Virus record (IMG/VR): IMGVR_UViG_3300024274_000264
Direction: 5' to 3' (one strand)
Source: a virus
DNA: 64,000 nt
Part shown: piece by piece, positions 1-64,000 of the stretch
Layout: every line of letters starts with the position of its first letter
Numbering within the stretch: the first letter of the stretch is position 1
Notes under the pieces: model-generated
The model's database searches: none
What the model saw: the letters and a program-made list of their open reading frames with translations, nothing else
Told to the model about the DNA's origin: nothing
Program-made: the position numbers and the translations under genes

Positions 1-111
1 AATCATAAAAAGTATAACAAAACAAAAGGAATAGTTTTTAGGTTTGAAATATAATAAACTTCATATAAGCCTCACCAGGGGCTTTACGAGCAAATTTGGA
101 GCAACTATTTT

Positions 112-714
112 ATGCAGGTGGACACCGCAAACAAACAAGAGTTTAAGCTGGTTTATCATGATTTATGTGATTCGTTTTGTTTGTATAGAAATGATAAAGG
201 TCTAACTATTTTAGAACAAGAAAAAACGGAATACAATTCCAGATTGTATTATGATAAGTCACAATTGGTTTCGAGTATTAAAGAAAAGTATTTTGAAATA
301 TTTAAAGAACCTTTTAGTGGTCTTGTAAAAATAGAAGAACCACATCATTTGATGTATGAATTTGTTAATTGCTTTCCTAAAAATGACGAATCTTTTAGTT
401 TGAAAAGATGTAATTTAAATGATCCTAAATTTTATAGTACAGTTGTTTTTGAAAATGGAACTGCATCAATTGTAATAGGAACAAATGAATTATATGTTTT
501 AAACAAAAAAATGATTTTTTTAAATTCTAGGCGGCTTAATTCAGGAGAAAAAATTTATAGTTACTTATCTGAAAATGGAATTATAGAATCTTCTATTTTT
601 TTAAATGACGATAATTTATTTTTTGAGTTGTTTGAATTAACCATAAAAAATTTAATTCCAAAATTTACACTTGTAAGGGGTGGTGAAAATATAAAATATG
701 ATTTACAAAAATAG
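112..714 (+). CDS. Hypothetical protein, family A (C-terminal YLSENGI motif)
   Basis: 200-aa ORF; shares Y-x-K-x-F-x-x-x-F and YL(S/T)E-x-(G/S)I motifs with 762..1292 and with the tnpB-interrupted gene. Confidence 0.75.
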   Translation: MQVDTANKQEFKLVYHDLCDSFCLYRNDKGLTILEQEKTEYNSRLYYDKSQLVSSIKEKYFEIFKEPFSGLVKIEEPHHLMYEFVNCFPKNDESFSLKRCNLNDPKFYSTVVFENGTASIVIGTNELYVLNKKMIFLNSRRLNSGEKIYSYLSENGIIESSIFLNDDNLFFELFELTIKNLIPKFTLVRGGENIKYDLQK

Positions 715-761
715 AAAATCGGGGAGGGTGTCTAAGTCTCAAACATCAAAAAAAGGAACAT

Positions 762-1292
762 ATGCTAAATCCTAAAGATATAAAGCTTGTGGCAGAATAC
801 TCAGTAGAAGGATCTTGTTTGTTTAAAAACAAGAAAACAGATGACGAAATTCTTTTAATAGGAAAATCCAAACAAGAAATTGGTTTTTTTCTTGGAAAGT
901 ATGAAAAAATTTTTAAACATACTTTTAATTCTTTTGTAGTTGGAAATTATAATCCTAATGAATTTCATTTATATTTTTATAAAAATGGTAGACCGCAAGT
1001 AATATTTATTTATTCAAAATTTACTAAGAAAAAATTTTTTCAACTAACTTTTCGAGATAGTGAGATAAAAGGATTTTCTAATATTGAATTTGACTCAATA
1101 AAAGATTTTCCTTTTATATATATGGGTCAGTCTTCAAATAAAATGTTTAGTTATTTAACTGAAACATCTATAAAAGAATTTCCGTTTCAGATTTTAGAAA
1201 AAGAAAACATTATTCAAACGGATTGGTTTGAAATCGATTTTGAAAATATAAAAATTGATAACATCGTATATAATTCCTTTTTTGAGAATTAA
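762..1292 (+). CDS. Hypothetical protein, family A (YLTETSIKEFP motif)
   Basis: 176-aa ORF with AAGGA SD upstream; C-terminal SYLTETSIKEFP resembles FLTExGIxEFP of the HRxDGPA family. Confidence 0.75.
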   Translation: MLNPKDIKLVAEYSVEGSCLFKNKKTDDEILLIGKSKQEIGFFLGKYEKIFKHTFNSFVVGNYNPNEFHLYFYKNGRPQVIFIYSKFTKKKFFQLTFRDSEIKGFSNIEFDSIKDFPFIYMGQSSNKMFSYLTETSIKEFPFQILEKENIIQTDWFEIDFENIKIDNIVYNSFFEN

Positions 1293-1298
1293 ACATAA

Positions 1299-1796
1299 AT
1301 GATAAATTCATACAATGGGCATATGTGTACATTTATTCAATTTACAGTAGGATGCCAACCAAATTATGCTTATTTCAACCATTGGTTTCCAATTAACGCA
1401 TTCAGAACAACAAAAGTTGTGATCTTATCGAAAATTTATTTTTCACAAAAAAGAAAACTAAAGTCTCTTTTTAAGAAACATTATCTCTTAAATAAGAAAT
1501 ATGGGTTTTCAAAAGAAGGTTTGGAAAAAACTTGTAAATCGATAGAAAAAGATATGAAATTAATGATTTATGATGCTCATGATGCTTCAAAAGATGTTGA
1601 AACGAATTTAACAGTAATGCCTTATATTTACCATGTTTCTTTTGAATATAATAAAGATTTATTTGGCGATAAAACCGTTTTTTTAAGCAATGAAATTTTC
1701 CCTGATCTTTTGTTTTGTACAGAAGAGCGCCTGAATGAATTGAGATATCTTGGAGCCAAAATAACAACGAGAGGACAAATAATTGTAACGAAATGA
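1299..1796 (+). CDS. Hypothetical protein, paralog of 1793..2257
   Basis: KIYFSQKRKLKSLFKKHY vs KIWFSQKRKIASPLYKHY; similar C-termini (DLL...ER...L...G...IVT[KR]); ATGA overlap. Confidence 0.75.
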   Translation: MINSYNGHMCTFIQFTVGCQPNYAYFNHWFPINAFRTTKVVILSKIYFSQKRKLKSLFKKHYLLNKKYGFSKEGLEKTCKSIEKDMKLMIYDAHDASKDVETNLTVMPYIYHVSFEYNKDLFGDKTVFLSNEIFPDLLFCTEERLNELRYLGAKITTRGQIIVTK

Positions 1797-2257
1797 GAGA
1801 ATATTTTAATCCTCTTAAAAATAAGTTTGAATATGAATTTGCTGGAATGTTAAATTTCTGGAAAGGCGCTTCTTTTATTTTTGGTTATGGGGCGGTTGTT
1901 TCTCAAAACGACGTTATCAGGATAAAGAAAAAAATTTGGTTTTCTCAAAAAAGAAAAATTGCTTCACCGCTATACAAACATTACAGGTCGAATTTTTCAA
2001 ATAAAGAAATAGTAAAAATTGTAAAAAACATAGAATCAAGCATAGAAATAGGATTTTTCTCGGGTCATTTAAGAAAATACATCGCGGAAAGATTTACAAA
2101 TGAAAATTATTTTTATGTGATTGAAAGTTTGGACAAAGATGGGGTAAAAAACGAAAGATTTAATGATTTGTTAATTACTTCACAAGAAAGAATAACAAAA
2201 TTAAAAACGGTTGGAGTTAACTTTGTAGAACCAGCAAGGGTGATAGTAACAAGGTGA
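1793..2257 (+). CDS. Hypothetical protein, paralog of 1299..1796
   Basis: Shared motifs with the upstream ORF; ATGA and GTGA overlaps on both sides. Confidence 0.75.
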   Translation: MREYFNPLKNKFEYEFAGMLNFWKGASFIFGYGAVVSQNDVIRIKKKIWFSQKRKIASPLYKHYRSNFSNKEIVKIVKNIESSIEIGFFSGHLRKYIAERFTNENYFYVIESLDKDGVKNERFNDLLITSQERITKLKTVGVNFVEPARVIVTR

Positions 2258-2610
2258 GACTAAAGGCAATCAAAAAGAATATTGAGTATACTTATATCGA
2301 AAATGAACGGTTTCAAACAAGTGAAACTATTTGTTTTAGTATTTACGAAGCGCCAATAACAAAAACTAAGGTATTACAATTTAGTGATGAATATCCTTTT
2401 AATATACTAAAAGCAGTAGATTGGTACGAGAAAAATTTTAATGAGAAATTTATAGGGATATCTCTTAATAGATGGTTTTCTAAGTGGTTTTCAAAAGTCT
2501 TTTTATTAAAAGGAAATGAAATAATAGAATCATTAACGCTGCTCCCCACTGGACAGTTTAGATTTACTAAATTTTTCAGGGCCGAAAGTTTCCAAACTCA
2601 TATTTATTTT

Positions 2611-3841
2611 ACGAAAATATGAACAGAAAACCCAAGGATTTATCCTTGGGATGAATGCGAATTTTTTACAAGTAAAAATATACTCCCACCCATACTTATC
2701 CTTAATCCTCAATGCTTATCAAAACTTTTAAAGTCAAACACCATAAGAAAGATTTTGAAAACATGTTCCAAAAAGCATATGAGGTTGCTTTATATGCTAA
2801 ATCTCAACAAGGAATAAAAACTCCATCTTCCAAAGATGTTAAACATGTTGGTTTGAAAAGTGAAATTTCTAATCAAATTTTAAGAAAATACCATTCAAAC
2901 AAAACCCTTAAAATCATTAAAAAAGACAAAGTAAAACTAATAATCCCAAGTCAAAATTTAAAATCAGATAAAGAAAACCAAAACATCTATGTTCCTTGTT
3001 TAAAACTAAACTTAAATTGTTGGTTTGATTTTAACTTTCTAAAAGTTAACCAAGTAGAAATTGACAAGGAATACGCCTATATCTCTTGTTCTTTTCAAGA
3101 AGAAATAATAAATAAAGAAACCGAAAATTTTGTTGGAATTGATTTAAACTCAACTTCTCATTCTATTGTAATAGCAAACCAAGCAACAGGCAAGGTTAAG
3201 AAATTTGGGAAATCAATTCCTCATGTTCAAAACAAGTACAAGAAAATAAGAAAAAACCTTCAACAAAAGAATTGTCATTTACCTATTAAAAAACTTGGAA
3301 ACAGGGCAAAAAATATAGTAAACGATACTCTTCATAAGGTAACAACTGTAATTGTAAAAGAAGCAAAAGCAACTGGTTGTGGAATTAAGATAGAAAACCT
3401 AAAAGGAATATCAAAGAAAAATACGAAGAAATACCATAAAGAAAGCAACTTCACCTTAAACTCTTGGCCATTTTATAAATTTAAACAATTTATAAAATAT
3501 AAGGCTTTTTTGTCTGGTGTAAGTGTTATTGAAATTGTTCCTGCTTGGACTTCTCAAAACTGCTCTCGTTGTGGTTTAAAAGGAAATAGGGAAAGAAAAT
3601 TATTTAAGTGCCAAAACTGTGGGCACGTTGATCATGCCGATGTAAATGCTGCTTTCAACATAGCGTTTTCAAGGATGGTCGATCCTATCAAGAATGAGAT
3701 TGGTAGGAGAGGAGAAAAAGCAAAGGCTTCGCCTTTGCCTATGGCACCCTCAACTGGCAATGGGTTTGAAGGCGATCCAACCAGAGAGCAATTTGAAGAA
3801 ATTCAAGAAACCCACTGTTAAGAACAGTGGGAGTATGTCAT
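2611..3841 (+). mobile_element. IS200/IS605-family (IS1341-like) non-autonomous element, tnpB only
   Basis: Left hairpin CCCAAGGA-ttta-TCCTTGGG (2631-2650); right hairpin CCCACTGTT-aag-AACAGTGGG (3811-3831) followed by AGTATGTCAT; no tnpA; exact left boundary uncertain (2611-2622). Confidence 0.8.
2712..3821 (+). CDS. tnpB: RNA-guided endonuclease TnpB
   Basis: RuvC-I GIDLN, RuvC-II IKIENL, zinc finger CSRCG...CQNCG, RuvC-III HADVNAAFNI; the catalytic D-E-D residues are all present. Confidence 0.93.
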   Translation: MLIKTFKVKHHKKDFENMFQKAYEVALYAKSQQGIKTPSSKDVKHVGLKSEISNQILRKYHSNKTLKIIKKDKVKLIIPSQNLKSDKENQNIYVPCLKLNLNCWFDFNFLKVNQVEIDKEYAYISCSFQEEIINKETENFVGIDLNSTSHSIVIANQATGKVKKFGKSIPHVQNKYKKIRKNLQQKNCHLPIKKLGNRAKNIVNDTLHKVTTVIVKEAKATGCGIKIENLKGISKKNTKKYHKESNFTLNSWPFYKFKQFIKYKAFLSGVSVIEIVPAWTSQNCSRCGLKGNRERKLFKCQNCGHVDHADVNAAFNIAFSRMVDPIKNEIGRRGEKAKASPLPMAPSTGNGFEGDPTREQFEEIQETHC

Positions 3842-4143
3842 TCTTTCTGATATTAAGTCCAATATTGATCTTAACTCGGTAGTCGATTATGATTCCATTG
3901 AATGCAAGCAATATTTAACCGAAAACGGAATAGTAAAAATTCCTGCCATTTTTAATTTGATTAATGGTAAAATTGATCACGAATTATTCTACATCGATTC
4001 TTTGGAAATCAAGCCTAAGTTTGAAATCGATGATAAATTTAAAGTTATCTGTGATGAATAACAAAACATTTAAAATGTTATTTTTTAAAGAATCTTATTT
4101 GCGGCAAGCAGTATCTAAATAAACAAAGGAACAGAATAAAAAA

Positions 4144-4395
4144 ATGAAACTAATCGAATTCTATGCAACATGGTGTGGCCCATGCAAAATACAAAAACCA
4201 ATAGTAGAAAGACTAAGCAAAGAACTTCAAATGGATGTTCGCTATGTTGATATTGATGAAGAACCAGAAATCGCAAATAAATATGAAATTAGAGCTGTGC
4301 CATCAATTGTAGTTTTAGATGATCAAGACAAGTTTGTAAAAAAACTGGTCGGGCTACAAATGATGCCGACTCTAAAGGCAAATTTACAGTTTTAA
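4144..4395 (+). CDS. trxA: Thioredoxin
   Basis: FYATWCGPCK active site, VDIDE and cis-Pro VPS motif; 83 aa. Confidence 0.92.
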   Translation: MKLIEFYATWCGPCKIQKPIVERLSKELQMDVRYVDIDEEPEIANKYEIRAVPSIVVLDDQDKFVKKLVGLQMMPTLKANLQF

Positions 4396-4410
4396 ACCAT
4401 ATTTATTTTC

Positions 4411-5079
4411 GTGAAAATCAAATCTCTTATATTCGAAGAAGCTGAAAATATTGACAGAAGTGAAAGGATAAGTATAAGACTTCTCGATGAAATATTTGAT
4501 GCGTTTCATCTTTCAACTAAATTCTTGGGAAAAGAATTTGTTTTTACTCCAAGAGTTGCCAAAAACTTATATAAAGATGTAGACCAAAATATTATTGAAG
4601 ATGATATTACGCCAAGAATTTCTGTGGCACGGCGTATAGAAGATGCTTTAGCTTCGCTTGATGGTGTTTATCCAAATGAAGAATTCTTCATTTATGGAAT
4701 GGACACAGAAAAAGCGAACAAAATGTTTTCGACCGCAAAGAAAATAGAAGATTGTCCAGATGATGGAGAATCTGATTATGGACTTTCATTTTTGATGAAA
4801 AAGTTTTTAACAAAAACATTAAATTTAAACGATGAAGAGAGTGAAGAACTTTCCCAAAAAAAATACTCCCCCAAACTATTAAGAAAAGATTTGGGAGATA
4901 AATTCATAGGATGTGTTCCAGACGCCAAAGAAACAAATGAGTACTGGCTTTTAGAACCAACAAATTTTATATTCATCGGTTCTTTGATTAATTCGCGATA
5001 TTTTTATCCAAGTGTAGAATTTAAAGAAAATTATTTCTCCAAAGAAGACCTAGCAGAATCTGTTGAATACAACAAGTAA
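4411..5079 (+). CDS. MKIKSLIFE-leader protein, possible ADP-ribosyltransferase-like fold
   Basis: FHLS...FTPRV...EDDITPRISVA...VPDAKETNEYW pattern suggests an H-S-E ART-like core; recognised by eye only. Confidence 0.5.
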   Translation: MKIKSLIFEEAENIDRSERISIRLLDEIFDAFHLSTKFLGKEFVFTPRVAKNLYKDVDQNIIEDDITPRISVARRIEDALASLDGVYPNEEFFIYGMDTEKANKMFSTAKKIEDCPDDGESDYGLSFLMKKFLTKTLNLNDEESEELSQKKYSPKLLRKDLGDKFIGCVPDAKETNEYWLLEPTNFIFIGSLINSRYFYPSVEFKENYFSKEDLAESVEYNK

Positions 5080-5136
5080 AAAAATAAGAAAATTATTTAC
5101 TTGCAGAGTTGAAAAAAATTTTTTATATTTAGATAT

Positions 5137-5802
5137 GTGAAAATTAAATCGCTTATATTCGAAGAAATTAAAGCTATTGTTAAAACATCGCGGCTAGAGT
5201 ACGCCGATAAGGGGAATCAATTGTTTCTCAAAATAGGAAACAATATTGATTCCCCTTCTGCTTTTGGTTTGGGGGATGAATGGAAAAAAGAGACTGGCAA
5301 AAACTTTGAGTCGGGCGTTTCTTGTTTTTTTGTTTCTAAAAAGGGAAACAAGTATTTTATTTCAAAACCTGATCAAAGCCAAGCGCTCTATGGTTTAAAA
5401 GACTATTTCCAAAACATGTTTCTTGACGTTCTTTTAATTCCTCTTGTGCTTGGTCAAACAAATATCGTAAAAGGAGAATTAATTCCAATTCAAAATCAAG
5501 ATTTCGCGGAATGGTACTCAGAAGTCTATCCAGATGAAGTAGATGAAAATACAAAATTTTATGATTATCTAACAGGCTCAGATGGAGAACCTTTATTAAA
5601 AGTTAACACGGTTTCGGTTATTGAAAAAATAGATCCGATACAATTTTTGGAAAACTTTTATATTAATGATGGTTATCGTGTATTAGATTTATTTATGGAT
5701 AATGTTAATCGTTTATTCGACGCAGATTTTCCAGATGAAACCTCAGATGAGTTTATTGACTATTTGAACCTTAAAATCAAAGAGAAAAGAAGTCGCAAAT
5801 GA
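5137..5802 (+). CDS. MKIKSLIFE-leader protein, possible ART-like fold
   Basis: ESGVSCF and GSDGEPLL motifs could supply the S and E of an ART core; weak. Confidence 0.4.
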   Translation: MKIKSLIFEEIKAIVKTSRLEYADKGNQLFLKIGNNIDSPSAFGLGDEWKKETGKNFESGVSCFFVSKKGNKYFISKPDQSQALYGLKDYFQNMFLDVLLIPLVLGQTNIVKGELIPIQNQDFAEWYSEVYPDEVDENTKFYDYLTGSDGEPLLKVNTVSVIEKIDPIQFLENFYINDGYRVLDLFMDNVNRLFDADFPDETSDEFIDYLNLKIKEKRSRK

Positions 5803-6425
5803 AAATTAAACCTCTTATCTTCGAATCAAAAACTCGATATTCAGATATTGCCGATGAAATTCAAGATTTGAATGAAATGTCTCTTAAAAAGATTAAACAA
5901 AAATATTCTCTAAATGAGATTAACAGAGGCGAAAACAAAGTCATTTATTATACATTTACCCCAGGTAAATTTCTATTGAAAGTATCCAACAATTCAAGAG
6001 AGATAGAAAAGGAAATTAATGTCTATAAATGTTCTGGTTATTCTTCATTACTAACAAAGGTTTATGGATTTGATCGAAATAACTATAACTGGATGATTAC
6101 TGAACAAGTTCAAACTTTGTCGAAGGATAAATTTGAAATGCTCTTATCTAGTATTTTAAATAACACAAATGTGTTAAAAGAGTTATCTATTATAGCGCGT
6201 ACAGAGAATTCTTCTCTTGAAAGAGAGTTTGTTAAAATATTAAAGGATAAAAAAACCCGTAACACTAAAATCGATAGCGAATGGTTGGTATCAATTTTGG
6301 AACTAGTTGATTTATGCGGTTTAGAATCTGGGGATTTATATCATGATAATTGGGGCACACGAAATGGATCTGATTTAGTTATTTTGGACTATGGCTTTGA
6401 AGGATTTGACGACAATGAAAATTAA
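5799..6425 (+). CDS. Minimal protein-kinase-like phosphotransferase 1
   Basis: RGENKVIY, LLKV, EKE, WMITEQV, catalytic loop GDLYHDNWG, DFG-equivalent ILDYG. Confidence 0.75.
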   Translation: MKIKPLIFESKTRYSDIADEIQDLNEMSLKKIKQKYSLNEINRGENKVIYYTFTPGKFLLKVSNNSREIEKEINVYKCSGYSSLLTKVYGFDRNNYNWMITEQVQTLSKDKFEMLLSSILNNTNVLKELSIIARTENSSLEREFVKILKDKKTRNTKIDSEWLVSILELVDLCGLESGDLYHDNWGTRNGSDLVILDYGFEGFDDNEN

Positions 6426-7074
6426 ACCACTTATATTTGAAATGGCACTCTCGAAACTACCAAAAGAGCTAAATGACATTGTTGACAAGCTAAGAAATAT
6501 GTCTGTTGATGAAATTGAAAAAATGTTTGCTGGTAAAGAAATAGGCGCAGGATCGTTTAAAGTTGTTTACAATCTTGGAAACTATGTGTTAAAAGTATCT
6601 AAGGACGAGACCGATGAAATAAAAAACGAAATAAAGATAAAGTCTTGCGGAGGAGATAAATTTTTAACAAAGATTTATGCATATGACGAAACAGGATATA
6701 CATGGTTAGTTTCTGAAAAAGTCAGACCTCTAAACCCAGGCAGGGATACAATGGGTTTTATTGATTATCTTAAAGCCGAATTAGAAGGTTCTAATTTTCT
6801 TGATATAGAACAGTGGATTGAAGGTTATGGTGGAGAAGAAGAAAAAGTAAAAAACTATGAACTTGAAGGCGAACAGTTTTTACATACTTTTTTAGATTAT
6901 TTAAAATCTCAAAAAGATTTTCCAACAGGAAAATATTCGCCCTGGCTTAAAAGCCTTTTAAACCTCATTAGACGCTGTGAAATAAATCCAGGAGACTTAC
7001 TCGTTAGAAACTGGGGGAGGCGTTTAAACGGGGATTTTGTTATTTTAGACTATGGTTACACAAAGATGTTTTGA
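6415..7074 (+). CDS. Minimal protein-kinase-like phosphotransferase 2 (start revised to the MKIKPLIFE ATG)
   Basis: Gly loop IGAGSFKVVY, VLKV, KNE, WLVSEKV, GDLLVRNWG, ILDYG. Confidence 0.78.
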   Translation: MKIKPLIFEMALSKLPKELNDIVDKLRNMSVDEIEKMFAGKEIGAGSFKVVYNLGNYVLKVSKDETDEIKNEIKIKSCGGDKFLTKIYAYDETGYTWLVSEKVRPLNPGRDTMGFIDYLKAELEGSNFLDIEQWIEGYGGEEEKVKNYELEGEQFLHTFLDYLKSQKDFPTGKYSPWLKSLLNLIRRCEINPGDLLVRNWGRRLNGDFVILDYGYTKMF

Positions 7075-7076
7075 AA

Positions 7077-7733
7077 ATGAAAATTAAACCACTTATATTT
7101 GAATCTAATACAAGCGAAATTAAAAGTATAATCAACACATTAAAGTCTTTTAGGTTTTATGAAGACATTGAAAAATATGCAATTTCTAATTTTAGATTAA
7201 TTGGTAAAAGTGAATATTCAACAAGAGAAGTTTATCAAGTCAACAATAACTTGGTTTTGAAAATTGATTTAACAGGGCGACAAAATCAAAATGAAGTAAA
7301 GGCTAAACAGTGTATAGATGATTTGTTTGCCACAAAAATTTATGATTTTGACAAGTCGTATTTCTATTGGATAATAGCAGAAAAAGTTAGCCCAATAAAA
7401 TCCGTAGAAGAATTCAGAGCAGCTCTTTTAGAAAAATTAGAAGGTTCAGATAGTTCAATTATATCTTCTATTAAAGATGCGGAAAAAGATGTTTCCGAAG
7501 AGGATAGAGAAAATGGAGATTATTTTTCTCTTGCCGAAATTTTTAATGGAATTTTAGAAAATGTTATGAGCAATAATAGAAATTATACTACTCGCGTTAA
7601 TAATTGGATGTTGACTTTAGCTAAAGGATTAGCTCGTTGTGGAGTAAAGCCGCAACAAGTAGACCTTCACGAAGAAAATTGGGGCAAACGTGATAACGGT
7701 GAATTGGTAATTCTTGACTTAGGGTATTTCTAA
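7077..7733 (+). CDS. Minimal protein-kinase-like phosphotransferase 3
   Basis: IGKSEYSTREVY, VLKI, QNE, WIIAEKV, VDLHEENWG, ILDLG. Confidence 0.75.
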   Translation: MKIKPLIFESNTSEIKSIINTLKSFRFYEDIEKYAISNFRLIGKSEYSTREVYQVNNNLVLKIDLTGRQNQNEVKAKQCIDDLFATKIYDFDKSYFYWIIAEKVSPIKSVEEFRAALLEKLEGSDSSIISSIKDAEKDVSEEDRENGDYFSLAEIFNGILENVMSNNRNYTTRVNNWMLTLAKGLARCGVKPQQVDLHEENWGKRDNGELVILDLGYF

Positions 7734-8182
7734 TACTCGATTCCTATTAATTCACAAAACTTTTTCACTGCCTCTGGTTCGTCAGAACTAATATAATGTC
7801 CTTCTGAATTAACTTTGCAAATAAACTTTTCTTTCGTTTTGGCATCTATAACAAACCAAAAGTTTAAATAATAAGTTGTTTCTTCGATTTTATCTTCAGT
7901 TAATAATTTAACAGAAACAGGAAACGCTCTAATTTTGTAAAAGTATTTGCTTGCAACAGATCCAACATTTGGAAAAAATTCTATAAAATTACGAACCATC
8001 TCAGAGGAGGCACACGCAAAAAAATCAATCATAGTTTCATTTGGATTTAATTCCAAAGTAATTTTATCTGCTTTTAAAGGTTCTATAAACTTTAATTTGG
8101 ACAAAAGACCTACAATTTGTTTATATGACTTAATGTTTATAGAATATAAATTTCCATTTGTTTTAACCAAGTGCTTAAACAT
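7730..8182 (-). CDS. Hypothetical protein
   Basis: 150-aa ORF, last of a three-gene minus-strand run with overlapping junctions. Confidence 0.7.
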   Translation of the reverse strand: MFKHLVKTNGNLYSINIKSYKQIVGLLSKLKFIEPLKADKITLELNPNETMIDFFACASSEMVRNFIEFFPNVGSVASKYFYKIRAFPVSVKLLTEDKIEETTYYLNFWFVIDAKTKEKFICKVNSEGHYISSDEPEAVKKFCELIGIEY

Positions 8183-8753
8183 AAAGTTCCTCAGAATATA
8201 AAAGCTTTACCAAGACTGTTTTACCAACGTCTCTATCTCCAAACAACATATAATCTATGTTAAAGTGGGGTTCATAATGAATTTTAATCGATTTTATAAT
8301 ACAAACAGGTTCTACGGTAATGGGATCTACTGTCCAATCCTCTATTTCATAAACTCCAAGAAATTTGTCTGTATCATTAAATTTTGGCCCAAAAACAAAT
8401 TTTTGTAAAAGTTTCCATCCAGAAGTTCCAACAACTACTTTATCAAGATTAATATTATTAGTTTTAAACCAATAAAAAATATCAATAAAAGAAGTGTAAA
8501 ACGAAGAATACCAAAACGATTTTTCTTGTTCTTTATTAGTAAATAAATTTTGACCAGGATTACTTGGTTTCAAACTCGACATTTTTATAGGTTCGCGAGA
8601 TTCTCCAGTCAATTTATTACAAAATACTCCTGGTTTCATTGGCCAGTATTGACAATATGAACCAAATTCATCTTCTGTTCCTATAACTTTCTTCTTTTCT
8701 TCTTTGGTTGTTTCCATCTTAAAAGATATAGCCAATAGGATTACTTTAAACAA
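8175..8753 (-). CDS. Major-capsid-fragment-like protein 2 (paralog of 8746..9246)
   Basis: YWPMKPGVFCNKLTG...VVVGTSGW...IHYEPHF...MLFG aligns by eye with the neighbouring ORF. Confidence 0.5.
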   Translation of the reverse strand: MFKVILLAISFKMETTKEEKKKVIGTEDEFGSYCQYWPMKPGVFCNKLTGESREPIKMSSLKPSNPGQNLFTNKEQEKSFWYSSFYTSFIDIFYWFKTNNINLDKVVVGTSGWKLLQKFVFGPKFNDTDKFLGVYEIEDWTVDPITVEPVCIIKSIKIHYEPHFNIDYMLFGDRDVGKTVLVKLLYSEELYV

Positions 8754-9246
8754 TAACAGAAATTAATATTGGATTTTTTCCATACTCTCCAACAACGACT
8801 ACAGAATTAGGATACATTGGATCAAAACATACTTGTATTTTTTCATCAATAGAACCAGTAAATTCTGTTTGTTTTGAAAATCTTTTTGAATTATTTAAAG
8901 TTTCCCATGCGTCAGTTCCTACTGTGATTTTCTGTACAGGACTAAAACATTCGACATACGATGTTTTCTTTGTTTCTCTATTGAAAGAAGCAATGCTGTA
9001 TGGCTTAACATTATTTTCTAATTGAACATGATTTGAGGCGTCAAATAATAAATCCACAAAAATATCGCACCACTCAGATGCGGTACCTGTATATATTGGA
9101 CCCGCAGAAAGATAATTTTTATTTTGCCCTATTTCTTTTCCCGTTTCTTGATCAATAAAATGTCCTAGTGTTTTTGACCAAAACCAAGTTTTTAAAAAAT
9201 GGGATGGATTTTTTTGATTAGACATAAATTCATAGAATATGCACAA
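8746..9246 (-). CDS. Major-capsid-fragment-like protein 1
   Basis: FWSKTLGHFIDQETG...YTGTASEW...VCFDPMYPNSVVVVG resembles the P-domain segment of gp23-type capsid proteins, from memory. Confidence 0.55.
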   Translation of the reverse strand: MCIFYEFMSNQKNPSHFLKTWFWSKTLGHFIDQETGKEIGQNKNYLSAGPIYTGTASEWCDIFVDLLFDASNHVQLENNVKPYSIASFNRETKKTSYVECFSPVQKITVGTDAWETLNNSKRFSKQTEFTGSIDEKIQVCFDPMYPNSVVVVGEYGKNPILISVIV

Positions 9247-9262
9247 AAATTTACAATGTTAT

Positions 9263-10182
9263 TTATTTCTTTTTTCTTGCTTTAGAAACATTGTAATTTG
9301 GATGTTTTGCTTGGTGGCAGTTTTCGCATAAAGGAATCCCGCTTACATTATTACTAACATGATATTCTATCACTTTTTTTGAAATTTTTTCTTTCAAGTT
9401 TAAAGTTTCTTGACTTGGATTTTCAAGTCGTTCATTTAGAAAATGAATTTCTAACCAACCTTCTTCTTCCGCTATTTTTCTTAAAATTGAAGAAAAGGTT
9501 TCTTTGTCGTGATGAACTTCTAATTTTCCGTTTTGAATCCCACATACAAAACATGAAAAATTAAATTCTTTAAGTTTTGTATGCGTCCACTTATTATAAA
9601 ATTCTTGAGAAGCTCTACAATAGGCGTTTAGTGGACTTACTCCACCTTTCCACAAGTGTGATGCAGCACCTTTTAATGGGTTTTTTTGGCTTTGGCAAGT
9701 CTTATCTTTTGCCCTGTTTTAAATTTTTCTGTGTCGGTAAATTTAATTCGCTCTGCATATTCAGGATTGGTTGCTTTTCTTTTTCCTTTGTTCCAAGGTT
9801 CTTTTCCATCAAAAAATTTAAATTTTCCTTCTTTATAGAGTTTCATTTTTGTTTCAATTGATTTTTTCTTTGCTTCGACTCCTCGTTCTTTGTTCCAAGG
9901 ATTTTTTTCAATTTCCCTCACATGATGTCCTTTGACGTATGATCCAAAACCAATTGTTAATCCAAAATAATAAAGTTTTCCTCCGCAACCACATTTACAT
10001 GTTGGTTCAATTCCACCGTAAAAAAGTTTTGCACAAAGTTCTCTTGAGGATTTTTTGTGAAGTTTAGAGTAGTGAACTCTTAAAGAATCCAAATTATATT
10101 GAACATCACACTCAGGACAATCATAAGTTTTTATTCTTTTTCTTTCATTTTCAGAAAGATCAAGTTCAGATTTTGTATTCAT
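9263..10182 (-). pseudogene. HNH homing endonuclease (Zn finger/NUMOD3-like + HNH), split by a frameshift at an A7 run
   Basis: Upstream frame has CPEC...H, CKCGCG and PWNK repeats; downstream frame has WKGG...CFVCG...EVHH...LCENCH; one extra A at 9681-9687 fuses them as KKNPLKGAASHLWKGG. Confidence 0.8.
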
Positions 10183-10249
10183 TCAATCATTATATTCAAA
10201 TGTTGAAAAATTGCTAATCCACTTGTAAGTATGCGAAATTATTAAGGAT

Positions 10250-10738
10250 TTAATGTAGCATATACGCCACGTCATACTCAATTCCAAGTTGGATCTCTTG
10301 TAACTCTGCGGATTCATGAGAGAATTCGCCAAAGTTTGCCGAAGTTAAAAACGCACCACGGATTTCCCAACGATTAACTACGTTTCCGACTGGATCAAGA
10401 ACTTTAATAACAATGTCACGTTTGTAGAAATCCATATAGCCAGAACGACCAGAAATATATTCGGTTGAAAGTCTTAGCCATTCTTGAATTTGTTGGCCTG
10501 CGCTTGGCGCAATAGCTTGGTGCAGCGTGACATTCATTGGTTGAAAAGTCATTTTTGTTGCGACTTTTCGTTGAACATTGATCCAATGAATATCAGCTTT
10601 TTCAACCTGAACTTCTGGGGCTGAAAATGTTTTGATTAAAAAATAATCAATCCCTTCGATTTCAAGAATCGCACGATTTTTCATTACTGGTTCAAATTTA
10701 ACTGGGAGCATTTTCCCAACTGGTAGTGTTTCTGCCAT
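10250..10738 (-). CDS. Tail tube protein (T4 gp19-like)
   Basis: 162 aa; FEP..KNR, M.VTL, YKRDI.IKVLDP.G..V..W.IRGAF, I.YD; directly downstream of the sheath genes. Confidence 0.88.
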   Translation of the reverse strand: MAETLPVGKMLPVKFEPVMKNRAILEIEGIDYFLIKTFSAPEVQVEKADIHWINVQRKVATKMTFQPMNVTLHQAIAPSAGQQIQEWLRLSTEYISGRSGYMDFYKRDIVIKVLDPVGNVVNRWEIRGAFLTSANFGEFSHESAELQEIQLGIEYDVAYMLH

Positions 10739-10748
10739 TATAAATAAA

Positions 10749-10789
10749 AATTCCTATTTCTAGGAATAAATATTTTAGAAATAGGAATT
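10749..10789 (-). terminator. 14-bp perfect hairpin with T-tract downstream of sheath 1; TATTTA in the loop
   Basis: AATTCCTATTTCTA / TAGAAATAGGAATT with a 13-nt loop. Confidence 0.55.
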
Positions 10790-10818
10790 TGTTTAAAATA
10801 AAGATAAGTTCTTATAAT

Positions 10819-13800
10819 TTAATCTGTAAAAACAACGCTTCCTCTTGTTAGCTCAAATGTTGATTCAATAAACTCAAGAGATTCTGTTGGTTGAACAATT
10901 ATTTTTCCTCTTATTACTCTATTTGCTTTATCAAGTTGGGTTGTGGTTAAGTTGTTGATAAAAACTCTATAGCCGTCTAAGCCACCTAAGTCTTGTATTT
11001 CTTTCAATACTGGTTCAACGAGTTTTGAGAATTCTTGTAAGAGAGAATCTGTATATTGTTCAAACAATGTTGATTTAGAAATTAAGCGAATTCTTCTTCT
11101 AAGTGTAAGTAAAAGTCTACGAACGTTGATTCTTTCGAGAGAGGATACACTTGCGTTGACTGTTTTTTGTCCCCAAACTTTAACACCTTCTCCGCTGAAT
11201 GCAGTAATTGGATTAATTTTTTCTGGATAAAGATCGTCAAGATTTTCTTGTTTAAGAGTTAACGCAGTTCTATCAACCGTGTTTAATGCACCGCGGGTAA
11301 ATCCTGCTGGAGCAAACCAAGAATAGCCGACAAGATCATTTAATCCATAAGCTCCAAGAACAGCAACAGAAGGTGGTACTCTAACAGAAACCTTGTTATA
11401 AGAATCTTGAATTATAACATCTGGGAAATAAGTTGCAGCATAACTTGAATCTAAGCCTCTATTTCTAAAATTTATAATAGTTTGTGAAATAGAAACATCT
11501 TGTGTGTCACTTGTTATCGCATTTCCATTTACATCTTTTTCTTCTAGATCGAAAATATAGAAAATGTCATTTCTTGATCTTGTCGCAACATCAATTGCCG
11601 CATCTGTAATAATTTCGTGACGTATACCAGGCATAACAAACAATCTTCCATCGACTTCTGTTGAGTCAGAAACTAAGTCTAAAGATTTTCTATAGGCTTT
11701 AACAGTTGGACCATCAGAGAATCCTCGGTTAGAAGAATCCATTTCTTCAATAATAGCTTTGTTTGTTAGATATTTCGTATCAAGATTGAAGATTCTTACT
11801 CCGTCAAATCCACCATAGAAATAACATGTAAATTTACCAACAGTTCTTGTTGTTGGTTCTGTTAAGTCAGTTATTTGTAATGCTCTTGTTAAGGCAGATG
11901 TATCAGTAGATATATTTCCTGCACGAACGTATGTCCAATCTTTTATTCTGCTTGTGTTTGGCAGACCTGTTGAAGAATTGTAATAAATTTTTACTTTTTC
12001 GAGAGAGAAAAGATTGTTGTTGAAACGATCTGCGTCTAATATTCCATTTTCTGCAGAATCAGCAACACCTTCATTTCCATCTACAACAAAGTTCATCCAG
12101 TCTAATTGAAAGTCTGGGAAGTATTTTGTTCTAGAAGAAATGCTCTTGTTAAGAACTTTAGAGCTGTTTGGTTCGCTAACAGATACAACATTTTCGAATT
12201 GAACGCCCCAATAAAGATTACGGTCGGCTGTTTTTGTTGTTCCTGTTCCTTTTGAAATGGTTGTTCTGAACGGAACGGGCGGCTCCAATATTTTATTAAA
12301 TGGATTTTGAGAAGTTAAATAGGTTGCATCGCTAAATGCAGGCATAGGAGCACTTCCAGAAGTTACTAAGTGTTGTGGACCTCTAAAGCCCATTGGAAGT
12401 AAACTAGAGTCAATGTCTCCATTGTCAACTAATTCATCCATTTCAACGCGAATATAACGTGAACGAAGTTCGTAGTTTCCCGTTTCGGTTAATCCTTGTT
12501 GTTCTTCTGCGATATCAAAATTGTAATAAATGTTTTTATCGCCAATTTGTTTTGCGATGTATTTAGCTGATTTTGGATTTAAGGTTAAGCCTCTAAAAGC
12601 TTCTAAAACAACTTTGTTATTGTCTGTATCGCTAAATGATCTGACAAGAATATCAAAAGTTCCATATGGATTTACATCATTCGTTGATGGAGAAATGTTT
12701 TCGACGCTTACCTTAACTGGGTTTTGTTCCCCATCTGTAATAAGATGAAATTTGAACAAGTTTTGATATAATCCACCTTGTCGTTGTGAGATAAACCAAG
12801 GTGTGTGTGCAGAACGATATCTATCTTCAAATGATTCATAATTTGGTGCGGTTGAAGAACCGCTGTTTCTAGACATTGCCCCCGTAACTAAAAATGCAAT
12901 ATTTTCGCGAACTCCACCATTAGCTGTGGCAATAATACCTGAACCAGTTGGCACGGCAAGAGAACTATGAACATCATAATAAGAGTATAGAACATATCCT
13001 GCTTCTTCCATTTTTAAAGGATCTTTATTTAGAACAGTTCCTAAATAATTTGGGGCTGTTGGATCAAATGAAGCTGTTAAAGCTCTTGGATATGTTTCGC
13101 TTGTTCCTTTGTGTCCGTTTAATAAAATAACGAATTCTTGAGAACCGCCAGACAAGTAAACAGTACCAGTTATGCTTCCTTTTATTGTACCAGCAGAATA
13201 ATCTGCTGATGTAGAAGCATTTGGAATTGATGAATCTGGCCCTCTTGAAGAAGAAAGGGTTGGAATTACACCAGAAGCTGCCATTACAATGCCGCGAAGA
13301 ATTGATTGCCCACGGCCACTTAATCCTGCATCTGTAAAAACAGTCGAACCATTACTTTCTGACATGTAACAACCAAGAAAATAAGTTCTTCCTGCTGATC
13401 CTGTTGCGTTTGGTGCCGCTGAAACTGTGTTTGCATAGGCATTACTTCCATACGCACCAGATAAACTAGACTGTGGTTGTCTATCACCAACAACAAAACC
13501 TGCACTTGTTACTTTGCCGCGGTTATCGCCACTATCTGTTCTTTGAGTTCCGTCACCAACACCTAAAATTCTTATTTGTGTTAATGCTTGTTGGGTTCTA
13601 AACCATTCTGTTGCAGCAAGTGCTCCGTAATTAACGTAAGTAACTGGTACCCCGAAAATGGTTCTCCAATCTTTTAATGTTGGAACTAAAACTGGTACGA
13701 ATGCTGGTCCCATTTGTGTTGTTGAAATAACAACAGCTGGTAAACCAGAAGGTAATATTGCTGTACCACCACTTACATCAATTTCTTTTACATTTACGCC

Positions 13801-13827
13801 AGGACTTCTAAATGTTAATTCTGCCAT
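10819..13827 (-). CDS. Tail sheath protein 1
   Basis: N-terminal FRSPGVNVKEID, GPAFVP; C-terminal WFAPAGFTRG, KINPI, VWGQKT, RINVRRLL, QPTESLEFI. Confidence 0.93.
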   Translation of the reverse strand: MAELTFRSPGVNVKEIDVSGGTAILPSGLPAVVISTTQMGPAFVPVLVPTLKDWRTIFGVPVTYVNYGALAATEWFRTQQALTQIRILGVGDGTQRTDSGDNRGKVTSAGFVVGDRQPQSSLSGAYGSNAYANTVSAAPNATGSAGRTYFLGCYMSESNGSTVFTDAGLSGRGQSILRGIVMAASGVIPTLSSSRGPDSSIPNASTSADYSAGTIKGSITGTVYLSGGSQEFVILLNGHKGTSETYPRALTASFDPTAPNYLGTVLNKDPLKMEEAGYVLYSYYDVHSSLAVPTGSGIIATANGGVRENIAFLVTGAMSRNSGSSTAPNYESFEDRYRSAHTPWFISQRQGGLYQNLFKFHLITDGEQNPVKVSVENISPSTNDVNPYGTFDILVRSFSDTDNNKVVLEAFRGLTLNPKSAKYIAKQIGDKNIYYNFDIAEEQQGLTETGNYELRSRYIRVEMDELVDNGDIDSSLLPMGFRGPQHLVTSGSAPMPAFSDATYLTSQNPFNKILEPPVPFRTTISKGTGTTKTADRNLYWGVQFENVVSVSEPNSSKVLNKSISSRTKYFPDFQLDWMNFVVDGNEGVADSAENGILDADRFNNNLFSLEKVKIYYNSSTGLPNTSRIKDWTYVRAGNISTDTSALTRALQITDLTEPTTRTVGKFTCYFYGGFDGVRIFNLDTKYLTNKAIIEEMDSSNRGFSDGPTVKAYRKSLDLVSDSTEVDGRLFVMPGIRHEIITDAAIDVATRSRNDIFYIFDLEEKDVNGNAITSDTQDVSISQTIINFRNRGLDSSYAATYFPDVIIQDSYNKVSVRVPPSVAVLGAYGLNDLVGYSWFAPAGFTRGALNTVDRTALTLKQENLDDLYPEKINPITAFSGEGVKVWGQKTVNASVSSLERINVRRLLLTLRRRIRLISKSTLFEQYTDSLLQEFSKLVEPVLKEIQDLGGLDGYRVFINNLTTTQLDKANRVIRGKIIVQPTESLEFIESTFELTRGSVVFTD

Positions 13828-13871
13828 TCTTTAATTTTCCTATTATCAAAGGTAATTACGATATAAAAACA

Positions 13872-13904
13872 AAACGCACCTCCAATATGCTTAGAAGTGC
13901 GTTT
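13872..13904 (-). terminator. Rho-independent terminator after sheath 2
   Basis: Minus-strand AAACGCACUUCUAA...UUGGAGGUGCGUUU stem followed by a U-rich tract. Confidence 0.7.
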
Positions 13905-13929
13905 ATTTTTTTAGTTTTAAAAGTGAGTT

Positions 13930-16900
13930 TTATGAAATAATAAAAGTTCCAGATCTTGTAATAACGAAATCAAGCACAACATATTCGACCGATTCGATTG
14001 GTCTTACTTTTATAGAAACTCTAATTTTGTGATTTTCTTTATCTATATCTGTATTGTTTGTATTATCGCACACAACTTGAAAAGCACTTATCGCTTTTGC
14101 TTGTTGCAAGAAAGAGAACTTGTTTTCTAAAGCTCGTTTAAGGTTATCTCTAATTGCTGGTGTTTGATTTTCAAATATAAAAGGATATCCAACATTTGAA
14201 ATCAGTCTAGAAATTTCAATTGAAAGACGTTTAACATTTATTCTGGAAGTTAAAACATTTGTTCCTTGTTTGAGGGTAAATTGAGAGAATAGAACGAACA
14301 GTCCTTCGTCTTTGATAATTGGATTTATTCTTGTATCGCTAAATACATTTTTATCTTGAGCTTTTGTTTTTTGAGCAACGGCCTTAACAAATGTAAGTGC
14401 TCCGCGATTTAATCCTGCTGCGGCATACCAAGGATAAGTAACTCTATCATTGAATCCAAAAACAGCAAGTGCAGCTACCGACGCAGGAACAACCGTTCTT
14501 TTTTCATTTAGCGGATCTTCAATTGTTACAGATGGGTGATAAACGGCAACAGCGCCATTATCGATTGCTCTCGCATCGAAAACTTGTGCGGTTTTTTGAT
14601 TATCAATAAATCTGTTTGTTTCTCCGTCAAAGATTCTGATAGAGTCGCTATCATACGCGGGAATATCCATTATATAAAAAGCTCGTCCGAAATCAGAAAC
14701 CTTTTGCGAAGCGTAATCTGTAACAGTCGACTCCCTTTGTCCAGGGAGAACCATTATGTACATTGGAGAACTTAGCGGATCAGTTACAATTCTTACAGCG
14801 GTTTTATAGCTGTTTATTTGGTTGTTTGCATCTCCAGTTCCATTCATGTTTGTGCTAAATCCTGGGGAAACGAAACTTGATGCGGCTCCTCCATAGCCCG
14901 CGCTTCCAGATTCAATAGAAGTTGATCTGTCTGTGAATTTTCTAGCTTCTTTGTCTAGAACGTTAACGCCATCAAATCCTCCGTAAAACATTGTTGTGAA
15001 TTTGCTATAGTCGCTAAAACGATTAAATTCAGCAGCAGTTCCTTTTTGCAGCACGGAAGCTAATGTGATTCTTGCTCCAATTGTTCCATCGGTTATTGTA
15101 TAGTTTGTTCCGTCTGGTGTTCCATTTCTTATATAAGCTGATTCTTTTAAGATTGAAGCAACGGAGGCAGTAAGATCAGCAATTGCTGTGGTTGGGAGGG
15201 CAACTTTCGAAAGGGAAAACTTATTATTATTGAAAGTGTCAACAAAAGAACCAGTAAACAAAGTATCTAGTTTCGAAATACCTAAAAGTTTACCATAACT
15301 TGGAATAAGTTCATTTCTTTCGCTTACAATGTTTGTGTTTGTTGCCTCGGTATTACGTTCAAATTTAATACCCCAATATAAACGACCATCGACAATTTCT
15401 GTTGTTCCTGCTTGACCTGTGTATGCAGCAGTAGAAGAAACATCTCCTCTGGTAATTTTAAATCTGAATGGCAGTGGTGGAACAATAGGCGATCCAGAAA
15501 CAGAACCAGAAGCTCCAATTCTTGTCGTTCCACTTGAATCAGTTGTAGAATCAGAAGTTTTAAGTGTTGGAACACCTTTAAAACCAAATGGTAAGCACTT
15601 CGCAGGAAGTGTTTTTAATGCAACCGCATCAGAAACGCGAACTCGAATATATTTTGATTTATTTGGATATGTACCAGAGATATTTACTCCGCGATCATTT
15701 TCATCCTCGAAATCAAATCTATATTCTGCTTTAATATCTCCGACAATTTTTGCAATGTAACGATCTGAATCTTTATCTAAATTTACATTTGTAAATTGTT
15801 CTAATATTTGTGGGTTGAAATCTGTATCTTCGAAACTTCTAACAACAACTGTAAATGAACCGTATTCATAAGAAGGATCAGAAGAAACTTTTAATCCAGC
15901 AATTGAAATTTTTACCATTCTATTCGCGTTATCGCCATCAGAAATGGTTTCAAAATTAAATAAATCATATTCAATATTACCAAATGGCTGCGAAATTATC
16001 ATTGGTGTTTTAGGCGTTGAATACCTCGTATCGAATCTTCCAAAAAGATTTCTGAAAGGATCAGATGTTATTCCACCTGTTGACGTTGTTGCAGCAGAAC
16101 CAGAAATAATTGCTACGCTATCTGTGTTTGAAGCGCCGCTGGCTATTGGGGCAATTTCAGCATCAATTGGAAAATCAGCGTATAAATAATGCCCTTCTTG
16201 TAAGAATTTATCTGGGTTAGTGTTTAACACTTTTCCGAAATAATCGCTGTCTGTTGGATTTAATGAAGCTGTTAGTATTTTAATTCCTGCCAATCCATCA
16301 GAAGCAGAAAAACTCGAACCTAAACTTGTTGATACTACAAGTTTAAATTTTCCTTTAGTTACGCTATTTGATCCGCTATCAATTGAAGCAATATCGTTTA
16401 CAGCATCAACAAACGTTTCGTTTGTTCCATCTAGTACCATAATACGAGAACCAGAAGAACAAAGAATCATTCCTCTTACAAGATTGACATATCCACTGCT
16501 AGCAGTATAAGAATCGTTGTCTGTGAAAACAGGATATCCATATGATTCTTTTGTTGCTAAAGCATGTTTTCCGACAAGAAATTGAACTGAACCGTTGTGG
16601 CGAAGATCACCAGAAATTCCAGTCTGTGATCCAGAAACAAAAAATCCTGCGTTTTTAACAATTCCTTTTGTTCTAGTATCGTCAAAATCTCCAGAACCAC
16701 TGTTTGATCCTGCTCCTAATAATCTTACAATTACTGCGCTGTTTCTATTCTCTAGCCATCTTTGCGAAGCATAAGATGCAGGATATCCTGGTGTTACTGA
16801 TCCGAATTTTGCTATTTGATCAGATAATGATCCAATGACAGTTGGCACAAATGCTGGACCTTGTACCATTGCGCCAATAATTGCAACTGGATCGCCTGTT

Positions 16901-16974
16901 GGTACTGTGTCTCTTACCGAAGCATCTATTTCACTGTCACTGTATCCTGGGAATTTTAAAATTGTTTCTGTCAT
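13930..16974 (-). CDS. Tail sheath protein 2
   Basis: FPGY...EID, GPAFVP, WYAAAGLNRG, RINPI, RINVKRL, VRPIESVEYV. Confidence 0.92.
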   Translation of the reverse strand: MTETILKFPGYSDSEIDASVRDTVPTGDPVAIIGAMVQGPAFVPTVIGSLSDQIAKFGSVTPGYPASYASQRWLENRNSAVIVRLLGAGSNSGSGDFDDTRTKGIVKNAGFFVSGSQTGISGDLRHNGSVQFLVGKHALATKESYGYPVFTDNDSYTASSGYVNLVRGMILCSSGSRIMVLDGTNETFVDAVNDIASIDSGSNSVTKGKFKLVVSTSLGSSFSASDGLAGIKILTASLNPTDSDYFGKVLNTNPDKFLQEGHYLYADFPIDAEIAPIASGASNTDSVAIISGSAATTSTGGITSDPFRNLFGRFDTRYSTPKTPMIISQPFGNIEYDLFNFETISDGDNANRMVKISIAGLKVSSDPSYEYGSFTVVVRSFEDTDFNPQILEQFTNVNLDKDSDRYIAKIVGDIKAEYRFDFEDENDRGVNISGTYPNKSKYIRVRVSDAVALKTLPAKCLPFGFKGVPTLKTSDSTTDSSGTTRIGASGSVSGSPIVPPLPFRFKITRGDVSSTAAYTGQAGTTEIVDGRLYWGIKFERNTEATNTNIVSERNELIPSYGKLLGISKLDTLFTGSFVDTFNNNKFSLSKVALPTTAIADLTASVASILKESAYIRNGTPDGTNYTITDGTIGARITLASVLQKGTAAEFNRFSDYSKFTTMFYGGFDGVNVLDKEARKFTDRSTSIESGSAGYGGAASSFVSPGFSTNMNGTGDANNQINSYKTAVRIVTDPLSSPMYIMVLPGQRESTVTDYASQKVSDFGRAFYIMDIPAYDSDSIRIFDGETNRFIDNQKTAQVFDARAIDNGAVAVYHPSVTIEDPLNEKRTVVPASVAALAVFGFNDRVTYPWYAAAGLNRGALTFVKAVAQKTKAQDKNVFSDTRINPIIKDEGLFVLFSQFTLKQGTNVLTSRINVKRLSIEISRLISNVGYPFIFENQTPAIRDNLKRALENKFSFLQQAKAISAFQVVCDNTNNTDIDKENHKIRVSIKVRPIESVEYVVLDFVITRSGTFIIS

Positions 16975-17069
16975 AATTTATCCTTGAAAACCTTTCAATG
17001 AATTTTTAATTCTAACATAATTATTTCGAAGTTTTCAGGAAACTTGTTTTTTAGTGAATTTGAACGAAA

Positions 17070-18380
17070 TCATTCATCAGAAATAAAATTTATCAATTCG
17101 TCAATATTTGTAGCGCTATAAATTTTTTCTTTACTTTCATTACTTCTTAAAACTTCAGCATAAACTCTTTCTTTTTTATTCGTTAATGAGTTGGTAATAA
17201 CTTTTTCGAAATATAAATTTTCTTCAAGTGTTTTATCTTTTTGATCATCTGGATCTGATATATTATTTAATAAAAACTTATCCTGTATTTGTTTGTTTCC
17301 AATGGTTTCTATCTCTTTTTTGAGATAAACTTTTGTTTTAGAATCTTTAATTTCAAAATCAAATGAAATGGCATTTGTATATTTTTTAATAGGATACATA
17401 TTTGTTTCATCATTTGACGAAAGCAAGTATGCTTTAACTGTTAACTGAAGTTTTGTTTTAACTATTTTTTCGTTTTCGGAATAGTCATCAAAATTATCTT
17501 CCATAGAAATCTCATCTCCCAAATAAGCACAAAACCAATATCCTGCATCAGTTGTTAAAACAAAACCATTGTCTAATGGAAGTTTTGCTGCCAAAATCGA
17601 TTGCAGTAAAATATTCATCGAATTTACGTTTTCTGTCCACAAAACAACCTCATACGAAATATCCACAAAAGTTGGGGCAGGCATAACTAAAAATTCAACA
17701 AGATTATTGTTTGTTTTTGGATCTAGTAAACTACCTTGTCTAATGCTTAGGTCATTTTTATTTTTACTTTGTTTTCTTTGTGAAGAAGGCGAAGTTCTTA
17801 TAGACTTTAGCCCAATTTTATTTATAAGATTTTGATAAAAAGGATCTTTTTCCTCATCCAATCCAACCTTTATTACAATTTCTCCAGTTGCGCTATTTAA
17901 ACTTCTCGAATTTTGTGTTCCTAAAGAATGGTTAATATTAGTTCTTCTTATAGCAATTGATGGAAGAATTAAAGTTCCATCTTGTCCTCTTAATGGAGTA
18001 ACTTTCTTTGCCAAGGCAAATCGATCGCCGCCAGCAACTTTCACTTCTGGTTTGTTTAATGATGCAATTTTATTTATTCCTTTCAGGTATTTTGTAGGAA
18101 ACTTTATTGTTTCATTAAATAGTTTTTTTACACTTTGATCAATGTCAAGCAAAGTACACGCAGGAGCATAAACTGTTTCGTATGCAGGATCTTCCCCTTG
18201 TAAACTACCAAAAGGAATTTGTTCGAGATTAGGAACTGTTTCTAAAGGTGGCTCTATATTTTGTCGCGTTATATTACCTTTTGTACCGTCGATAAATCGT
18301 TCTGGCACAGGAATTTCTGGTTCATAATTATACGACTCATTTTCTTGATTTCCAAGACGTGTTATTTTGCCAACTGTCAT
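17070..18380 (-). CDS. Tail terminator/sheath stabiliser (T4 gp15-like)
   Basis: DIDQSV...LILPSIAIRR...PTFVDISYEVVLWT...MN; lies between the neck and sheath genes. Confidence 0.65.
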   Translation of the reverse strand: MTVGKITRLGNQENESYNYEPEIPVPERFIDGTKGNITRQNIEPPLETVPNLEQIPFGSLQGEDPAYETVYAPACTLLDIDQSVKKLFNETIKFPTKYLKGINKIASLNKPEVKVAGGDRFALAKKVTPLRGQDGTLILPSIAIRRTNINHSLGTQNSRSLNSATGEIVIKVGLDEEKDPFYQNLINKIGLKSIRTSPSSQRKQSKNKNDLSIRQGSLLDPKTNNNLVEFLVMPAPTFVDISYEVVLWTENVNSMNILLQSILAAKLPLDNGFVLTTDAGYWFCAYLGDEISMEDNFDDYSENEKIVKTKLQLTVKAYLLSSNDETNMYPIKKYTNAISFDFEIKDSKTKVYLKKEIETIGNKQIQDKFLLNNISDPDDQKDKTLEENLYFEKVITNSLTNKKERVYAEVLRSNESKEKIYSATNIDELINFISDE

Positions 18381-18418
18381 TTTATTTTATTTTCTAAGAG
18401 TAAATATGGAAAATAAAA

Positions 18419-19135
18419 TTAGTCGTAGAAATCATCGTCTACATTGTCATCGTTTAAGAAGGAATTTACAATTCCTTCATCTCTGCTATTTTCTGGGGTT
18501 GGATCGTTTATCGCAATAACTCTTGGTCCATCATTTAAAGTTTTAGGAGCCATATCATCGCCGAGACGTTCGCGCATTTCTCGAATGTCATTAGTTGCGC
18601 CCTCTTTTGTTTGTTTCAAACCGCGTTGTTGAACAAATTCTTTTTGGATTCCACCTTCCATACCTTCCGAAGAAGGAGTATTGAAAGAAGAAGGATCAAA
18701 ACGTCCAGGTCTTGCTGTAATACAAGTAGCTTTAAATGATCTATCGAATTCTTCTTGTCCCCACATGTTGTTCATTGGAACATAAGAAACTATTTCATAT
18801 GCGTGATTTCCATATGTAATAAAATCCCCCTCAGAAATTTTTATTTTTTTCAACAAAAGATCTTTTGCTTGAAATAACACTTCCATTTTGCCACGAAGAT
18901 AAGAACCGTGGGCATCGGCGATGTTTTCCCATTCAGGTTGTCCGCAAAGCGCGTCAACTATAATAGGACCATCAAAAACCTTTTCTATGGCCTCGTCATA
19001 AGTTTCATTCATTATTGATTTAGTTGCAGAAATTGAATAATAATAAATTTTTTGTCCAATTACGTCTTTTATGATTTCTTGGGTTATATCTGCATGAAAC
19101 TGCAATTCTTTTTCTGTAATGAAAAGTCGTGCCAT
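18419..19135 (-). CDS. Neck/head-closure protein (T4 gp14-like)
   Basis: EIIKDVIGQKIYYY...ETYDEAIEKVF...EGDFI; synteny. Confidence 0.7.
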   Translation of the reverse strand: MARLFITEKELQFHADITQEIIKDVIGQKIYYYSISATKSIMNETYDEAIEKVFDGPIIVDALCGQPEWENIADAHGSYLRGKMEVLFQAKDLLLKKIKISEGDFITYGNHAYEIVSYVPMNNMWGQEEFDRSFKATCITARPGRFDPSSFNTPSSEGMEGGIQKEFVQQRGLKQTKEGATNDIREMRERLGDDMAPKTLNDGPRVIAINDPTPENSRDEGIVNSFLNDDNVDDDFYD

Positions 19136-19136
19136 C

Positions 19137-20444
19137 TTATCTTACTCTAATTACTACTTGTGGCGGATAAGGCAAAAGAGATAGAAGTTTATTTGTTTGT
19201 TCCATTTTGTTAGCTTCTTTTTCCATAAGTTTATCATAGCTTAAACCATCCAAATATTCTCTGGCAGTTGTTTTAAGTTTTTCAATTCCATCACCAGCAT
19301 AACTTAGTAGTTTTTCACCATTTAATGTGAGTTCTGCCCCAGGAATAGGCACAACATTTGTTTTTGAACGAATCCATCCGAGAGTTTCAGCGCATAAATA
19401 AAGAGAATATTCTCTGATCCAGTTTCTGCACCATATGTTTAAACTATCATAATTTACAATTCCAAATGGCACATTTGCTGGGTTAGAAACTCCGTATAGA
19501 TTTGAGGCAAAATTATATGTGCCTCCTGGCCCCGTGCCAGGATGTAATCCTGATCCTAATGAAGCACTAGATTGAACAAAATTAGAATCCATTCTTGGGT
19601 CATATGGAGGCTGCTTAAATCCAACTCTAACCCAAACTCTTCGAACAGAACCTGAAGCCATAAAATCTCCAACTCCTGGAACTGGATATAGTCTGAGATT
19701 TCTTCCAAATTGTTCATAAGAATAATGGGATCTTCTAATTCTTCTTGCGTCTTCATAAAGACCAGCCCTTAAAACATCTTCATAAAGAGGAAGAACGAAA
19801 TATTTTGTATCTGGTACCGCAACTCCTGCTTCTGTTGTAAAATCAGAGCCATACGCGATTGTAGATCCATAGTTTGAGTTAAAGATATATTCAACAGGTT
19901 CAAAATGAAAAACTTCATAAACTGTAAACCTTACATTGGAGCCCGATGGTTGATATCCAAATAATGTATTCCCCGCCTCGTCTTTTAATTCAGTGTATAG
20001 ATCATAATCTTGGCGACTAGCTGTTAAAATTATAGATCCAGAATAAGATTCGGCCCAGTTTCCAATTCCGATATACCCAGTATATGGACCCGATAGAGAA
20101 TCTAAAAAGTTTAAATTTTGTTGAACAAATGTATTTGATAAATTAATGGAAAATAACCCGTTAGAACCAGAAATATAACTTGCCGTAGGGGAACCTAAAA
20201 GGGAAGCTAAATTACTTTTTGCTTGGTATTCAACAAGAAGAGCATTCAATTGGACTGTTGCTTCTTCAAAAGCATTCCAAATTATTTTTTTTGTAAGCTC
20301 AACGCTTAAAACTTGTTCTCCAAATTTTGTTAATACAAATCTTACAAGATTATCAGCGTCTGATTGAAATAGTGGTGAACTATCATATAAACCATATGAT
20401 GTTGGATTTATTGTTTGATTAAAGCCGCTTCCAATTGATGTCAT
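19137..20444 (-). CDS. Neck protein/adaptor (T4 gp13-like)
   Basis: VELT...AFEEA; WIREY...ETLGWIRSK...PIPGAELTLNGE; synteny. Confidence 0.75.
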   Translation of the reverse strand: MTSIGSGFNQTINPTSYGLYDSSPLFQSDADNLVRFVLTKFGEQVLSVELTKKIIWNAFEEATVQLNALLVEYQAKSNLASLLGSPTASYISGSNGLFSINLSNTFVQQNLNFLDSLSGPYTGYIGIGNWAESYSGSIILTASRQDYDLYTELKDEAGNTLFGYQPSGSNVRFTVYEVFHFEPVEYIFNSNYGSTIAYGSDFTTEAGVAVPDTKYFVLPLYEDVLRAGLYEDARRIRRSHYSYEQFGRNLRLYPVPGVGDFMASGSVRRVWVRVGFKQPPYDPRMDSNFVQSSASLGSGLHPGTGPGGTYNFASNLYGVSNPANVPFGIVNYDSLNIWCRNWIREYSLYLCAETLGWIRSKTNVVPIPGAELTLNGEKLLSYAGDGIEKLKTTAREYLDGLSYDKLMEKEANKMEQTNKLLSLLPYPPQVVIRVR

Positions 20445-20518
20445 TTTAACATTCTTAATTATAACTTCTTTTCTATAAGCTTTTATTTTAGTTGTTATAG
20501 TTGAAACTTTAAAATTAT

Positions 20519-21271
20519 TTGATTGTAGTTAATTTTGTTGTGGGAAATTTTAAGTTTAAAAAAATAAAAGATGAACCAATCGGAAAACTTGTGAGGCCAA
20601 AAAAACTATATAAAGGCTATATTTTCCCAAACGAAATAAAATTTAACCAAAATTTTTCTTCTTGGTTTACTCCAAATATTAAACTGCAATGTAAACTTCA
20701 GACAACAAGAGAAGCTCAAATAACATATAAGAATTTTTCTAAATCGCATACAAAAGATATTGTAAAACAATTTAAAGAATTGAATTTGCGCGATGAAATT
20801 GACGAGAATCAAATTTTAGATGGATATGTGGCGGAAATAACAGGATTTATTTATTACTATAAAGGCGAATATCATCTTTGCAAATCGAAAAAAGAAGAAA
20901 TCGCAATGATAAAAAAATCGAAAAAAATTGCGAACTTTAACATTTCTTTTCTTGTGGTTAAACTTTTTAATAGTGCCGACTTAAAAAAAGAAAAAGGACT
21001 CAATGAGTGGAGTTACCATTCGATTGAGTCCTTTGAATTAATTTATCAAACAAAAGAAGTTGTCGATTTAAAATATATTCTAGAAATGAAAGCTGTGGTA
21101 CCAGGAACAGCATTAAAAACAAGTAAACAAACGTATATCGTTTTACTTAATGAACGAAAACCAAAACTAAATATTATTTTTAATTCATTAAGTTTAAATA
21201 AACTTTATTGTCTTGGTCAAAACAAATTAAAATATATAAAAGCAGATATATTTTACTCTATAGAGTATTAA
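20519..21271 (+). CDS. Hypothetical basic protein
   Basis: 250-codon ORF filling the gap between minus-strand genes. Confidence 0.65.
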   Translation: MIVVNFVVGNFKFKKIKDEPIGKLVRPKKLYKGYIFPNEIKFNQNFSSWFTPNIKLQCKLQTTREAQITYKNFSKSHTKDIVKQFKELNLRDEIDENQILDGYVAEITGFIYYYKGEYHLCKSKKEEIAMIKKSKKIANFNISFLVVKLFNSADLKKEKGLNEWSYHSIESFELIYQTKEVVDLKYILEMKAVVPGTALKTSKQTYIVLLNERKPKLNIIFNSLSLNKLYCLGQNKLKYIKADIFYSIEY

Positions 21272-21531
21272 GCTTGTGATTTTTCAACGAGTTCAGTTAA
21301 TTCTTGAACTTGTTTGTTGTAAGTTTCAACATATGAAGGAGTTAACACTAGCTTTCCTTCCATTCCTTTTTGGTCACTTTCAACAACTCTAATCATTCTA
21401 AAATGATCTACGGCATTTGTTTGAGTTGCCATTGCTACACAAACTAAGTTTGCAAGTTGGCCAATTAATTGATCCGAAAGTTTATATTCCTTTGTTGTAT
21501 CTTTTTTATCCATAAAACAATTATAAACCAA
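21268..21531 (-). CDS. Hypothetical protein
   Basis: 87 aa, overlaps the dnaJ stop. Confidence 0.65.
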   Translation of the reverse strand: MVYNCFMDKKDTTKEYKLSDQLIGQLANLVCVAMATQTNAVDHFRMIRVVESDQKGMEGKLVLTPSYVETYNKQVQELTELVEKSQA

Positions 21532-22513
21532 GATTTTTCAAATTGTTTAACACTTCTTTTTGTTTTTCTGTTAATTCGGTTGGAATTTTCGGAGAAATGT
21601 TAATTTTAAGTGGCAATCTTAAGCCTTTATGTGGAAATCCTTTATCTTTAACAAGTACATATTGTTCACCAGTTTTAGTTTCAAACCAAAAATCTCCTTG
21701 GTTGTCTTCGATATTTAATTTAAATTTACCTCCAAGTAAGAAATCACTAAATGGAAGACTAAAATCAATGGCTAAAATTCTTTCATTTTCAAAAATTTCC
21801 ATTTTAGTTGATTCAGGAATAACAGTTTGAACCTTGAGCATAAAAACATATTCAATATCTTGAATTTTTCTTATGATTTTTTTGTTTATTGGATAACAAG
21901 GTTCAAAAACAATTTCTTCTTCTAATGTATATTGTATATGACCTTCGCCTTTACAATCTCCACATTTTATCATTTCTTTTTTAGAGCCGCCGCAAACACC
22001 ACAAGTGGTTGTTTGTCTAAACAATCCAAATGTTCTTTTTTCGTCAACAGTCTTTGTACCTTTGCCATTACATTCTTTACATGGATTTTTTGTTGGTACA
22101 ACTCCATGCCCGCCGCATGTTGCACAGTTTAACCCAAAATTATAGTGAATATGTTTTTTACAACCAGTAATAGCTTCTACAAAGCTCAATTGAATTGAAT
22201 CTGGTAGTTCGACTTGGATATTGGAAAGTTTTTGTGCTCTGTTTTGAAATTTTGAAAACACACTTGAGAAAAAATCAGAAAATCCATACTCTTCTTGTGA
22301 TTGTTGCGACGCTTCATACGATCCATCCTTTATAGAATTGTATGCTTTTTGGACTTCTTTAAATTTGTCTTCCGCTTCTTTTTGTTTTTCTTGCGATTCT
22401 GTTGCAAATTTATCTGGGTGAAATTCAAAGCATTTTTGTTTATATGCTTTTTTTAATTCTTCTTCGGCGCAACCCTTCTCAACTCCCAAGATTTCGTACG
22501 GATTTTTTTCCAT
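21521..22513 (-). CDS. dnaJ: DnaJ-type co-chaperone
   Basis: J-domain (NPYEILGV, HPD, KFKEVQKAY) and four CxxCxGxG repeats. Confidence 0.9.
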   Translation of the reverse strand: MEKNPYEILGVEKGCAEEELKKAYKQKCFEFHPDKFATESQEKQKEAEDKFKEVQKAYNSIKDGSYEASQQSQEEYGFSDFFSSVFSKFQNRAQKLSNIQVELPDSIQLSFVEAITGCKKHIHYNFGLNCATCGGHGVVPTKNPCKECNGKGTKTVDEKRTFGLFRQTTTCGVCGGSKKEMIKCGDCKGEGHIQYTLEEEIVFEPCYPINKKIIRKIQDIEYVFMLKVQTVIPESTKMEIFENERILAIDFSLPFSDFLLGGKFKLNIEDNQGDFWFETKTGEQYVLVKDKGFPHKGLRLPLKINISPKIPTELTEKQKEVLNNLKNLGL

Positions 22514-22576
22514 GATTTTTTGCTCCTAGCTGGCTACTCGTAAGCACGAACGCGAGGAGTGTCAAGGTCGAGGAAA

Positions 22577-25500
22577 TTAGACTCTTCTATTTGAATTTGA
22601 ACGGGAAATATCATCTAATTGAACTGTAAATGCATTTACCTGATCGATAAATGAGCGATACTTTCCATATCCATCGTAAAATACAAATTTTATGTCTGTT
22701 TTAAACTCACCTTGCGTTATTGTGTGATTAAGACCATTTACAACATAAATGTTATCTACGGTTGTTCCTGTCTGAAAATCTATAAAAACTCTTTGCGCGA
22801 AATTGATTAACGTATTTCCAAAACAAGAGACATTCAATTCCGCAGGAATAATTTGTATAGGTAATCCACCAGGTTGTTCGCCGTTTGCTCTTTGAGGATT
22901 GGCATTTGTGCTTCGTATCATGTTAACAGAAGATAAAGCAGGGTCATTTTGGGATGTAAGGGTTGCTGTTTGAATTGTTGTTCCCGCACATCCATATATA
23001 ATGTATGGCATTGTCTTCATTATAAATTCTTTGAGTTTTCCTTGACTTCCAACAAATTTATAATAGGAATATCTACCATCAGGATTAAGCTCTCTCCTTG
23101 ATGGTTCTATTCTTTCAATTAAACCATTTCTTACAGCACTACCTATTATTTGTTCTATTTGTTGTTTTTGGGCTTGACCAATTCTAGAATTTTGGTTTGT
23201 TGAATCAGCAGTTATTGTTGAAAAAGCAGAAAGGGTATTGTCTCTTGCAATTTCTAAAATACTTCCAAGACCTTCATACTGTGATGCTTGTTTGTCATAG
23301 ACATGAATTTTTAGAATTGTTTTAGAATTGTCTATTGTTTCTTCTAGTGAATTTGGGACGAAATTTTTTCGAGGAATACTTTCAATATAAAGTTCTATTG
23401 TTGGTTGTTTAAAGGTTCCATCTGGTGTTATGTTTCGCAACCTTTCGCTTATTTCAGTTTGAAGTCTAACAGCGTCGAATCTTGCAGTTGTTTGAGGTTG
23501 GTTTGTATTTCTATCAACTGTTTTTTCATAAAAATCATCAACACCGTAAACAGGTGCGGCGGGATCATCTATAATTGTTGATTGAATAAATTGCATAAAG
23601 TCATTCAAGTTCACGTTGGCCGCGCGAGAAACAGATTCCATTCTAAATCGAAAGTATTGCTCAATCATGAACCTTAAATCAATCATAAATTGCCCAGTGT
23701 GCAAAAACCTAGCGTATCCAGAATAATTGTTAAAAGGATAAAAAACAAATTGTATTTCGTCGTACTTTCCTGTTGCCGCAAGTGGTTGTCCAATAAATGT
23801 CATTAATAATTTACCAAGCGATATTTGTTCATTGTTAAATTCATTTAATAGGTTATTAGAAATATTTTGCCCAGGAACAGTCTGTTGTCTTTGATTAGCG
23901 CCATCGCCGCTTCTTAATACCCTTCTGAAAGTTTCTGAGGGTCTTCTTACAGGAGCTCCCTGAATTCTTCTATCAGGCAATTCAAATCCAACTGGATAGA
24001 ATGGGTCGTATCCATCTTTAAGAATAGAAAACTGTTGCCTTATATCCGACTGAATTGAATTTGATAATTGTTCGAGAGCAGAAGTTTGTCCCGCTTGTCT
24101 ATTATTCCCTCTAGTATTTCTATTTTGATTTATTGTTTGAAACATAGACGTTAAAGAATCTAAAAGTGCAGAAACGTCTCTATTTCGCGAAGAAATAGGG
24201 CCTAAACTTTGTTTTAATTCTCTTATTTGATTAATAATTTCTGGGGATAGTCTAATGTTTGATTGAATATCTGATGCAGTATCTAATGCTTGAATTCCTC
24301 TAATTTCTCTTGAGGCTGTATTCCCACTAGATTGATTTGGAATTGCTTGTCTAAATCTTGAAATTATATCACTAAGTTCTTGAATTCTTACAATTGATTG
24401 CCGCGTCGCTTCCGAAGCTGTTGCAATATTTGAGGTATAAATATCTGTTCCACCTTTTGTAAAAAGTTCGAGAGTTATATTAACTTGACCTACTTCATCA
24501 AAAGTAAATTGGACATTTTTTATTCCATATTTTTCTTTTATTCTTGTGGAATTAAATAAATCAGCATAAGAATTGTTCAATTCGGCTCCATCAGGATGTG
24601 CCCATCCATATTCAACCATTAATTCTGTTGTTCCATATAAATCAGGTTTAACCAAATCTGCAATTTCATGCAGTCTACTTCTATCATGCAAAATAAATTC
24701 CATTTTTGCTGTTTTAAATGAAAATAAACCAACAGATGGGGCAACGTCAATTGAAAGTTGTTTGAAACTTAAAAATGGGCGAAATTTATCAATAACAGAT
24801 GTTGATCTTAAATTATATTCATTTGTAGAACTGTTTAATCTGTTATATTTTGGATTAGGAGTGTCGGCGTTAACCATAGTTTGCGGAGAAGTGAAAAGCT
24901 CCATTCCAGCAATAGCAAGATTTCCAGTATCGTTGCGCGCACCCTCAATTCTTCCTTCGACTTGATTTCCTTTGGCTAAAAGTGCTAAAGTAGAGTTGTC
25001 TCTTACTTTTACAGCACCTTCTAAAAATTTAAAAATAGAAGGTGCCGATAAGTTTCCATCGTAATCAGTTGTGGGCTTTCCAAACATAAACTGAACATCG
25101 AGATATGGAATAAGTCTGCTAAGCTCTATATTTGGTATACCATTAAATAAAATAGAAAGTCCTTCTGTATCTTTTGCCGACGGAGAAATATTTGGACTGA
25201 AAATTTCAATCGCTGAAAGTTTTTTAACTATATTATCGTCGTCTTGTTTGTTTAACATTTCTCCAATATCGGCAGTAGAAAATTGATTTTCATTAAGTTT
25301 TGAACTATGGTGAAGTTTTACAAAATTACTAATTTTCGATTGTAAATCCGCTTGATTTATAGTGTTTGAGCCTCTCGTATAATAATCTAGAGCCGTATGT
25401 AAATCATTTCTTGAAGATTCTGGGTATTCTGTTGGTGGAGTTCTGCGAACTCCGTCAATAATTTGACCAGTTGCACCTGTGGCTGTGCGGTTTCTAACTT

Positions 25501-25756
25501 CATCAATTACTGGAAGCGCACCTTCTCTAGTATTAATAATCAGGTCTACAATTTTTGCTTCGGCTTGAGATGGTTGAATTGAACTATCAATATTTCTTAT
25601 ATTATTTGACAACCCCTGTAGCTGTTCGAGGGCAATTGCCGAAGACAAATCCTTTGTTGTTAAAACGCCAAAATATGGCGCAAGTTTCTCAACAGCTTTG
25701 TAATAATATATTTTATCTAATTTTTTTACCATCTCACAGTTAAGTAATGAGATCAA
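22577..25756 (-). CDS. Large baseplate hub/tail-associated protein
   Basis: 1059 aa next to a LysM gene; VE(Y)GW and C-terminal G.YVV.GL.HTI..GEFKT.IKF pattern typical of gp27/GpD-like hubs. Confidence 0.55.
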   Translation of the reverse strand: MISLLNCEMVKKLDKIYYYKAVEKLAPYFGVLTTKDLSSAIALEQLQGLSNNIRNIDSSIQPSQAEAKIVDLIINTREGALPVIDEVRNRTATGATGQIIDGVRRTPPTEYPESSRNDLHTALDYYTRGSNTINQADLQSKISNFVKLHHSSKLNENQFSTADIGEMLNKQDDDNIVKKLSAIEIFSPNISPSAKDTEGLSILFNGIPNIELSRLIPYLDVQFMFGKPTTDYDGNLSAPSIFKFLEGAVKVRDNSTLALLAKGNQVEGRIEGARNDTGNLAIAGMELFTSPQTMVNADTPNPKYNRLNSSTNEYNLRSTSVIDKFRPFLSFKQLSIDVAPSVGLFSFKTAKMEFILHDRSRLHEIADLVKPDLYGTTELMVEYGWAHPDGAELNNSYADLFNSTRIKEKYGIKNVQFTFDEVGQVNITLELFTKGGTDIYTSNIATASEATRQSIVRIQELSDIISRFRQAIPNQSSGNTASREIRGIQALDTASDIQSNIRLSPEIINQIRELKQSLGPISSRNRDVSALLDSLTSMFQTINQNRNTRGNNRQAGQTSALEQLSNSIQSDIRQQFSILKDGYDPFYPVGFELPDRRIQGAPVRRPSETFRRVLRSGDGANQRQQTVPGQNISNNLLNEFNNEQISLGKLLMTFIGQPLAATGKYDEIQFVFYPFNNYSGYARFLHTGQFMIDLRFMIEQYFRFRMESVSRAANVNLNDFMQFIQSTIIDDPAAPVYGVDDFYEKTVDRNTNQPQTTARFDAVRLQTEISERLRNITPDGTFKQPTIELYIESIPRKNFVPNSLEETIDNSKTILKIHVYDKQASQYEGLGSILEIARDNTLSAFSTITADSTNQNSRIGQAQKQQIEQIIGSAVRNGLIERIEPSRRELNPDGRYSYYKFVGSQGKLKEFIMKTMPYIIYGCAGTTIQTATLTSQNDPALSSVNMIRSTNANPQRANGEQPGGLPIQIIPAELNVSCFGNTLINFAQRVFIDFQTGTTVDNIYVVNGLNHTITQGEFKTDIKFVFYDGYGKYRSFIDQVNAFTVQLDDISRSNSNRRV

Positions 25757-26021
25757 TATCTTCTAAATTGGGAATAATAACAACAGTACCAGGAGGAACC
25801 TGTAAACAGTTACCAATGTTTGAAGCGGCGGCTAAAATATCATATTTAAAAGAATCCCCATAATATTGAGCAGCTAAAGTATCAAGACGCTCTCGTCCAG
25901 TTAAAATATGTTCTTCATAGCGTATTTGTCCTGTTTCAATCGCTTTTCTAATTTTGGGAATAAATTCGGATGTTCCATATTGTGTACCGAAATTTAAAAG
26001 TGGTGATTTGTCATATCTCAT
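25740..26021 (-). CDS. LysM/tail-X-like baseplate protein
   Basis: HILTGRERLDTLAAQYYGD...ILAAASNI...VPPGTVVIIP. Confidence 0.75.
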   Translation of the reverse strand: MRYDKSPLLNFGTQYGTSEFIPKIRKAIETGQIRYEEHILTGRERLDTLAAQYYGDSFKYDILAAASNIGNCLQVPPGTVVIIPNLEDIDLIT

Positions 26022-29000
26022 GTTCTAGGACCTCTTACAGATGGAAAGTTATACACAACTCTGCTTTGGTGAAAGTTTTTATGGCCTTCATCTGAAGAGT
26101 GATTCTTTCCCATTAAATTTGTAACAATTTGACCAGATGGCCATATTGGTGCAGTCATTGCACCTTTATAATCTAATCCTGGATTTATATCATAAATTGG
26201 CGTTATTTCCATATTAACGGTAACAAGAGAAGGAACTCTTCCATCAAATTTATCTGTTATCCAAGGAGCATCCATAATGTTTTCAAAATTCATTGATTTT
26301 ATAACACAAGCAAGTCCTTTACCTTCTGTTGTACAAAAGGCTTTCATAATTGGATTTGCGTTCTCTCCATCGCATTTAAAAAAATCTGCAACGGTTGTGT
26401 TAATAGTTTCTCTTTGGGTTATTGGATCTGCTGGTTCCACATTTTCTCTTGGAGGCAGAATTCTAGTTAACCTGTCTGGATTGACACACACAACATCCCC
26501 TGTTGGATCGTCGTTAACCATGTTAAATAGCGATGTTGGACTTTGACCACGACGATTTCCAGAAATTGTTCTAAAACCAAGCTGTTGTCCGTCGGGTCTT
26601 GTGTCTGTTATTCTTACGAGATAGTTATTTCCTGTTCCTCTTGTGGAAGGGTGGAACTCAACAATTTCTCCTCGAACGTAACCAGAAGGAATGTATAAAA
26701 AAGCACCAGGAACAATTCTATATTGTCCAATTTGTTGCCCGAGTTGTCTTGCATTTGTCGAAACAGAATCATTTGGAACAACAACAGGCCATCGGTTTTT
26801 ATTAGAAGTTGGTCGAATCTCCACAGAATCTCCAGGCTGTAATGGTCTGCGTAAAGTTGCAGCTTCATTGTTTCGTCTTTGTTGTTGGGCACGAATATTA
26901 TCAGTTGGCTGTCTAATAGATATTTGTCTTTCGGTTGCTAGTTTAAATGTTTCTTCTCTGCCTTGAATTTGTCCAGACAAACCAAACAGTCTAGCAACAG
27001 CAAGCTTAGAATAATTCGATTTCCATAAATCGCCAAGTCTTAATCTTATAAGAGGTGTTGCCGCAAAAACTTGAGAAAATGGTTGAATAAATTTATTTCC
27101 TTGGTGGGATAAAATACGTCCTTCGGAATATTGAGGATGCAAACATGCAGCAAGACGATTTAATTTATACCACATTTGATCGTGATCGGAATCATTTACT
27201 GCTAATACTTTAAAAGAAAAACTTATACTTCTTTTTGTATTTTTATAAATTGGAACAACACCAATTCTTCCATATCCTTCAACTTCATTATATTCTGCTT
27301 GAATACTGTCAGAGGCAGAATCTAAAAAAGCATGAAATGAAATAATTTCATTTGTTCTTAAATCATGAAAATAAAATGGCATATAATCTCTTTCAAGATA
27401 ATCTTCCATTTTTTTAACTTCAGCTTTTGGAATTCTTCCATTTATGTAATCGTTCGTATGAACAACATTTGATTCTGAAAGTTTTCTTGTAGCTTTTGCC
27501 GCTGGATTCTCTTCTCCGTTTAAAAGTTTATCTGCCTCTATAATAGATTGCGGCATCAAAAGCATAGACTGTAAATTGCTATTAGCATACGCAGTTCCAC
27601 CATTGGTTTGATCTAAACGATGTTTAACAACAAAAATACCAGGATTTACTCTTTGATCATCATTTGAAATTTTTTCTTGTATACCATCTATTGCGGATAT
27701 TGTGGTTTCTAAACCAGGAACAGGAGATTGTTGTTGTAATTCATTTACAATCAAAACTTTATCTCCAATCAAGGCTAAAAACTTAATAAATTTAAGCACG
27801 AAATTTGACTTAAGTTTTTCCATTAAGTTTTCTGGCGAAAGGGTTTCTCTTATTTCTGATCCTTGTCCAAGATTCACATTTTGTAACAACGAACCAAATC
27901 CACCTAAAATCAATTCTTGTATACCAGCATTTAATTTTCGAATAAAAATTGAATAATATCCGAAGTTTTTCATACTTGTAATGTCTTCAGAAGCTCTTAT
28001 CGAACTAATAAGGGAATCACCTAGTCCAAAGAATTGTTTAAATCCAGCATCTATTGATAAAAAGAAGTCATTTGTAATTTGAGGTAATTCAAATGGATCT
28101 AATATGTTTTGTAACAAATCAGAACCAGCATTAGCTGTTGAACTTCCAAATAATTTTTGGCGGTCTCTTGAACTTCCATTTGCTAGGTGATCGCCTTGAG
28201 TTCTTCCTGTTAGGTTTAATGATATTGCGATCTTTTTAAGCAAAAAAGATATTGTTGTTAACGTTGCTAGTGTTTTTGCTAAAGATAAAGGTGAGCCTGT
28301 ACCAGTAAAAGGTTTAAAAGGATTGTTTGGGCTCCCAAAAGAGGTAATCGAATAAGAATTGTCTATTACAGAATCTCCGTTATCAGTTGCTTTAAATCCA
28401 GGTTTTATATCTTCAAGAATTTTTGAAGCTTTTGTCAAACCAAATGTAATTTTGCTACCTAATTCTGTCGCGCTAGGAACTAGGTTTGCAGCATCGATAG
28501 CAGCTATACTATTTCCTGCTGAATTTGTTATTGCAGAGTTAGATTCTCCAGAACTTGCCAAAAGAATTTTCAATCCAACAGATTTCATATCTTCAATTGT
28601 AAGTTGATTTATTTTAGGATCTGATTCTACAGTCGAAGGAAATTTTCTTGGACCATGAACTCCAAGTGTTTTATACGCTATTGTTCCTAAAACAATTTTA
28701 TTTTCATCTGGGTCGTTTTCTTTTATTATTGGATTTGAGGGGCTGTAAACATTGTTTTCACTCAATAGTTTTTCAACAGATACATTTATTTTTGATTCTT
28801 CTTTATTTATCTCAATATCGTTAAGAGCATCTTGCCAATCCATAGCTTCTGGTGCTGGACTGTATTTTCCTCTTTTTATTTTAACTGTCAGTTGCCCGCT
28901 GTCCGAAGTCGTAGCAAAATTCAGTTTTGCTTCTTCTGATGCTATAGCTTTAATAAAAGTATTTTGTTCTTCTGAAACTGTTGATATTGAATTCTCACCG

Positions 29001-29206
29001 CCACCAACATTTCCCTCAACATATGTTTTCTGAATAGGAAATTTATCTTTAGCATTTAGACTGTTTAATCCAACCTGCTCAGAAATTTCTTTTTTTAGTG
29101 GCGCAATAAAGTCATCACCAGAATATGGTTCCTTTTTATTTTTTTGAAGTTCGCTTTCTAAAATGATAAAAATTTTACCATTTTCTTGATGTCTATAAAG
29201 TGCCAT
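26018..29206 (-). CDS. Large baseplate/tube-initiator-like protein
   Basis: FHAFLDSASDS..AEY....YGR...VPIYKNTKRSISFSFKV...PLIRLRLGD resembles gp48/gp54-type tube-initiator domains. Confidence 0.55.
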   Translation of the reverse strand: MALYRHQENGKIFIILESELQKNKKEPYSGDDFIAPLKKEISEQVGLNSLNAKDKFPIQKTYVEGNVGGGENSISTVSEEQNTFIKAIASEEAKLNFATTSDSGQLTVKIKRGKYSPAPEAMDWQDALNDIEINKEESKINVSVEKLLSENNVYSPSNPIIKENDPDENKIVLGTIAYKTLGVHGPRKFPSTVESDPKINQLTIEDMKSVGLKILLASSGESNSAITNSAGNSIAAIDAANLVPSATELGSKITFGLTKASKILEDIKPGFKATDNGDSVIDNSYSITSFGSPNNPFKPFTGTGSPLSLAKTLATLTTISFLLKKIAISLNLTGRTQGDHLANGSSRDRQKLFGSSTANAGSDLLQNILDPFELPQITNDFFLSIDAGFKQFFGLGDSLISSIRASEDITSMKNFGYYSIFIRKLNAGIQELILGGFGSLLQNVNLGQGSEIRETLSPENLMEKLKSNFVLKFIKFLALIGDKVLIVNELQQQSPVPGLETTISAIDGIQEKISNDDQRVNPGIFVVKHRLDQTNGGTAYANSNLQSMLLMPQSIIEADKLLNGEENPAAKATRKLSESNVVHTNDYINGRIPKAEVKKMEDYLERDYMPFYFHDLRTNEIISFHAFLDSASDSIQAEYNEVEGYGRIGVVPIYKNTKRSISFSFKVLAVNDSDHDQMWYKLNRLAACLHPQYSEGRILSHQGNKFIQPFSQVFAATPLIRLRLGDLWKSNYSKLAVARLFGLSGQIQGREETFKLATERQISIRQPTDNIRAQQQRRNNEAATLRRPLQPGDSVEIRPTSNKNRWPVVVPNDSVSTNARQLGQQIGQYRIVPGAFLYIPSGYVRGEIVEFHPSTRGTGNNYLVRITDTRPDGQQLGFRTISGNRRGQSPTSLFNMVNDDPTGDVVCVNPDRLTRILPPRENVEPADPITQRETINTTVADFFKCDGENANPIMKAFCTTEGKGLACVIKSMNFENIMDAPWITDKFDGRVPSLVTVNMEITPIYDINPGLDYKGAMTAPIWPSGQIVTNLMGKNHSSDEGHKNFHQSRVVYNFPSVRGPRT

Positions 29207-29307
29207 TGTTTTACAAAATTAATTATTTGACATGCTTTTTTCTGAATTATAATTTCGACAAATTAATTATTCTTGATTGTATAATACAATAGGAGAGAAA
29301 ACTATTA

Positions 29308-29955
29308 ATGGCTAAAAAAATAAATGCTTTAACAGAAGCTGTAGCGAACTATGAATTAGTGTTACTGAAACACAAAGACGCATTAAAAGAAATGCTTAAA
29401 CACGACTGTTTTAAAGATGCAAAAAAAGAATTTGACTCTAAAGAAGAAGTTGCACTTCACGAAAGTTTAAACGAAGTTTGGGGAAGAGCACCAGAAGAAA
29501 AACATGTATCTCTTACAGGCGGTAATGTTGGTCCTGGTCAATATGGCGAAGCAACAAAACCTCTTGGTAAACTTAGAGCAGCTTTAAAATCTGCCGAAAT
29601 GGATTCATTTCAAACAGTAAATGACCTTTCAGAAAAACTTGAAACAGTTGTCGGCGCCGTTGATGATGTTCTTCCACTTTTAGATTCAGAAGAACCCGTC
29701 GTAAGAAAAGAAGCCAAAGTTTTAGTCGCAAAACTTTATTTCGCTATTTCAAACATGTTTAAGGTTGTAACAGAAAAAGCAAAAGAATTAAGACTTAAAC
29801 TTCCAAGAGATTTTGATACAGAAGAGGCCCGCAATCTAATGCGAAATGCAAATATGGCTACTACGGCATCTAGCTCCGAAGTTGATGCAAATATTCCAAA
29901 AACGAGAGAACCAGGATTTTTTCGTGGAATAATGGATAAAATAAGAGGCCGATAA
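29308..29955 (+). CDS. Hypothetical protein, probably virion-associated
   Basis: AGGAG SD; helical; LHE/LNE sites resembling prohead-protease sites. Confidence 0.7.
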   Translation: MAKKINALTEAVANYELVLLKHKDALKEMLKHDCFKDAKKEFDSKEEVALHESLNEVWGRAPEEKHVSLTGGNVGPGQYGEATKPLGKLRAALKSAEMDSFQTVNDLSEKLETVVGAVDDVLPLLDSEEPVVRKEAKVLVAKLYFAISNMFKVVTEKAKELRLKLPRDFDTEEARNLMRNANMATTASSSEVDANIPKTREPGFFRGIMDKIRGR

Positions 29956-29958
29956 ATA

Positions 29959-30267
29959 ATGAAAAAAGTTCAATTTAAAAATGAAATGAAAACAGTTCTA
30001 AAAGAAGGACTTTTATCAAAAATTGTAAATCCAGGACATGGAGAGCTTGATAAATATTTAACCAAGGTTGATAAAGTTATTACAGATACAATCGAAACTT
30101 GTGGCGAACTTATTGAAGAAGGTGAAGAACTTATGGAAGAAGATATACTTCGCCTCCCACAAGTTGGAGAAAGAAACAGAATAATTCTTGATATGATTGG
30201 TATTTTGAGAAAACTTAAAAATGATTTAGCAACAATGCCAAATCAAACAAGACAAAAAATGGGTTAA
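29959..30267 (+). CDS. Hypothetical protein
   Basis: 102 aa, helical, N-terminal VLKE motif. Confidence 0.7.
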   Translation: MKKVQFKNEMKTVLKEGLLSKIVNPGHGELDKYLTKVDKVITDTIETCGELIEEGEELMEEDILRLPQVGERNRIILDMIGILRKLKNDLATMPNQTRQKMG

Positions 30268-30824
30268 GAATTTATTTGTTCAAGAATTTTTGTTAAAAAT
30301 TCTTGAACTGTTTCTTGTGCTGATATATCGATATAGTAAACTATAGGTGCTTGATTCTTTGCAAATCTCACATATGAGTCTTCTTTTTTCTTTGATTTAA
30401 ACTCTACCAAATCATACTTTTCAAATTTAAACTGATAGATTTTATTAGGAAGTTTTGTACCAGTTACAAACGGAATAAAATAGTTTGATTTCTTATCTTG
30501 TGCAAAAAATCTTTCTTTCTCTATTTCCGATGGAAGGCCACTATAGTTTTTTGTTACTGTGAGATTTTTCATATATGCATTTTCTGTTATCAAACTAAAA
30601 AAACCCTCATCTCCATATTCGATAATATCTTTAGCAATGTTAAAAAAATTATCAGTAGATTTTATCTCTACTAAATTTACAATTTTTGTATATAAATTTG
30701 TGCCTGGAAAATGTTCTGATATGAAATTGAAAAGATCTTCTATGGTATTTGCCAGTGTAGATAATTCTACTGTAGAATTTTCATCGGTTTTTTCAAAAAT
30801 AAATTGTTTTAAGAAAAGCATCAT
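30264..30824 (-). CDS. Hypothetical protein (MMLFLKQFIFE leader)
   Basis: 186-aa ORF. Confidence 0.65.
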   Translation of the reverse strand: MMLFLKQFIFEKTDENSTVELSTLANTIEDLFNFISEHFPGTNLYTKIVNLVEIKSTDNFFNIAKDIIEYGDEGFFSLITENAYMKNLTVTKNYSGLPSEIEKERFFAQDKKSNYFIPFVTGTKLPNKIYQFKFEKYDLVEFKSKKKEDSYVRFAKNQAPIVYYIDISAQETVQEFLTKILEQINS

Positions 30825-30862
30825 TTTTAAATATAAGAAAATAAATAGTATTTATAAACATC

Positions 30863-31339
30863 ATGATAAAGATATTTGACATAGTGTTTGAAAACAAGGA
30901 TCTTGATAGACAGTATAAAGAACTTGGTTTCAAACCAGGAGTACATCCTGTCGTAACCACACATAATAAACTTTTAGATGGTATTAGAAAACAAGTTACC
31001 TCAGTATTAAAAGGTGAAAATAAATATCTCCCAAACTATGGAAGTAAATTAACGAAAGAAGAACTTCTCCAACTTGTCACAAAAGGATCTGTGGTAATTC
31101 ATGATAAAAATGGAGAGCCTCATGATGTATCAATTTCCCAAGCTCTTGATAAACCTGGAATGTTAATTGAAATTTTAAAAGAACTTATTGTTTCTGGTTT
31201 TTATACAAGAGAAGAAACATCTCCTGCTATGAAATATCTTTTAGCCTCGTCTGCTCGCCTAAAAATGGCAAATCTTAAAAAAGAAAATTATTTCGAACTT
31301 TCAAATATCGAAATTGAAAATCTTTTATTCTTGCTTTGA
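30863..31339 (+). CDS. Hypothetical protein (MIKIFDIVFE leader)
   Basis: 158-aa ORF with TATTTA 8 nt upstream. Confidence 0.7.
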   Translation: MIKIFDIVFENKDLDRQYKELGFKPGVHPVVTTHNKLLDGIRKQVTSVLKGENKYLPNYGSKLTKEELLQLVTKGSVVIHDKNGEPHDVSISQALDKPGMLIEILKELIVSGFYTREETSPAMKYLLASSARLKMANLKKENYFELSNIEIENLLFLL

Positions 31340-31353
31340 TTTATCTTTCCCTC

Positions 31354-31382
31354 TTTACAGCCCTTTTATCAGTTGGTATGAT
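31354..31382 (+). promoter_or_regulatory. Sigma70-type promoter at the head of HRxDGPA array A
   Basis: TTTACA-N17-TATGAT with an extended -10 TG. Confidence 0.65.
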
Positions 31383-31650
31383 ATACTGATTTATGACCTC
31401 TTTCTGCTACCAACCAAAAATGTTAAAAGAGGAAATTCTTTCTGATTTTGAATGATTTTACATGGAAAATTCCAAGGAATATGTAATATTTGAATTTATC
31501 ACTTGTTTTCCTAGGAATTCTTGTTTAAACAGTCATTCTTATATGCCTAGAGCGGGCTAGAATATAATAATAAACTATTTTCCAGGAAAAACCAAGACAA
31601 TAAAACCCAGGAAATTATGCGAGATTTTATCGAAAATAAGGCAATAAAAC

Positions 31651-32025
31651 ATGTCACAGACAACACTAAAGTTTCCATACTGGAAAGATGCCCCAGAAAA
31701 CTATACGGGAATCATCGATAGGACAAACGGAGTAAACGGATCAATTGAATATTACAGAGATGGATTACTTCACAGAATAGATGGTCCAGCCATCAAATAT
31801 ATGGCTGGAAATGAATATTGGTATGTTGATGGAGATATATACTTTGTTTCTTCATTAAATTGGTTTATTGAACACTCGGTCTTTCTTAAAAAAGAAAAAG
31901 GTAAATATGACTTATATTGGCTTAAGTTCTTAACAGAAAAAGGAATTGAAGAGTTTCCAATAATACCAGGAATGGAAAAAAATAAAGATTTTATAGAAAT
32001 AATAGAAAACTTAAATATGGTATAA
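31651..32025 (+). CDS. HRxDGPA-repeat family protein 1 (1 repeat)
   Basis: PENYTGI, LHRIDGPA, KEKGKYDLYWLKFLTEKGIEEFPIIPGM. Confidence 0.85.
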   Translation: MSQTTLKFPYWKDAPENYTGIIDRTNGVNGSIEYYRDGLLHRIDGPAIKYMAGNEYWYVDGDIYFVSSLNWFIEHSVFLKKEKGKYDLYWLKFLTEKGIEEFPIIPGMEKNKDFIEIIENLNMV

Positions 32026-32029
32026 AAAC

Positions 32030-32512
32030 ATGAACAAAATATATGTCGAGAGGTTTAGTTTTGCTCCGAAAAACTTTACAGGAGTTGTCGAAACCTATAA
32101 TAAAGACTTGTGTTGGCTTAAAGAAGGAAAACTTTATCAAAGAGAAAATGATCAACCAAGTGTCCAATATTGTGACGGAGAAAAAAGATGGTTTATGGAT
32201 GAAAAACTTCATAGAACAACTGGTCCCGCAGTTGAAAAACCAATCTGTAAACTTGGTGGGGCAACTATAATCATAGATCACAAAGAATGGTGGGTTGAAG
32301 GAAAACACTATTTTCCTATTGTTTTTGAATTTTATAGCAACAATTTCTTTTTAGAAAATAGAATCTTTCTTAAAAAAGAAAAAGATAAATATGATCTTGA
32401 GTGGTTATGGTTTTTAACAGAAAATGAAATTAAAAAATATCCTCTTATTCCTGGTATTGAATCTGACAAAAGGACGAAATCTTATTATGACCATTTAAAA
32501 CTACAAATGTAG
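32030..32512 (+). CDS. HRxDGPA-repeat family protein 2
   Basis: PKNFTGV, one degenerate repeat plus LHRTTGPA, constant C-terminal module. Confidence 0.85.
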   Translation: MNKIYVERFSFAPKNFTGVVETYNKDLCWLKEGKLYQRENDQPSVQYCDGEKRWFMDEKLHRTTGPAVEKPICKLGGATIIIDHKEWWVEGKHYFPIVFEFYSNNFFLENRIFLKKEKDKYDLEWLWFLTENEIKKYPLIPGIESDKRTKSYYDHLKLQM

Positions 32513-32537
32513 CACACAAAAAAACAAATAAATAAAA

Positions 32538-32921
32538 ATGAAAACAATAAAACTAAAACTAAAAGAACATGTTCCTGAACACTATACAGGAATTATCGAA
32601 TGGGAAAATGGACCAAAATATTGGTATAAAGAAGGAAAACTTCATAGATTAGATGGTCCTGCTTGTGAATTTTCAGATGGATATAAACAATGGTGGATTG
32701 AAGGAAAAGAAAATAATGTCAAAAAACTTTTTGAACTAATTCAAAAAGCGATTTATCTTGGAGCCGAAAAAGGCAACCATAACCTGTGTTGTTTAAGGTT
32801 CCTAACAGAAAATCAAGGAATCCAAGAGTTTCCCATTGTTCCAGGAATGGAAGAATGCAAAGAATTTAAAACTTTGTTTGAATCCCTTAACCAAAAAACG
32901 ATCGCGGCATCAATAACATGA
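32538..32921 (+). CDS. HRxDGPA-repeat family protein 3 (1 repeat)
   Basis: LHRLDGPA plus constant module. Confidence 0.85.
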   Translation: MKTIKLKLKEHVPEHYTGIIEWENGPKYWYKEGKLHRLDGPACEFSDGYKQWWIEGKENNVKKLFELIQKAIYLGAEKGNHNLCCLRFLTENQGIQEFPIVPGMEECKEFKTLFESLNQKTIAASIT

Positions 32922-33361
32922 ACCAACAACAAACAACATTAAAACTGAAAAACGAAGAACCTATTCCAGAATACTATACAGGAATTGTTGAACGGGAAAA
33001 TGGAACCAAGGAATGGAGAAAAAAAGGAATGATTCACCGAGAAGATGGTCCTGCGGTTGAATATTCAGATGGAACCAAATGTTGGTACAAAAATGGATTG
33101 TGGCATCGACTCGATGGCCCAGCAGTTGAATATCAAAACAAGTATAAAAATCGATGGCATATTGATGGAAATATCATGAGTGCTAAAATTCTAAAACATC
33201 ATATAGATAATATGATTTATTTAGGAACCGAAAAGGGCAAATATAACTTATATTGGTTAAAATTTTTATCAGAAAATGGGGTCGAAGAGTTTCCAATCAT
33301 ACCAGGAATGGAAAAAGATGAAAATTTTAAACCACTCCTCCTAAAAACTTTAGGGACATAA
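32918..33361 (+). CDS. HRxDGPA-repeat family protein 4 (2 repeats)
   Basis: IHREDGPA, WHRLDGPA. Confidence 0.85.
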   Translation: MNQQQTTLKLKNEEPIPEYYTGIVERENGTKEWRKKGMIHREDGPAVEYSDGTKCWYKNGLWHRLDGPAVEYQNKYKNRWHIDGNIMSAKILKHHIDNMIYLGTEKGKYNLYWLKFLSENGVEEFPIIPGMEKDENFKPLLLKTLGT

Positions 33362-33364
33362 AGC

Positions 33365-33868
33365 ATGAAAATTTTGAAACCAAAAAATAGTGAAAAATAT
33401 ACAGGAATTGTTGAATGGGAAAATGGAACCAAATATTGGTATAAAGATGGATTACTCCACAGAGAAGATGGACCAGCTGTTGAATGGGCAGACGGAGCAA
33501 AATTCTGGTATAAAGAAGGAAAACTTCACAGAATAGATGGTCCAGCTATTGAATACGCAAATGGATCAAAACTCTGGTATGAAAAAGGAAAACTTCATAG
33601 AATAGATGGTTCAGCAGTCGAATGGAATGATGGGATAAAAGAATGGTGGATTGAAGGAAAATTCTATAACCAGTCGGATCTAGAAAAATTTATCAACTAT
33701 TTCCTTTTTCTTGGAAAAGAAAACGGCAAATATAACTTATGTTGGTTAAAGTTCCTAACAGAACAAAGAATTGAAGAATTTCCAATTATTCCTGGAATGC
33801 ACAACGCCTTATGGTTTAGGGAACTATTTCAAAATCTTGATGAAATCAAAACGACACCAATAACATGA
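33365..33868 (+). CDS. HRxDGPA-repeat family protein 5 (3 repeats)
   Basis: LHREDGPA, LHRIDGPA, LHRIDGSA. Confidence 0.85.
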   Translation: MKILKPKNSEKYTGIVEWENGTKYWYKDGLLHREDGPAVEWADGAKFWYKEGKLHRIDGPAIEYANGSKLWYEKGKLHRIDGSAVEWNDGIKEWWIEGKFYNQSDLEKFINYFLFLGKENGKYNLCWLKFLTEQRIEEFPIIPGMHNALWFRELFQNLDEIKTTPIT

Positions 33869-34332
33869 ATACGATAAAACTGAAAAATGAAGAACCTATT
33901 CCAGAATACTATACAGGAATTATTGAATGGGAAAATGGAACCAAATATTGGTATAAAGAAGGAAAACAACATCGAATAGATGGTCCTGCTTGTGAATGGG
34001 ATAATGGAGATAAGTTTTGGTATAAAGAAGGCTTACTTCATAGAATCGATGGCCCAGCAATTGAATATCAACATGGAGCCAAATTTTGGTATATAGACGA
34101 TAACCACTATCATGGCTCCAAAACTATTGAAATCTTGTTATCCAATTCTATCTTTCTTTCTGCCGAGCCAAACGGAAAATATAACATTCCCTGGCTTTTG
34201 TTTCTAACAGAACAAGGAATTACTGAACACCCTATCCTCCCAGGTTATCCATATTCTTTAAGGTATATCAATAAGTTTGTTTCCTCTCTCCCTGATTCCA
34301 TTCAGTCCATTATAAGGTCTTCAGCTCAATAA
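33865..34332 (+). CDS. HRxDGPA-repeat family protein 6 (2 repeats)
   Basis: QHRIDGPA, LHRIDGPA; divergent C-terminal module. Confidence 0.85.
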   Translation: MNTIKLKNEEPIPEYYTGIIEWENGTKYWYKEGKQHRIDGPACEWDNGDKFWYKEGLLHRIDGPAIEYQHGAKFWYIDDNHYHGSKTIEILLSNSIFLSAEPNGKYNIPWLLFLTEQGITEHPILPGYPYSLRYINKFVSSLPDSIQSIIRSSAQ

Positions 34333-34354
34333 AAACATTCGGGGCAGCAACAGC

Positions 34355-34804
34355 ATGAATATGCTAAAAATAACTTCCAGAAGACAAATTCCAAAAAACT
34401 TTACAGGTATTGTGGAATACGAAGACGGAAACAAAGTATTTCTTAAAGAAGGAAAATATCATCGAACTGATGGTCCTGCTATTGAATGGTTAAACGGCAC
34501 AAAACTTTGGTATATAGAAGATAAACGGCACCGAATAGACGGCCCAGCGATTGAGTGGAGTGATGGATCAAAAGAATGGTGGATCGATGATAATATTTTT
34601 AACTGTACGTTGCTAGACGAGCTCATTCAAACATCTGTTTATCTTGGAAAAGAAAAAAGTAAGTTCAATCTTGAATGGCTAAGATTCTTAACAGAAGATG
34701 AAATTTATGAATTCCCAATTATTCCTGGTATGTGGCAATATGAAGAGCTTAAAATCTCGTTTGAAAGTCTTGATAAAGAAACAAAAACGGCACCAATACC
34801 ATGA
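34355..34804 (+). CDS. HRxDGPA-repeat family protein 7 (2 repeats)
   Basis: YHRTDGPA, RHRIDGPA. Confidence 0.85.
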   Translation: MNMLKITSRRQIPKNFTGIVEYEDGNKVFLKEGKYHRTDGPAIEWLNGTKLWYIEDKRHRIDGPAIEWSDGSKEWWIDDNIFNCTLLDELIQTSVYLGKEKSKFNLEWLRFLTEDEIYEFPIIPGMWQYEELKISFESLDKETKTAPIP

Positions 34805-35232
34805 ATACCTTAAAACTAAAAGAAAATCAAGAGCCCCCATCAAATTATACAGGAATTGTAGAACATGTAGATGGAACCAAGTTTTGGTATAAAGAAGGAT
34901 TGCTTCATAGAGAAAATGGCCCAGCTGCTGAATATAATGACAATAAAACTAATTGTTGGTATGTAGAAGGGTTAATTCATAGATTAGATGGTCCAGCAAT
35001 TGAATATGCAAATGGAGTTAACGAATGGTACATTCAAGATGAATGTTATGCTCCTGAAATGCTTTCTCACTTGATTAAAACATCTATTTTTCTCGGGAAA
35101 GAAAAAGGAAAATATAACCTTTATTGGTTAAAGTTTTTATCAGAAACCCAAGGAATTAAGGAGTTTCCGATCATTCCAGGGATGGATAAAGATGAAAGTT
35201 TCAAACAACTATTCGAAACTTTAGGAATATAA
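34801..35232 (+). CDS. HRxDGPA-repeat family protein 8 (2 repeats)
   Basis: LHRENGPA, IHRLDGPA. Confidence 0.85.
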   Translation: MNTLKLKENQEPPSNYTGIVEHVDGTKFWYKEGLLHRENGPAAEYNDNKTNCWYVEGLIHRLDGPAIEYANGVNEWYIQDECYAPEMLSHLIKTSIFLGKEKGKYNLYWLKFLSETQGIKEFPIIPGMDKDESFKQLFETLGI

Positions 35233-35234
35233 AA

Positions 35235-35681
35235 ATGAAAACAATAAAACTGAAAAAACATGAAATTGCCCCAAGCAATTTTACAGGAATTATTGAATCG
35301 GAAAATGGAAATAAGTATTGGTACAAAAATGACAAACTTCACAGAATAGATGGACCAGCTGTGGAATATCTAGGCGGAACAAAAGAATGGTGGATTGAAG
35401 ATAAACTTCATAGAGTAGATGGACCAGCAATTGAATATTCCAGTGGACATAAAGAATGGTGGATTAATAAAAGTGTTTATAATGTTTATTACCTAGAATA
35501 TCTTTTTGAAACCGCAATATATCTTAGGAAAGAAAAAGGAAAATATGATTTATATTGGTTTAAATTCTTAACAGAAACAGGAATTGAAGAATTCGCGGTT
35601 ATTCCAGGAATGGAAATCGATCAAGAATATAATGAATTATTTTTTAAAATTGATCAATTGGCGGGGGCAACCTCAATATGA
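35235..35681 (+). CDS. HRxDGPA-repeat family protein 9 (2 repeats)
   Basis: LHRIDGPA, LHRVDGPA. Confidence 0.85.
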   Translation: MKTIKLKKHEIAPSNFTGIIESENGNKYWYKNDKLHRIDGPAVEYLGGTKEWWIEDKLHRVDGPAIEYSSGHKEWWINKSVYNVYYLEYLFETAIYLRKEKGKYDLYWFKFLTETGIEEFAVIPGMEIDQEYNELFFKIDQLAGATSI

Positions 35682-36079
35682 GTCAAATAAAACAGCGAAA
35701 CATTTTCCAACTAAAAGTTGGAGAAAAAATACCAGAAAACTTTACTGGTATTGCGATTAACGAAAATCAATCTAAATTTTATTACAGAGATGGATTACTC
35801 CACCGAGAAGATGGACCTGCAAGAGAATGGGCAACTGGTCATAAAGAATGGTGGATTGATGGAGAAGAATATACCTGGTTGTGTGTTTTTACGATGATAA
35901 AGGACGGGATTTATATTAAAACTGAAAAAGACGACTATAACCTATATTGGCTAACATTTTTGACAGAAGAAGGATTCGAAAAGTTTCCTATTATACCTGG
36001 AATGGAAACAGATCCGTGGTTTAAAGCCTCGGTCGAGATGCTTAAACAAGCCAAAATAATCGAGGCAACATCACCATGA
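35678..36079 (+). CDS. HRxDGPA-repeat family protein 10 (1 repeat)
   Basis: LHREDGPA. Confidence 0.85.
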   Translation: MSQIKQRNIFQLKVGEKIPENFTGIAINENQSKFYYRDGLLHREDGPAREWATGHKEWWIDGEEYTWLCVFTMIKDGIYIKTEKDDYNLYWLTFLTEEGFEKFPIIPGMETDPWFKASVEMLKQAKIIEATSP

Positions 36080-36471
36080 ATCAACAACAAACCATAATAA
36101 AAGTAATCTCATTTACGGAAGTTCCAGATAAGTATACAGGAATTGCTATCCGTAGCAATGGATCTAAATGTTGGTTCAAAGAAGGAAAAAGACATAGAAT
36201 AGATGGTCCAGCAAACGAATACTTTGATGGATCAAAAATATGGTGGATCGAAGGAATTCTTTATGGCCATAGACTATTAAAAAATCTTATTGAATTCTCA
36301 ATCTTTCTTGGAACCGAAAAAGGAAAATATGATCTTGATTGGTTAAGGTTCTTAACAGAAGAAGAAGGAATCCAAGAGTTTCCTATAGTTCCTGGAATGG
36401 AGGAATTAAAAACATTTCAGGAGTTGTTTAAAAGTCTTCGTAATCAAATAGTCGGGGCAACAATACCATGA
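36076..36471 (+). CDS. HRxDGPA-repeat family protein 11 (1 repeat)
   Basis: RHRIDGPA. Confidence 0.85.
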   Translation: MNQQQTIIKVISFTEVPDKYTGIAIRSNGSKCWFKEGKRHRIDGPANEYFDGSKIWWIEGILYGHRLLKNLIEFSIFLGTEKGKYDLDWLRFLTEEEGIQEFPIVPGMEELKTFQELFKSLRNQIVGATIP

Positions 36472-36965
36472 ATACCATAAAACTTAAAGATGAAGAAAAT
36501 ATTCCCAATAAGTTTACTGGAATTGTTGAATGGGAACACGGAACAAAACAATGGTATAAAGAAGGATCGTTTCATAGATTGAATGCTCCAGCAGTTGAAT
36601 TCGCAGATGGAACAAAATATTGGTACAAGGAAGGAAAACCTCATCGAGAGGATGGTCCAGCTATTGAATACCCAAATGGAGAAAAACATTGGTATAAAGA
36701 GGGAAAACGACATAGAGTTGATGGTCCTGCTATTGAATTACCAAACGGAGAAAAAGAATGGTGGATCGAAGGAATGTATTATGCTCCTGCAATACTTTCT
36801 TACTTAATTCAATTTGCTGTTTATCTCGGAACAGAAAAAGGCAACCATAACCTACCTTGGTTAAGGTTCTTAACAGAAGAAGGAATAGAAGAATTTCCTC
36901 TTATTCCAGGTATGAACCAAGACAAAAACTTTAAGAAGTTGTTAATCCATTCCTATAACTCTTGA
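36468..36965 (+). CDS. HRxDGPA-repeat family protein 12 (3 repeats)
   Basis: FHRLNAPA, PHREDGPA, RHRVDGPA. Confidence 0.85.
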   Translation: MNTIKLKDEENIPNKFTGIVEWEHGTKQWYKEGSFHRLNAPAVEFADGTKYWYKEGKPHREDGPAIEYPNGEKHWYKEGKRHRVDGPAIELPNGEKEWWIEGMYYAPAILSYLIQFAVYLGTEKGNHNLPWLRFLTEEGIEEFPLIPGMNQDKNFKKLLIHSYNS

Positions 36966-36991
36966 CTCTCTTCTTGGTTAAGATATATCAT
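36962..36991 (+). promoter_or_regulatory. Possible sigma70-type promoter
   Basis: TTGACT-N18-TATCAT. Confidence 0.45.
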
Positions 36992-37011
36992 GGTTGAAAC
37001 TTCTTTCTATT

Positions 37012-37203
37012 TGGTTTCTATTTGGTTAAACCTTCATTAATTTGATTAATTTTCTATTAAATTCTTGTTAAATTCTTCACATGGTTTCTATTTGGTTAAA
37101 CCTTCATTAATTTGATTAATTTTCTATTAAAACTCATATGGTTAAACCTTCATTAATTTGATTAATTTTCTATTAAATTCTTGTTAAATTCTTCACATGG
37201 TTT
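37012..37203. repeat. AT-rich direct repeats: 39-bp core x3 within a ~70-bp unit
   Basis: TGGTTAAACCTTCATTAATTTGATTAATTTTCTATTAAA at 37023, 37093 and 37139; TTCTTGTTAAATTCTTCACATGGTTT follows copies 1 and 3. Confidence 0.92.
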
Positions 37204-37495
37204 GATACATTTCACTCTTTCAACTTTTTCTTCAAAATTTTACTTTCTCAAACATTTCATTTAATTTCTTTTAGTTTCAATTTTTGGTCTTGGGAACCAA
37301 CACACACGGGCAACAGTTGGGCGTCAACTACCGCAACGAATAGTTCAAGAGTTTCGATAAGTTAGAGCAAGGTCAATGTGAAATTAATTCAGCAAGTGGA
37401 GGGTAGCGGGGTTGTGGAGTGGGGGAAGGTGGAAGGAGGAATAAAGTGGAATTAAAGTAGGAAAGAGAGAGGGAGGGGTTGACGGTGCGGATAGA

Positions 37496-38026
37496 GTGGC
37501 TAAGGTGAGTATTGGTGGAGTGGGTTTATTTGTTAAGAAAGGACAAATAAAAAAGATGCCAAAACACAGGGTTATAAGGTTAAAACCCAATATAAGTGGT
37601 GTGAGGATGGGTTTCACGGGAATGATTATTTCGGAGAAAATGGGTGGTGGTGTTGCGGGAAAATATTGGTATAAGAAAGGATTACTTCATCGAGAAGGCG
37701 GCCCAGCATTTGAAACTTTTGATATAACCTATAGAGAAAAGAGATGGTATAAAGAAGGAAAGTTGCATAATCCTTATGGATATGCTATTGAAGTGAACTC
37801 GGGATATACAGCATTTTATCTTGAGAGCAAGGAGGTTTCTGCAATTAGCTTAAGAATGCTTTTTGACACTTCTTTATACTTTGGGTATGAGATAGGAAAG
37901 TATGGTATTAAGTGGATGAAGTTTTTAACGGATAAGAATGGGATTGAAGAGTTTCCTTATATTAAAGGAATGGAAGAGAAAGAAATTTGCAAAGGGATAT
38001 TGGAAGAATTAGGGGTTATGGATTGA
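37496..38026 (+). CDS. HRxDGPA-repeat family protein 13 (divergent)
   Basis: GFTGMI, LHREGGPA, LHNPYGYA, GKYGIKWMKFLTDKNGIEEFP; start uncertain. Confidence 0.8.
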   Translation: MAKVSIGGVGLFVKKGQIKKMPKHRVIRLKPNISGVRMGFTGMIISEKMGGGVAGKYWYKKGLLHREGGPAFETFDITYREKRWYKEGKLHNPYGYAIEVNSGYTAFYLESKEVSAISLRMLFDTSLYFGYEIGKYGIKWMKFLTDKNGIEEFPYIKGMEEKEICKGILEELGVMD

Positions 38027-38042
38027 GGTTGTGGAAGGATAA

Positions 38043-38471
38043 ATGTCTATGGAGGTTTTAAAGTTAAAAGCTGGGGTTGCTGTTTCGGGGAATTATACAG
38101 GAATAATTGAGTATGAAATTGGGACTAAAATTTGGTATAAAGAGGGTAAACTCCATCGAGAAGATGGACCAGCTATTGAGGTTTGGGATGGAACAAAAGA
38201 ATGGTGGGCCGATGGAAAATGTCATAGGATAGATGGCCCAGCAATTGAACGAACAAATGGAACAAAAGAGTGGTGGGTTGAGGATATTCGATGTTTTGAT
38301 TTAATCGATTTTGATTTTTATACAAAGTATGCAGCTTATATGGGATTAGAGAAAGGCAAATATGGTATTGAATGGGTTAAGTTTTTAACAGAAGAAGGAA
38401 TAGAAGAGTTTCCTATTGTTTTAGGGATGAAAGATTATGAAGAGATTAAGAGATTGATTTCTTTGTTATGA
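38043..38471 (+). CDS. HRxDGPA-repeat family protein 14 (2 repeats)
   Basis: LHREDGPA, CHRIDGPA. Confidence 0.85.
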   Translation: MSMEVLKLKAGVAVSGNYTGIIEYEIGTKIWYKEGKLHREDGPAIEVWDGTKEWWADGKCHRIDGPAIERTNGTKEWWVEDIRCFDLIDFDFYTKYAAYMGLEKGKYGIEWVKFLTEEGIEEFPIVLGMKDYEEIKRLISLL

Positions 38472-38501
38472 GTTTTGTGGGTGTTGCCGCGATTAAACTT
38501 C

Positions 38502-38650
38502 AACTTGAATTCTTTTCCAAAAAAGATGGGAAATATTGAAAAAAATTTTGACTTTCCATCTAGGAGAAAGTATAAAATATCTAGGGAAATTCCATAAAAC
38601 GATGTTTTTGAATTCATGTGTTTCGGAATTGCAGGGTTTTTGATATAAAA
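38502..38650 (+). repeat. 149-bp intergenic promoter cassette, copy 1
   Basis: Near-identical to 41471-41619; contains TTGACT(38548)-N17-TATAAA(38571). Confidence 0.9.
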
Positions 38651-38673
38651 CCAATCAATGGAAAGAGAAACAA

Positions 38674-39105
38674 ATGGAAATAATAAAGCTGGAAAACATG
38701 GGCCAAGTTCCTAGTGATTATACAGGAATTGTTATATTTAACTCGGGATATAAATATTGGTTTAAAGATGGAAAAAGACATAGAATTAACAACCCAGCTG
38801 TGGAATATGAAGATAGAGAAAAAGAATGGTGGGCTAAAGAATGGTGGGTTGATGGATTATTACACCGAATAGATGGACCTGCCGTTGAATGGAAAACTGG
38901 GTTTGTTATTTGGGGTGTTGATGGAAAAGAATACGATAAAGAGATGCTGGATGGAAATCTCTTTCTTAAGAAAGAGATAGGCAAGTATGGTTTAGAATGG
39001 ATTTATGTTTTAGGCGTGGGTGGGATAATTGAGTTTCCTATTATTCCTGGAATGGAAACTGATAAAGAGCTTTGGGATTGGATTAAGAAGATTTGTTCTA
39101 CATGA
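38674..39105 (+). CDS. HRxDGPA-repeat family protein 15 (2 repeats)
   Basis: RHRINNPA, LHRIDGPA. Confidence 0.85.
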   Translation: MEIIKLENMGQVPSDYTGIVIFNSGYKYWFKDGKRHRINNPAVEYEDREKEWWAKEWWVDGLLHRIDGPAVEWKTGFVIWGVDGKEYDKEMLDGNLFLKKEIGKYGLEWIYVLGVGGIIEFPIIPGMETDKELWDWIKKICST

Positions 39106-39112
39106 AAGAGAA

Positions 39113-39595
39113 ATGAAAACAGTCATGGAAGTTTTGAAACTGAAACTTAGTGGATATATTCCCGACAACTATACAGGAATAATTGAATGGGAAAATGGAA
39201 GTAAAAACTGGTATAAAGAAGATAAACTTCACCGAGAAGACGGTCCAGCTATCGAAAGAATAAATGGAGACAAATATTGGTATATTAAAGGAAAACTTCA
39301 TAGAACGGATGGACCTGCTATTGTTGGGATAAATGGATATAAAGAATGGTTTGTTAATGGCGACTTAGTTGGTTATAGTGTACTAAATTTTCTTGTATTC
39401 AATTCTTTGTATATTGGGAAAGAGAAAGGCAGATATGATCTATATTGGTTAAAGTTTTTAACAGAAGGAGGAATTAAAGAATATCCTCTCATTCCAGGAA
39501 TGAGAGAGGATAATAATATTTTAAGATCAATTCAAGAATTGAATTCTTTGGTTGGAGAAGAAGTTTTTTTAGATGTTGCCGCGACTGATTTATGA
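39113..39595 (+). CDS. HRxDGPA-repeat family protein 16 (2 repeats; start revised)
   Basis: ATG at 39113 (or 39125); LHREDGPA, LHRTDGPA. Confidence 0.85.
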   Translation: MKTVMEVLKLKLSGYIPDNYTGIIEWENGSKNWYKEDKLHREDGPAIERINGDKYWYIKGKLHRTDGPAIVGINGYKEWFVNGDLVGYSVLNFLVFNSLYIGKEKGRYDLYWLKFLTEGGIKEYPLIPGMREDNNILRSIQELNSLVGEEVFLDVAATDL

Positions 39596-39712
39596 TCATC
39601 AAGGAAATTCCCAGACATTTATTCACTTTATTTATACGGCTCAGCAGGGCATTAAAATCAAAAAAACGAACATTCCCTCGTTGGGAAAAGAAAGGCGTTA
39701 TAAGGGTTTTAA

Positions 39713-40096
39713 ATGGAAATTATAAACATGAATAATCCAGGTGAAATGATTCCTAAAAACTATACGGGAATTGTGTATTATACCAGTACACGGTCAAAGT
39801 ATTGGTATAAAGAAGGAAGGGCTCACAGAATAGATGGACCAGCTGTAGAATGTCCAGCTGTAGAATATGGAAATGGAGAAAGATATTGGTGGGTTGATGG
39901 AGTTTACTATTTTGGTAATATATTATGTAGCACAATCAATTCATCAATTTTTCTTGGGATCGAAAAAGGAAAGTATGACCTTAGATGGATAAAGTTTCTA
40001 ACAGAAGATGGAGTTGAAGAGTATCCTATTATTCCAGGAATGGAAACCGATCCTCTTTTTAAGAAAGCTTTTCGTAAACTTTCACTTGAGATCTAG
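39713..40096 (+). CDS. HRxDGPA-repeat family protein 17 (1 repeat)
   Basis: AHRIDGPAVECPAVE, with a small internal duplication. Confidence 0.85.
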   Translation: MEIINMNNPGEMIPKNYTGIVYYTSTRSKYWYKEGRAHRIDGPAVECPAVEYGNGERYWWVDGVYYFGNILCSTINSSIFLGIEKGKYDLRWIKFLTEDGVEEYPIIPGMETDPLFKKAFRKLSLEI

Positions 40097-40187
40097 AGAA
40101 AACCTCATTTCTCTTAAACTTGAATTCTTGAACACAAAACATGCGAGAAAATGAACATGAGTTTTATCCAAAATCCCAGGGGTATAA

Positions 40188-40259
40188 ATCAAAAACCCTG
40201 GAAAACCGAAGAATTCAAAAACTTGAATTCGTGTGTTTGAGAATTACAGGGTTTTTGAT
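40188..40259. repeat. Nested inverted repeat in an intergenic leader
   Basis: ATCAAAAACCCTG (40188-40200) / CAGGGTTTTTGAT (40247-40259); inner GAATTCAA-aaac-TTGAATTC. Confidence 0.8.
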
Positions 40260-40285
40260 ATAAAATAAGGAAAGAAAGAAAGGTA

Positions 40286-40753
40286 ATGAAAACGAAAACA
40301 GAAACGCTTAAATTAAAAGTTGATGAGTTGTGCCCTGAAAACTTTACAGGGATTGTTGAATATCCACTAGGAACAAAAATATGGTTTCAGGATGGGTTTC
40401 CCCATAGAGTAGATGGGCCAGCCATTGAACAGGCTAATGGAGATAAAGAATGGTGGATTGATGGAAAATGTCATAGATTAGATGGTCCCGCTTGTGAATA
40501 CGCAAACGGAACAAAAGAATGGCATCTCGAAGGATCTTTCTATCACTCCATGATTTTAAAAATGCTTTTTAAAGATTCGATCTTTCTTGGAAAAGAAAAA
40601 GGAAAATATGATTTATATTGGCTAAAGTTTTTGACAGTAAATCAAGGAATTCAAGAGTTTCCTTATATTAAAGGAATGGAAACAGAGAGACTGTTCTTTT
40701 CTTTGCTTAAAGAATTTTTAACAGAAAAAGAGATGAAGGAAATTGGGTTATGA
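40286..40753 (+). CDS. HRxDGPA-repeat family protein 18 (2 repeats)
   Basis: PHRVDGPA, CHRLDGPA. Confidence 0.85.
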   Translation: MKTKTETLKLKVDELCPENFTGIVEYPLGTKIWFQDGFPHRVDGPAIEQANGDKEWWIDGKCHRLDGPACEYANGTKEWHLEGSFYHSMILKMLFKDSIFLGKEKGKYDLYWLKFLTVNQGIQEFPYIKGMETERLFFSLLKEFLTEKEMKEIGL

Positions 40754-41103
40754 GCATAATAGGGTTAACAGTTGGACAAAACTTTACAGGAATGATTCCA
40801 ACCAATTATGGAGACAAAGAATGGTTTAAAAATGGAAAAAGGCATCGAGAAGATGGACCTGCGATTGAATGGAGAGTTGGTTCAAAAGAATGGTTTATTG
40901 ATGGAGTTAGATATGAAATATATGATTTGGAAGAAATGTTTATTTCTGCCCTTTTTCTTGAAACCAAAAAGGGCAAATATAACCTATATTGGTTAAAGTT
41001 TTTGACAAAAGACCAAGGAATAAAAGAGTTTCCTGTTATTCCTGGGATGGAGGATGTGAGTCCTTTACTGAAAACAAGAATGGATGAGATCATTTCACCA
41101 TGA
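40750..41103 (+). CDS. HRxDGPA-repeat family protein 19 (1 repeat)
   Basis: RHREDGPA. Confidence 0.85.
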   Translation: MSIIGLTVGQNFTGMIPTNYGDKEWFKNGKRHREDGPAIEWRVGSKEWFIDGVRYEIYDLEEMFISALFLETKKGKYNLYWLKFLTKDQGIKEFPVIPGMEDVSPLLKTRMDEIISP

Positions 41104-41477
41104 ACATAATAGAAGTGAATTCGTTTACAGAAGTTCCTGAAAACTTTACAGGAATTATTGAACATAAAGCAATGAAAGCTAAATTTTGGTACAAAGAAAG
41201 AAAATGGCATCGAGAAGATGGTCCAGCTGTTGAAATAGATAACGGAAATAAAGAATGGTGGATTAGCAGTATGCCATACAATGTTACAACTTTAGAAAGA
41301 TATTATAAAAAATATATATTTCTTGGAAAAGAAAAAGGCATCCATAACCTTGATTGGCTAAAGTTTTTAACAGAAAATGAAGGGATTATAGAGTTTCCTT
41401 ATATTAAAGGAATGGAAGAATCTAGAGATGCTTCTCAAGAATTAAAACTGTTTTTAATAGATTTATTCAAAACTTGA
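41100..41477 (+). CDS. HRxDGPA-repeat family protein 20 (1 repeat)
   Basis: WHREDGPA. Confidence 0.85.
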   Translation: MNIIEVNSFTEVPENFTGIIEHKAMKAKFWYKERKWHREDGPAVEIDNGNKEWWISSMPYNVTTLERYYKKYIFLGKEKGIHNLDWLKFLTENEGIIEFPYIKGMEESRDASQELKLFLIDLFKT

Positions 41478-41619
41478 ATTCTTCTCCAAAAAAGATGGGA
41501 AATGTTGAAAAAATTTTTGACTTTCCATCTAGGAGAAAGTATAAAATATCTAGGGAAATTCCGCAAATTGCCTTTTTTGAATTCATGTGTTTGGAAATTG
41601 CAGGGTTTTTGATATAAAA
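41471..41619 (+). repeat. 149-bp intergenic promoter cassette, copy 2
   Basis: Near-identical to 38502-38650; TTGACT(41517)-N17-TATAAA(41540). Confidence 0.9.
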
Positions 41620-41643
41620 TAAGAAGAAAAAGGAAAAATAAAG

Positions 41644-42000
41644 ATGGAAACGATTAAATTAAAAGGTAATGAATGTATCCCTAGGAACTATACAGGGATT
41701 GCAGAATATGAATCAGGAATTAAGTATTGGTATAAAGATGGAAATTTTCACCGAATAGATGGCCCTGCTTGTGAATATCGAAATAGAGACAAGTATTGGT
41801 ATATAGATGATTTCATGTATCATCCATTTACATTAAATCAATTAATAGAAAATACTCTTTTTTTAAAGATAGAAAAAGGCATCCATAACCTTGATTGGTT
41901 AAAGTTCTTAACAGAAAGAGGAATCCAAGAGTTTCCTATTATTCCTGGAATGAGAGAGGACGAAGAATTTAAAGTTATTTTCGAAAAACTTGGAGCTTAA
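41644..42000 (+). CDS. HRxDGPA-repeat family protein 21 (1 repeat)
   Basis: FHRIDGPA. Confidence 0.85.
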   Translation: METIKLKGNECIPRNYTGIAEYESGIKYWYKDGNFHRIDGPACEYRNRDKYWYIDDFMYHPFTLNQLIENTLFLKIEKGIHNLDWLKFLTERGIQEFPIIPGMREDEEFKVIFEKLGA

Positions 42001-42010
42001 AAAGCTATAA

Positions 42011-42439
42011 ATGGAAGTTTTGAAACTAAATTCATCTGCCGAGATTCCTAAAAACTATACTGGTGTTATTGAATTTTATAATGGAACTAAAGCTTGGTAT
42101 AAAGAGGGTAAAATTCATCGAGAAGATGGACCAGCTGTTGAACATTCAGATGGAGATAAAGAATGGTGGATTGAAGACAAACGGCACCGAATAGATGGTC
42201 CAGCGATTGAAATGCCTGGTGGTACCAAACTTTGGTATATAGACAGTGTATATCTAAGTTATAAAGATTTGGAACACTGGTTAAATACTGGTATTTTTCT
42301 TGGCAAAGAAAAAGGCAAATATGATCTTGATTGGATAAGGTTCTTAACAGAAAGAGGAATCCAAGAGTTTCCTATTATTTCTGGAATGGAACAATATAAA
42401 AACTTTGAAATACTGTTTACTTTTTTAAAACAAGTTTAA
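42011..42439 (+). CDS. HRxDGPA-repeat family protein 22 (2 repeats)
   Basis: IHREDGPA, RHRIDGPA. Confidence 0.85.
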   Translation: MEVLKLNSSAEIPKNYTGVIEFYNGTKAWYKEGKIHREDGPAVEHSDGDKEWWIEDKRHRIDGPAIEMPGGTKLWYIDSVYLSYKDLEHWLNTGIFLGKEKGKYDLDWIRFLTERGIQEFPIISGMEQYKNFEILFTFLKQV

Positions 42440-43378
42440 TTCTTCAATTTGAATTTCAAGTTCTTCAACAATTTGTTTTGTTAGCCGCCTTTGATTTTTA
42501 TTAAAATTCTTTTCATCCTCAAAAAAAGATTTATACTCGGTTAAAAGTTTAACTCTTTCTCGTTTTAAAGAATTCCAGGAGAAAACAAAATCTTGTTTAT
42601 AAGCAATGTTATAAGCAATGTTAATGAAATCTTTATAAGAAATTCTCGCCGTGTTATGTTTTAAACCTTGCGGAATTTTTGTTTTCAACAAGGCTTTTCT
42701 TGAATAAGGAAATTCTGATAAACAAACAAGAACATTCTTTTTGTTCTGTTTTGGTTTCTTTGAATGATTTACAAATCCATTTCTTTCTGCCCAAAAAATA
42801 ATCTCGTTTTTTTCTATTATTGGAGAATTTCCATAAAAGATAAAATTAAAATTTTCAAGTTCTTTTGCTTTAAAAGGTTTTGAATCAAAAATTTCTAAAT
42901 ATTGAAAGTATCCATTTTTTGCATTTTCAATATCTTGTTCTGTTAATGTTTGAGAATATTGATTTTCGTCTGTAAGTTTAAAAGAGTTATAACCTACATT
43001 TTCAATAAGTTTATTTTCGAGTAGAGCTCTTGTTGGCTTTCCGTATTCATTATAAAACAAAAAAAATTCAGAACCAATTTTTATCGGCTCTGAATATTTA
43101 TCGCCCCTGTAATAGTCCATTTGGTTTAGTCTCCAGGTATAGAGTCTATTTCCATATTTTCTTGCAGGAACAAATGTTTTTGTTTCGGATTTATATTTCT
43201 CTATGTTGATAGAAGAATATATTGTAAACCAATTAAATTCTCTTGAATAATCAGAAAAACTTTTATTACTTGCTAACGAAAGTTTTAGTTCTTCATATTT
43301 TGGTTTTGAGAGAAAATCTATACTTCGATAGAAGTCATTATTAACATTTAAGTTTTTCAGGAAGTCTTCAAGATTCAT
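42425..43378 (-). CDS. Hypothetical protein
   Basis: 317-aa ORF, no motif recognised. Confidence 0.75.
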   Translation of the reverse strand: MNLEDFLKNLNVNNDFYRSIDFLSKPKYEELKLSLASNKSFSDYSREFNWFTIYSSINIEKYKSETKTFVPARKYGNRLYTWRLNQMDYYRGDKYSEPIKIGSEFFLFYNEYGKPTRALLENKLIENVGYNSFKLTDENQYSQTLTEQDIENAKNGYFQYLEIFDSKPFKAKELENFNFIFYGNSPIIEKNEIIFWAERNGFVNHSKKPKQNKKNVLVCLSEFPYSRKALLKTKIPQGLKHNTARISYKDFINIAYNIAYKQDFVFSWNSLKRERVKLLTEYKSFFEDEKNFNKNQRRLTKQIVEELEIQIEELNLF

Positions 43379-43399
43379 TGTTTGAAGACAATGAGTAAC

Positions 43400-44002
43400 T
43401 CATGGTTTATTATTTTGCAAGTAGACAAAACGTTTTATGAACTCTTCTTTTGCTCTTTTTGGGTCCATTGCTTTTATATTGTAGTCAAATGGTTTTTGAG
43501 TTACCCGAATATCTGTTGGAGGAAGTTCATATTTTGGTTTTGCCATAAAGTCTCTCATTTCTTGAGCCCTAACGTATGTATCAGCGCGTTTAACGGCGGC
43601 AGAATGTAAAGAATCCAAACCAAATCTTTCTGCTATTTTATCAGAAATTTTATTTTCTAATTCGACTAATCCTTTAAATGTTTCAAGTCGTTTAAGAGGT
43701 GTTCTTATATCAACTGTATAAGCTTCCGCGGCATCATGTAACAATCCCCGCATTTGCTCGATCCATATTGTTTTCCTATCTGATTTATCAATACTAGAGT
43801 CTAGTCCTGCGTAGTGAGAAACATAAATTGAATGTTGAGCATTTGTATAAAGTTTTTTAACATGTCCGCCTGCAAAACAAGTGTGAGCTAAAGATGTTGC
43901 TATGTCGTATATGTTTATATCTTCTACTTTGATATTTAAAACATCAACTAAAATTCCACTAGCTGTCATTATTTCCGCTTTTATATTTTGATTTTCTTCC
44001 AT
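43400..44002 (-). CDS. HD-domain phosphohydrolase (YfbR-like 5'-deoxynucleotidase); start revised
   Basis: DIATSLA...GH...AQHS...GLLHDAAEAY..DI.TPLK...VKRAD; GAGG SD before the ATG at 44002. Confidence 0.85.
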   Translation of the reverse strand: MEENQNIKAEIMTASGILVDVLNIKVEDINIYDIATSLAHTCFAGGHVKKLYTNAQHSIYVSHYAGLDSSIDKSDRKTIWIEQMRGLLHDAAEAYTVDIRTPLKRLETFKGLVELENKISDKIAERFGLDSLHSAAVKRADTYVRAQEMRDFMAKPKYELPPTDIRVTQKPFDYNIKAMDPKRAKEEFIKRFVYLQNNKP

Positions 44003-44105
44003 GTTTTTTACCTCAAGAGTCCGCAAAAGAGAAGAGGGACCACTTATCTCTAAGTTAGTCCCTCTTGTTATTTTAAGCAATGCTTGAAAATAATGATTAC
44101 TTTGA

Positions 44106-44372
44106 TTACAGTGGCCAAGAACCAGCAACACCGCTGTTTTGAAGTGCGCTAGAAAGAGCACTTGTTAGAGCAGGAATAATTGCTGTGCTTGTAAGTTTCA
44201 AAACAACGTCTGGATTTTCTGTGCTGCCCATACGGAATTGCATTCCTTTTTGAGCAACAGTTGTAGCGCGCAACCAGACATATGTAGAAACTGTTCCGTT
44301 TTCATCAGCAACGTTTTGAACGCTTACAGACGATGTAACGTTAAAGTTTAGTGGTAAATATGGAGTAGGCAT
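44106..44372 (-). CDS. Small hypothetical protein, possibly virion-associated
   Basis: 88 aa, Ser/Thr/Ala-rich, TATTTA-loop hairpin upstream. Confidence 0.65.
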   Translation of the reverse strand: MPTPYLPLNFNVTSSVSVQNVADENGTVSTYVWLRATTVAQKGMQFRMGSTENPDVVLKLTSTAIIPALTSALSSALQNSGVAGSWPL

Positions 44373-44380
44373 TTATAGTT

Positions 44381-44415
44381 TATTTAACCTCAAAAATAAA
44401 TATTGAGGTTAAATA
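44381..44415 (-). terminator. ~13-bp perfect hairpin after the MoxR gene, TATTTA in the loop
   Basis: ...TTTAACCTCAA / TTGAGGTTAAA... with a 9-nt loop. Confidence 0.5.
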
Positions 44416-44423
44416 AAAATCTC

Positions 44424-45707
44424 TTACGAGGGTATTCCATTTTTATCGTTTGATAAAAATTTTCTGGCTCTAGGTTTGATAACGTTATCAAAGATTTTAA
44501 TTAAGACAGATTTCTCTGTTGCCTTTTCTTTGGTCGATTGGTCATTTCTGAGTCTCAGAACTTTTTGGCTAAGCTGGGATAAGAGCTCGTTTGGAACTTC
44601 GTCAAGAAACAAAGAAATGTTTTTATAGAACATTTCTTGTTCGCTAAACCAGTATTCGTGACTGGACTCTAGCGAGTCGCTAAGTTTATGGCAAAGTTCA
44701 TAAATTATTTTTGTTTTTCTGTCTGCGTTTTTTGTTGATCTTTCAATTTGTTCTTTGACAACAGGCCAGTGCGTAAATATGTCCCTGACTCCAAAGAAGA
44801 AGATATTTTCTTTGCAGTATTCCGCAAACTTCGCACCTTCAATCGGGCCAATGATTGACGAAACAAGCATTTTAAATCTAGAGATGTTTGTAACCATATC
44901 GCCCAGAGTTTTTTCTTCTTCCATTCTGGTCATCAAATTTCCAATTTTTGCCCAAGCTCTAGGATCTGTGGATTTTGTGTTTGTTGAAAACTTCTTATCG
45001 TCTGTATAAAGAGCAGTGGGTTCTTTGGTAATAAACTCTACTACAAGTGAGTGAATTTTGTTCTCGGGTTTTCCTGCCCATTTTAACCATGCCTCGGAAT
45101 CATATTGAGCTCCAATAACAGCATATCGAGAAAATTCTGCAATGTCGAAATTATCTGCTTGATACATCGGCCCAACGTTCGCGGCAACAAACACGCGAGT
45201 TTTTTTATGAAGTCTGTTTCCCAAAAAGATTTTCGAATCTGCAATTTGAAATGTTGCTTGTCTTAAGCTTGGAAAAGCTCGGTTCAATTCATCGAAAAAT
45301 AAAATTACTGGGAATTCATATGTGACGCCCATAAAATCCATTTGAGTAAACTTCGTTGTTTCTCTCTTAAGCAAATCATTTTCTGCAATACGAGGCACTC
45401 CAGTTAATTCACCTTCTCCAACTTGTGAGAGTCTTCGTTCAATTACGGGGATGCCTAATTCGTAGCCCCAAACACCATTGTTTTGTGCAATCAGATCACC
45501 CATTTTACCTTCTTCTTTTAGAAGGGCTCCAATTGTAGTACAAACAATGGGATCTTTATAAATATCTTCTCTTAACGCGGCAGCTATTTGATAAACAATC
45601 TGCGATTTGCCAACTCCGTGTGGCCCGAGAAATAAAACAGCTTGATTCGGATCTTGTAACAAAGCAATCTGCTTTGCTGTTTCTATGTCGCATGTTACAT
45701 ATGTCAT
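44424..45707 (-). CDS. MoxR/AAA_5-type ATPase
   Basis: Walker A GPHGVGKS, Walker B ILFFDELNRA, VFVAAN. Confidence 0.85.
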   Translation of the reverse strand: MTYVTCDIETAKQIALLQDPNQAVLFLGPHGVGKSQIVYQIAAALREDIYKDPIVCTTIGALLKEEGKMGDLIAQNNGVWGYELGIPVIERRLSQVGEGELTGVPRIAENDLLKRETTKFTQMDFMGVTYEFPVILFFDELNRAFPSLRQATFQIADSKIFLGNRLHKKTRVFVAANVGPMYQADNFDIAEFSRYAVIGAQYDSEAWLKWAGKPENKIHSLVVEFITKEPTALYTDDKKFSTNTKSTDPRAWAKIGNLMTRMEEEKTLGDMVTNISRFKMLVSSIIGPIEGAKFAEYCKENIFFFGVRDIFTHWPVVKEQIERSTKNADRKTKIIYELCHKLSDSLESSHEYWFSEQEMFYKNISLFLDEVPNELLSQLSQKVLRLRNDQSTKEKATEKSVLIKIFDNVIKPRARKFLSNDKNGIPS

Positions 45708-45728
45708 TTTGTCGATTTACCTCGGCAC

Positions 45729-45805
45729 AGGTTAACCACTCTGGCGCGCGTGTCAACACACTCCCTCGCGCGGACCTTGACAATTTGCACGCGCGTGTGT
45801 AGGCT
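45729..45805. promoter_or_regulatory. Back-to-back sigma70-type promoters in a GC-rich island
   Basis: Plus strand TTGACA(45777)-N17-TAGGCT; minus strand TTGACA(45756)-N16-TAACCT; CCCTCGCGCGG between them. Confidence 0.55.
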
Positions 45806-45842
45806 ATGGACGAAACTAGCAACTTTAAAAAGGCAGAAAACG

Positions 45843-47324
45843 ATGGACAAAGAACTTACAGAAAATCAACACGGGGAAAGCCTCTCGAAAAAAGAATACA
45901 AAAGAGATCCAAACAAGGATTACAGCTATATCAAATGGTTACTCAATGTATTCTTTGTGCAAGAACCTTTTTATGGAAGAATTATTAATAGATTTATAAT
46001 CAAAGAAGACTGGAAAGAGCAGACTGCATATGTTAAATTCGATTATGAGTTTTATAAAGAAACTGGAAGGATAACTTATATCCTTGGGTATAACCCCGAA
46101 TTTATTGATGCTGAACTTTGTGGCAAATATAAAGATAAAATAACGGGACAAATTATCACTTCATCAACTAATAAACCTTATAAAGAAATTGCTTTCTTGT
46201 TTATTCACGAAGTGTTGCACACCTTGTTAGGTCACTTAACTGATAGAACGATATTATCTCAAGATGTTTATGAAATGCACATCGCAAATATTGCGATGGA
46301 CTTGGCGATTAACTCGATGATTTTAGCGGCAACAGAAAATATGAATCCTGATATTGCGCTGTTTCCTTTAGAAGTAGGATTTTACCCAGGCCGAAAACCA
46401 AACATAGAAAACGAAGAATTTGCGGAGTTTGTTGCTACGTTACCGCAACTGCAAACCACTGTGTTTTATTTCAATAAAATAAAAGACTTTCTAAAAAATC
46501 AAGAATCTAAAAATAAAAAAGAAGGGGAAGGAAATGGAAGAAAAGTAAAAATCTTTTTAAATGGCTGTGGAGATAAACTAAATGGTCTTACAGGATTTGA
46601 TTCTCATAATTGGGAAGATCTTCCTAAAGAAATTAGAGAAGAGGTCAAGTCCAATATGAGAAATCATATTAAAGAAGCTCTTAATGCAGCCTCTAAACAA
46701 AACAGCTGGGGCTCTATGAGTGCTGCAATTAAAGAAGTGATGGGAAAAATTGCGGCAGAATCTCCTGTTGATTGGAGAATGCTTCTTGAAAATGCAATTG
46801 GTCAGTGCAGAATTCAAGACCATGAAAGTACATATCGTAAAATTTCTAAAAAACTTCCAATGATGTTACCTGGAGAAAAGAAAAGAACATCTCAGCCAAT
46901 TGCGTTTTTTATCGATCAATCTGGGTCCATGTCAAATGATGAAGTACAACTTGCATTTGCTCAAGCGGCAAATTGTGCAAAAATCATTGAGGTAGATGTT
47001 TATAACTTTGATACAGAAGTAGATGTTTCTTCTCATGTTGTTTGGAAAAACAACTTAGCATATTCTTGGAAAAGAACAAGATCAGGCGGCACAGACTTCA
47101 ATGCCATAAAAAAGTTTATAGAAGATCCAACACAGCAAAAAAGAAACTGGAGATGGGTTGTAATTTTAACAGATGGATATGCTCCAGAACTTGAACCACT
47201 ACAAGCAAAAGTGTTATGGCTCATAACACCTTCAGGAAAAGAACCTGACAACATTAGACCTCAAGACCTAGTAGCTAAAATGAAATTTCCAGGAAGCTAT
47301 ACAGAAGAGTCGAATATATATTAA
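45843..47324 (+). CDS. vWA-domain protein with HExxH metallopeptidase-like domain (DUF2201-like); start revised
   Basis: HEVLH...NIAMDLAINS; MIDAS FIDQSGSMS, GGTDF, ILTDGY. Confidence 0.88.
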   Translation: MDKELTENQHGESLSKKEYKRDPNKDYSYIKWLLNVFFVQEPFYGRIINRFIIKEDWKEQTAYVKFDYEFYKETGRITYILGYNPEFIDAELCGKYKDKITGQIITSSTNKPYKEIAFLFIHEVLHTLLGHLTDRTILSQDVYEMHIANIAMDLAINSMILAATENMNPDIALFPLEVGFYPGRKPNIENEEFAEFVATLPQLQTTVFYFNKIKDFLKNQESKNKKEGEGNGRKVKIFLNGCGDKLNGLTGFDSHNWEDLPKEIREEVKSNMRNHIKEALNAASKQNSWGSMSAAIKEVMGKIAAESPVDWRMLLENAIGQCRIQDHESTYRKISKKLPMMLPGEKKRTSQPIAFFIDQSGSMSNDEVQLAFAQAANCAKIIEVDVYNFDTEVDVSSHVVWKNNLAYSWKRTRSGGTDFNAIKKFIEDPTQQKRNWRWVVILTDGYAPELEPLQAKVLWLITPSGKEPDNIRPQDLVAKMKFPGSYTEESNIY

Positions 47325-47336
47325 TATCAACTCATA

Positions 47337-47528
47337 ATGAATTTAAAACCAGAGAACCTCCTCTTAGAAATTAAAGAACTCCCTTTGATAAAAGAACTTA
47401 AAGAGAATTTTCCTCAAGAGGCCAAAGACGTAGATGACCTGATTAGTTCATTAGTAATAGGTCTTACTAATCCTAATAACTCCACCGAGATTAGTACTAA
47501 TCAGTCTATAGAAGATAATAAGAAATAA
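47337..47528 (+). CDS. Small hypothetical protein
   Basis: 63-aa ORF; may be spurious. Confidence 0.35.
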   Translation: MNLKPENLLLEIKELPLIKELKENFPQEAKDVDDLISSLVIGLTNPNNSTEISTNQSIEDNKK

Positions 47529-47630
47529 TCCTTCCCTCCCAGACCCTCTTAGTGTAGTGACCACAAAGAAAGCGACAGACAAAAAATAATAGCCACTTGA
47601 CAGAAAGTATTGGTTGGTGATGGGAGTAGG

Positions 47631-47963
47631 TTATAGGGTTTCAGGTGAAGCGTCGGAAGGTGCTTTTTTCTTTTTTGGTTTTTCTAGGGGCAATTCCAAA
47701 TTCGTTTCTAACAGAGGTTGGGGATTCGGAGTATCGAAGGAAATCGGTTTTTCAAAATAGTCAATTATGTCTTTCAAGCTCTTAGAGGTAATGCAAATAC
47801 CTAAAGTTTTAACCTTTTCTTCGGCATCTGTTACAGATTTTATTTTATTATCACTTAACCATTCAGATAATTCAAGTTTTCGTCTTTCAAGAAATCTTTC
47901 TAGAGGCATACCTTCTTTTGTATCTCTCTTGTCATATTTTCTTCCAAATGATACATTTTTCAT
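47631..47963 (-). CDS. Hypothetical protein
   Basis: 110 aa, ATGA-coupled to the upstream gene. Confidence 0.7.
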   Translation of the reverse strand: MKNVSFGRKYDKRDTKEGMPLERFLERRKLELSEWLSDNKIKSVTDAEEKVKTLGICITSKSLKDIIDYFEKPISFDTPNPQPLLETNLELPLEKPKKKKAPSDASPETL

Positions 47964-48274
47964 TTTGAGTCTTTTATTTCCTTTATTGTTGTTTTTACGA
48001 GATCTGGATTTTTTGCAATTACTTTACCAATGATTTCAATTAGATTATCATAGAATTGAACTGTTTTTAAAACGGTTTCTTTGTTTATTTTTTCTTGATC
48101 AAATCCTGCATTTTCGATGAAGGCATCTAAAAACACGGGCATTGTTTTTTCGGTTATGTTCCTAACTGTTGCGTGTTTTAAGTTCACTCCAAGTTTTAAA
48201 AGTTCTTTTGAAATTGTTCTGTAATCCATTCCTTCCGTTACAGTAACGTATTTTTCATATTGTTTGAGTTCCAA
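47960..48274 (-). CDS. Probable HTH DNA-binding protein
   Basis: GMDYRTISKEL...LKHATVRNI; immediately downstream of the sigma factor. Confidence 0.5.
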   Translation of the reverse strand: MELKQYEKYVTVTEGMDYRTISKELLKLGVNLKHATVRNITEKTMPVFLDAFIENAGFDQEKINKETVLKTVQFYDNLIEIIGKVIAKNPDLVKTTIKEIKDSK

Positions 48275-49166
48275 TTGATTCTATTTCCTTTTCGTTTTCT
48301 ATATTTTTTATTCCCATGAACCTCAATATTAAAATTAATCTTTTAAGTGGATCAAGTTCTAGCAGTGTTTTATGGACAGCAGAAACCACATCTTCACTTG
48401 TTGAAATTAAACTTTGGGTTTCGTTTAATAATGAAATTGGTTCGTTATAAGAAACATTAACGTCATTATCTTTTAAAAACCGCTCATAAGTAAATGAAGA
48501 ATCTGTCTGAGCAGAAGACGAGGCAATAGTCGTCAAAGGCTGTTCAAAATAAACAATTCTTTTATCCATTGTGTTGTAAACGTTTGAAGAATTAAATCCC
48601 GATTTTATTTCTTTTACAGCATCAAGATATATTTTTTCTGGTATTTTATATTGTTTTTTAAGTTCTTCTTTTTCTTCAAAAGAAATTTCTTCTGTTGTTT
48701 CTTTTTTATTCTCTTTCATAAAAGAAAGAATTTTATTCGACGCTAATCTAAGCTGGGTAGGGATGGCAACAACGAATTGTTGTTTTGCGATATAAGAAGT
48801 AATTGCCTGGAGAACCCAGTGTCCTGCATATGTCGAAAACCTTATTCCTCTTGTTGGATCAAAATGTTCTATTGCCTTTGATAATCCAATTAAACCTTCT
48901 TGAAATAGATCTTCTTTATATTTTCTCACCACTACTTTGTTTTTATTTCCAATAAGGGAAATAAAAGTATTAACAAGTTTTTGATTTCTGAGGGTTAATT
49001 GGTTTCTAAGTTTTTCATTGCTTTTTTCTAGGTTGCCTTTTTGGTCGTATACTTTACTTGCGTGGTATTCCATAAAAAGCTTTTCATCTTCTTCTCCACC
49101 ATAAGATTGATTTATTGCTTTCTGTTTCTTTTTGAATTTGCCGTTTTCTGTTATAGCTGGTTTCAT
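48255..49166 (-). CDS. Phage-encoded sigma70-family sigma factor
   Basis: Region 2 NQKLV...DLFQEGLIGLSKAIEHFDPTRGIRFSTYAGHWVLQAI; partial region 4 LDPLKRLILILRF. Confidence 0.88.
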   Translation of the reverse strand: MKPAITENGKFKKKQKAINQSYGGEEDEKLFMEYHASKVYDQKGNLEKSNEKLRNQLTLRNQKLVNTFISLIGNKNKVVVRKYKEDLFQEGLIGLSKAIEHFDPTRGIRFSTYAGHWVLQAITSYIAKQQFVVAIPTQLRLASNKILSFMKENKKETTEEISFEEKEELKKQYKIPEKIYLDAVKEIKSGFNSSNVYNTMDKRIVYFEQPLTTIASSSAQTDSSFTYERFLKDNDVNVSYNEPISLLNETQSLISTSEDVVSAVHKTLLELDPLKRLILILRFMGIKNIENEKEIESIGTQTI

Positions 49167-49169
49167 GAG

Positions 49170-49469
49170 TTATTTTACACTTATTTCTTCAAAAGATTTG
49201 ACGTAGCTTTTTGGGAAATACATTGTTCCAATACACTTTTCGCTGTACTCGGAAAGAACATCTCCGATAAACATATCATTATCGTATTCGTGAGTTATTT
49301 TGACTAATGTCCCATTAAAAAGTTCTGCGTATTTTTCAAAAAATATTGTTTTTGGTTGTTTGGTTTTCTTTTTAAGAACTGTTTCTTCTTTTTTGATAGA
49401 AGAAGCCTTTAAGAAAGAAGGCGGTTCGATTTTGTTTTGCTTGTTTTCCATTGATGAAAAGTTATTCAT
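49170..49469 (-). CDS. Hypothetical protein
   Basis: 99-aa ORF in the same run as the sigma gene. Confidence 0.65.
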   Translation of the reverse strand: MNNFSSMENKQNKIEPPSFLKASSIKKEETVLKKKTKQPKTIFFEKYAELFNGTLVKITHEYDNDMFIGDVLSEYSEKCIGTMYFPKSYVKSFEEISVK

Positions 49470-49493
49470 AGTTTTAAAAATGTCAACTAGAAT

Positions 49494-49784
49494 TTAAGAT
49501 TTCATTAAATTTATTTTGTCTTTATCTGTGCAAGGTAAAAATTCGATCTCGGAAGATCTAACAACATTTGGTTTGGACAGAGTTACTTTTGTAATTTCTT
49601 TTAAACCTGGGTCTGCTTTTTTTATTCTTTTAACAGATGATTGAAATTCATTAATATCATCAGAATAAACCAAAATATATTTTTTCAATTCTAACTGTTG
49701 GTTTTTTTCTAATTTTTTTTCTATAAATTCTGCAGATCTTTCAAATAACTGAAATAACATGTATAATCTGTATATATAATTCAT
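49494..49784 (-). CDS. Hypothetical protein
   Basis: 96-aa ORF. Confidence 0.6.
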   Translation of the reverse strand: MNYIYRLYMLFQLFERSAEFIEKKLEKNQQLELKKYILVYSDDINEFQSSVKRIKKADPGLKEITKVTLSKPNVVRSSEIEFLPCTDKDKINLMKS

Positions 49785-49836
49785 AAAATATTTTTTCTTT
49801 TTAATATAACTTTTTTATTTGGATTCTTGCATAGCC

Positions 49837-49865
49837 TTGACACCGCGCCCTCGCGCGGCTATCAA
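49837..49865 (+). promoter_or_regulatory. Sigma70-type promoter with GC-rich spacer
   Basis: TTGACA-CCGCGCCCTCGCGCGGC(17)-TATCAA. Confidence 0.5.
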
Positions 49866-51274
49866 TGTGCGCTATGCGACTAATAAAGTGGGTTCTGAGT
49901 GAAATAATCACTTATTTCAAAACTGTGTGGGTAAAGATACTCGCGCAACTTGCAATCTTTGGAATAATAGCTGGGATGTATTTTCTTTCCACAAGGTTTC
50001 TTCCGAAAAGATTTAGAATGCAGAGATATAAATTTAAACAAGCCATCGAGAAAGTGGAAGAGTATTCAGAGTTTACTCCAAACGCACTAGACACTCCAAT
50101 TCAAATTGCGACAAAAGCAAACGGGTTGTTTAACCAAATTTTGAATTCTCGTCATAATGACATTGAAGATCCACATTGGGACTTTAAGTCTTTAATTGAA
50201 GACAAGAAACCTGATTTCGATGTTTTGGTTGATGATGAATTCACTTCTGCTTATTTGCCAACCGTGGCAAACTTTGCGGATAGTGTTAAAGTTTTGGGCA
50301 CCTTGAATAAAAACGAATATGTTATTGAATATATTTTTAATGTTAAGGGAAAGTTAATTCCAATTATTGCGATTTCAAATCAAGAAACGCTCGCGAACTC
50401 AAAATCATCTAGTGGTAAATCATCTCTTTCGAGAGGCGCGTTCGAGGATGTTTTCGCCTTCAAAAAAGGCGACGACTACTTCAGCATTATCAACGTTTTG
50501 TTTGACAAGGTAAGCAACAAACTTCACTTGTTCGCAGATAATAACGGCAACCTACAAATATCCCCAGTTTCTCAAGGACATGACCAAAAACATTATTTGG
50601 TTGATGAACCTTTTATTGCTGATCTTGAATCAAGAATCAAAAGATTTAAGAACAAAAACATGCAAAGAACTATTATGTTGTGGGGTCCTCCAGGAACAGG
50701 AAAAAGTTTGTTTGTGTTAACACTTGCAAACAGAACTTCTGGAAGAGTGTTAAAAATAGACAGCAGCTTTATTAAGCAGTTTAATGAAAATAAAATGTTG
50801 AAGCAGTTTTGTTTAAAAATTGGGGCAGACTTAATTGTACTAGATGACGTAGATCACTTTATTACAGGTTTAGATCAAAATCAAACATTTCTCTATATCT
50901 TAGAGTCATTAAAAACAATGGAACACAAAACAACAGTTATGATGACTGTTAACGATATCAAGAAATTAAATGCAGCAATGCTTCGTCCAGGTAGAGTTGA
51001 CGAGATTATTCAATTCAAAGAACCTGATGAAGTACAACGTCTTGATTTTATCAAAAGACTTTTGGTCGAAAAACTTGGAGAACCAAACCCAAATCAAGAA
51101 CATCTTGAGAAGCTCGTAAAAGCTGTCAAAGGAATGACTCAAGCTTACATTAAGGAATGGGTTGAATTCTACTTAATCGAAGAAAAGGATATTGACAAAG
51201 TTCTCGGGGCAATATCTCAAAGAAAGAAAATCATGCGCTCCGCAAACATTACACTCGATGATGATGATTGTTAA
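49865..51274 (+). CDS. AAA+ ATPase with N-terminal hydrophobic segment
   Basis: GPPGTGKS, IVLDDVD, MTVND, AMLRPGRVD. Confidence 0.85.
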   Translation: MCAMRLIKWVLSEIITYFKTVWVKILAQLAIFGIIAGMYFLSTRFLPKRFRMQRYKFKQAIEKVEEYSEFTPNALDTPIQIATKANGLFNQILNSRHNDIEDPHWDFKSLIEDKKPDFDVLVDDEFTSAYLPTVANFADSVKVLGTLNKNEYVIEYIFNVKGKLIPIIAISNQETLANSKSSSGKSSLSRGAFEDVFAFKKGDDYFSIINVLFDKVSNKLHLFADNNGNLQISPVSQGHDQKHYLVDEPFIADLESRIKRFKNKNMQRTIMLWGPPGTGKSLFVLTLANRTSGRVLKIDSSFIKQFNENKMLKQFCLKIGADLIVLDDVDHFITGLDQNQTFLYILESLKTMEHKTTVMMTVNDIKKLNAAMLRPGRVDEIIQFKEPDEVQRLDFIKRLLVEKLGEPNPNQEHLEKLVKAVKGMTQAYIKEWVEFYLIEEKDIDKVLGAISQRKKIMRSANITLDDDDC

Positions 51275-51660
51275 TCATCGAATAGGTTTGATAAAACAAG
51301 TGATTTTATATAACACTCAAAACTCGCAAGAGGTTTTGAGTTTTTTATTTTTGTAACCAACACTCTCCAAGATTCATATTTTCTATCTTCTTCAATTAAT
51401 AGTAATTCAACTTCTTCATCAACAAAGAAGGCCAAACTAAAAGGTTTGCCTTCTTTTTTTATTTTTTGTAATTCCTTTTTGTTTTCCGTATAATAAGTCG
51501 AGGCATAAAATCCATAAAAAGGATTTTCATCGTCAGCATCTTCCTCTTTATTATATTCTTGCGTCGTAAACTCTTCTATCGCTTCAAAGCAGTCAATGGT
51601 GAATGTGTAAGGTTTTCTTTTCGGTTTTAAAACTGTATTCTTTTTTATTTTAATTGACAT
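51271..51660 (-). CDS. Hypothetical protein
   Basis: 129-aa ORF. Confidence 0.65.
   Translation of the reverse strand: MSIKIKKNTVLKPKRKPYTFTIDCFEAIEEFTTQEYNKEEDADDENPFYGFYASTYYTENKKELQKIKKEGKPFSLAFFVDEEVELLLIEEDRKYESWRVLVTKIKNSKPLASFECYIKSLVLSNLFDD
51315..51346 (+). terminator. Rho-independent terminator after the AAA ATPase
   Basis: ACTCAAAAC-TC-GCAA-GA-G-GTTTTGAGT followed by a T-tract. Confidence 0.65.
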
Positions 51661-51689
51661 ATTTTAATTCTAGTTAATAAGCGAAAGTT

Positions 51690-52622
51690 ATGTCAAACGA
51701 TAAAGAAGATCTAAAAAAAGGTCCACACAAGCCTTCTAATTCTAAGCGTGTTAAAAACACTTATTTAGACAAACCTGGAGAGAAAACCGATAACGCACCA
51801 AAACTTGCGGCAATGATTTTTGATGAATCTATCGATGAAGGAATTGGAGATTATTTTAGAGCTTTTTGGAAAGGTCTTTCTGGAGAAACCTATGGAGACC
51901 TTTCATCTTTTGTTGACCCAAACATTGATCCAAAATCAAAAGTGTTTCTTAAAGCCATGAAAGAACCTCTTACGATTCAAGAAGAGTGGATGGTAAACAA
52001 TAGGGTAATGTCAAAAGACGATGTAATGAAATATCGAGAGATGAAGACTTTTGACATGTTGTACTCCAGCGATATTAACAACCTCGCCCCGCACATCCTC
52101 CCAGGGGCGAAGGAAAAGCTGAATTATTATAAACAAGTTTTGCCTGCCTTCAAAGCGAAGTATGACGCTGGTGTCGACGCTGCCGAGAGAGCCCTAGGAA
52201 TTGACGATTATAGGCACAAACGTCGCCACTACCCAGGTAGGGTGGTGGTTGCCTCCGACGGCGGCAAAGCGAGAATAAACCCAGAAACAGGCGAGGTCGA
52301 GGAATACCGAGGGTCGATACAAAAAAAACGGGCATCCTTCTTAAGAACAATTCAAGATATTGCCGATGGATTAGAATCTTCTCTTAAAGAAATTGAAGAA
52401 AGAAAAATTTCAGTTCAAAAACGAAGACTTCAAACTATTGAAGAGCTAATAAACGAACTTAAAAAAATCGAAAATGAATTATCTTCTTTGTCGGATGAAG
52501 ACCTGGAAAAAGTATTTCCTGTTAAGGTTGGAACAACTTATAAGAAAGGTGTATGGAGACACGCAAAAGAACGTGCTGCAACCGAACTTACAAGAGTAAA
52601 ACACTTGCTTGCGAATTCATAA
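51690..52622 (+). CDS. Mosaic hypothetical protein with a GC-rich central segment
   Basis: 310 aa; IFDE/IDE sites; TAGTTA upstream. Confidence 0.75.
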   Translation: MSNDKEDLKKGPHKPSNSKRVKNTYLDKPGEKTDNAPKLAAMIFDESIDEGIGDYFRAFWKGLSGETYGDLSSFVDPNIDPKSKVFLKAMKEPLTIQEEWMVNNRVMSKDDVMKYREMKTFDMLYSSDINNLAPHILPGAKEKLNYYKQVLPAFKAKYDAGVDAAERALGIDDYRHKRRHYPGRVVVASDGGKARINPETGEVEEYRGSIQKKRASFLRTIQDIADGLESSLKEIEERKISVQKRRLQTIEELINELKKIENELSSLSDEDLEKVFPVKVGTTYKKGVWRHAKERAATELTRVKHLLANS

Positions 52623-52674
52623 CCTAACATTTTATTAAATTAAAACTATAGTTATTATTAAACGTATAAATAAT

Positions 52675-53760
52675 ATGTCAAATAATAATGATGAACAACA
52701 GATGCAGTTTAATGCTGACTTAGCATATAGACAGTTAATTGAAAAAAGGAAACGAGAAATGCTTTATGAGCAATCGAGACCTCAACCTCAATACTATAAT
52801 GCACCGCCCCAACAAAACAATAATGGGAAAAGATTCAATCCAGAACTCGACACCAAAATGACTTTCGATCATCACGGTAATCCATTAACAATAAATGGAA
52901 AATCTGTTGAAGAGATGGAGAGTTTTAAAAATGCTCAACTTGCAGCAAAACTTGGAATGGAAAACACACCTGAAGCAATTTCTGCTGCGAGGAATTATCA
53001 TAAAGCTGTTTTACAACACTATAAACAAGGAGTTCCTGCTCACTTGCAAATGTATGGAATAAACGAATGGGCACCATCAAGAGAAGTTAAAAAGTATGCT
53101 TCAATGGTTGATCTTGGAGACGATGCTGGAAATTCATTTAAAGAACAGACCAGACAGATTGGCGAACACATAACAAGAAAATGGGGACAACCCGACTCTG
53201 CCGATGCCCTTATGAGAAATTTAAATCATCAACAACAACAAGTTGCTTCAACAATCGTTAACGGACTAGCCTCTGGAAAAACTAAATTTCTTCATGGAGA
53301 AAATGTAGAACAAAAAAGGCAACTTTTAACAGAAGCTACACCACTTCAACAATTTAACAACCCACAACCACAAACAACCGCTGTTAGAGAAGGTGCTTTT
53401 GTTTATAAGATATTGGATACAGCTGGAATGCCACTACCGTGTCATTTGGCACGCCCTATAATCCAATACAACGCTGTTAGCCACGGAATGCTAACTCCTA
53501 CTGGACGGTCATTTAAGACCTTTATTATTCAAAATGAACAAGCAAGAATAGACATTGGAGTAATAAACAACAATCCTCAATTTATAAAAGAGGTATTTGA
53601 AGTTGCCGATTCAAGAGGTCAAACATTCGTTGTCGAAAAACAACAAATGAATCAAGTTCAACAACGTGGTTTTATGAATGACCAAGTTAGACCAATGCAA
53701 CAACATTCTTCGGGAAGACCAAATCTTCCTCCTCCTGGATCAAGAATTTTTAAAGGTTAA
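52675..53760 (+). CDS. Gln/Asn-rich hypothetical protein
   Basis: 361 aa. Confidence 0.78.
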   Translation: MSNNNDEQQMQFNADLAYRQLIEKRKREMLYEQSRPQPQYYNAPPQQNNNGKRFNPELDTKMTFDHHGNPLTINGKSVEEMESFKNAQLAAKLGMENTPEAISAARNYHKAVLQHYKQGVPAHLQMYGINEWAPSREVKKYASMVDLGDDAGNSFKEQTRQIGEHITRKWGQPDSADALMRNLNHQQQQVASTIVNGLASGKTKFLHGENVEQKRQLLTEATPLQQFNNPQPQTTAVREGAFVYKILDTAGMPLPCHLARPIIQYNAVSHGMLTPTGRSFKTFIIQNEQARIDIGVINNNPQFIKEVFEVADSRGQTFVVEKQQMNQVQQRGFMNDQVRPMQQHSSGRPNLPPPGSRIFKG

Positions 53761-53769
53761 AAATCACTC

Positions 53770-54387
53770 TTAATCGGCAATAAGACTTGCATCAAATTCT
53801 TCGTCTTCTTCGTCCGATTCTTGTTCATTTATTTCTTCTGTGATTTGTATCACTGGCGGCACAACAACACAATTTTGAATTATTCCCGAATCTCTTCTAG
53901 ATAGGAATGTTGCTATTGGTCCGTTACCGTCTGGTTTCTGAACTGAAATTTTGCACTGTTTAAATGGAGCGTGAACAAGTTCAGTATTAAGAACTTTAAA
54001 TTCTTGATTAAATCTATTTTCTGTTGATGTTATTTTTATGATATCATCTTTTTTAAGGCTCGAAAAAACAGTCAGTAAATTTTTGGCAACGGTCTCATCA
54101 ATAAGAGGTTTTTGGTTATAGACTTTCTTTTCTTGTTCCTTGTCGAAGACATTTCCATCAATTGTCATTGAAATGACACTATCACTGGCCATTGAACTGA
54201 TAATGTCTCCAGATTCTAACTTAGCTGTGTAAGATCCTTTATATCCTTTTCCTACAGTAATTTCTTTTATTATAGAAACAACCGTTCTAGGGGAAGAATC
54301 TTTTTCGTTTTTGATTATGACTGTAATGTTTTTAGGTAAAGAATCTTTTGCGGCTTTTAAAGCCTCTCTCATTTGCGATTTATCCAT
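53770..54387 (-). CDS. Hypothetical protein with acidic tail
   Basis: 205 aa with its own promoter. Confidence 0.78.
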   Translation of the reverse strand: MDKSQMREALKAAKDSLPKNITVIIKNEKDSSPRTVVSIIKEITVGKGYKGSYTAKLESGDIISSMASDSVISMTIDGNVFDKEQEKKVYNQKPLIDETVAKNLLTVFSSLKKDDIIKITSTENRFNQEFKVLNTELVHAPFKQCKISVQKPDGNGPIATFLSRRDSGIIQNCVVVPPVIQITEEINEQESDEEDEEFDASLIAD

Positions 54388-54427
54388 TTTGTTTTATACT
54401 ACCTGATTAACTTTCGTGAACGGGGTT

Positions 54428-54456
54428 AGTATATCGCCACAACGAACCTTAGTCAA
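54428..54456 (-). promoter_or_regulatory. Near-consensus sigma70 promoter for 53770..54387
   Basis: Minus strand TTGACT-N17-TATACT. Confidence 0.75.
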
Positions 54457-54493
54457 GGGGTGTTGACAGAGCACCTAAACAGCTCTGTATGGC

Positions 54494-55309
54494 TCAAGAA
54501 ACAATTTCTGAATTGGGATCGCTGTGCTCGGCACCATCGACGGCACCACGAACGGAAGTGTCTTTCAGAATTTTTCTGACTTTCTGACAGGCCCCAGCGA
54601 GTGTGTAGCGGGTACTTGAACCTTTTCGATAGCAGTTTTTAAGATCTTCCAATCCTTGAAGAACAATAACAAGTTGTCCTTTATGAGTTTCTGATCCGAA
54701 AGGTACTTCTTCTCCATTTATAACAACTGTTGTTTTATTTGGTCGATTAACCGATTCATGAAGGTTTTTGAGAGATATAGATTCTTCTGCAAGTAATCCA
54801 CCCATCATTCCAACAACTGGAGAATTTGAAGCCATTTGCTGTGCTTGTTGAGGACCTTGTAATGGAGTTGCCGCGGAAGACATTGTTTGATTTCCAAACT
54901 GTGGTTGAACTGCTGGAGTTTTTATTTCTTGGTTGTTTGGATTTGGTGGGGATTGTTGTTTTGTAATTTGTTCAATTGATTTATCGAGTTGAGACAAAGC
55001 TTTATCCAGAACAGCTTTCTCGGAAGAAGAAAGTCCATTAAATATATTTGTTATTGCTGTAAAAATTAATGGATCATTAAAGCTTTTGCCGCTTCTGATT
55101 CCATTAAGATGATCAATAATTTTTTCAACTGAAATAGCTTGTCCACCTGTTTGACTTTGTGGATTAACTTGTGCTGGTTGAGTTGCCTGTGGCGTAGCTT
55201 CAGTCGCGGCAACAGGCGCAGGAGAACTATTTGCAGGAGGTTGTTGTTGAGCAGCCTCTTCCGCAGCAAGTTCAAATAGTTTCTGAAGATTAGAGATGTT
55301 TATTGGCAT
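54494..55309 (-). CDS. Gln/Pro-rich hypothetical protein, probably virion-associated
   Basis: 271 aa; TATTTA 9 nt upstream; LFE, LAE and LHE sites. Confidence 0.75.
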   Translation of the reverse strand: MPINISNLQKLFELAAEEAAQQQPPANSSPAPVAATEATPQATQPAQVNPQSQTGGQAISVEKIIDHLNGIRSGKSFNDPLIFTAITNIFNGLSSSEKAVLDKALSQLDKSIEQITKQQSPPNPNNQEIKTPAVQPQFGNQTMSSAATPLQGPQQAQQMASNSPVVGMMGGLLAEESISLKNLHESVNRPNKTTVVINGEEVPFGSETHKGQLVIVLQGLEDLKNCYRKGSSTRYTLAGACQKVRKILKDTSVRGAVDGAEHSDPNSEIVS

Positions 55310-55532
55310 TGTCTGTATTAAATACTAGTACACTGCCATATAATTCTTCTATCTCTTGTAATAAATTTTTATCTAAGGAACCAAAAAAACAAATTTCTAA
55401 AGTCGTGTTGGATTTATTGACAAGTTCAAGACAACAAGATTTGTCGTGATACAATGACAAAAATCCAACAACGAAACTTTCTTTATCTGCTTTAGAGTTA
55501 AATTTTAGTTCCGTGTTGGATCTTGTATACAT
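55290..55532 (-). CDS. Hypothetical protein
   Basis: 80-aa ORF. Confidence 0.55.
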   Translation of the reverse strand: MYTRSNTELKFNSKADKESFVVGFLSLYHDKSCCLELVNKSNTTLEICFFGSLDKNLLQEIEELYGSVLVFNTDNANKHL

Positions 55533-55553
55533 TTTACAATTTCAAGTATTTTT

Positions 55554-57230
55554 TTACTTATTTTTTTTTGCTTTTTCTCTTTGAGCCCTGAGAGCATCTT
55601 GTTCTCTATTTCTGGCTCTTAACCTACTGCGAATATCGCGTTCAAGTTCTGGCGTTGTGTGTATTTTTGGTTCGGCTTTACTCGCAACTTTTTCTTTATG
55701 ACCATATAAACCTTCTGCATCCGCCGCAATATAGTTTGTGAGGCGTTCGCGGAAAATTTCGTCATCAAACCCAGCATAGTCAAAGTTACCATCTTCATCT
55801 AAACCGTAAGTTAAAAACAACTCAGCAGCGTGTTCAAATAAATCAACTAAACCATTATATTCTTCAATCATAAGTTCTACAACAGCTGGTTGCTTTGCAA
55901 ACAGAAGAAGAGTCTTATCGAATTTAGATTTAGGATTTACAAGTTTTGGATTTCCTTGAATTTCTTTTATTCTTGCATCGAATTCTTCAATATTCGCGTA
56001 GAGATTGGTGAGTAAATCTGCATCAAATTTAATTCCGCCAATTTTTCCACTAGAAACTTGAGATTTAATATATTGACCAACCATACCTTTGGTAATTAAA
56101 AGTCTTAAAAATTCTCCAAAAGCAAACTTGAATTGTTCAACATTGTCAATAGTTAACTGATCTCTATATTCAAGCATAAAATCGGCTACTATATCAGCTA
56201 GTTTTGCTGATTGAAGTTCGGCAGCTCTCATATAAGAGTTGTTGTACATATTTGCTTGTTTTCTAAGCGCACTAATTTCTGCGTTTGAAACTTCGGCTTG
56301 CGATATACCGAGAGCATCGGCAGTTTCTTCTTGTGTTAGATCAAGACGATCTTTTTCTTTTCCGTAGTAACCATCTTTTTCTTTTTTGGTTGAAGCTCCT
56401 GGAACAATATCTCCAAGTTCAAATGTAAATTTGTCTCGGTCCATTTCTGGATCGTACATATCTGCAACTGGGGTATCTCCGCGAACATCTTTTAAGAACG
56501 CTTCAAAAGATCCTGTCTTTGGATTAAGAAGAGATGGGTTTTGCATTGCTAAATTTATAAGTGCCTCTGCACTTAAGTCTTCGAGCATTGAATCTTCTAC
56601 TTCACCCGTTTCTGTATTTGTTGCAGAAACAAGCATTCTGTGGTTTTTCTTATCAAATCCAACAGATGGAGTTAAGAGCATTCTGCCGAGATAATTTTTA
56701 TAGTCTCTTAGGTTTCTATAGCCGCGCTCTTCGGTGTATTCAGGGGCATCAGCAACATCAACTCTTAAAGGTTCGGCTTTACGTTGAGCCGCTGTTCGGT
56801 CGAATCCTTCGATGCCTTTACCGCGCTTTTCAACTCCGAGTTTTGGATCCTCTTCATCATCTTTAACAGGAAGATCTTTCATATGAACAGAAAGATCTCT
56901 TGCTTTTCCACCTTTTGGATAAACATCGGCGAACTCAGGAGTTTTTGGATCTTTTAGTTTTGAGGTTGGAGGAGTTGGTTGTCTTTTTTCGAATCCAGCA
57001 TTTGTCCAAACCGCATCAGAAGATTCAAGTTCGTTACGAACGTCAGCTTGTTTTTGTTTTTTATCGAGGCGTTTCATTTCTTGCTCTGGAGTTGTATCAT
57101 CCACAGGAAGTTGTTTTGCTTTTATTTTTTCTTCTGCTTTTGCTTCTTGTAATCGAAGAATTTCTTCTTTGAGAACTTTTTTGGCATAAGCAAAGAATTC
57201 TTCTTTTGTGTTTAATTTTATTTTAGCCAT
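55554..57230 (-). CDS. Large charged protein with an internal sigma-region-4-like HTH
   Basis: LTQEETADALGISQAEVSNAEISALRK; N-terminal VLKEEILRLQE. Confidence 0.7.
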   Translation of the reverse strand: MAKIKLNTKEEFFAYAKKVLKEEILRLQEAKAEEKIKAKQLPVDDTTPEQEMKRLDKKQKQADVRNELESSDAVWTNAGFEKRQPTPPTSKLKDPKTPEFADVYPKGGKARDLSVHMKDLPVKDDEEDPKLGVEKRGKGIEGFDRTAAQRKAEPLRVDVADAPEYTEERGYRNLRDYKNYLGRMLLTPSVGFDKKNHRMLVSATNTETGEVEDSMLEDLSAEALINLAMQNPSLLNPKTGSFEAFLKDVRGDTPVADMYDPEMDRDKFTFELGDIVPGASTKKEKDGYYGKEKDRLDLTQEETADALGISQAEVSNAEISALRKQANMYNNSYMRAAELQSAKLADIVADFMLEYRDQLTIDNVEQFKFAFGEFLRLLITKGMVGQYIKSQVSSGKIGGIKFDADLLTNLYANIEEFDARIKEIQGNPKLVNPKSKFDKTLLLFAKQPAVVELMIEEYNGLVDLFEHAAELFLTYGLDEDGNFDYAGFDDEIFRERLTNYIAADAEGLYGHKEKVASKAEPKIHTTPELERDIRSRLRARNREQDALRAQREKAKKNK

Positions 57231-57279
57231 TTTTTATTTCCGTTATAAATCTATCTCTCTCTTAATATGTAGTAACTTA

Positions 57280-57561
57280 TCATTCAGACTTCGCTGGTTC
57301 AGGATCTTTTTGATCCGCAACTTCATTTGATAAAGCTGTTTTTGGATCGGTATAGCGCCTTCCAAAATATAATCCAAGCAAAGGTGCTAAAAACGCCATT
57401 GCTTGACCTGAATCGAAAGCTCTGACTTTTATTGGTCCAAGTCCTTCTATTATAGAAAGAAACAACCATAATAGACAAACATTAAACGCCAAAAAAACCA
57501 TTGTAAAACTGGCAGATGGTCTTCCATCACTTTGTTTTAATAAAGGAACTTTAATATCCAT
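57280..57561 (-). CDS. Small two-TM membrane protein, holin-like
   Basis: Two hydrophobic segments and a charged C-terminal tail; next to the spanin-like gene. Confidence 0.5.
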   Translation of the reverse strand: MDIKVPLLKQSDGRPSASFTMVFLAFNVCLLWLFLSIIEGLGPIKVRAFDSGQAMAFLAPLLGLYFGRRYTDPKTALSNEVADQKDPEPAKSE

Positions 57562-57603
57562 ATAATACCTCTTTTAAATTCAAAAATAATTAGATTGCAA
57601 ATT

Positions 57604-58185
57604 TTAGTTCCTTGGAAAGAAACCAACAATTAAACCTGTCACGATTGCCCCCAAAACTATCCCACCAATAGTAAACCCAACAATTCTTCCAACTTCTCCC
57701 TCTGTTTGTCTTCTAAGAGAATTCGAATAAGTTTCATATTGAAAGATAGTTCTGTTTCTGTTTTCAATTAAAAGTGAATATGTACGCTGCTGTGTCGAAA
57801 TTGTGTTTCTTAAGGATTCAATATCTCTTATTGCAGTCGCTGCAAGTTGTTGTCTTTCATAAAGAGAATTAACTTGACATGTTCTTTGCTGAGCTCTTAT
57901 TTCAACTTCAAGACCCGCGGCGGCAACGTTATTAAACAGAACGCCGCTATACGGCGCGGTGCCACCTTCTCTCACCGCAATAATTCTGCTTCCTTCTGGT
58001 AAAGAGAACAAAGTTGAGGCATCGGATATCGGAACAACCGAGGCATCCAAAACAGAATTAAATTCTGATTCATGTGTTGCTGGAATCGTAGCCACTGGAT
58101 ATTCAAGAGAGCTTGTTTGAGGCCGCTGAATAGAGGAGCATCCAATCGCGGCAATAAGAAACAAAGACATTGTTTTTTTTATCAT
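57604..58185 (-). CDS. Lipoprotein with C-terminal TM helix (unimolecular-spanin topology)
   Basis: MIKKTMSLFLIAAIG-C lipobox-like signal; C-terminal IVGFTIGGIVLGAIVTGLIVGFF. Confidence 0.5.
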   Translation of the reverse strand: MIKKTMSLFLIAAIGCSSIQRPQTSSLEYPVATIPATHESEFNSVLDASVVPISDASTLFSLPEGSRIIAVREGGTAPYSGVLFNNVAAAGLEVEIRAQQRTCQVNSLYERQQLAATAIRDIESLRNTISTQQRTYSLLIENRNRTIFQYETYSNSLRRQTEGEVGRIVGFTIGGIVLGAIVTGLIVGFFPRN

Positions 58186-58186
58186 T

Positions 58187-58531
58187 TTATATTATACCTT
58201 TCTTTATATCAGATTCTTTCAGTTTTTTAAAATTAGGGATTTCACAAATTCCTCCATTTTCTGTTAAAAGCTTAATCCACTCAAGACCGTGCTTGCCTTT
58301 TTCAATTCCAAGAAATATCGATTCTTTAATTAAAGAATCTAAGATTTCCTCTGTGTACACAAATTCATCTATATAACAAGATGTTATGTTTTCGCCCCAT
58401 TCAATTGCTGGTCCGTCCGTTCTATGAAGTTTACCTTCAACCCACCATTCTTTTGTTCCGCTAAAAACTTCAACAATTCCCGTATAATTGTCGGGAAATA
58501 CATCTCCAAAGTTTAGTTTTAAAGTTTTCAT
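58187..58531 (-). CDS. HRxDGPA-repeat family protein 23 (1 repeat)
   Basis: LHRTDGPA plus constant module. Confidence 0.85.
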   Translation of the reverse strand: MKTLKLNFGDVFPDNYTGIVEVFSGTKEWWVEGKLHRTDGPAIEWGENITSCYIDEFVYTEEILDSLIKESIFLGIEKGKHGLEWIKLLTENGGICEIPNFKKLKESDIKKGII

Positions 58532-58965
58532 TTGTTGCTTTCTATAAACGTTTTATATTCTTCAACCGTAAAAGAATGAACTATTTTTAATTCCCGACCT
58601 GGAATAATAGGAAATTCTTCGATTTTATTTTCTGTCATGAACTTTAACCATTCAAGTCCATATTTCCCGATCTCAGTTCCTAAAAAAATCTTTCCTTCGG
58701 TGGAAAAGTTATTGTTTGTATAGCGAATTCCGTCGAGTCACCATTCTTTATATCCATCTGGATGTTCAACTGCTGGACCATCTATTCTGTGGCGTTTTCC
58801 TTCAATATACCAATATTTGTTTCCATTTGCCCACTCAGCTGCTGGCCCGTTTTCTCGATGTTTTTTTCCATTTTTAAGCCATACTATGGCTCCATTTTCA
58901 GCTTCAACAATTCCTGTAAAGTTGTCAGGAATATATTCGTTAAGTTTTAGTTTTAAAGTTTCCAT
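58528..58965 (-). pseudogene. HRxDGPA-repeat family protein 24 with an in-frame TGA at 58738-58740
   Basis: KEW*LDGIRY...FLGTEIGKYGLEWLKFMTENKIEEFPIIPG continues in frame to a TGA that overlaps the next ATG. Confidence 0.85.
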
Positions 58966-58971
58966 TCACAA

Positions 58972-59442
58972 TCACTCATTCTTTTTTTGCCTTTTTGAAG
59001 CTGGTATGTTTACTAGTTCTAGTAAGTCAGCCGCAACAAAATCCATATAATCCCCACCCCAATTAACGTAAACATACCTGGTACCTGGCTTGTGTACTTT
59101 AACATATCCAACATCTCCTGTTGTTATTTTTTTAACTCTATCTCCAACTTCAAACTGTTTATAACTTTTCGGTTCTTGAACCTTGGTCTCTTCTTTTGGT
59201 TTATTTATAATCGAAACCAATTTAGATTCTAAAACTGGAATCTCTTGTGGGATAAATTCTGGTTTTGGTGCCGCGGCTGCTTGGGGATTCTTCGGTGGTC
59301 TCCCTCGCTTTTTTGGAATTATTCCTGAGTCGACCGCCGAGGCAATAACCGCGGGACTAGGTTTCACATCGCCCGCGGTTTTCTTGTTTTTACTTCCAGG
59401 TGGTCTACCACGTTTTCTTACTACTACATTTAGGTTTGTCAT
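58972..59442 (-). CDS. AT-hook DNA-binding protein with a C-terminal SH3-like barrel
   Basis: RKRGRPPG and KKRGRPPK; FEVGDRV...GYVK...VYVNW. Confidence 0.65.
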   Translation of the reverse strand: MTNLNVVVRKRGRPPGSKNKKTAGDVKPSPAVIASAVDSGIIPKKRGRPPKNPQAAAAPKPEFIPQEIPVLESKLVSIINKPKEETKVQEPKSYKQFEVGDRVKKITTGDVGYVKVHKPGTRYVYVNWGGDYMDFVAADLLELVNIPASKRQKKNE

Positions 59443-59446
59443 GATG

Positions 59447-59983
59447 TTATAGTTTATACTCCTCTAGTTTTAAAACCAGATCAAATTTCCAAAGATTAAG
59501 AAGTTCTTGTTTCATTCCGCCCATTATGGGAAATTCTCGAATTCCATTATGTTCTGTTAGAAACAAAAAGCAGGTAATTCCATATTTTCTTTTTTCTCCT
59601 CCAAGAAAAATTCCTTTATCAAACAAATGAATTAAGTCATTTATATGCCAATATCTTTTTTCATAAAACCAATAAAAACTTCCGTATCTTGATTGGGCTG
59701 GTCTGTCTATTGGATGTTTTCCATTAATATACCATTCTTTTAAATTGAAGTAGGATTGTTCAACAGCTGGACCATCTATTCTATGAAGTTTTCCGTTTTT
59801 ATACCAACATTTCACATATCTATCGTATCCAAATGGGTCGATTTCATTTCGAGTATAAGCAGGGCCATCTTTACGATGAATACTTCCATTTTTATAATAA
59901 ATCTTAACATTACACGGATACTCCACAATCCCTGTAAAGTTTTTAGGAAGTTGAGTCCCTGATAAAATCTTTATTGTTTCCAT
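59447..59983 (-). CDS. HRxDGPA-repeat family protein 25 (start revised)
   Basis: IHRKDGPA, LHRIDGPA and a degenerate third repeat. Confidence 0.85.
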   Translation of the reverse strand: METIKILSGTQLPKNFTGIVEYPCNVKIYYKNGSIHRKDGPAYTRNEIDPFGYDRYVKCWYKNGKLHRIDGPAVEQSYFNLKEWYINGKHPIDRPAQSRYGSFYWFYEKRYWHINDLIHLFDKGIFLGGEKRKYGITCFLFLTEHNGIREFPIMGGMKQELLNLWKFDLVLKLEEYKL

Positions 59984-59985
59984 GT

Positions 59986-60600
59986 TTATACCCATCCACA
60001 CTCATCAAAATAATCTTTTAATTCAGAGTCCATAGACAACATGAATTCACGTATTCCAGGAATCATTGGAAATTCTTTTATTCCTTGGTCTTCTGTTAAG
60101 AACCTTAACCAAAACAAATCATATTTTCCTCTTTCCATATTGAGAAACATATTCTTTTTTAAAAGAATAGGTATGTCCGTTTTTTCAAAACAGAGTTTAT
60201 TATTTAAATACCAATATTTATCTCCGTTTTCAAATTCAATAGCTGGCCCATCTGTTCTGTGCCATTTTCCATTAATGCACCATTCTCTATATCCATCTAC
60301 TCCAACAACCGCAGGAGCAGCTATTCTATGTTTTTTATTATTAACCCACCATTCTTTTGAACCATCCCAAATTTCAACCGCTGGACCACCAATTCTATGT
60401 TTTTTTCCTTTTTTATACCAAATATAAGTAAAATTTTTTAGATTATTGTACATATATTTTGATATATAAGCGGGGCCATCTTTACGATGAATACTTCCAT
60501 TTTTATAATAAATCTCAAGAAAGTTTTCACGTTTAACAATTCCTGTAAAGTTTTTAGGAAATTGTGTGGTTTTTGTCCATAGATCAATTGTTTCCATCAA
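59986..60600 (-). CDS. HRxDGPA-repeat family protein 26 (4 repeats)
   Basis: IHRKDGPA, KHRIGGPA, KHRIAAPA, WHRTDGPA. Confidence 0.85.
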   Translation of the reverse strand: MMETIDLWTKTTQFPKNFTGIVKRENFLEIYYKNGSIHRKDGPAYISKYMYNNLKNFTYIWYKKGKKHRIGGPAVEIWDGSKEWWVNNKKHRIAAPAVVGVDGYREWCINGKWHRTDGPAIEFENGDKYWYLNNKLCFEKTDIPILLKKNMFLNMERGKYDLFWLRFLTEDQGIKEFPMIPGIREFMLSMDSELKDYFDECGWV

Positions 60601-61031
60601 ACACCTACTTTTAAGAGTTCGTCGAGAGATATGTCTTTAAAAATTCTAAATTGATAAGGAGGCATACCAGGAACAAGAGGATATTCTTCAATTCCTGTTT
60701 CTGTTAGAAACTTTAACCACTCAATCTTATACTTTCCGTTTTCTTTTCCAAGAAAAATTTTATTTGAAATATCGATTTCTTTTTTTATTGATTTATTATC
60801 AATCCACCATTCTTTATATCCACCTGAAAGTTCAATAGCTGGTCCGTCTACTCTATGAGTTTTTCCTTCTTTAAGCCATTGTTTATCTCCATTTACCCAT
60901 TCAATTGCAGGTCCATCAAGTCGATGATGTTTTCCTTTTTTAAACCATTCTTTCAATCCACTTGCCCATTCAACAATTCCTGTAAAATGTTTGGGAATTT
61001 TTTCATTATCTTTTAGTTTAAGATGTTTCAT
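60597..61031 (-). CDS. HRxDGPA-repeat family protein 27 (2 repeats)
   Basis: HHRLDGPA, THRVDGPA. Confidence 0.85.
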   Translation of the reverse strand: MKHLKLKDNEKIPKHFTGIVEWASGLKEWFKKGKHHRLDGPAIEWVNGDKQWLKEGKTHRVDGPAIELSGGYKEWWIDNKSIKKEIDISNKIFLGKENGKYKIEWLKFLTETGIEEYPLVPGMPPYQFRIFKDISLDELLKVGV

Positions 61032-61438
61032 TTTAAAACATTCTCCTGCGTAGTTAAAAATGATTGGAGGTCATATCTTTGAACAAATTCATAATTCATA
61101 CCAGGAATAAGAGGATATTCTTCAATTCCTGTTTCTGTTAAAAACTTTAACCACTCAATCCCAAACTTTCCTTTTTCTTTTCCAAGAAAAATTTTGTTTC
61201 TTACATAAATTGTGTCCGAGTATTCTTTTCCACCAACCCACCATTCTTTTGTTCCGTCTGGATTTTCAAAAGCTGGTCCATCTATTCTGTGGCGTTTTCC
61301 TCCAATATACCATTCTTTCGCCCCTCCTGCCCATTCAATCGCGGGTCCATCCTCTCGATGACATTTTCCTTCTTTATACCATTGTTTTGTTCCATCCGAA
61401 GATTCTATAATCTTTATTGTGTCTTCTTTTGTTTTCAT
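61028..61438 (-). CDS. HRxDGPA-repeat family protein 28 (2 repeats, lacks the FTG motif)
   Basis: CHREDGPA, RHRIDGPA. Confidence 0.85.
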   Translation of the reverse strand: MKTKEDTIKIIESSDGTKQWYKEGKCHREDGPAIEWAGGAKEWYIGGKRHRIDGPAFENPDGTKEWWVGGKEYSDTIYVRNKIFLGKEKGKFGIEWLKFLTETGIEEYPLIPGMNYEFVQRYDLQSFLTTQENVLK

Positions 61439-62103
61439 TTTATCACTGGCAGAGATTTTCTTTTTGCACCATGAGCTTCGAATCCAATAACAGCATTTAG
61501 AGTTTTAAGTTTTTTATCGTTCCAACAAAGTTTACACTTTTCACAAGTTATATTTTCATGAGTTTGATTTGGACAAGGAATTAATTTAAATCCATTAAAC
61601 TCATATGCTTTTTTTGATAAAAATTTATCAACAATGATAGCAGGAGCATAACCTTTTCTTCTTGCCGATTTTATTTCTTTTATGTTGTCAACCGAGGCAA
61701 GAACAGAAACCTTATTGCCCCAACTAGAACGAGAAACATCTTTCCAGGCGTGTGTATAAGTCCATACTGGATAGCCCCATTCTTTTGTTGCCTCGGCTAA
61801 TATGGCTGCTGCTTCGTTTGTGCGGCAATCTCCTGCAACGTGCAACCGCAATGGTTTTGTATTCTTTTCTTCTTTAATAGCTTGTTTAATTTGTTTTGCT
61901 TCTTCTCTTGCAACTTCTCTTGGAGTTGATTTCTTTTTATTTAGTTTTGATGTATGAATTCCAACAAAACCAAGTTGAGCATAACATCCATTATCTTTTA
62001 AAGCGCAACTAGTCGGGCAAGAAGAATCAATTGAACTATAAGTCGCGGCAACACCACCAAGTTTTGAATTATTTGTTTTTAACACCAACATCGCATTTGT
62101 CAT
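61435..62103 (-). CDS. Cys-rich, radical-SAM-like/GP88-like Fe-S protein
   Basis: SCPTSCALKDNGCYA, LRLHVAGD, WTYTH, CPNQ...TCEKCKLC. Confidence 0.55.
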   Translation of the reverse strand: MTNAMLVLKTNNSKLGGVAATYSSIDSSCPTSCALKDNGCYAQLGFVGIHTSKLNKKKSTPREVAREEAKQIKQAIKEEKNTKPLRLHVAGDCRTNEAAAILAEATKEWGYPVWTYTHAWKDVSRSSWGNKVSVLASVDNIKEIKSARRKGYAPAIIVDKFLSKKAYEFNGFKLIPCPNQTHENITCEKCKLCWNDKKLKTLNAVIGFEAHGAKRKSLPVIK

Positions 62104-62130
62104 TTTTGTTTTTTTGTTTATATCCTTTTG

Positions 62131-62295
62131 TTATTTTATTTTTTGTTTAGACCACACCAAAAAATAAGATTTTTCAATAAGTTGAATTTTACCTTTTGTT
62201 TCTTTTTTTAAAACTTCTTTATATCCTTCAAACACATTCTTTGTTTGTATTTGAGAATCTGGTTTATCATCAACTATAACGAAGAAAGTTTTCAT
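62131..62295 (-). CDS. Small hypothetical protein (54 aa, below the ORF-track cutoff)
   Basis: MKTFFVIVDDKPDSQ...SKQKIK*; starts 3 nt after the stop of 62299..62934. Confidence 0.45.
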   Translation of the reverse strand: MKTFFVIVDDKPDSQIQTKNVFEGYKEVLKKETKGKIQLIEKSYFLVWSKQKIK

Positions 62296-62298
62296 TTT

Positions 62299-62934
62299 TT
62301 ATATTTCCAAGTAAACGAAAATTTCTTTAAATATTAAATTTTTTTCCATTCCTGAAATAATAGGGAACTCTTTGATTCCTTGATTTTCTGTTAAAAACTT
62401 TAACCAACACAGGTTATGGTTGCCTTTTTCTTTCCCGAGGAAAATAAGTTTTTCGACATAGATTTCCAATTCAAAAGTGGAATAGAGTTTATTATCAACA
62501 TACCATTCTTTTAATCCATCTTTATATTCGCAAGCAGGACCATCGAATCTGTGAAGTAATCCATCTTTATACCAATATTTTGATCCATTTGCCCATTCAA
62601 TAGCAGGACCATCAAATCTATGAAGTTTCCCTTCAACCCACCATTGTTTTGTTCCATCTGCATATTCAACAGCAGGACCATCTGTTCGATGATATTTTCC
62701 TTCTTTGAACCAACATTTTGTTCCATCTGCATATTCAACAGCGGGGCTATCTATTCTGTGAAGTTTTCCTTCAATCCACCATTCTTTTGATCCGTCAAAG
62801 TATTCGTTTGCTGGTCCATCTATTCTATGTCTTTTTCCTTCTTTGAACCAACATTTTGTTCCAGGTTCCCATTCAACAATTCCTGTATAGTATTCAGGAA
62901 TCAATTCATTGTTTTTCAGTTTTATGGTTTTCAT
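62299..62934 (-). CDS. HRxDGPA-repeat family protein 29 (5 repeats)
   Basis: RHRIDGPA, LHRIDSPA, YHRTDGPA, LHRFDGPA x2. Confidence 0.88.
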   Translation of the reverse strand: MKTIKLKNNELIPEYYTGIVEWEPGTKCWFKEGKRHRIDGPANEYFDGSKEWWIEGKLHRIDSPAVEYADGTKCWFKEGKYHRTDGPAVEYADGTKQWWVEGKLHRFDGPAIEWANGSKYWYKDGLLHRFDGPACEYKDGLKEWYVDNKLYSTFELEIYVEKLIFLGKEKGNHNLCWLKFLTENQGIKEFPIISGMEKNLIFKEIFVYLEI

Positions 62935-62950
62935 TTTAAAACTTCTATTT

Positions 62951-63457
62951 TTATTTTTCTTGAATAAATTTTTCGCACCGTTTACATTTTTTCATTAAAA
63001 CAATTTCATATTCATTAACAAAATTTTGATAGTTGCATCCAATGTTTGCGCAAAGAATATTAAACCAAAAATGATTAAATTCTAGATTTTTTATCTCTGA
63101 AACATGAGAAATATGTCTCACTTCAGCTTCATATTCATCATAATTGTTATTTTTCGTTAGCAATACAATATCATCGGCTTTGTAATCAAATTTTACAAAT
63201 TTCCAATTTGAAGAATTTTTATAATGAAAAAGTTGAATAAACTCATTTGAATGAAATGGTTTTGCATATTCTCTTCCACATATTGCACAAGTTTGGAAAG
63301 AAAAAACAAATTGTTTTTCTTTAAGTTGAAGCAAATAAATTCCTGTTGGAATTGTTTGTTTACTTATTCTACAACCAAACCATTTACAAAAATAGTTGTG
63401 CGATTCTTTTGACTTTGGAACCATAAGCAATTCATTTTTTCGGTATGGGGTTTTCAT
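62951..63457 (-). CDS. Cys-containing hypothetical protein (start revised)
   Basis: AAGGAG SD before the ATG at 63457; CAIC and other Cys pairs. Confidence 0.65.
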   Translation of the reverse strand: MKTPYRKNELLMVPKSKESHNYFCKWFGCRISKQTIPTGIYLLQLKEKQFVFSFQTCAICGREYAKPFHSNEFIQLFHYKNSSNWKFVKFDYKADDIVLLTKNNNYDEYEAEVRHISHVSEIKNLEFNHFWFNILCANIGCNYQNFVNEYEIVLMKKCKRCEKFIQEK

Positions 63458-63475
63458 TTTCTGCTCCTTAAAGTC

Positions 63476-63512
63476 AAAAAGGCCGACCAACACATTGTCA
63501 GTCAGCCTTTTT
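63476..63512 (-). terminator. Rho-independent terminator after 63538..63936
   Basis: Minus strand AAGGCUGAC...GUCGGCCUU followed by a U-run. Confidence 0.6.
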
Positions 63513-63537
63513 GGTTTGCTCCGCGAGTAATTTTCGA

Positions 63538-63936
63538 TTACTTTTTGTGCGAAGCAAGATAGTCTCGCGCAACAGTTTTGATTGGTTTTGGAACCAATTC
63601 CTTGGTTCCTTCTTTGGTTGTGTTTTCAGCCATTTGTTGGGCAATTTCGACATGGATCATTTTCATGTCTTTGACTTCGATTTGAAAACAATGTCGCCCG
63701 CTGGAAAGGCGACCTTCGGCAATTTCCTTGCCAAGTTTCTTGTTGTAAAGGTCAACAGCGGTATTTGATCCCGTTGTAACGCGGTTTGCCGAAAAAGCAT
63801 ATTCGTATTTGTTTCCTTCGGTTCTTCTGTAGGAGACGGTTACGGTGCGCTTTCCGCTGCGCATATAAAAGCGGCGAACCGCTTCGGTTGTTTGCGCTGG
63901 AGTTTGTTCGACTGTTTGGGTTTCGTTGTTTTCCAT
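63538..63936 (-). CDS. Hypothetical protein (start revised to MENNETQ)
   Basis: AAGGA SD; D.YNKKLGKEIA..RL motif. Confidence 0.7.
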   Translation of the reverse strand: MENNETQTVEQTPAQTTEAVRRFYMRSGKRTVTVSYRRTEGNKYEYAFSANRVTTGSNTAVDLYNKKLGKEIAEGRLSSGRHCFQIEVKDMKMIHVEIAQQMAENTTKEGTKELVPKPIKTVARDYLASHKK

Positions 63937-64000
63937 TTTCTTTCCTTCTTTCTTGTTATTGTTGGATATTTCCAAGGTTGAAAAGTGACATATTTGGAGG

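Follow-up and report, generated by a model that had tools for sequence, protein, structure and literature searches.

In bacteriophage T4, the internal proteins IPI, IPII and IPIII and the ADP-ribosyltransferase (ART) Alt carry an N-terminal capsid-targeting sequence (CTS) that is removed by gp21, and the internal-protein loci of T-even phages are hypervariable (Mullaney and Black, 1996; Repoila et al., 1994, both as cited in PMC3012670 and PMC5694885). The function of the CTS is described in the two latter papers, and the principle of a capsid-targeting tag is already established for T4. Propeptides are also borne by ejection proteins of phiKZ-like giant phages, such as gp53 and gp54 of SPN3US and gp93 of phiKZ (PMC5694885, PMC10052503), while Kinase-PolyVal (PF18762) comprises kinase domains found in polyvalent proteins (Iyer, Burroughs, Anand, de Souza and Aravind, 2017, PMC5512222).

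The locus described here resembles the T4 system in having an N-terminal leader of 9-20 residues that ends in L/I-x-E, in placing one leader on unrelated bodies, in a genome that encodes a gp21-type protease and a gp23-type capsid protein, and in a predicted cargo that varies between relatives and includes enzymes, as does that of T4 with the ART Alt. It differs in the leader itself (MKIKPLIFE as against MKTYQEFIAE), in the number of tagged genes, at least 11 in about half a genome and known from the genes alone, compared with three to four in T4, and in a predicted cargo made up mostly of six mini-kinase paralogues together with a GNAT acetyltransferase, whereas IPI-III and Alt include neither a kinase nor a GNAT. 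Paralogous head proteins of the phiKZ-like phages likewise share identical N-termini with a protease motif and are inferred to be packaged and ejected, but most of their propeptides exceed 100 residues and have A/S/G-x-E, whereas the tag here is of T4 length with a hydrophobic P3. In common with Kinase-PolyVal, the kinases of this locus have a core of the Ser/Thr/Tyr-kinase superfamily that has lost the whole C-terminal subdomain and kept the residues for ATP binding and phosphotransfer; both are encoded by phages, are predicted to be delivered with the DNA and occur beside ART and GNAT domains, and stand-alone or cassette-like copies of Kinase-PolyVal exist. Unlike domains of giant polyvalent proteins, however, the present kinases are stand-alone products of 200-260 residues with a predicted cleavable tag. 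The host-takeover kinase gp0.7 of phage T7 is made early and inside the cell, is larger and has no capsid tag; it belongs to the same superfamily, and the comparison is one of analogy only.

Results

A leader shared by five tandem genes

The window is a stretch of 64,000 nucleotides from a record of 203,914 bp (about 204 kb; 56% of the genome by CheckV) of an uncultured T4-like giant phage from wastewater. An earlier note on this DNA had claimed that five adjacent genes share a nine-residue start, and translation of the ORFs bears this out, as five tandem plus-strand ORFs (4411-7733; Table 1) all open with (V/M)KIK[S/P]LIFE. The genome-wide leader search that the note had proposed, run as a six-frame scan of the 203,914 bp with a degenerate pattern, returned these five matches only. 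In IMG/VR, the leader DNA pattern was matched by only four related contigs, whose internal MKIKPFIFD within a longer ORF was not counted as the same tag. The genes are tightly arranged, with an ATGA in which the g2 stop is overlapped by the g3 start, an overlap of 11 nt between g3 and g4, and g5 beginning 2 nt past the stop of g4. The cassette sits between the head and tail modules, and the thioredoxin gene directly precedes it both here and in all relatives (synteny, L011-L014).

Table 1. Coordinates and main properties of the cassette and of other genes discussed
Feature	Position	Strand	Remarks
Thioredoxin gene	4144-4395	+	Without leader; Pfam PF00085, E 6.5e-18
Leader coding repeat	4411-4437	+	27 nt, copy 1 of 5; others at 5137, 5799, 6415, 7077
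g1	4411-5079	+	GTG start; VKIKSLIFE and 213-aa body; divergent fold, ART-superfamily-like
g2	5137-5802	+	GTG start; VKIKSLIFE; body without assigned fold, few relatives
g3	5799-6425	+	ATG start; MKIKPLIFE and minimal protein-kinase-like domain
g4	6415-7074	+	Inside ORF 6391; ATG start; MKIKPLIFE and minimal protein-kinase-like domain; the one modelled
g5	7077-7733	+	Inside ORF 7071; ATG start; MKIKPLIFE and minimal protein-kinase-like domain
Tagged gene	30264-30824	-	Start at 30824; leader MMLFLKQFIFE; body without assigned family; ORF translation
Tagged gene	30863-31339	+	Leader MIKIFDIVFE; body without assigned family; divergent from gene 30264-30824
Tagged GNAT acetyltransferase	G000:195751-196251		PF00583, 24.3 bits (cut-off 20.7)

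Selection on the leader is seen at the level of the peptide: among its five copies, five positions vary synonymously and one non-synonymously, the copies in g4 and g5 being identical in DNA. The bodies behind it fall into unrelated groups, as had been noted, although the count of "at least two" groups becomes at least three body types within the cassette. None of the five genes matched Pfam (g3-g5 had no match at E up to 1), and their PHROGs matches were to families of unknown function only. Against 50,697 cultured-phage records, neither the cassette by blastn nor g1, g4 and the database relative P0073 by tblastn gave a match, and a word-index protein search returned near-identical or close relatives only.

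The tag is not confined to the cassette. Two similar leaders reported at 30264 (FIFE) and 30863 (IVFE) are both real, and in all the rest of the record adds six tagged genes, of which three encode kinases, one a GNAT and two products of unknown type. These dispersed copies have hh-F-E at residues 8-11 and share the peptide pattern, not the DNA. In 10 ORFs the pattern [LIVMF][LIVMF]FE is found ending no later than residue 17, where 1.5 would be expected from the density of the motif elsewhere in the ORFs; an eleventh copy begins at an internal Met. The tagged total in this 56% of a genome is at least 11, namely six mini-kinases, one ART-like protein, one GNAT and three unknowns, and once the leaders are stripped only the six kinases resemble one another, giving six body families in all. 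The tag is thus portable.

A T4-type head module and the end of the tag

A T4-type head module lies 6-12 kb upstream of the cassette on the same strand. It includes a gp21-type prohead protease (Peptidase_S77, PF03420, 83.6 bits, E 1e-24; motifs GELDH and SSRAMGS) and a gp23-type capsid protein (PF07068, 197.5 bits, E 2e-59), in which a putative cleavage site, VLME|A near residue 67, was located solely by a gapped alignment to T4 gp23, where the site is LTE|A at residue 65. In all five cassette genes the C-terminal I-F-E of the tag (residues 7-9) fits the L/I-x-E rule of T4, and propeptides in the T4 record have the same shape (MKTYQEFIAE in IPII and IPIII, MLKEQLIAE in gp22, MNEPQLLIE in gp21, MAKINELLRE in gp24). 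The likeness to MKTYQEFIAE consists of M-K and the terminal I-x-E shape, with no clear sequence homology beyond these, and after the Glu any of E, S, M, K and N may follow, whereas the T4 sites examined mostly have A, S or T there. Complex prediction for protease residues 30-200 and g4 residues 1-40 gave 0.46, with 0.00 for the best control. Of 78 solved complexes, 51 attained this mark, as did 2 of 108 mismatches; at scores up to 0.60 only 5 of the 78 attained it, along with all 4 of the passing mismatches, and a pass in this range is, unless there is a strong prior, more likely to be false than true. Contacts agree between the runs to 76% or more, and the partner has a pLDDT of 55 or higher.

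Three minimal kinases and two unrelated companions

That g3-g5 are kinase-like, as the earlier note had read them, is borne out by both fold and conservation of catalytic residues, and the D-L-x-x-x-N-W-G and ILD[YL]G motifs that it had pointed out are present and conserved, at pairwise identities of 28-39%. The g4 model has a mean pLDDT of 92.6, with the leader as a low-confidence appendage (pLDDT 55). Foldseek of this model against the PDB, likewise proposed in that note, found a kinase-like fold: nearly all top matches shown were kinases, with probability 1.0 and TM about 0.4. VIA aligned the model to DRAK1 (Z 9.2, rmsd 3.9, 131 residues aligned) and, at Z 7-8, to APH(2''), Rio and Bud32, and among its BFVD fold matches are proteins annotated as kinases in Ralstonia phage RSB1 and Pantoea phage SK1. 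Profile matches to MST4/STK24/APH had E about 1e-3. In 100 sequences K60, E72 and D212 are invariant and G46, D194 and G214 at least 90% conserved, and N199 does not vary among the 12 nearest sequences, so that the motif set of protein-kinase-like (PKL) proteins is complete in g3-g5: Gly-rich loop, VAIK Lys, helix-C Glu, catalytic D..N and DFG Asp. The C-terminal lobe, with its activation segment and substrate-binding helices, is absent, and since the proteins stop 1-10 residues after the DFG-like D-[YL]-G they are minimal or atypical kinases. We confidently place g3-g5 in the PKL superfamily as C-lobe-less members that keep the catalytic residues. Kinase-PolyVal PF18762 did not match any cassette gene and gave a single 12-bit match elsewhere in the whole record. 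The family counts 705 cluster representatives at E <= 1e-3, matches none of the Pfam models searched and has PHROG 4301, of no known function, as its sole PHROG match. Some database relatives are 350-920 residues long, and no known polyvalent domain was found in the long relatives scanned. One long match, P0112, was rejected as spurious, being an adhesin-like repeat protein.

The two remaining genes had both been called ART-like, which proved only half right, because g2 is unrelated to g1 and has no assigned fold. Aligned to each other, g1 and g2 have only the leader in common; neither sequence nor profile revealed similarity of g2 to the g1 body or to known ARTs, and g2 found no match in Pfam, PHROG, PDB or Atlas. 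For g1, whose model has a pLDDT of only 63.5, the best VIA Z was a low 5.0, with about 35 of the top 50 rows being ARTs (TreX, Arr, LT, pertussis toxin, Tpt1, PARPs, ParT, RES and DarT); AFDB rows include RES, DUF3990, DUF4433 and ART-PolyVal, and Atlas leads were Arr and DarT/PARP. Foldseek of the g1 model against the PDB gave nothing significant, and sequence-profile searches of g1 and g2 against the PDB gave noise only. H33, S35, Y95 and E177, together with IEDDxTPR, are invariant in eight g1 homologues, and the four residues are candidates for the catalytic H-Y-E or R-S-E triad of ARTs. The matches point weakly but consistently to an ART-superfamily-like g1.

Cassette content and tags differ among relatives

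Cassette content differs among relatives, with three, four or five genes and, in one, a swapped order; g1 is missing from L011 and L013, and g5 from L013. In L011 and L013, g1-type upstream sequence is followed by the g2 body, so the breakpoint for the presence or absence of g1 falls inside the leader, in agreement with the earlier idea of a swappable cargo set. From this junction we infer that the leader repeat (27-30 nt) may also serve as a site of homologous recombination for the gain and loss of cargo. A relative about 65% identical carries the same bodies behind the tags KLK[KQ][IF]IFE, KLFKFIFE and EIKSIIFE.

Across 12 homologues that are 29-60% identical, F8 and E9 are invariant in the manner of catalytic residues. 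Homologues of g1 in other phages wear the tag of their own phage, which is common to unrelated neighbours: around them, L030 has M..TI.KLRSLIRE twice, L028 also has its tag twice, and L029 has MK.[IL]KLFEEY. Among kinase-family members, 99 of 111 have a hydrophobic-x-E within the first 20 residues, and roughly twenty (14 by pattern, more by eye) begin with MKTLKEF..WL.EE, close to the T4 CTS. The contigs with MKTLKEF-type relatives are short and show little of the neighbourhood. Leaderless members occur in CBB and RaK2, both cultured jumbo phages, where tRNA genes and small genes surround them, and the tag is therefore an add-on and not part of the kinase fold. The main text of the CBB virion-proteome paper does not mention CBB_444 or CBB_445.

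Discussion

We propose, with a probability of roughly two in three, that the leader is a T4-type capsid-targeting sequence and prohead-protease propeptide carried by swappable cargo. The earlier note had suggested a portable, protein-level tag of this type, and the I-x-E end, the protease and capsid genes and the six body families support it in silico. During head assembly, the leader would steer the proteins that carry it into the prohead's scaffolding core; the gp21-type protease would then cut after Glu9 (I-F-E, following the T4 rule L/I-x-E), and the mature enzymes would stay beside the DNA inside the head, probably to accompany it into the host. Since one tag, ending in the cut site predicted for the head protease, sits on at least 11 proteins, the phage probably loads all of these into its capsid for delivery with the DNA.

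The tagged proteins might instead enter the prohead as components of the assembly core, to be degraded or left behind rather than injected; T4 gp67, gp68 and gp22 are precedents for core proteins that are degraded or retained, and T4 core proteins bear the same kind of N-terminal propeptide (PMC5694885). We consider this unlikely, because the bodies are enzymes of compact build whose catalytic residues are intact (K60, E72, D194, N199 and D212 in the kinases, and the GNAT motif), are neither acidic nor coiled-coil and scaffold-like, and differ in content between close relatives as essential core parts would not, and because their closest analogues, T4's internal proteins and its Alt, are injected (PMC3012670, PMC5512222). 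A leader that is no capsid address at all, serving rather as a site for another enzyme or sorting system (a radical-SAM maturase, an N-terminal modification, a degron), strikes us as quite improbable. The record does encode one radical-SAM protein, but its gene is not linked to the tag, as it lies about 80 kb from the cassette and has no SPASM-domain match in Pfam; moreover, the tag ends in the exact motif cut by the protease family encoded beside the capsid gene, and, at nine residues, it has none of the Cys, Ser or Thr core that RiPP-like sites typically show.

Very little weight, finally, can be given to the idea that the shared 27 nt work at the level of DNA or RNA only, as a scar of recombination or gene conversion or as a translation-initiation element, with a functionless peptide. 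The leader is demonstrably a recombination junction, the leaders of g4 and g5 do not differ in DNA, and the GTG starts of g1 and g2 have no obvious Shine-Dalgarno sequence upstream, all of which would suit such a role; yet the copies vary chiefly at synonymous positions, dispersed tagged genes keep the peptide pattern without the DNA, F-E is invariant in homologues of other phages that are about 30% identical, and other phages put different peptides there that still end in hydrophobic-x-E.

If the leader is a capsid address, the proteins that large uncultured phages deliver with their DNA could be read from sequence, kinases and an acetyltransferase would join the known T4 cargo types, an ART (Alt) and a restriction inhibitor (IPI*), and the tag could double as a packaging handle. 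A leader that also acts as a recombination site would offer a concrete mechanism for the rapid exchange of cargo. More tentatively, and at clearly less than even odds, the C-lobe-less mini-kinases may constitute a widespread, dedicated class of virion-delivered effectors, most of them with the protease-cleavable capsid tag of their own phage, and the present phage would preload six diversified paralogues, an ART-like enzyme and a GNAT, which would modify proteins of the host or its defences ahead of any phage gene expression; the whole set of proteins that uncultured T4-like and giant phages inject could then be read straight from their sequences. A capsid address would also single out the minimal kinases, an unannotated family found in many phages, among them the jumbo phages RaK2 and CBB, both cultured, as worth biochemical study.

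The delivered set, if it exists, would act before transcription and would likely be rich in counter-defence and takeover functions. With regard to expression of the cassette itself, the TATTTA described as standing 5 nt before the first two starts does precede both GTG starts, and the added comparison with structural genes holds in part: the motif also stands upstream of the portal gene, the tail-tube gene and some others, while the capsid and sheath genes lack it there. For the 7-mer ATATTTA, which contains it, enrichment upstream of genes is no more than 2.9-fold in this AT-rich DNA, below the 7.9-fold of ATAATTA. No clear late-promoter consensus was found; two candidates, CTAAATA, 22 nt upstream of the thioredoxin gene and likewise upstream of the capsid gene, and TATAAATA, 24 nt upstream of the gene at 30264-30824, each precede only a few genes.

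Tag and proposed packaging

We infer that the proteins encoded by g1-g5, the cassette of five tandem genes, and other proteins bearing the same kind of N-terminal tag are packaged in the capsid and injected. The mechanism would be that of the T4 capsid-targeting sequence (CTS), already known in kind; what is new is the cargo, a big unannotated family of kinases lacking the C-lobe, present in six copies, plus a GNAT protein, and a tag that demonstrably serves as a recombination junction too.

The record (203,914 bp, IMG/VR virus; 56% complete according to CheckV) contains the window at G000:61294-125293 on its minus strand, G000 denoting whole-record coordinates, and its DNA occurs in bioreactor, activated-sludge and wastewater metagenomes. 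As the earlier note had described, the five genes begin with one peptide, and when all six frames of the record were scanned end to end with a degenerate pattern, no matches to the (V/M)KIK[S/P]LIFE-type leader other than these five appeared. Genes g2 and g3 overlap, as do g3 and g4, and g5 starts 2 nt past g4, so that g2-g5 look translationally coupled. On the 3' side of the cassette lie convergent genes, a gp19-type tail tube gene and two 1000-aa sheath paralogues. The latter are neighbours of about 1000 aa each, in which the match to the sheath model (PHROG 23) is confined to the C-terminal thirds.

Coordinates of tagged genes and other features (window coordinates unless a record or G000 is named)
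Feature	Position	Strand	Start codon	Leader
Cassette g1-g5	4411-7733	+
g1	start 4411	+	GTG	VKIKSLIFE
g2	start 5137	+	GTG	VKIKSLIFE
g3	start 5799	+	ATG	MKIKPLIFE
g4	start 6415	+	ATG	MKIKPLIFE
g5	start 7077	+	ATG	MKIKPLIFE
Thioredoxin gene, directly before cassette	4144-4395
Kinase	G000:200452-201165			MLKTFIFE
Kinase	G000:192684-193478			MKLFNFLFE
Kinase, internal start	G000:23521-24249			MNLFNIIFE
GNAT (PF00583 above cut-off)	G000:195751-196251			MNLFNLIFE
Body without assignment	30264-30824	-		MMLFLKQFIFE
Body without assignment	30863-31339	+		MIKIFDIVFE
Sheath paralogue	10819-13827	-
Sheath paralogue	13930-16974	-
Radical-SAM protein, 494 aa (PF04055, 51.6 bits), outside window	G000:38685-40169
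399-aa ORF beside portal	-12378..-11179 (G000:136473-137672)	-		KIKLFEFIFE (leader-like, residues 15-24)
TnpB/Cas12f-like gene (PF07282, E 1.6e-23)	2712-3821
1.2-kb insertion carrying it	2612-3833
GIY-YIG protein, 610 aa	-1778..54 (G000:125240-127071)
CBB_444, CBB_445 (mini-kinase family)	KU574722 299204-300313			none
RaK2_00356 (mini-kinase family)	JQ513383 241615-242199			none

A T4-type head module lies 6-12 kb upstream of the cassette on the same strand and comprises a portal gene, a gp21-type Peptidase_S77 protease encoded at G000:132334-133053 with GELDH and SSRAMGS motifs, scaffold-like genes and a gp23-type capsid protein. In T4, the prohead protease gp21 cuts the propeptide off once it has directed its protein to the core (PMC3012670, PMC5694885). 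The propeptides read from the T4 record are all short N-terminal stretches that end in L/I-x-E (MKTYQEFIAE in IPII/III, MLKEQLIAE in gp22, MNEPQLLIE in gp21, MAKINELLRE in gp24); the leader of the window phage ends in I-F-E, and its capsid protein has VLME/A close to the position of LTE/A in T4 gp23. A hydrophobic-x-E motif falls within the first 20 residues of 99 of 111 kinase-family members, as against 24-58 in most other 20-residue stretches and 92 in one that holds a conserved motif. About 20 members, 14 picked out by pattern and the others on visual inspection, have the N-terminus MKTLKEF..WL.EE, which closely resembles the T4 CTS. Weak support comes from the predicted complex of the protease with residues 1-40 of g4, which scored 0.46 against 0.00 for the best control, with at least 76% of the contacts agreeing between runs and a partner pLDDT of at least 55; 51 of 78 solved complexes attain the mark applied to such predictions, as do 2 of 108 mismatches, and with scores of 0.60 or less just 5 of those 78 complexes attain it, but all 4 passing mismatches do.

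Judged from its sequence, the tag is phage-specific. In a relative of about 65% identity, the same bodies are headed by KLK[KQ][IF]IFE, KLFKFIFE and EIKSIIFE, and homologues of g1 in unrelated phages (including 640- and 676-kb contigs) have other leaders, common to unrelated neighbours. The product of the 399-aa ORF beside the portal gene, Gly-rich after its leader-like peptide, may be a further head protein, one whose propeptide is longer. The contig L021 (IMGVR_UViG_3300032313_001529) encodes many adjoining proteins of 300-600 aa with long amphipathic leaders that end in [IL]-x-E, for example MLKNNIIKNYLKILFE and MLTKNKLKNYLKKLIE.

Alternative roles of the tag

The notion that the leader is a DNA- or RNA-level element is contradicted by its copies, in which five codon-position differences are synonymous and one (S/P) is not, and by the conservation of F-E across phages: F8 and E9, the last leader residue, are as invariant as catalytic residues in 12 kinase homologues of 29-60% identity. 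Endings of the form hh-F-E in the first 17 residues number 10, compared with 1.5 expected. With leaders removed, resemblance among the tagged proteins is limited to six kinases, and in the g4 model the leader is an appendage of low confidence; the claim of one tag on unrelated bodies stands. As to a putative late timing, ATATTTA, a heptamer holding TATTTA, shows only 2.9-fold enrichment upstream of genes, and the capsid and sheath genes lack it; CTAAATA lies upstream of both the capsid and the thioredoxin gene.

That the tagged proteins are core components rather than effectors fits poorly with bodies that are intact enzymes and with a cassette content that varies among relatives. Were the tag a recognition site for another enzyme, e.g. 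of the radical-SAM type, the candidate would be the sole radical-SAM gene of the record, which lies some 80 kb off and whose product has no SPASM-domain match in Pfam. Packaging by a CTS-like leader is the reading that we retain as the probable one.

Nature of the proposed cargo

Our results uphold the assignment of g3-g5 as kinase-like, by predicted fold and conserved catalytic residues. The three are 28-39% identical pairwise, and among 1.84 billion cluster representatives searched with a profile, 705 matched at E <= 1e-3, most of them 200-240 aa long. In a 100-sequence alignment K60, E72, W97, E101 and D212 are invariant and G46, D194 and G214 nearly so, while N199 is invariant in the 12 closest sequences. 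AlphaFold modelled g4 with confidence (pLDDT 92.6, pTM 0.85). Protein kinases make up nearly all of the top Foldseek matches listed from the PDB; their probability is 1.0, but the TM is about 0.4. VIA-align gave Z 9.2 to DRAK1 (rmsd 3.9, 131 aligned) and Z 7-8 to APH(2''), Rio, Bud32 and ADCK3, and sequence profiles weakly matched MST4, STK24 and APH. Since the proteins end a few residues past the DFG-like D-[YL]-G, the C-lobe is missing. The same loss was described for kinase domains in the polyvalent proteins of phages (Iyer et al., 2017, PMC5512222), but the Pfam Kinase-PolyVal model does not match g3-g5.

Two cultured jumbo phages, CBB and RaK2, encode leaderless members of the mini-kinase family (profile E 1e-13 to 1e-17), annotated as hypothetical and surrounded by tRNA genes and small genes. 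Two IMG/VR contigs of 57-62 kb (L035, L036), from a phage type that differs from that of the window, carry tandem sets of 2-4 mini-kinase paralogues with MKTLK[EQ]F-type leaders, adjoining a 1250-aa PHP-domain polymerase-like gene.

The proposal of two ADP-ribosyltransferase (ART)-like members survives in part. For g1, H33, S35, IEDDxTPR, Y95, VPDA and E177 are invariant among eight usable homologues; the model is weak (pLDDT 63.5) and no single match is significant, yet about 35 of the best 50 VIA rows are ART-superfamily proteins (best Z 5.0), with RES, DUF3990, DUF4433 and ART-PolyVal among the AFDB rows, and a language-model search leads to Arr and DarT/PARP. Gene g1 is read as probably, though weakly, ART-like. 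By BLAST and profile-profile comparison g2 has nothing in common with g1 except the leader, and it had no matches in Pfam, PHROG, PDB and Atlas searches.

Plasticity of the cassette

After the thioredoxin gene, the window reads g1-g2-g3-g4-g5, L011 g2-g3-g4-g5, L013 g2-g3-g4 and L014 g1-g2 and further until the contig ends, while L019 carries the g2-g3-g4 types and L012 the g2-g1-g3-g4 types, in which the gene order is changed. In L011 and L013 the body of g2 comes directly after the sequence found upstream of g1 in the window, which places the junction of g1 gain or loss within the 30-nt leader repeat. In four IMG/VR contigs of one sample (L007-L010), the exact leader-like DNA pattern yields MKIKPFIFD within a longer ORF, and another ORF begins just downstream.

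The insertion with the TnpB/Cas12f-like gene splits a gene that is whole (192 aa) in L013, to which both flanks are 94-95% identical. The GIY-YIG protein, whose gene separates the capsid gene from the start of the window, is reminiscent of the T4 homing endonuclease SegD, encoded beside gene 23.

Follow-up and report, generated by a model that had tools for sequence, protein, structure and literature searches.

Small genes of an uncultured giant T4-like phage that appear to be diverged copies of one part, the A domain, of the phage's major capsid protein

Paralogues of phage major capsid proteins (MCPs) are known as full-length shell subunits, T4 gp24 being an example, and in such subunits the axial A domain forms the core of each capsomer. 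In T4 gp23, residues 292-307 belong to the spine helix, residue 455 lies in the P-domain sheet and residues 486-502 form the A-P linker, and residues 381, 387 and 420, which are sites of gp24 bypass, belong to the A domain and lie at the intra-capsomer subunit interface in the capsomer core (PMC9546572). Capsid proteins also trigger host defence, namely the CapRel system (PMC9712102), the Gol/Lit system (PMC3014915), and Avs7 and Dsr1 (bioRxiv 10.64898/2026.01.04.697583). Here we describe two small neighbouring phage genes, A and B, that are related to one part of an MCP, and compare them with these systems.

Capsid ancestry of two genes at the end of a tail-gene block

The window, that is, the whole stretch of 64,000 nucleotides that was analysed, corresponds to bases 61294-125293, read on the minus strand, of a virus record of 203.9 kb (CheckV completeness 56%) and has a GC content of about 32%. 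A sister contig of 390 kb encodes a protein A identical to that of the window, and the same DNA was found in runs from bioreactor, activated-sludge and wastewater metagenomes. Because the window encodes a gp19-type tail tube protein and a pair of tail-sheath paralogues, each about 1000 aa long, and also has neck-like genes, the phage can be regarded as an uncultured giant T4-like myophage. The genes under study and their neighbours are the following.

7730..8182, minus strand: gene C, 150 aa, third gene of a conserved B-A-C cassette
8175..8717, minus strand: gene A, 180 aa, starts METT, a more diverged paralogue of the same A-domain stretch of the MCP (residues 445-574)
8746..9225, minus strand: gene B, 159 aa, starts MSNQ, stand-alone A-domain paralogue of the phage's own Gp23-family MCP (residues 444-575)
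9263..10182, minus strand: variable slot between the tail tube gene and B, here with two ORFs
9263-9655, minus strand: HNH-endonuclease-like ORF in the slot, with weak HNH matches in Pfam and PHROGs
9673-10182, minus strand: C2H2 zinc-finger ORF in the slot
10250..10738, minus strand: tail tube gene, gp19 family (Pfam Phage_T4_gp19, E 7e-8; PHROG tail tube, E 2e-24)
10819-13827 and 13930-16974, minus strand: tandem pair of tail-sheath paralogues, 1002 and 1014 aa, both conserved in relatives

The gene map shows that the B-A-C cassette closes the late tail-gene block, with the tail tube gene as its upstream neighbour on the same strand; 28 nt separate B from A, and the start of C overlaps the end of A by 8 nt. 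An earlier reading of this DNA from the letters alone had pointed to two neighbouring short ORFs here, and both are present, on the minus strand. The sizes of 166 and 192 aa that it gave them are those of frames opened at TTG; with the starts set by orthologues, at ATG 9225 for B and ATG 8717 for A instead of at the upstream TTGs, the products shorten to 159 and 180 aa. On the plus strand, at 4411-7733, five paralogous genes of about 220 aa, whose products start MKIKPLIFE and carry kinase-like motifs, converge on C, and the MKIKPLIFE tag is absent from A, B and C.

The T4 late-promoter motif TATAAATA was not enriched and did not occur upstream of B, and a scan for sigma-70 promoters and terminators was uninformative. 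In one metatranscriptome, X19, contigs with 90-99% identity reach into the tube gene and all three cassette genes; over C, A and B they are at most a weak hint of transcription, DNA carry-over being possible. A contig of X16 seemingly joins B to the tube gene, skipping the two endonuclease-like ORFs, and, with only 27 letters on one side, was not counted as bridging. Gaps in the coverage by such runs carry no weight.

When the profile of family B was run over the phage's own genome, its second match (E 2e-15) fell inside a gene of 633 aa, located about 2 kb beyond the window start, which the Pfam Gp23 model (E 1e-71) identifies as the MCP of this phage. By BLASTP, B aligns with residues 445-574 of this MCP (E 4e-16, 28% identity over 145 aa), and A matches it with E 1e-5 over 57 aa, residues 446-493 being aligned at 35% identity. 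Using a profile of the MCP clade built from 34 sequences, hhalign placed B 13-150 on MCP 444-575 (99.0%, E 3.7e-18) and A 23-163 on MCP 445-574 (85.9%, E 5.3e-6), the latter match being collinear and weaker than that of B. Conversely, when the MCP profile was set against every stop-to-stop frame of 50 aa or more in the window (373 frames), B came out on top (E 2.3e-10), followed by A (E 0.057). B retains many of the residues that are invariant in the MCP clade, including W, S and G of WSR.PG, EW, and DP of DPYFP. The pairwise BLASTP match between A and B is marginal (E 0.015); their family profiles align over the C-terminal half (hhalign, 91.6%, E 8e-7), and the N-terminal motif YW..PG.F.N..TG is common to both.

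As judged from these alignments, A and B are shown to be autonomous, diverged copies of one sub-domain of the phage's own MCP. The sequence-only reading had called the two ORFs paralogous on the strength of three motif blocks, and all three do occur in them, matching the own MCP column by column in the alignment. Its further proposal, descent of both ORFs from a gp23-type MCP, to be checked against the capsid gene outside the window and by profile similarity to HK97-fold capsid proteins, is borne out by the BLASTP and hhalign matches given above.

With the B profile, MCPs of the phage's own lineage reach 56-57 bits, whereas a single MCP from an uncultured megaphage reaches 15 bits and the other four MCPs tested, including T4 gp23 and gp24, at most 4 bits, and a tblastn search with B against 50,697 GenBank phage records gave no match. 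From these results, we infer that the source of B is the MCP of this clade and not a foreign gp23. The own MCP is itself at most 43% identical to any GenBank phage MCP. A, B and C matched no family in Pfam or PHROGs, the Pfam Gp23 model (PF07068) had no match to A or B at E up to 1, and the B profile found chance-level matches only among PDB sequences. Family A comprises only two clusters (50% identity) among 1.84 billion representatives, and its exhaustive profile search returned these two clusters only, with no MCP at library-wide significance.

Other relations between the genes were considered and set aside. A and B cannot be the two parts of a gene that was split, since they correspond to the same stretch of the MCP. 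Nor is A likely to be a simple copy of B, given that A keeps an MCP loop that B has lost and that B has an inserted hairpin of its own that is absent from A. Gene C, in which no similarity to A, B or the MCP could be detected, was rejected as a third capsid fragment.

The part of the capsid protein that A and B represent can be placed on T4 gp23. Own MCP 446-615 aligns to T4 gp23* 255-415, and the stretch homologous to A and B corresponds to about residues 319-440 of T4 gp23, following the spine helix. By residue counting in the alignment, the helix VGT..W..L of A and B is the short T4 helix with N381 and A387, and T4 K420 is equivalent to MCP R554 and B K129. In a MAFFT alignment of the C-terminal halves of MCPs with all the small A-domain genes (minis) described below, A and B start just past the spine helix, extend through two A-domain helices and the ..DP(Y/M)(F/Y)P....(V/L)(V/I)G.. 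hairpin, lack the equivalent of MCP 576-620 (approximately), including the strand homologous to T4 A455, and finish with a short stretch that aligns with the last strand of the MCP. The A-P linker is likewise deleted in both. MCP 1-443 has no counterpart in A or B, so that the N-arm, E-loop, insertion domain and spine helix are missing, and the P-domain sheet is missing as well.

With these elements absent, A and B cannot be shell subunits; of the complete HK97 architecture (N-arm, E-loop, P domain with spine helix, and A domain), they cover the A domain only. The sequence-only reading was right that proteins so small could not build a shell, and they are too incomplete for it as well. It had assigned the shared motifs to the P domain, and here the alignment overturns it: the stretch is that of the A domain, with N381, A387 and K420, and the P-domain strand near T4 A455 is deleted. 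In this comparison, A and B look like domain-precise A-domain proteins from which the P excursion has been cut out. AF2 models, with pLDDT of 45 and 39, were too poor to confirm the fold; their order of secondary structure elements (strands, long helix, strand, short helix, hairpin) is compatible with an A domain and, in models of this quality (pLDDT 39-45), proves nothing. Foldseek comparison of these models with the PDB gave nothing at E <=0.001, and look-ups of B and C in the ESM Atlas gave no usable lead.

Conservation of the cassette and capsid-derived minis in related phages

The order of tube gene, variable slot, B, A and C on the tail-gene strand is kept in contigs L008, L015-L017 and G001, and the B-A-C trio alone is found on the shorter contigs L010-L013. 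In the cassette, A and B are always coupled to C; the contigs in which this gene order is conserved come from several independent studies. The variable slot holds a 311-aa reverse-strand gene in L008 and a 315- or 197-aa gene in L015-L017, and because its content differs in this way among relatives, it is a site of mobile-element turnover. In some relatives, a GIY-YIG gene follows C. A TnpB/IS605 OrfB (Cas12f-like) gene lies a few kb from the cassette in L015 (15818-17080) and also in L016 and L017.

Orthologues of B are 96, 65 and 51% identical to it, and distant members of the family, at about 35%, reside on other contigs without an A-like neighbour; orthologues of A are 81, 57 and 42% identical. 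One B orthologue (P0015, in the cluster of P0006) has been entered under HNC55192.1 as a hypothetical protein from a MAG labelled 'Leptospiraceae bacterium', which reflects either a phage contig binned with the bacterium or a hint at the host.

The cassette genes evolve fast. Between the window phage and L008, identity is 65% for B, 57% for A and 58% for C, compared with 97% for the MCP and 94% for the tube and sheath; dN of B, A and C is 6-8 times above that of the structural genes (MCP, sheath and tube), and dN/dS is 0.19-0.24 in the cassette as opposed to 0.04-0.07 in structural genes. Overall, dN/dS ranged from 0.19 to 0.38 for B and from 0.21 to 0.57 for A, and was 0.085 for C in the unsaturated pair. 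Fisher tests on that pair gave dN significantly lower than dS in B, A and C (p = 1e-4, 2e-3 and 3e-8, respectively), and the frames stay open across divergences of dS >1. Fast-evolving though they are, B, A and C are under purifying selection. Moreover, B and A each contain strongly conserved motifs that are missing from the MCP, in B the hairpin and a conserved GKNPILI end and in A the conserved DEFGSYCQYW and the last 35 residues, which are nearly invariant across orthologues. Such motifs point to a new function rather than to decay.

About 600 relatives of the MCP were found in IMG/VR. Small ORFs picked out by either the B profile or the MCP profile in several large contigs of the clade, and additional MCP-like stretches in the near-complete relative G004 (the contig of L081), are listed here.

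G011: A-domain ORFs of 266 and 217 aa, immediately after the MCP gene, same strand
G002: A-domain ORF of 264 aa, immediately after the MCP gene, same strand
G003: ORF of 131 aa with a B/MCP profile match
G004: ORFs of 168 and 162 aa elsewhere in the genome, with B/MCP profile matches
G004, 148053-148292: MCP-like stretch, MCP 16-92
G004, 303972-304124: MCP-like stretch, MCP 9-64
G004, 103193-103321: MCP-like stretch, MCP 93-135
G004, 86395-86463: MCP-like stretch, MCP 570-592
G004, 209363-209659: MCP-like stretch, MCP 424-526

The longer minis have a degenerate P excursion and keep the MCP-like C-terminal ...VLDMN(I/V)(L/I) end, whereas the shorter ones lack the P excursion, like A and B. The five further MCP-like stretches of G004 are in separate small frames, two of them with an in-frame TGA. 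In two relatives estimated to be 91-93% complete, a second full-length MCP paralogue resembling gp24 was not found. As minis are present in a number of related giant phages, in some of them next to the MCP gene on its downstream side, they look like a trait of the lineage rather than an isolated accident. All MCPs of the clade give the minis roughly equal scores, so that one origin and several origins are indistinguishable.

Pieces from other parts of the MCP also occur. The window phage's own genome, outside the window, contains a 152-aa ORF that matches MCP 397-428 (the spine-helix region) and 571-591 (a P-domain strand). In G003 (L129, G003:C1:15500-19000), three tandem fusions (ORFs 1028-1363, 1539-1829 and 1826-2185) share an N-terminal domain of about 60 aa, SH3-like by eye and with the motif PGD.V....G....VLW, joined to MCP parts 357-409, 413-436 and 77-125. 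Two of these ORFs exceed the Pfam Gp23 gathering score, and neighbouring ORFs have the same N-terminal domain with other C-termini. MCP 77-125 in G003 and MCP 93-135 in G004 are homologous to a region of T4 gp23 that we take to be the Gol peptide.

Possible roles of A and B

As hypothetical functions, the sequence-only reading had offered decoys for capsid-sensing defences, assembly modulators and vertex or decoration proteins. We tentatively favour the reading that A and B are A-domain copies acting as capsid-associated accessory proteins, with a probability of roughly 0.38. Under this model, A and B would be made late, together with the virion genes, and would act either in a decoration-like manner or as transient assembly helpers. 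They would dock on MCP capsomers via contacts of the A-domain type, through the retained interface helix VGT..W..L (T4 381-387) and the K/R equivalent to T4 K420, and the lineage-specific conserved surfaces of A and B would supply the new function. The placement of the genes in a late virion gene block or, in relatives, in the slot right after the MCP gene is in accord with such a role, as are the retention of MCP-invariant residues and of the capsomer-interface helix, and a size and rate of change like those of decoration proteins. Several observations count against it. Change this fast next to an MCP conserved at 97% is unusual for a tight lattice partner, even if Hoc and other outer decoration proteins likewise vary; B lacks a late promoter motif; and the scattered MCP pieces, some of them fused to an unrelated N-terminal domain, are not obviously explained by docking. 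A complex prediction for B with MCP 345-633, both given as alignments, scored 0.00, which weighs neither way on binding.

A rather unlikely alternative, but the one that comes next, is that A and B are immune antagonists or decoys, mimicking the MCP surface seen by capsid sensors of the CapRel, Avs7/Dsr1 or Lit kind. They might then engage the sensor, or cause it to assemble wrongly, with no activation, and late infection would thereby be protected. CapRel, Gol/Lit, Avs7 and Dsr1 are all known to be set off by capsid proteins, and A, B and C are fast-evolving, accessory, tandemly duplicated and located beside mobile endonuclease genes, as genes engaged in arms races often are; relatives, moreover, scatter additional MCP pieces in small ORFs, including the Gol-homologous stretch in G003 and G004. 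However, the two proteins would be poor mimics save for a few motifs, B being 28% identical to the MCP and A less, they would need to outcompete the most abundant late protein, and they match no known anti-defence family in Pfam or PHROGs.

We also consider it unlikely, slightly more so, that the A-domain fold was neofunctionalised, serving simply as a small alpha/beta scaffold of a generic kind. Its task would then have nothing to do with capsids or their sensing and could be, for instance, to bind some component of the host or the tail, perhaps jointly with C. The strong non-MCP motifs described above would fit such a change of role, and so would the constant coupling to C, a gene unrelated to A and B, and the position of A and B after the tail tube gene and not beside the MCP gene. 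Against this stand the many MCP-clade invariant residues kept by B and the minis that directly adjoin the MCP gene in other members of the clade.

A broader version of the decoy idea, which we hold to be doubtful, extends it to the clade as a whole. These phages would re-encode sub-domains and peptides of their MCP as small proteins, including the A-domain minis, the P-domain-like mini and the chimeras with the Gol-homologous stretch, which would serve as decoys or antagonists of capsid-sensing immunity of the Avs7/Dsr1, CapRel or Lit kind. If true, it would add a new principle of anti-defence, namely self-mimicry in which the structural pattern recognised by the host is imitated.

That A and B are non-functional relics of partial MCP duplications, produced by recombination near homing endonuclease genes and staying open in a roomy giant genome, is very improbable: HNH-like or GIY-YIG genes do adjoin the cassette and varied MCP fragments are scattered in related genomes, one of these fragments with internal stops, but decay is contradicted by frames that are intact at dS >1 with dN/dS significantly below 1, by domain boundaries that look precise in the alignment, and by a gene order conserved in contigs from several independent studies.

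Comparison with known systems

With respect to defence, the closest precedents are Gol/Lit, CapRel and Avs7/Dsr1, in which parts of the MCP are recognised on their own by host immunity (PMC3014915, PMC9712102, bioRxiv 10.64898/2026.01.04.697583). Unlike A and B, the parts concerned, Gol among them, belong to a full MCP, and they activate defence. The Gol peptide lies in the first quarter of T4 gp23 and not in the A domain. In the literature searched, we found no separately encoded MCP sub-domain that acts as an antagonist.

With respect to the virion, Hoc and Soc of T4 provide a working analogy: like A and B, they are small, fast-evolving, non-shell proteins encoded among head and tail genes. 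However, Hoc (Ig-like) and Soc (a small trimer clamp) have no sequence relation to A and B, and neither is derived from an MCP.

If A and B fold alone, the A domain would be an independent unit of folding and evolution, which bears on the origin of the HK97 fold, and the two proteins could offer a handle on the interactions in the capsomer core of very large capsids or on phage countermeasures to capsid-sensing immunity. A separately encoded HK97-fold A domain that lacks the P excursion and is maintained by selection was not found in the literature searched.

With respect to ancestry, A and B are homologous to the HK97-fold Gp23 family (PF07068) across the A-domain stretch and retain MCP-invariant residues there. 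T4 gp24 resembles them in being a Gp23-family paralogue of the MCP encoded in the same genome, and the minis of G011 and G002, directly after the MCP gene, sit in a slot like that of T4 gene 24. In contrast, gp24, with 427 aa, has the full HK97 fold and builds the pentons, whereas A and B have 159-180 aa and correspond to the A domain only. Compared with gp24, then, A and B are, by the alignments presented here, MCP paralogues cut down to a single autonomous sub-domain, a form that recurs within one clade of giant phages.

Follow-up and report, generated by a model that had tools for sequence, protein, structure and literature searches.

Why does a phage carry 29 diverged versions of one small repeat protein? 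The question is posed by a 64,000-nucleotide stretch of DNA (the window) from the 204-kb record of an uncultured jumbo phage of wastewater/activated sludge. ORF lists and a 29-row alignment confirmed the gene family that a first-pass annotation had described there: 29 paralogs with a common grammar, occupying about 15 kb of the window in three arrays, with 12 genes in array A (31651-36965, plus strand), 10 in array B (37496-42439, plus strand) and 7 in array C (58187-62934, minus strand). A profile search of the whole record placed every full copy within the window, and the array and repeat pattern lies far above chance expectation. We propose, with a probability of about one half, that the 29 genes are a selectively maintained family encoding a panel of intracellular protein-binding factors that share a constant C-terminal domain and serve host takeover or counter-defence.

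Arrangement of the family

The paralogs encode small, soluble proteins of 114-211 aa (75 aa for the one copy broken by a TGA, as called). The modular layout suggested earlier holds in the alignment, in which a conserved N-cap (consensus MxTIKLK...NYTGIVE) is followed by one to five repeat units of 23 residues each, a helix and a C-terminal module of about 56 residues; the range of one to five HRxDGPA units per gene was likewise confirmed, with 54 canonical units across the family. In the broken copy the TGA (58738-58740) stands where paralogs have TGG (Trp), and the family-like frame continues to 58528.

Three unrelated ORFs break up array C (Table 1). The inserted and flanking ORFs encode an AT-hook protein, a DUF7227 protein, a dNMP phosphatase, an ATPase and a VWA protein; the other neighbours are paralogs. 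The description of the genes as ATGA-coupled applies to some of the junctions: 6 of the 11 in array A and 2 of the 9 in array B have ATGA (-4) overlaps, and the remaining gaps measure 2-202 nt. Array B is preceded by a non-coding gap of 530 nt, and a cassette of about 149 nt occurs three times between genes. Early sigma70 promoters had also been proposed, a claim left without statistical support by the 37 sigma-70-like sites observed versus 48 ± 8 in shuffled sequence, although individual good sites do fall in intergenic gaps. Metatranscriptome contigs, which are possibly DNA-derived, span both the arrays and the structural genes.

Arrays A and B adjoin a structural block whose large genes include two tail-sheath paralogs, a location that would suit proteins packaged in the virion and injected, with the constant module or N-cap acting as a signal for incorporation into capsid or tail and the repeats acting on the host after injection. 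Jumbo phages (phiKZ-like) package paralogous internal proteins, providing a precedent, and variable bodies that share one constant terminal tag would follow the logic of capsid-targeting sequences. We nevertheless consider packaging improbable: the arrays run on the other strand from the structural genes and come with promoter-like cassettes of their own, at least 29 cargo paralogs would be unusual, and the N-terminal strand belongs to the modelled fold (pLDDT 91-95), so that it is not a free propeptide.

Table 1. Positions of the paralogs, inserted ORFs, intergenic cassettes and promoter-like sites within the window.
Feature	Coordinates	Strand	Description
Best sigma-70-like site upstream of array A	31354..31382	+	10/12, TG-extended; consensus match only
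Array A gene 1	31651..32025	+	124 aa, 1 canonical unit + C module
Array A gene 2	32030..32512	+	160 aa, degenerate units + C module; most diverged copy
Array A gene 3	32538..32921	+	127 aa, 1 unit
Array A gene 4	32918..33361	+	147 aa, 2 units; ATGA overlap with gene 3
Array A gene 5	33365..33868	+	167 aa, 3 units
Array A gene 6	33865..34332	+	155 aa, 2 units; ATGA overlap
Array A gene 7	34355..34804	+	149 aa, 2 units
Array A gene 8	34801..35232	+	143 aa, 2 units; modelled protein, pLDDT 96.2
Array A gene 9	35235..35681	+	148 aa, 2 units
Array A gene 10	35678..36079	+	133 aa, 1 unit; ATGA overlap
Array A gene 11	36076..36471	+	131 aa, 1 unit; ATGA overlap
Array A gene 12	36468..36965	+	165 aa, 3 units; ATGA overlap
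Sigma-70-like site	36962..36991	+	10/12, start of gap before array B; consensus match only
Array B gene 1	37496..38026	+	176 aa from GTG (internal ATG may be true start), 2 units, basic, pI 9.4
Array B gene 2	38043..38471	+	142 aa, 2 units
Cassette copy 1	38502..38650	+	TTGACT-N17-TATAAA and TG-extended -10-like element; upstream of 38674
Array B gene 3	38674..39105	+	143 aa, 2 units; C module diverged
Array B gene 4	39110..39595	+	~161 aa from ATG 39110 (listed ORF: TTG at 39029), 2 units
Array B gene 5	39713..40096	+	127 aa, 1 unit with 5-residue internal duplication
Cassette, degenerate copy (64%)	40117..40265	+	upstream of 40286
Array B gene 6	40286..40753	+	155 aa, 2 units
Array B gene 7	40750..41103	+	117 aa, 1 unit; ATGA overlap
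Array B gene 8	41100..41477	+	125 aa, 1 unit; ATGA overlap
Cassette copy 3	41471..41619	+	92% identical to copy 1; upstream of 41644
Array B gene 9	41644..42000	+	118 aa, 1 unit
Array B gene 10	42011..42439	+	142 aa, 2 units
Array C gene	58187..58531	-	114 aa, 1 unit; C-module end diverged
Array C broken copy	58528..58965	-	in-frame TGA; 75 aa as called (58738-58965)
Inserted ORF	58972..59442		AT-hook
Array C gene	59447..60001	-	184 aa from GTG (ATG 59983 likelier), 2 canonical + irregular units, basic
Array C gene	59986..60600	-	204 aa, 4 units
Array C gene	60597..61031	-	144 aa, 2 units; short-linker subtype
Array C gene	61028..61438	-	136 aa, 2 units; without usual N-cap
Inserted ORF	61435..62103		DUF7227
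Inserted ORF	62131..62295		
Array C gene	62299..62934	-	211 aa, 5 units; longest copy

Fold of the repeat and of the constant domain

The repeat unit carries the signature W-[YWF]-x-x-G-x-x-H-R-x-D-G-P-A. Counted from the invariant histidine, its fixed positions are W-7, H0, R+1, D+3, G+4, P+5, A+6, K-9, G-11 and G-3, and six positions have high entropy (-14, -13, -10, -8, -1 and +2). An AlphaFold2 model of a whole protein (array A gene 8) predicts short strands that pair and recur every 23 residues. When the repeat part was compared with AlphaFold DB clusters using Foldseek, it matched clusters named MORN repeat protein (E 8e-7 to 1e-4) and others named YwqK-family antitoxin (E in the range 1e-6 to 1e-4), and the fold matches include many proteins of phages and giant viruses together with bacterial MORN/YwqK-type proteins. 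The best match among solved structures was the MORN-type N-domain of SET7/9 (1n6c, Z 4.8), with radial-spoke MORN proteins ranking below. These matches back the MORN-like character attributed to the repeat in the first-pass annotation, and the models point to the defining feature of that superfamily, 23-residue beta-hairpin units stacked in an elongated antiparallel sheet. The motif differs, being glycine-rich in MORN proteins, and known MORN proteins lack the C-terminal alpha/beta domain of the phage family. By hmmscan, eight paralogs gave no match to Pfam MORN (PF02493) or MORN_2 (PF07661) at E <= 1, and no YwqK or MORN-variant model of NCBIfam matched at E <= 0.1.

A MORN-like fold brings with it the idea of membrane or lipid binders ("membrane occupation and recognition nexus") that would act on the host membrane by remodelling or marking it. 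We regard this as very unlikely, given that, across the 29-row alignment, every copy lacks hydrophobic and amphipathic segments as well as a signal peptide, that the net charge is mostly negative, and that 29 diverged copies would be left unexplained. For MORN1 proteins, structural studies are reported not to have borne out lipid binding.

One Pfam family, DUF6745 (PF20530, gathering threshold 27 bits), did reach the repeat: one of the eight paralogs scored 33 bits, the others scored 12-25 bits or did not match, and several database homologs carry a precomputed DUF6745 label with scores above 27 bits. Because all matches are confined to profile positions 63-87 of 206, corresponding to one repeat unit (18-25 residues), the rest of the domain is absent from the phage family. 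What the two have in common is the HRxDGPA-type unit, and the label, of which the first-pass annotation was unaware, is assigned automatically to many phage HRxDGPA proteins. DUF6745 was not mentioned in the literature searched, and we know of no function assigned to it.

The C-terminal module, modelled alone with AlphaFold2 (pLDDT 92.4), is predicted to form a small alpha-beta-beta-beta-alpha domain. Earlier called invariant, it is better described as highly conserved, with one strictly invariant column, seven columns at >= 90% and a mean column identity of 42%; its charged and Pro/Gly positions are near-invariant. The impression that it is not a described domain was borne out, as a profile search matched no Pfam family and Foldseek, VIA and Atlas found no clearly significant structural relative. 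The best Foldseek match was the Dicer dsRBD (E 0.06, TM 0.43, rmsd 8 Å), the best VIA matches were L38e and SRP9/14 (Z 4.1), and TM values from Atlas were <= 0.59; these resemblances appear to go no further than a small, common topology. The alpha-beta-beta-beta-alpha model is not that of an F-box-like helical domain.

In a search of 1.84 billion proteins, the module matches only 53 cluster representatives. Apart from one, a 795-aa entry that looks spurious, these are short proteins (52/53) that carry it C-terminally or close to that end. No true match was found in one genome for each of 185,579 prokaryotic species, and among 50,697 GenBank phage records the repeat part alone matched, the full architecture being absent. 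The module is restricted to this phage clade.

The antitoxin names among the fold matches ("toxin-antitoxin system YwqK family antitoxin") suggest that each paralog might instead bind one toxin or defence effector directly and neutralise it, in the way that YwqK-type MORN-variant immunity proteins act on LXG and polymorphic toxins, with no shared partner and the C-terminal domain as a structural cap. YwqK antitoxins and MORN-variant immunity proteins resemble the phage proteins in repeat fold, as small soluble binders and in forming variable clusters; immunity-gene clusters of polymorphic toxin systems are homotypic arrays with turnover, as are the arrays here at the strain level, and the phage proteins are mostly mildly acidic. 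However, none of the copies has a toxin gene next to it, neither NCBIfam nor Pfam MORN_2/YwqK matches at the sequence level, and an independent domain of 56 residues, whose charged and Pro/Gly positions are near-invariant, exceeds a typical repeat cap. The family also differs in being phage-encoded. We consider such inhibitors unlikely, if worth keeping in view.

Selection and turnover

Synonymous sites are saturated among the paralogs (pS 0.59), whereas pN is approximately 0-0.1 at framework codons and 0.6-0.7 at variable positions, and 28 of the 29 copies have intact frames. This position-wise comparison contradicts neutral evolution: purifying selection maintains the framework. Because of the same saturation, positive selection among paralogs cannot be read from pN. 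A conserved framework with a variable surface is the pattern of any repeat protein, and therefore is no proof of target diversification. At the strain level pN/pS was 0.32 versus 0.07 in neighbouring genes, a difference that rests on 28 substitutions, with repeat misalignment as a partial confounder.

Gain and loss of units is rapid. Otherwise near-identical contigs of a related phage show in-register losses of one unit and of three units, and a fusion of two genes that yields a 417-aa protein; in array B gene 5, 15 nt are missing from other strains. Paralog pairs that are 57-69% identical overall contain patches of 90-98% identity. Within array C, a patch of about 54 nt in the copy at 59986-60600 is 96-98% identical to a neighbouring copy, and one of about 100 nt in the copy at 61028-61438 is 90-96% identical to the previous copy.

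Unit indels and gene-conversion patches mark a recombination-prone locus and, with the nonsense codon in one copy, are what selfishly amplified, non-functional DNA drifting neutrally might display. The intact frames and low framework pN make that explanation scarcely credible, as does conservation across phages: related jumbo-phage contigs carry the arrays at the same genomic positions beside the same neighbour genes, and one subfamily is common to different phages.

Candidate roles and comparable systems

Under the proposal of a selectively maintained panel of binding factors, the proteins would be made inside the infected cell, where the repeats, as an elongated sheet, would recognise different targets through the roughly six variable residues per unit and the number of units. 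The constant domain would give all members one second property, which may be stabilisation of the sheet end, docking on a common partner, or both; it could also be only a folding cap. The biological role would be probable host takeover or counter-defence. We infer protein binding, the targets, the timing of expression and the role of the constant domain. Five paralogs matched no known PADLOC defence model, no match to known anti-defence families was found, and the literature searched links neither the members of this family nor any other HRxDGPA-type repeat protein to a binding partner, a target or a phenotype.

The first-pass annotation went further, envisaging adaptors or decoys whose repeats bind defence sensors and whose module docks on a shared partner. 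This reading is plausible but speculative, an analogy with the poxviral ANK/PRANC adaptors, in which variable repeats and a constant C-terminal module recur in many paralogs. The likeness is one of logic only: the repeat is different, the poxviral C-terminal fold is a helical, Skp1-binding F-box, and bacteria lack a ubiquitin system.

Expanded repeat-protein families (ANK, FNIP, MORN and others) also occur in giant viruses, where a role in interactions with host proteins is attributed to them (Shukla et al. 2018, PMC5753266). Like the MORN2 expansion of Fusobacterium, they consist of many clustered paralogs on one repeat scaffold; here, in contrast, the carrier is a tailed phage with a bacterial host, and every member has the same clade-specific C-terminal domain. 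Among cultured phages, the Agrobacterium jumbo phage Atu_ph07 and the Celeribacter phage P12053L encode proteins that lack the C-terminal module, occur in lower copy numbers and are all annotated as hypothetical. Their repeats are of the same type by both sequence and fold, with 46-57% identity over residues 19-83 and seven Atu_ph07 proteins among the fold matches.

Organization of the paralog arrays

ORF lists and a 29-row alignment located 29 small paralogous genes in three arrays, just where the first-pass annotation had placed them. Together the arrays span ~15 kb, or 23% of the window, and to our knowledge it is rare for a tailed phage to devote such coding space to one paralogous family. 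The encoded proteins are 30-50% identical to the first copy in pairwise comparison and share a common layout: an N-terminal MxTIKLK...P.N(Y/F)TGI(V/I)E segment is followed by one to five canonical 23-residue units with HRxDGPA at their end (54 units in total), a half-unit, a variable helix, a conserved C-terminal module (the C module) and a variable tail. Within each unit ten positions are near-fixed and six are of high entropy.

Parts of the original description required adjustment. The C module, said to be invariant, is strongly but not strictly conserved. The reported ATGA coupling of genes is present at 6 of the 11 array A junctions and at 2 of the 9 in array B, but not at the others. Array C does contain seven paralogs, but three unrelated ORFs lie among them; one such insert (58972-59442, minus strand) encodes a Pro/Lys/Ala-rich AT-hook protein, and another (61435-62103, minus strand) a DUF7227/GP88-like protein.

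Coordinates of the arrays, the array B cassettes and other genes of the window
Feature	Coordinates	Strand	Remark
Tail-sheath paralogs, two adjacent, ~1000 aa each	10819-13827, 13930-16974	-	only the C-terminal third matches the tail-sheath family
Array A, 12 genes	31651-36965	+	ORF lists, 29-row alignment
Array B, 10 genes	37496-42439	+	ORF lists, 29-row alignment
Cassette copies in array B gaps	38502-38650, 40117-40265, 41471-41619		the others are 64% and 92% identical to the first
ATPase	44424-45707	-	divergent to the VWA/DUF2201 gene
VWA/DUF2201 metallopeptidase-like protein	45750-47324	+	divergent to the ATPase gene
Array C, 7 genes	58187-62934	-	ORF lists, 29-row alignment

The array C copy at 58738-58965 (minus strand) belongs to the family as claimed but is not full-length. 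A TGA at 58738-58740 replaces the Trp codon found in the KEWW motif of its paralogs, leaving a product of 75 aa, while the downstream frame is family-like and intact to 58528, where it overlaps the ATG of the next gene. Because the ATGA overlaps use TGA, this codon is a genuine stop in the phage, which leaves three explanations for 58738-58740: recent nonsense mutation, sequencing error or read-through.

A profile search found that every full family copy of the IMG/VR record falls within the window. Elsewhere in the same record, a 787-aa protein (L006, G000:C1; 1002-3365) has HRxDGPA units that occur singly and apart from one another, as well as a PDGFTGI motif resembling the N-cap; the rest of its sequence is unrelated to the family, and it has no match in Pfam or PADLOC. 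The paralogs have a median isoelectric point of 5.6 (range 4.9-9.4), and on this basis we rejected the idea that they act as DNA mimics.

Fold of the repeat part and reach of the C module

An AlphaFold2 model of a paralog, built on an 84-sequence alignment, was of high confidence (pLDDT 96.2, pTM 0.86), with short paired strands over residues 1-84 and a helix, three strands and a helix over residues 85-140. By fold, the repeat part matched AlphaFold DB clusters annotated as MORN repeat, MORN variant repeat and YwqK-family antitoxin (E 8e-7 to ~1e-3), along with many uncharacterised phage and giant-virus proteins, seven of them from the Agrobacterium jumbo phage Atu_ph07. Among solved chains it matched SET7/9 best, at the MORN-type N-domain (Z 4.8); radial-spoke MORN proteins scored lower. 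At the sequence level neither Pfam MORN model matched the paralogs, and the sole Pfam match of the repeat was to DUF6745, always at profile positions 63-87 of 206. The fold matches, combined with a sequence match confined to this DUF6745 fragment, indicate that the repeat is MORN-like in fold; in Pfam only part of a domain of unknown function stands for it. Full paralog proteins found nothing meaningful in PHROGs, NCBIfam or PADLOC, and a DNA search of GenBank phages gave no match. Homodimer prediction for a 143-aa paralog (score 0.22, mark 0.42) is evidence neither way.

The C module folded confidently when modelled by itself (pLDDT 92.4), and a check of the module against Pfam by HMM matched no family. 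Comparison with the PDB by Foldseek, VIA-align and a sequence profile, and with the ESM Atlas by shape and features, returned nothing significant; the resemblances were weak and at the level of topology (Foldseek, Dicer dsRBD, E 0.06, rmsd 8 A; VIA-align, L38e and SRP9/14, Z 4.1; ESM Atlas, TM ≤0.59). An exhaustive search of 1.84 billion cluster representatives with the C-module profile retrieved 53 proteins. Save for one row of 795 aa, these are short (49-230 aa) and carry the module near or at the C-terminus; the long protein (P0170), a weak match, was judged spurious, being repetitive and having only a short motif in common. When one genome of each prokaryotic species was scanned, the sole locus was a false positive, a contig of 54% GC without a family ORF, and in GenBank phages only the repeat part is matched. 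By these three results together, the C module is specific to jumbo phages of one small, uncultured clade. Within the window, ORFs 112-714 and 762-1292 contain a short YLTE..I.EFP-like motif resembling the C-module core; as candidate repeat-less relatives they reached an hhalign probability of only 13-22%.

Relatives, unit turnover and possible function

The window belongs to a viral record of 203,914 bp with a CheckV completeness of 56%. A 390,884-bp contig is given in the protein index as the location of the window's own protein, and a contig of equal length as that of four more family members, which are absent from the shorter record. The two tail-sheath paralogs, the ATPase and the VWA/DUF2201 protein identify a large myovirus-type jumbo phage. 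That the array paralogs are proteins packaged in its virion is quite unlikely. Phage DNA was found in bioreactor, wastewater, activated-sludge and freshwater runs of seven studies.

On related contigs the arrays adjoin the same ATPase, VWA and downstream genes as in the window; the ATPase/VWA pair, which in the window follows array B and precedes array C and which adjoins the arrays in the related phage too, is a candidate common partner. From ORF order and sizes, the block at window ~49865-62934, which runs from a 469-aa ATPase-like gene to array C, seems to lie in inverted orientation relative to 10001-20432 of L001. L001 is one of three contigs (L001-L003) of a related phage that are nearly identical. 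A second IMG/VR record, 185 kb long, has at least six copies, and the end of its contig cuts through an array. One related contig carries a Leptospiraceae MAG label, and such binning is weak evidence as to the host. Star-like in shape, with support lacking for 31 of 40 inner branches, the tree of paralogs has only one supported clade, which unites two array-C genes with six related-phage copies. The common array positions and this cross-phage clade indicate that the family is old, positionally stable and differentially expanded.

The position-wise comparison of substitutions proposed in the first-pass annotation showed that the paralogs are not neutral. Across all pairs pN was 0.37 and pS 0.59, the latter saturated and so no gauge of positive selection; pN fell to ~0-0.1 at framework and core codons and rose to 0.6-0.7 at variable positions, again against saturated pS. 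Since 28 of 29 frames are intact and framework pN is low, neutral decay is excluded, and the view that the arrays are neutral DNA is scarcely credible.

Among L001-L003, differences are almost confined to family genes: exactly one unit is missing in one gene and exactly three in another, and two neighbouring genes form one 417-aa fusion in one strain and are separate in another. Between L001 and L003 pN/pS was 0.32 for family genes and 0.07 for their neighbours, both from few substitutions. Adjacent window paralogs that are 57-69% identical overall carry patches at 90-98%, which indicates gene conversion, and a relative (P0007) has three identical tandem units. In gene 39713-40096, near 39842, contigs of two other runs lack 15 nt that encode a duplicated PAVEC/PAVEY, an indel between strains that falls within a repeat unit.

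These data support a modular scaffold in which both ends are constant and the part between them differs in length and surface residues. As regards function, the closest precedents bind other proteins: MORN domains, YwqK-type immunity proteins and giant-virus repeat families (the last, PMC5753266). Given this scaffold and these precedents, we favour, at a probability of about 0.5, a panel of intracellular binding factors in which the constant domain would serve as a cap, as a docking element common to all members, or in both ways. With YwqK among the precedents, the paralogs may possibly be direct immunity-type inhibitors, though this is a lesser prospect; with MORN domains among them, membrane binders are nevertheless very improbable.

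A combinatorial adaptor library, which goes further than the adaptor or decoy library suggested in the first-pass annotation, is a speculative and rather unlikely extension. The repeat sheet of each paralog would bind a host protein of its own, such as a defence sensor or effector; the constant domain would bring all these captured proteins to one hub, and unit turnover and gene conversion would generate new specificities. That hub might be phage or host machinery, for example a protease, the ATPase/VWA pair close by or the virion. Such a library would be a bacterial-virus counterpart of poxvirus ANK-PRANC proteins and giant-virus repeat families; the likeness to ANK-PRANC is an analogy, in logic only.

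MORN-like repeats of the HRxDGPA type occur widely in phages, giant viruses and mobile elements but are unstudied, and we know of none with a known function; a literature search found no paper on HRxDGPA, on DUF6745, or on MORN with jumbo phages or anti-defence. New here are the scale (at least 29 copies), the clade-restricted constant C domain and the direct evidence of unit turnover between strains. The clade is a good entry point, offering a scaffold that is modelled with confidence and whose variable positions are defined, in strains that differ naturally in unit number, and the constant domain could serve as a handle in the search for a common partner. Should the favoured panel consist of target-specific binders, it would reveal the host processes that a wastewater jumbo phage has to control and could give a compact natural binder scaffold; should the proteins be only structural or redundant, the locus would still be a clear case of repeat-driven evolution of a phage gene family.

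Intergenic sequences and promoter-like elements

The claim that the genes sit behind sigma-70 promoters is without statistical support, as a generic scan finds fewer sites than in shuffled sequences; the same scan does find good individual sigma-70-like sites upstream of arrays A and B. In one metatranscriptome, assembled contigs cover the structural genes no less than the arrays and so permit no inference about expression. Three gaps in array B hold copies of a ~149-nt cassette with TTGACT-N17-TATAAA and a TG-extended -10-like element, and conservation between the two best copies is far above that of the genes downstream. Arrays A and B are separated by 530 nt of non-coding DNA (36966-37495) that contains three direct repeats of ~68 nt (37020-37203; identity between two of them is 99%). 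A stretch very rich in G lies directly 5' of the GTG start at 37496.
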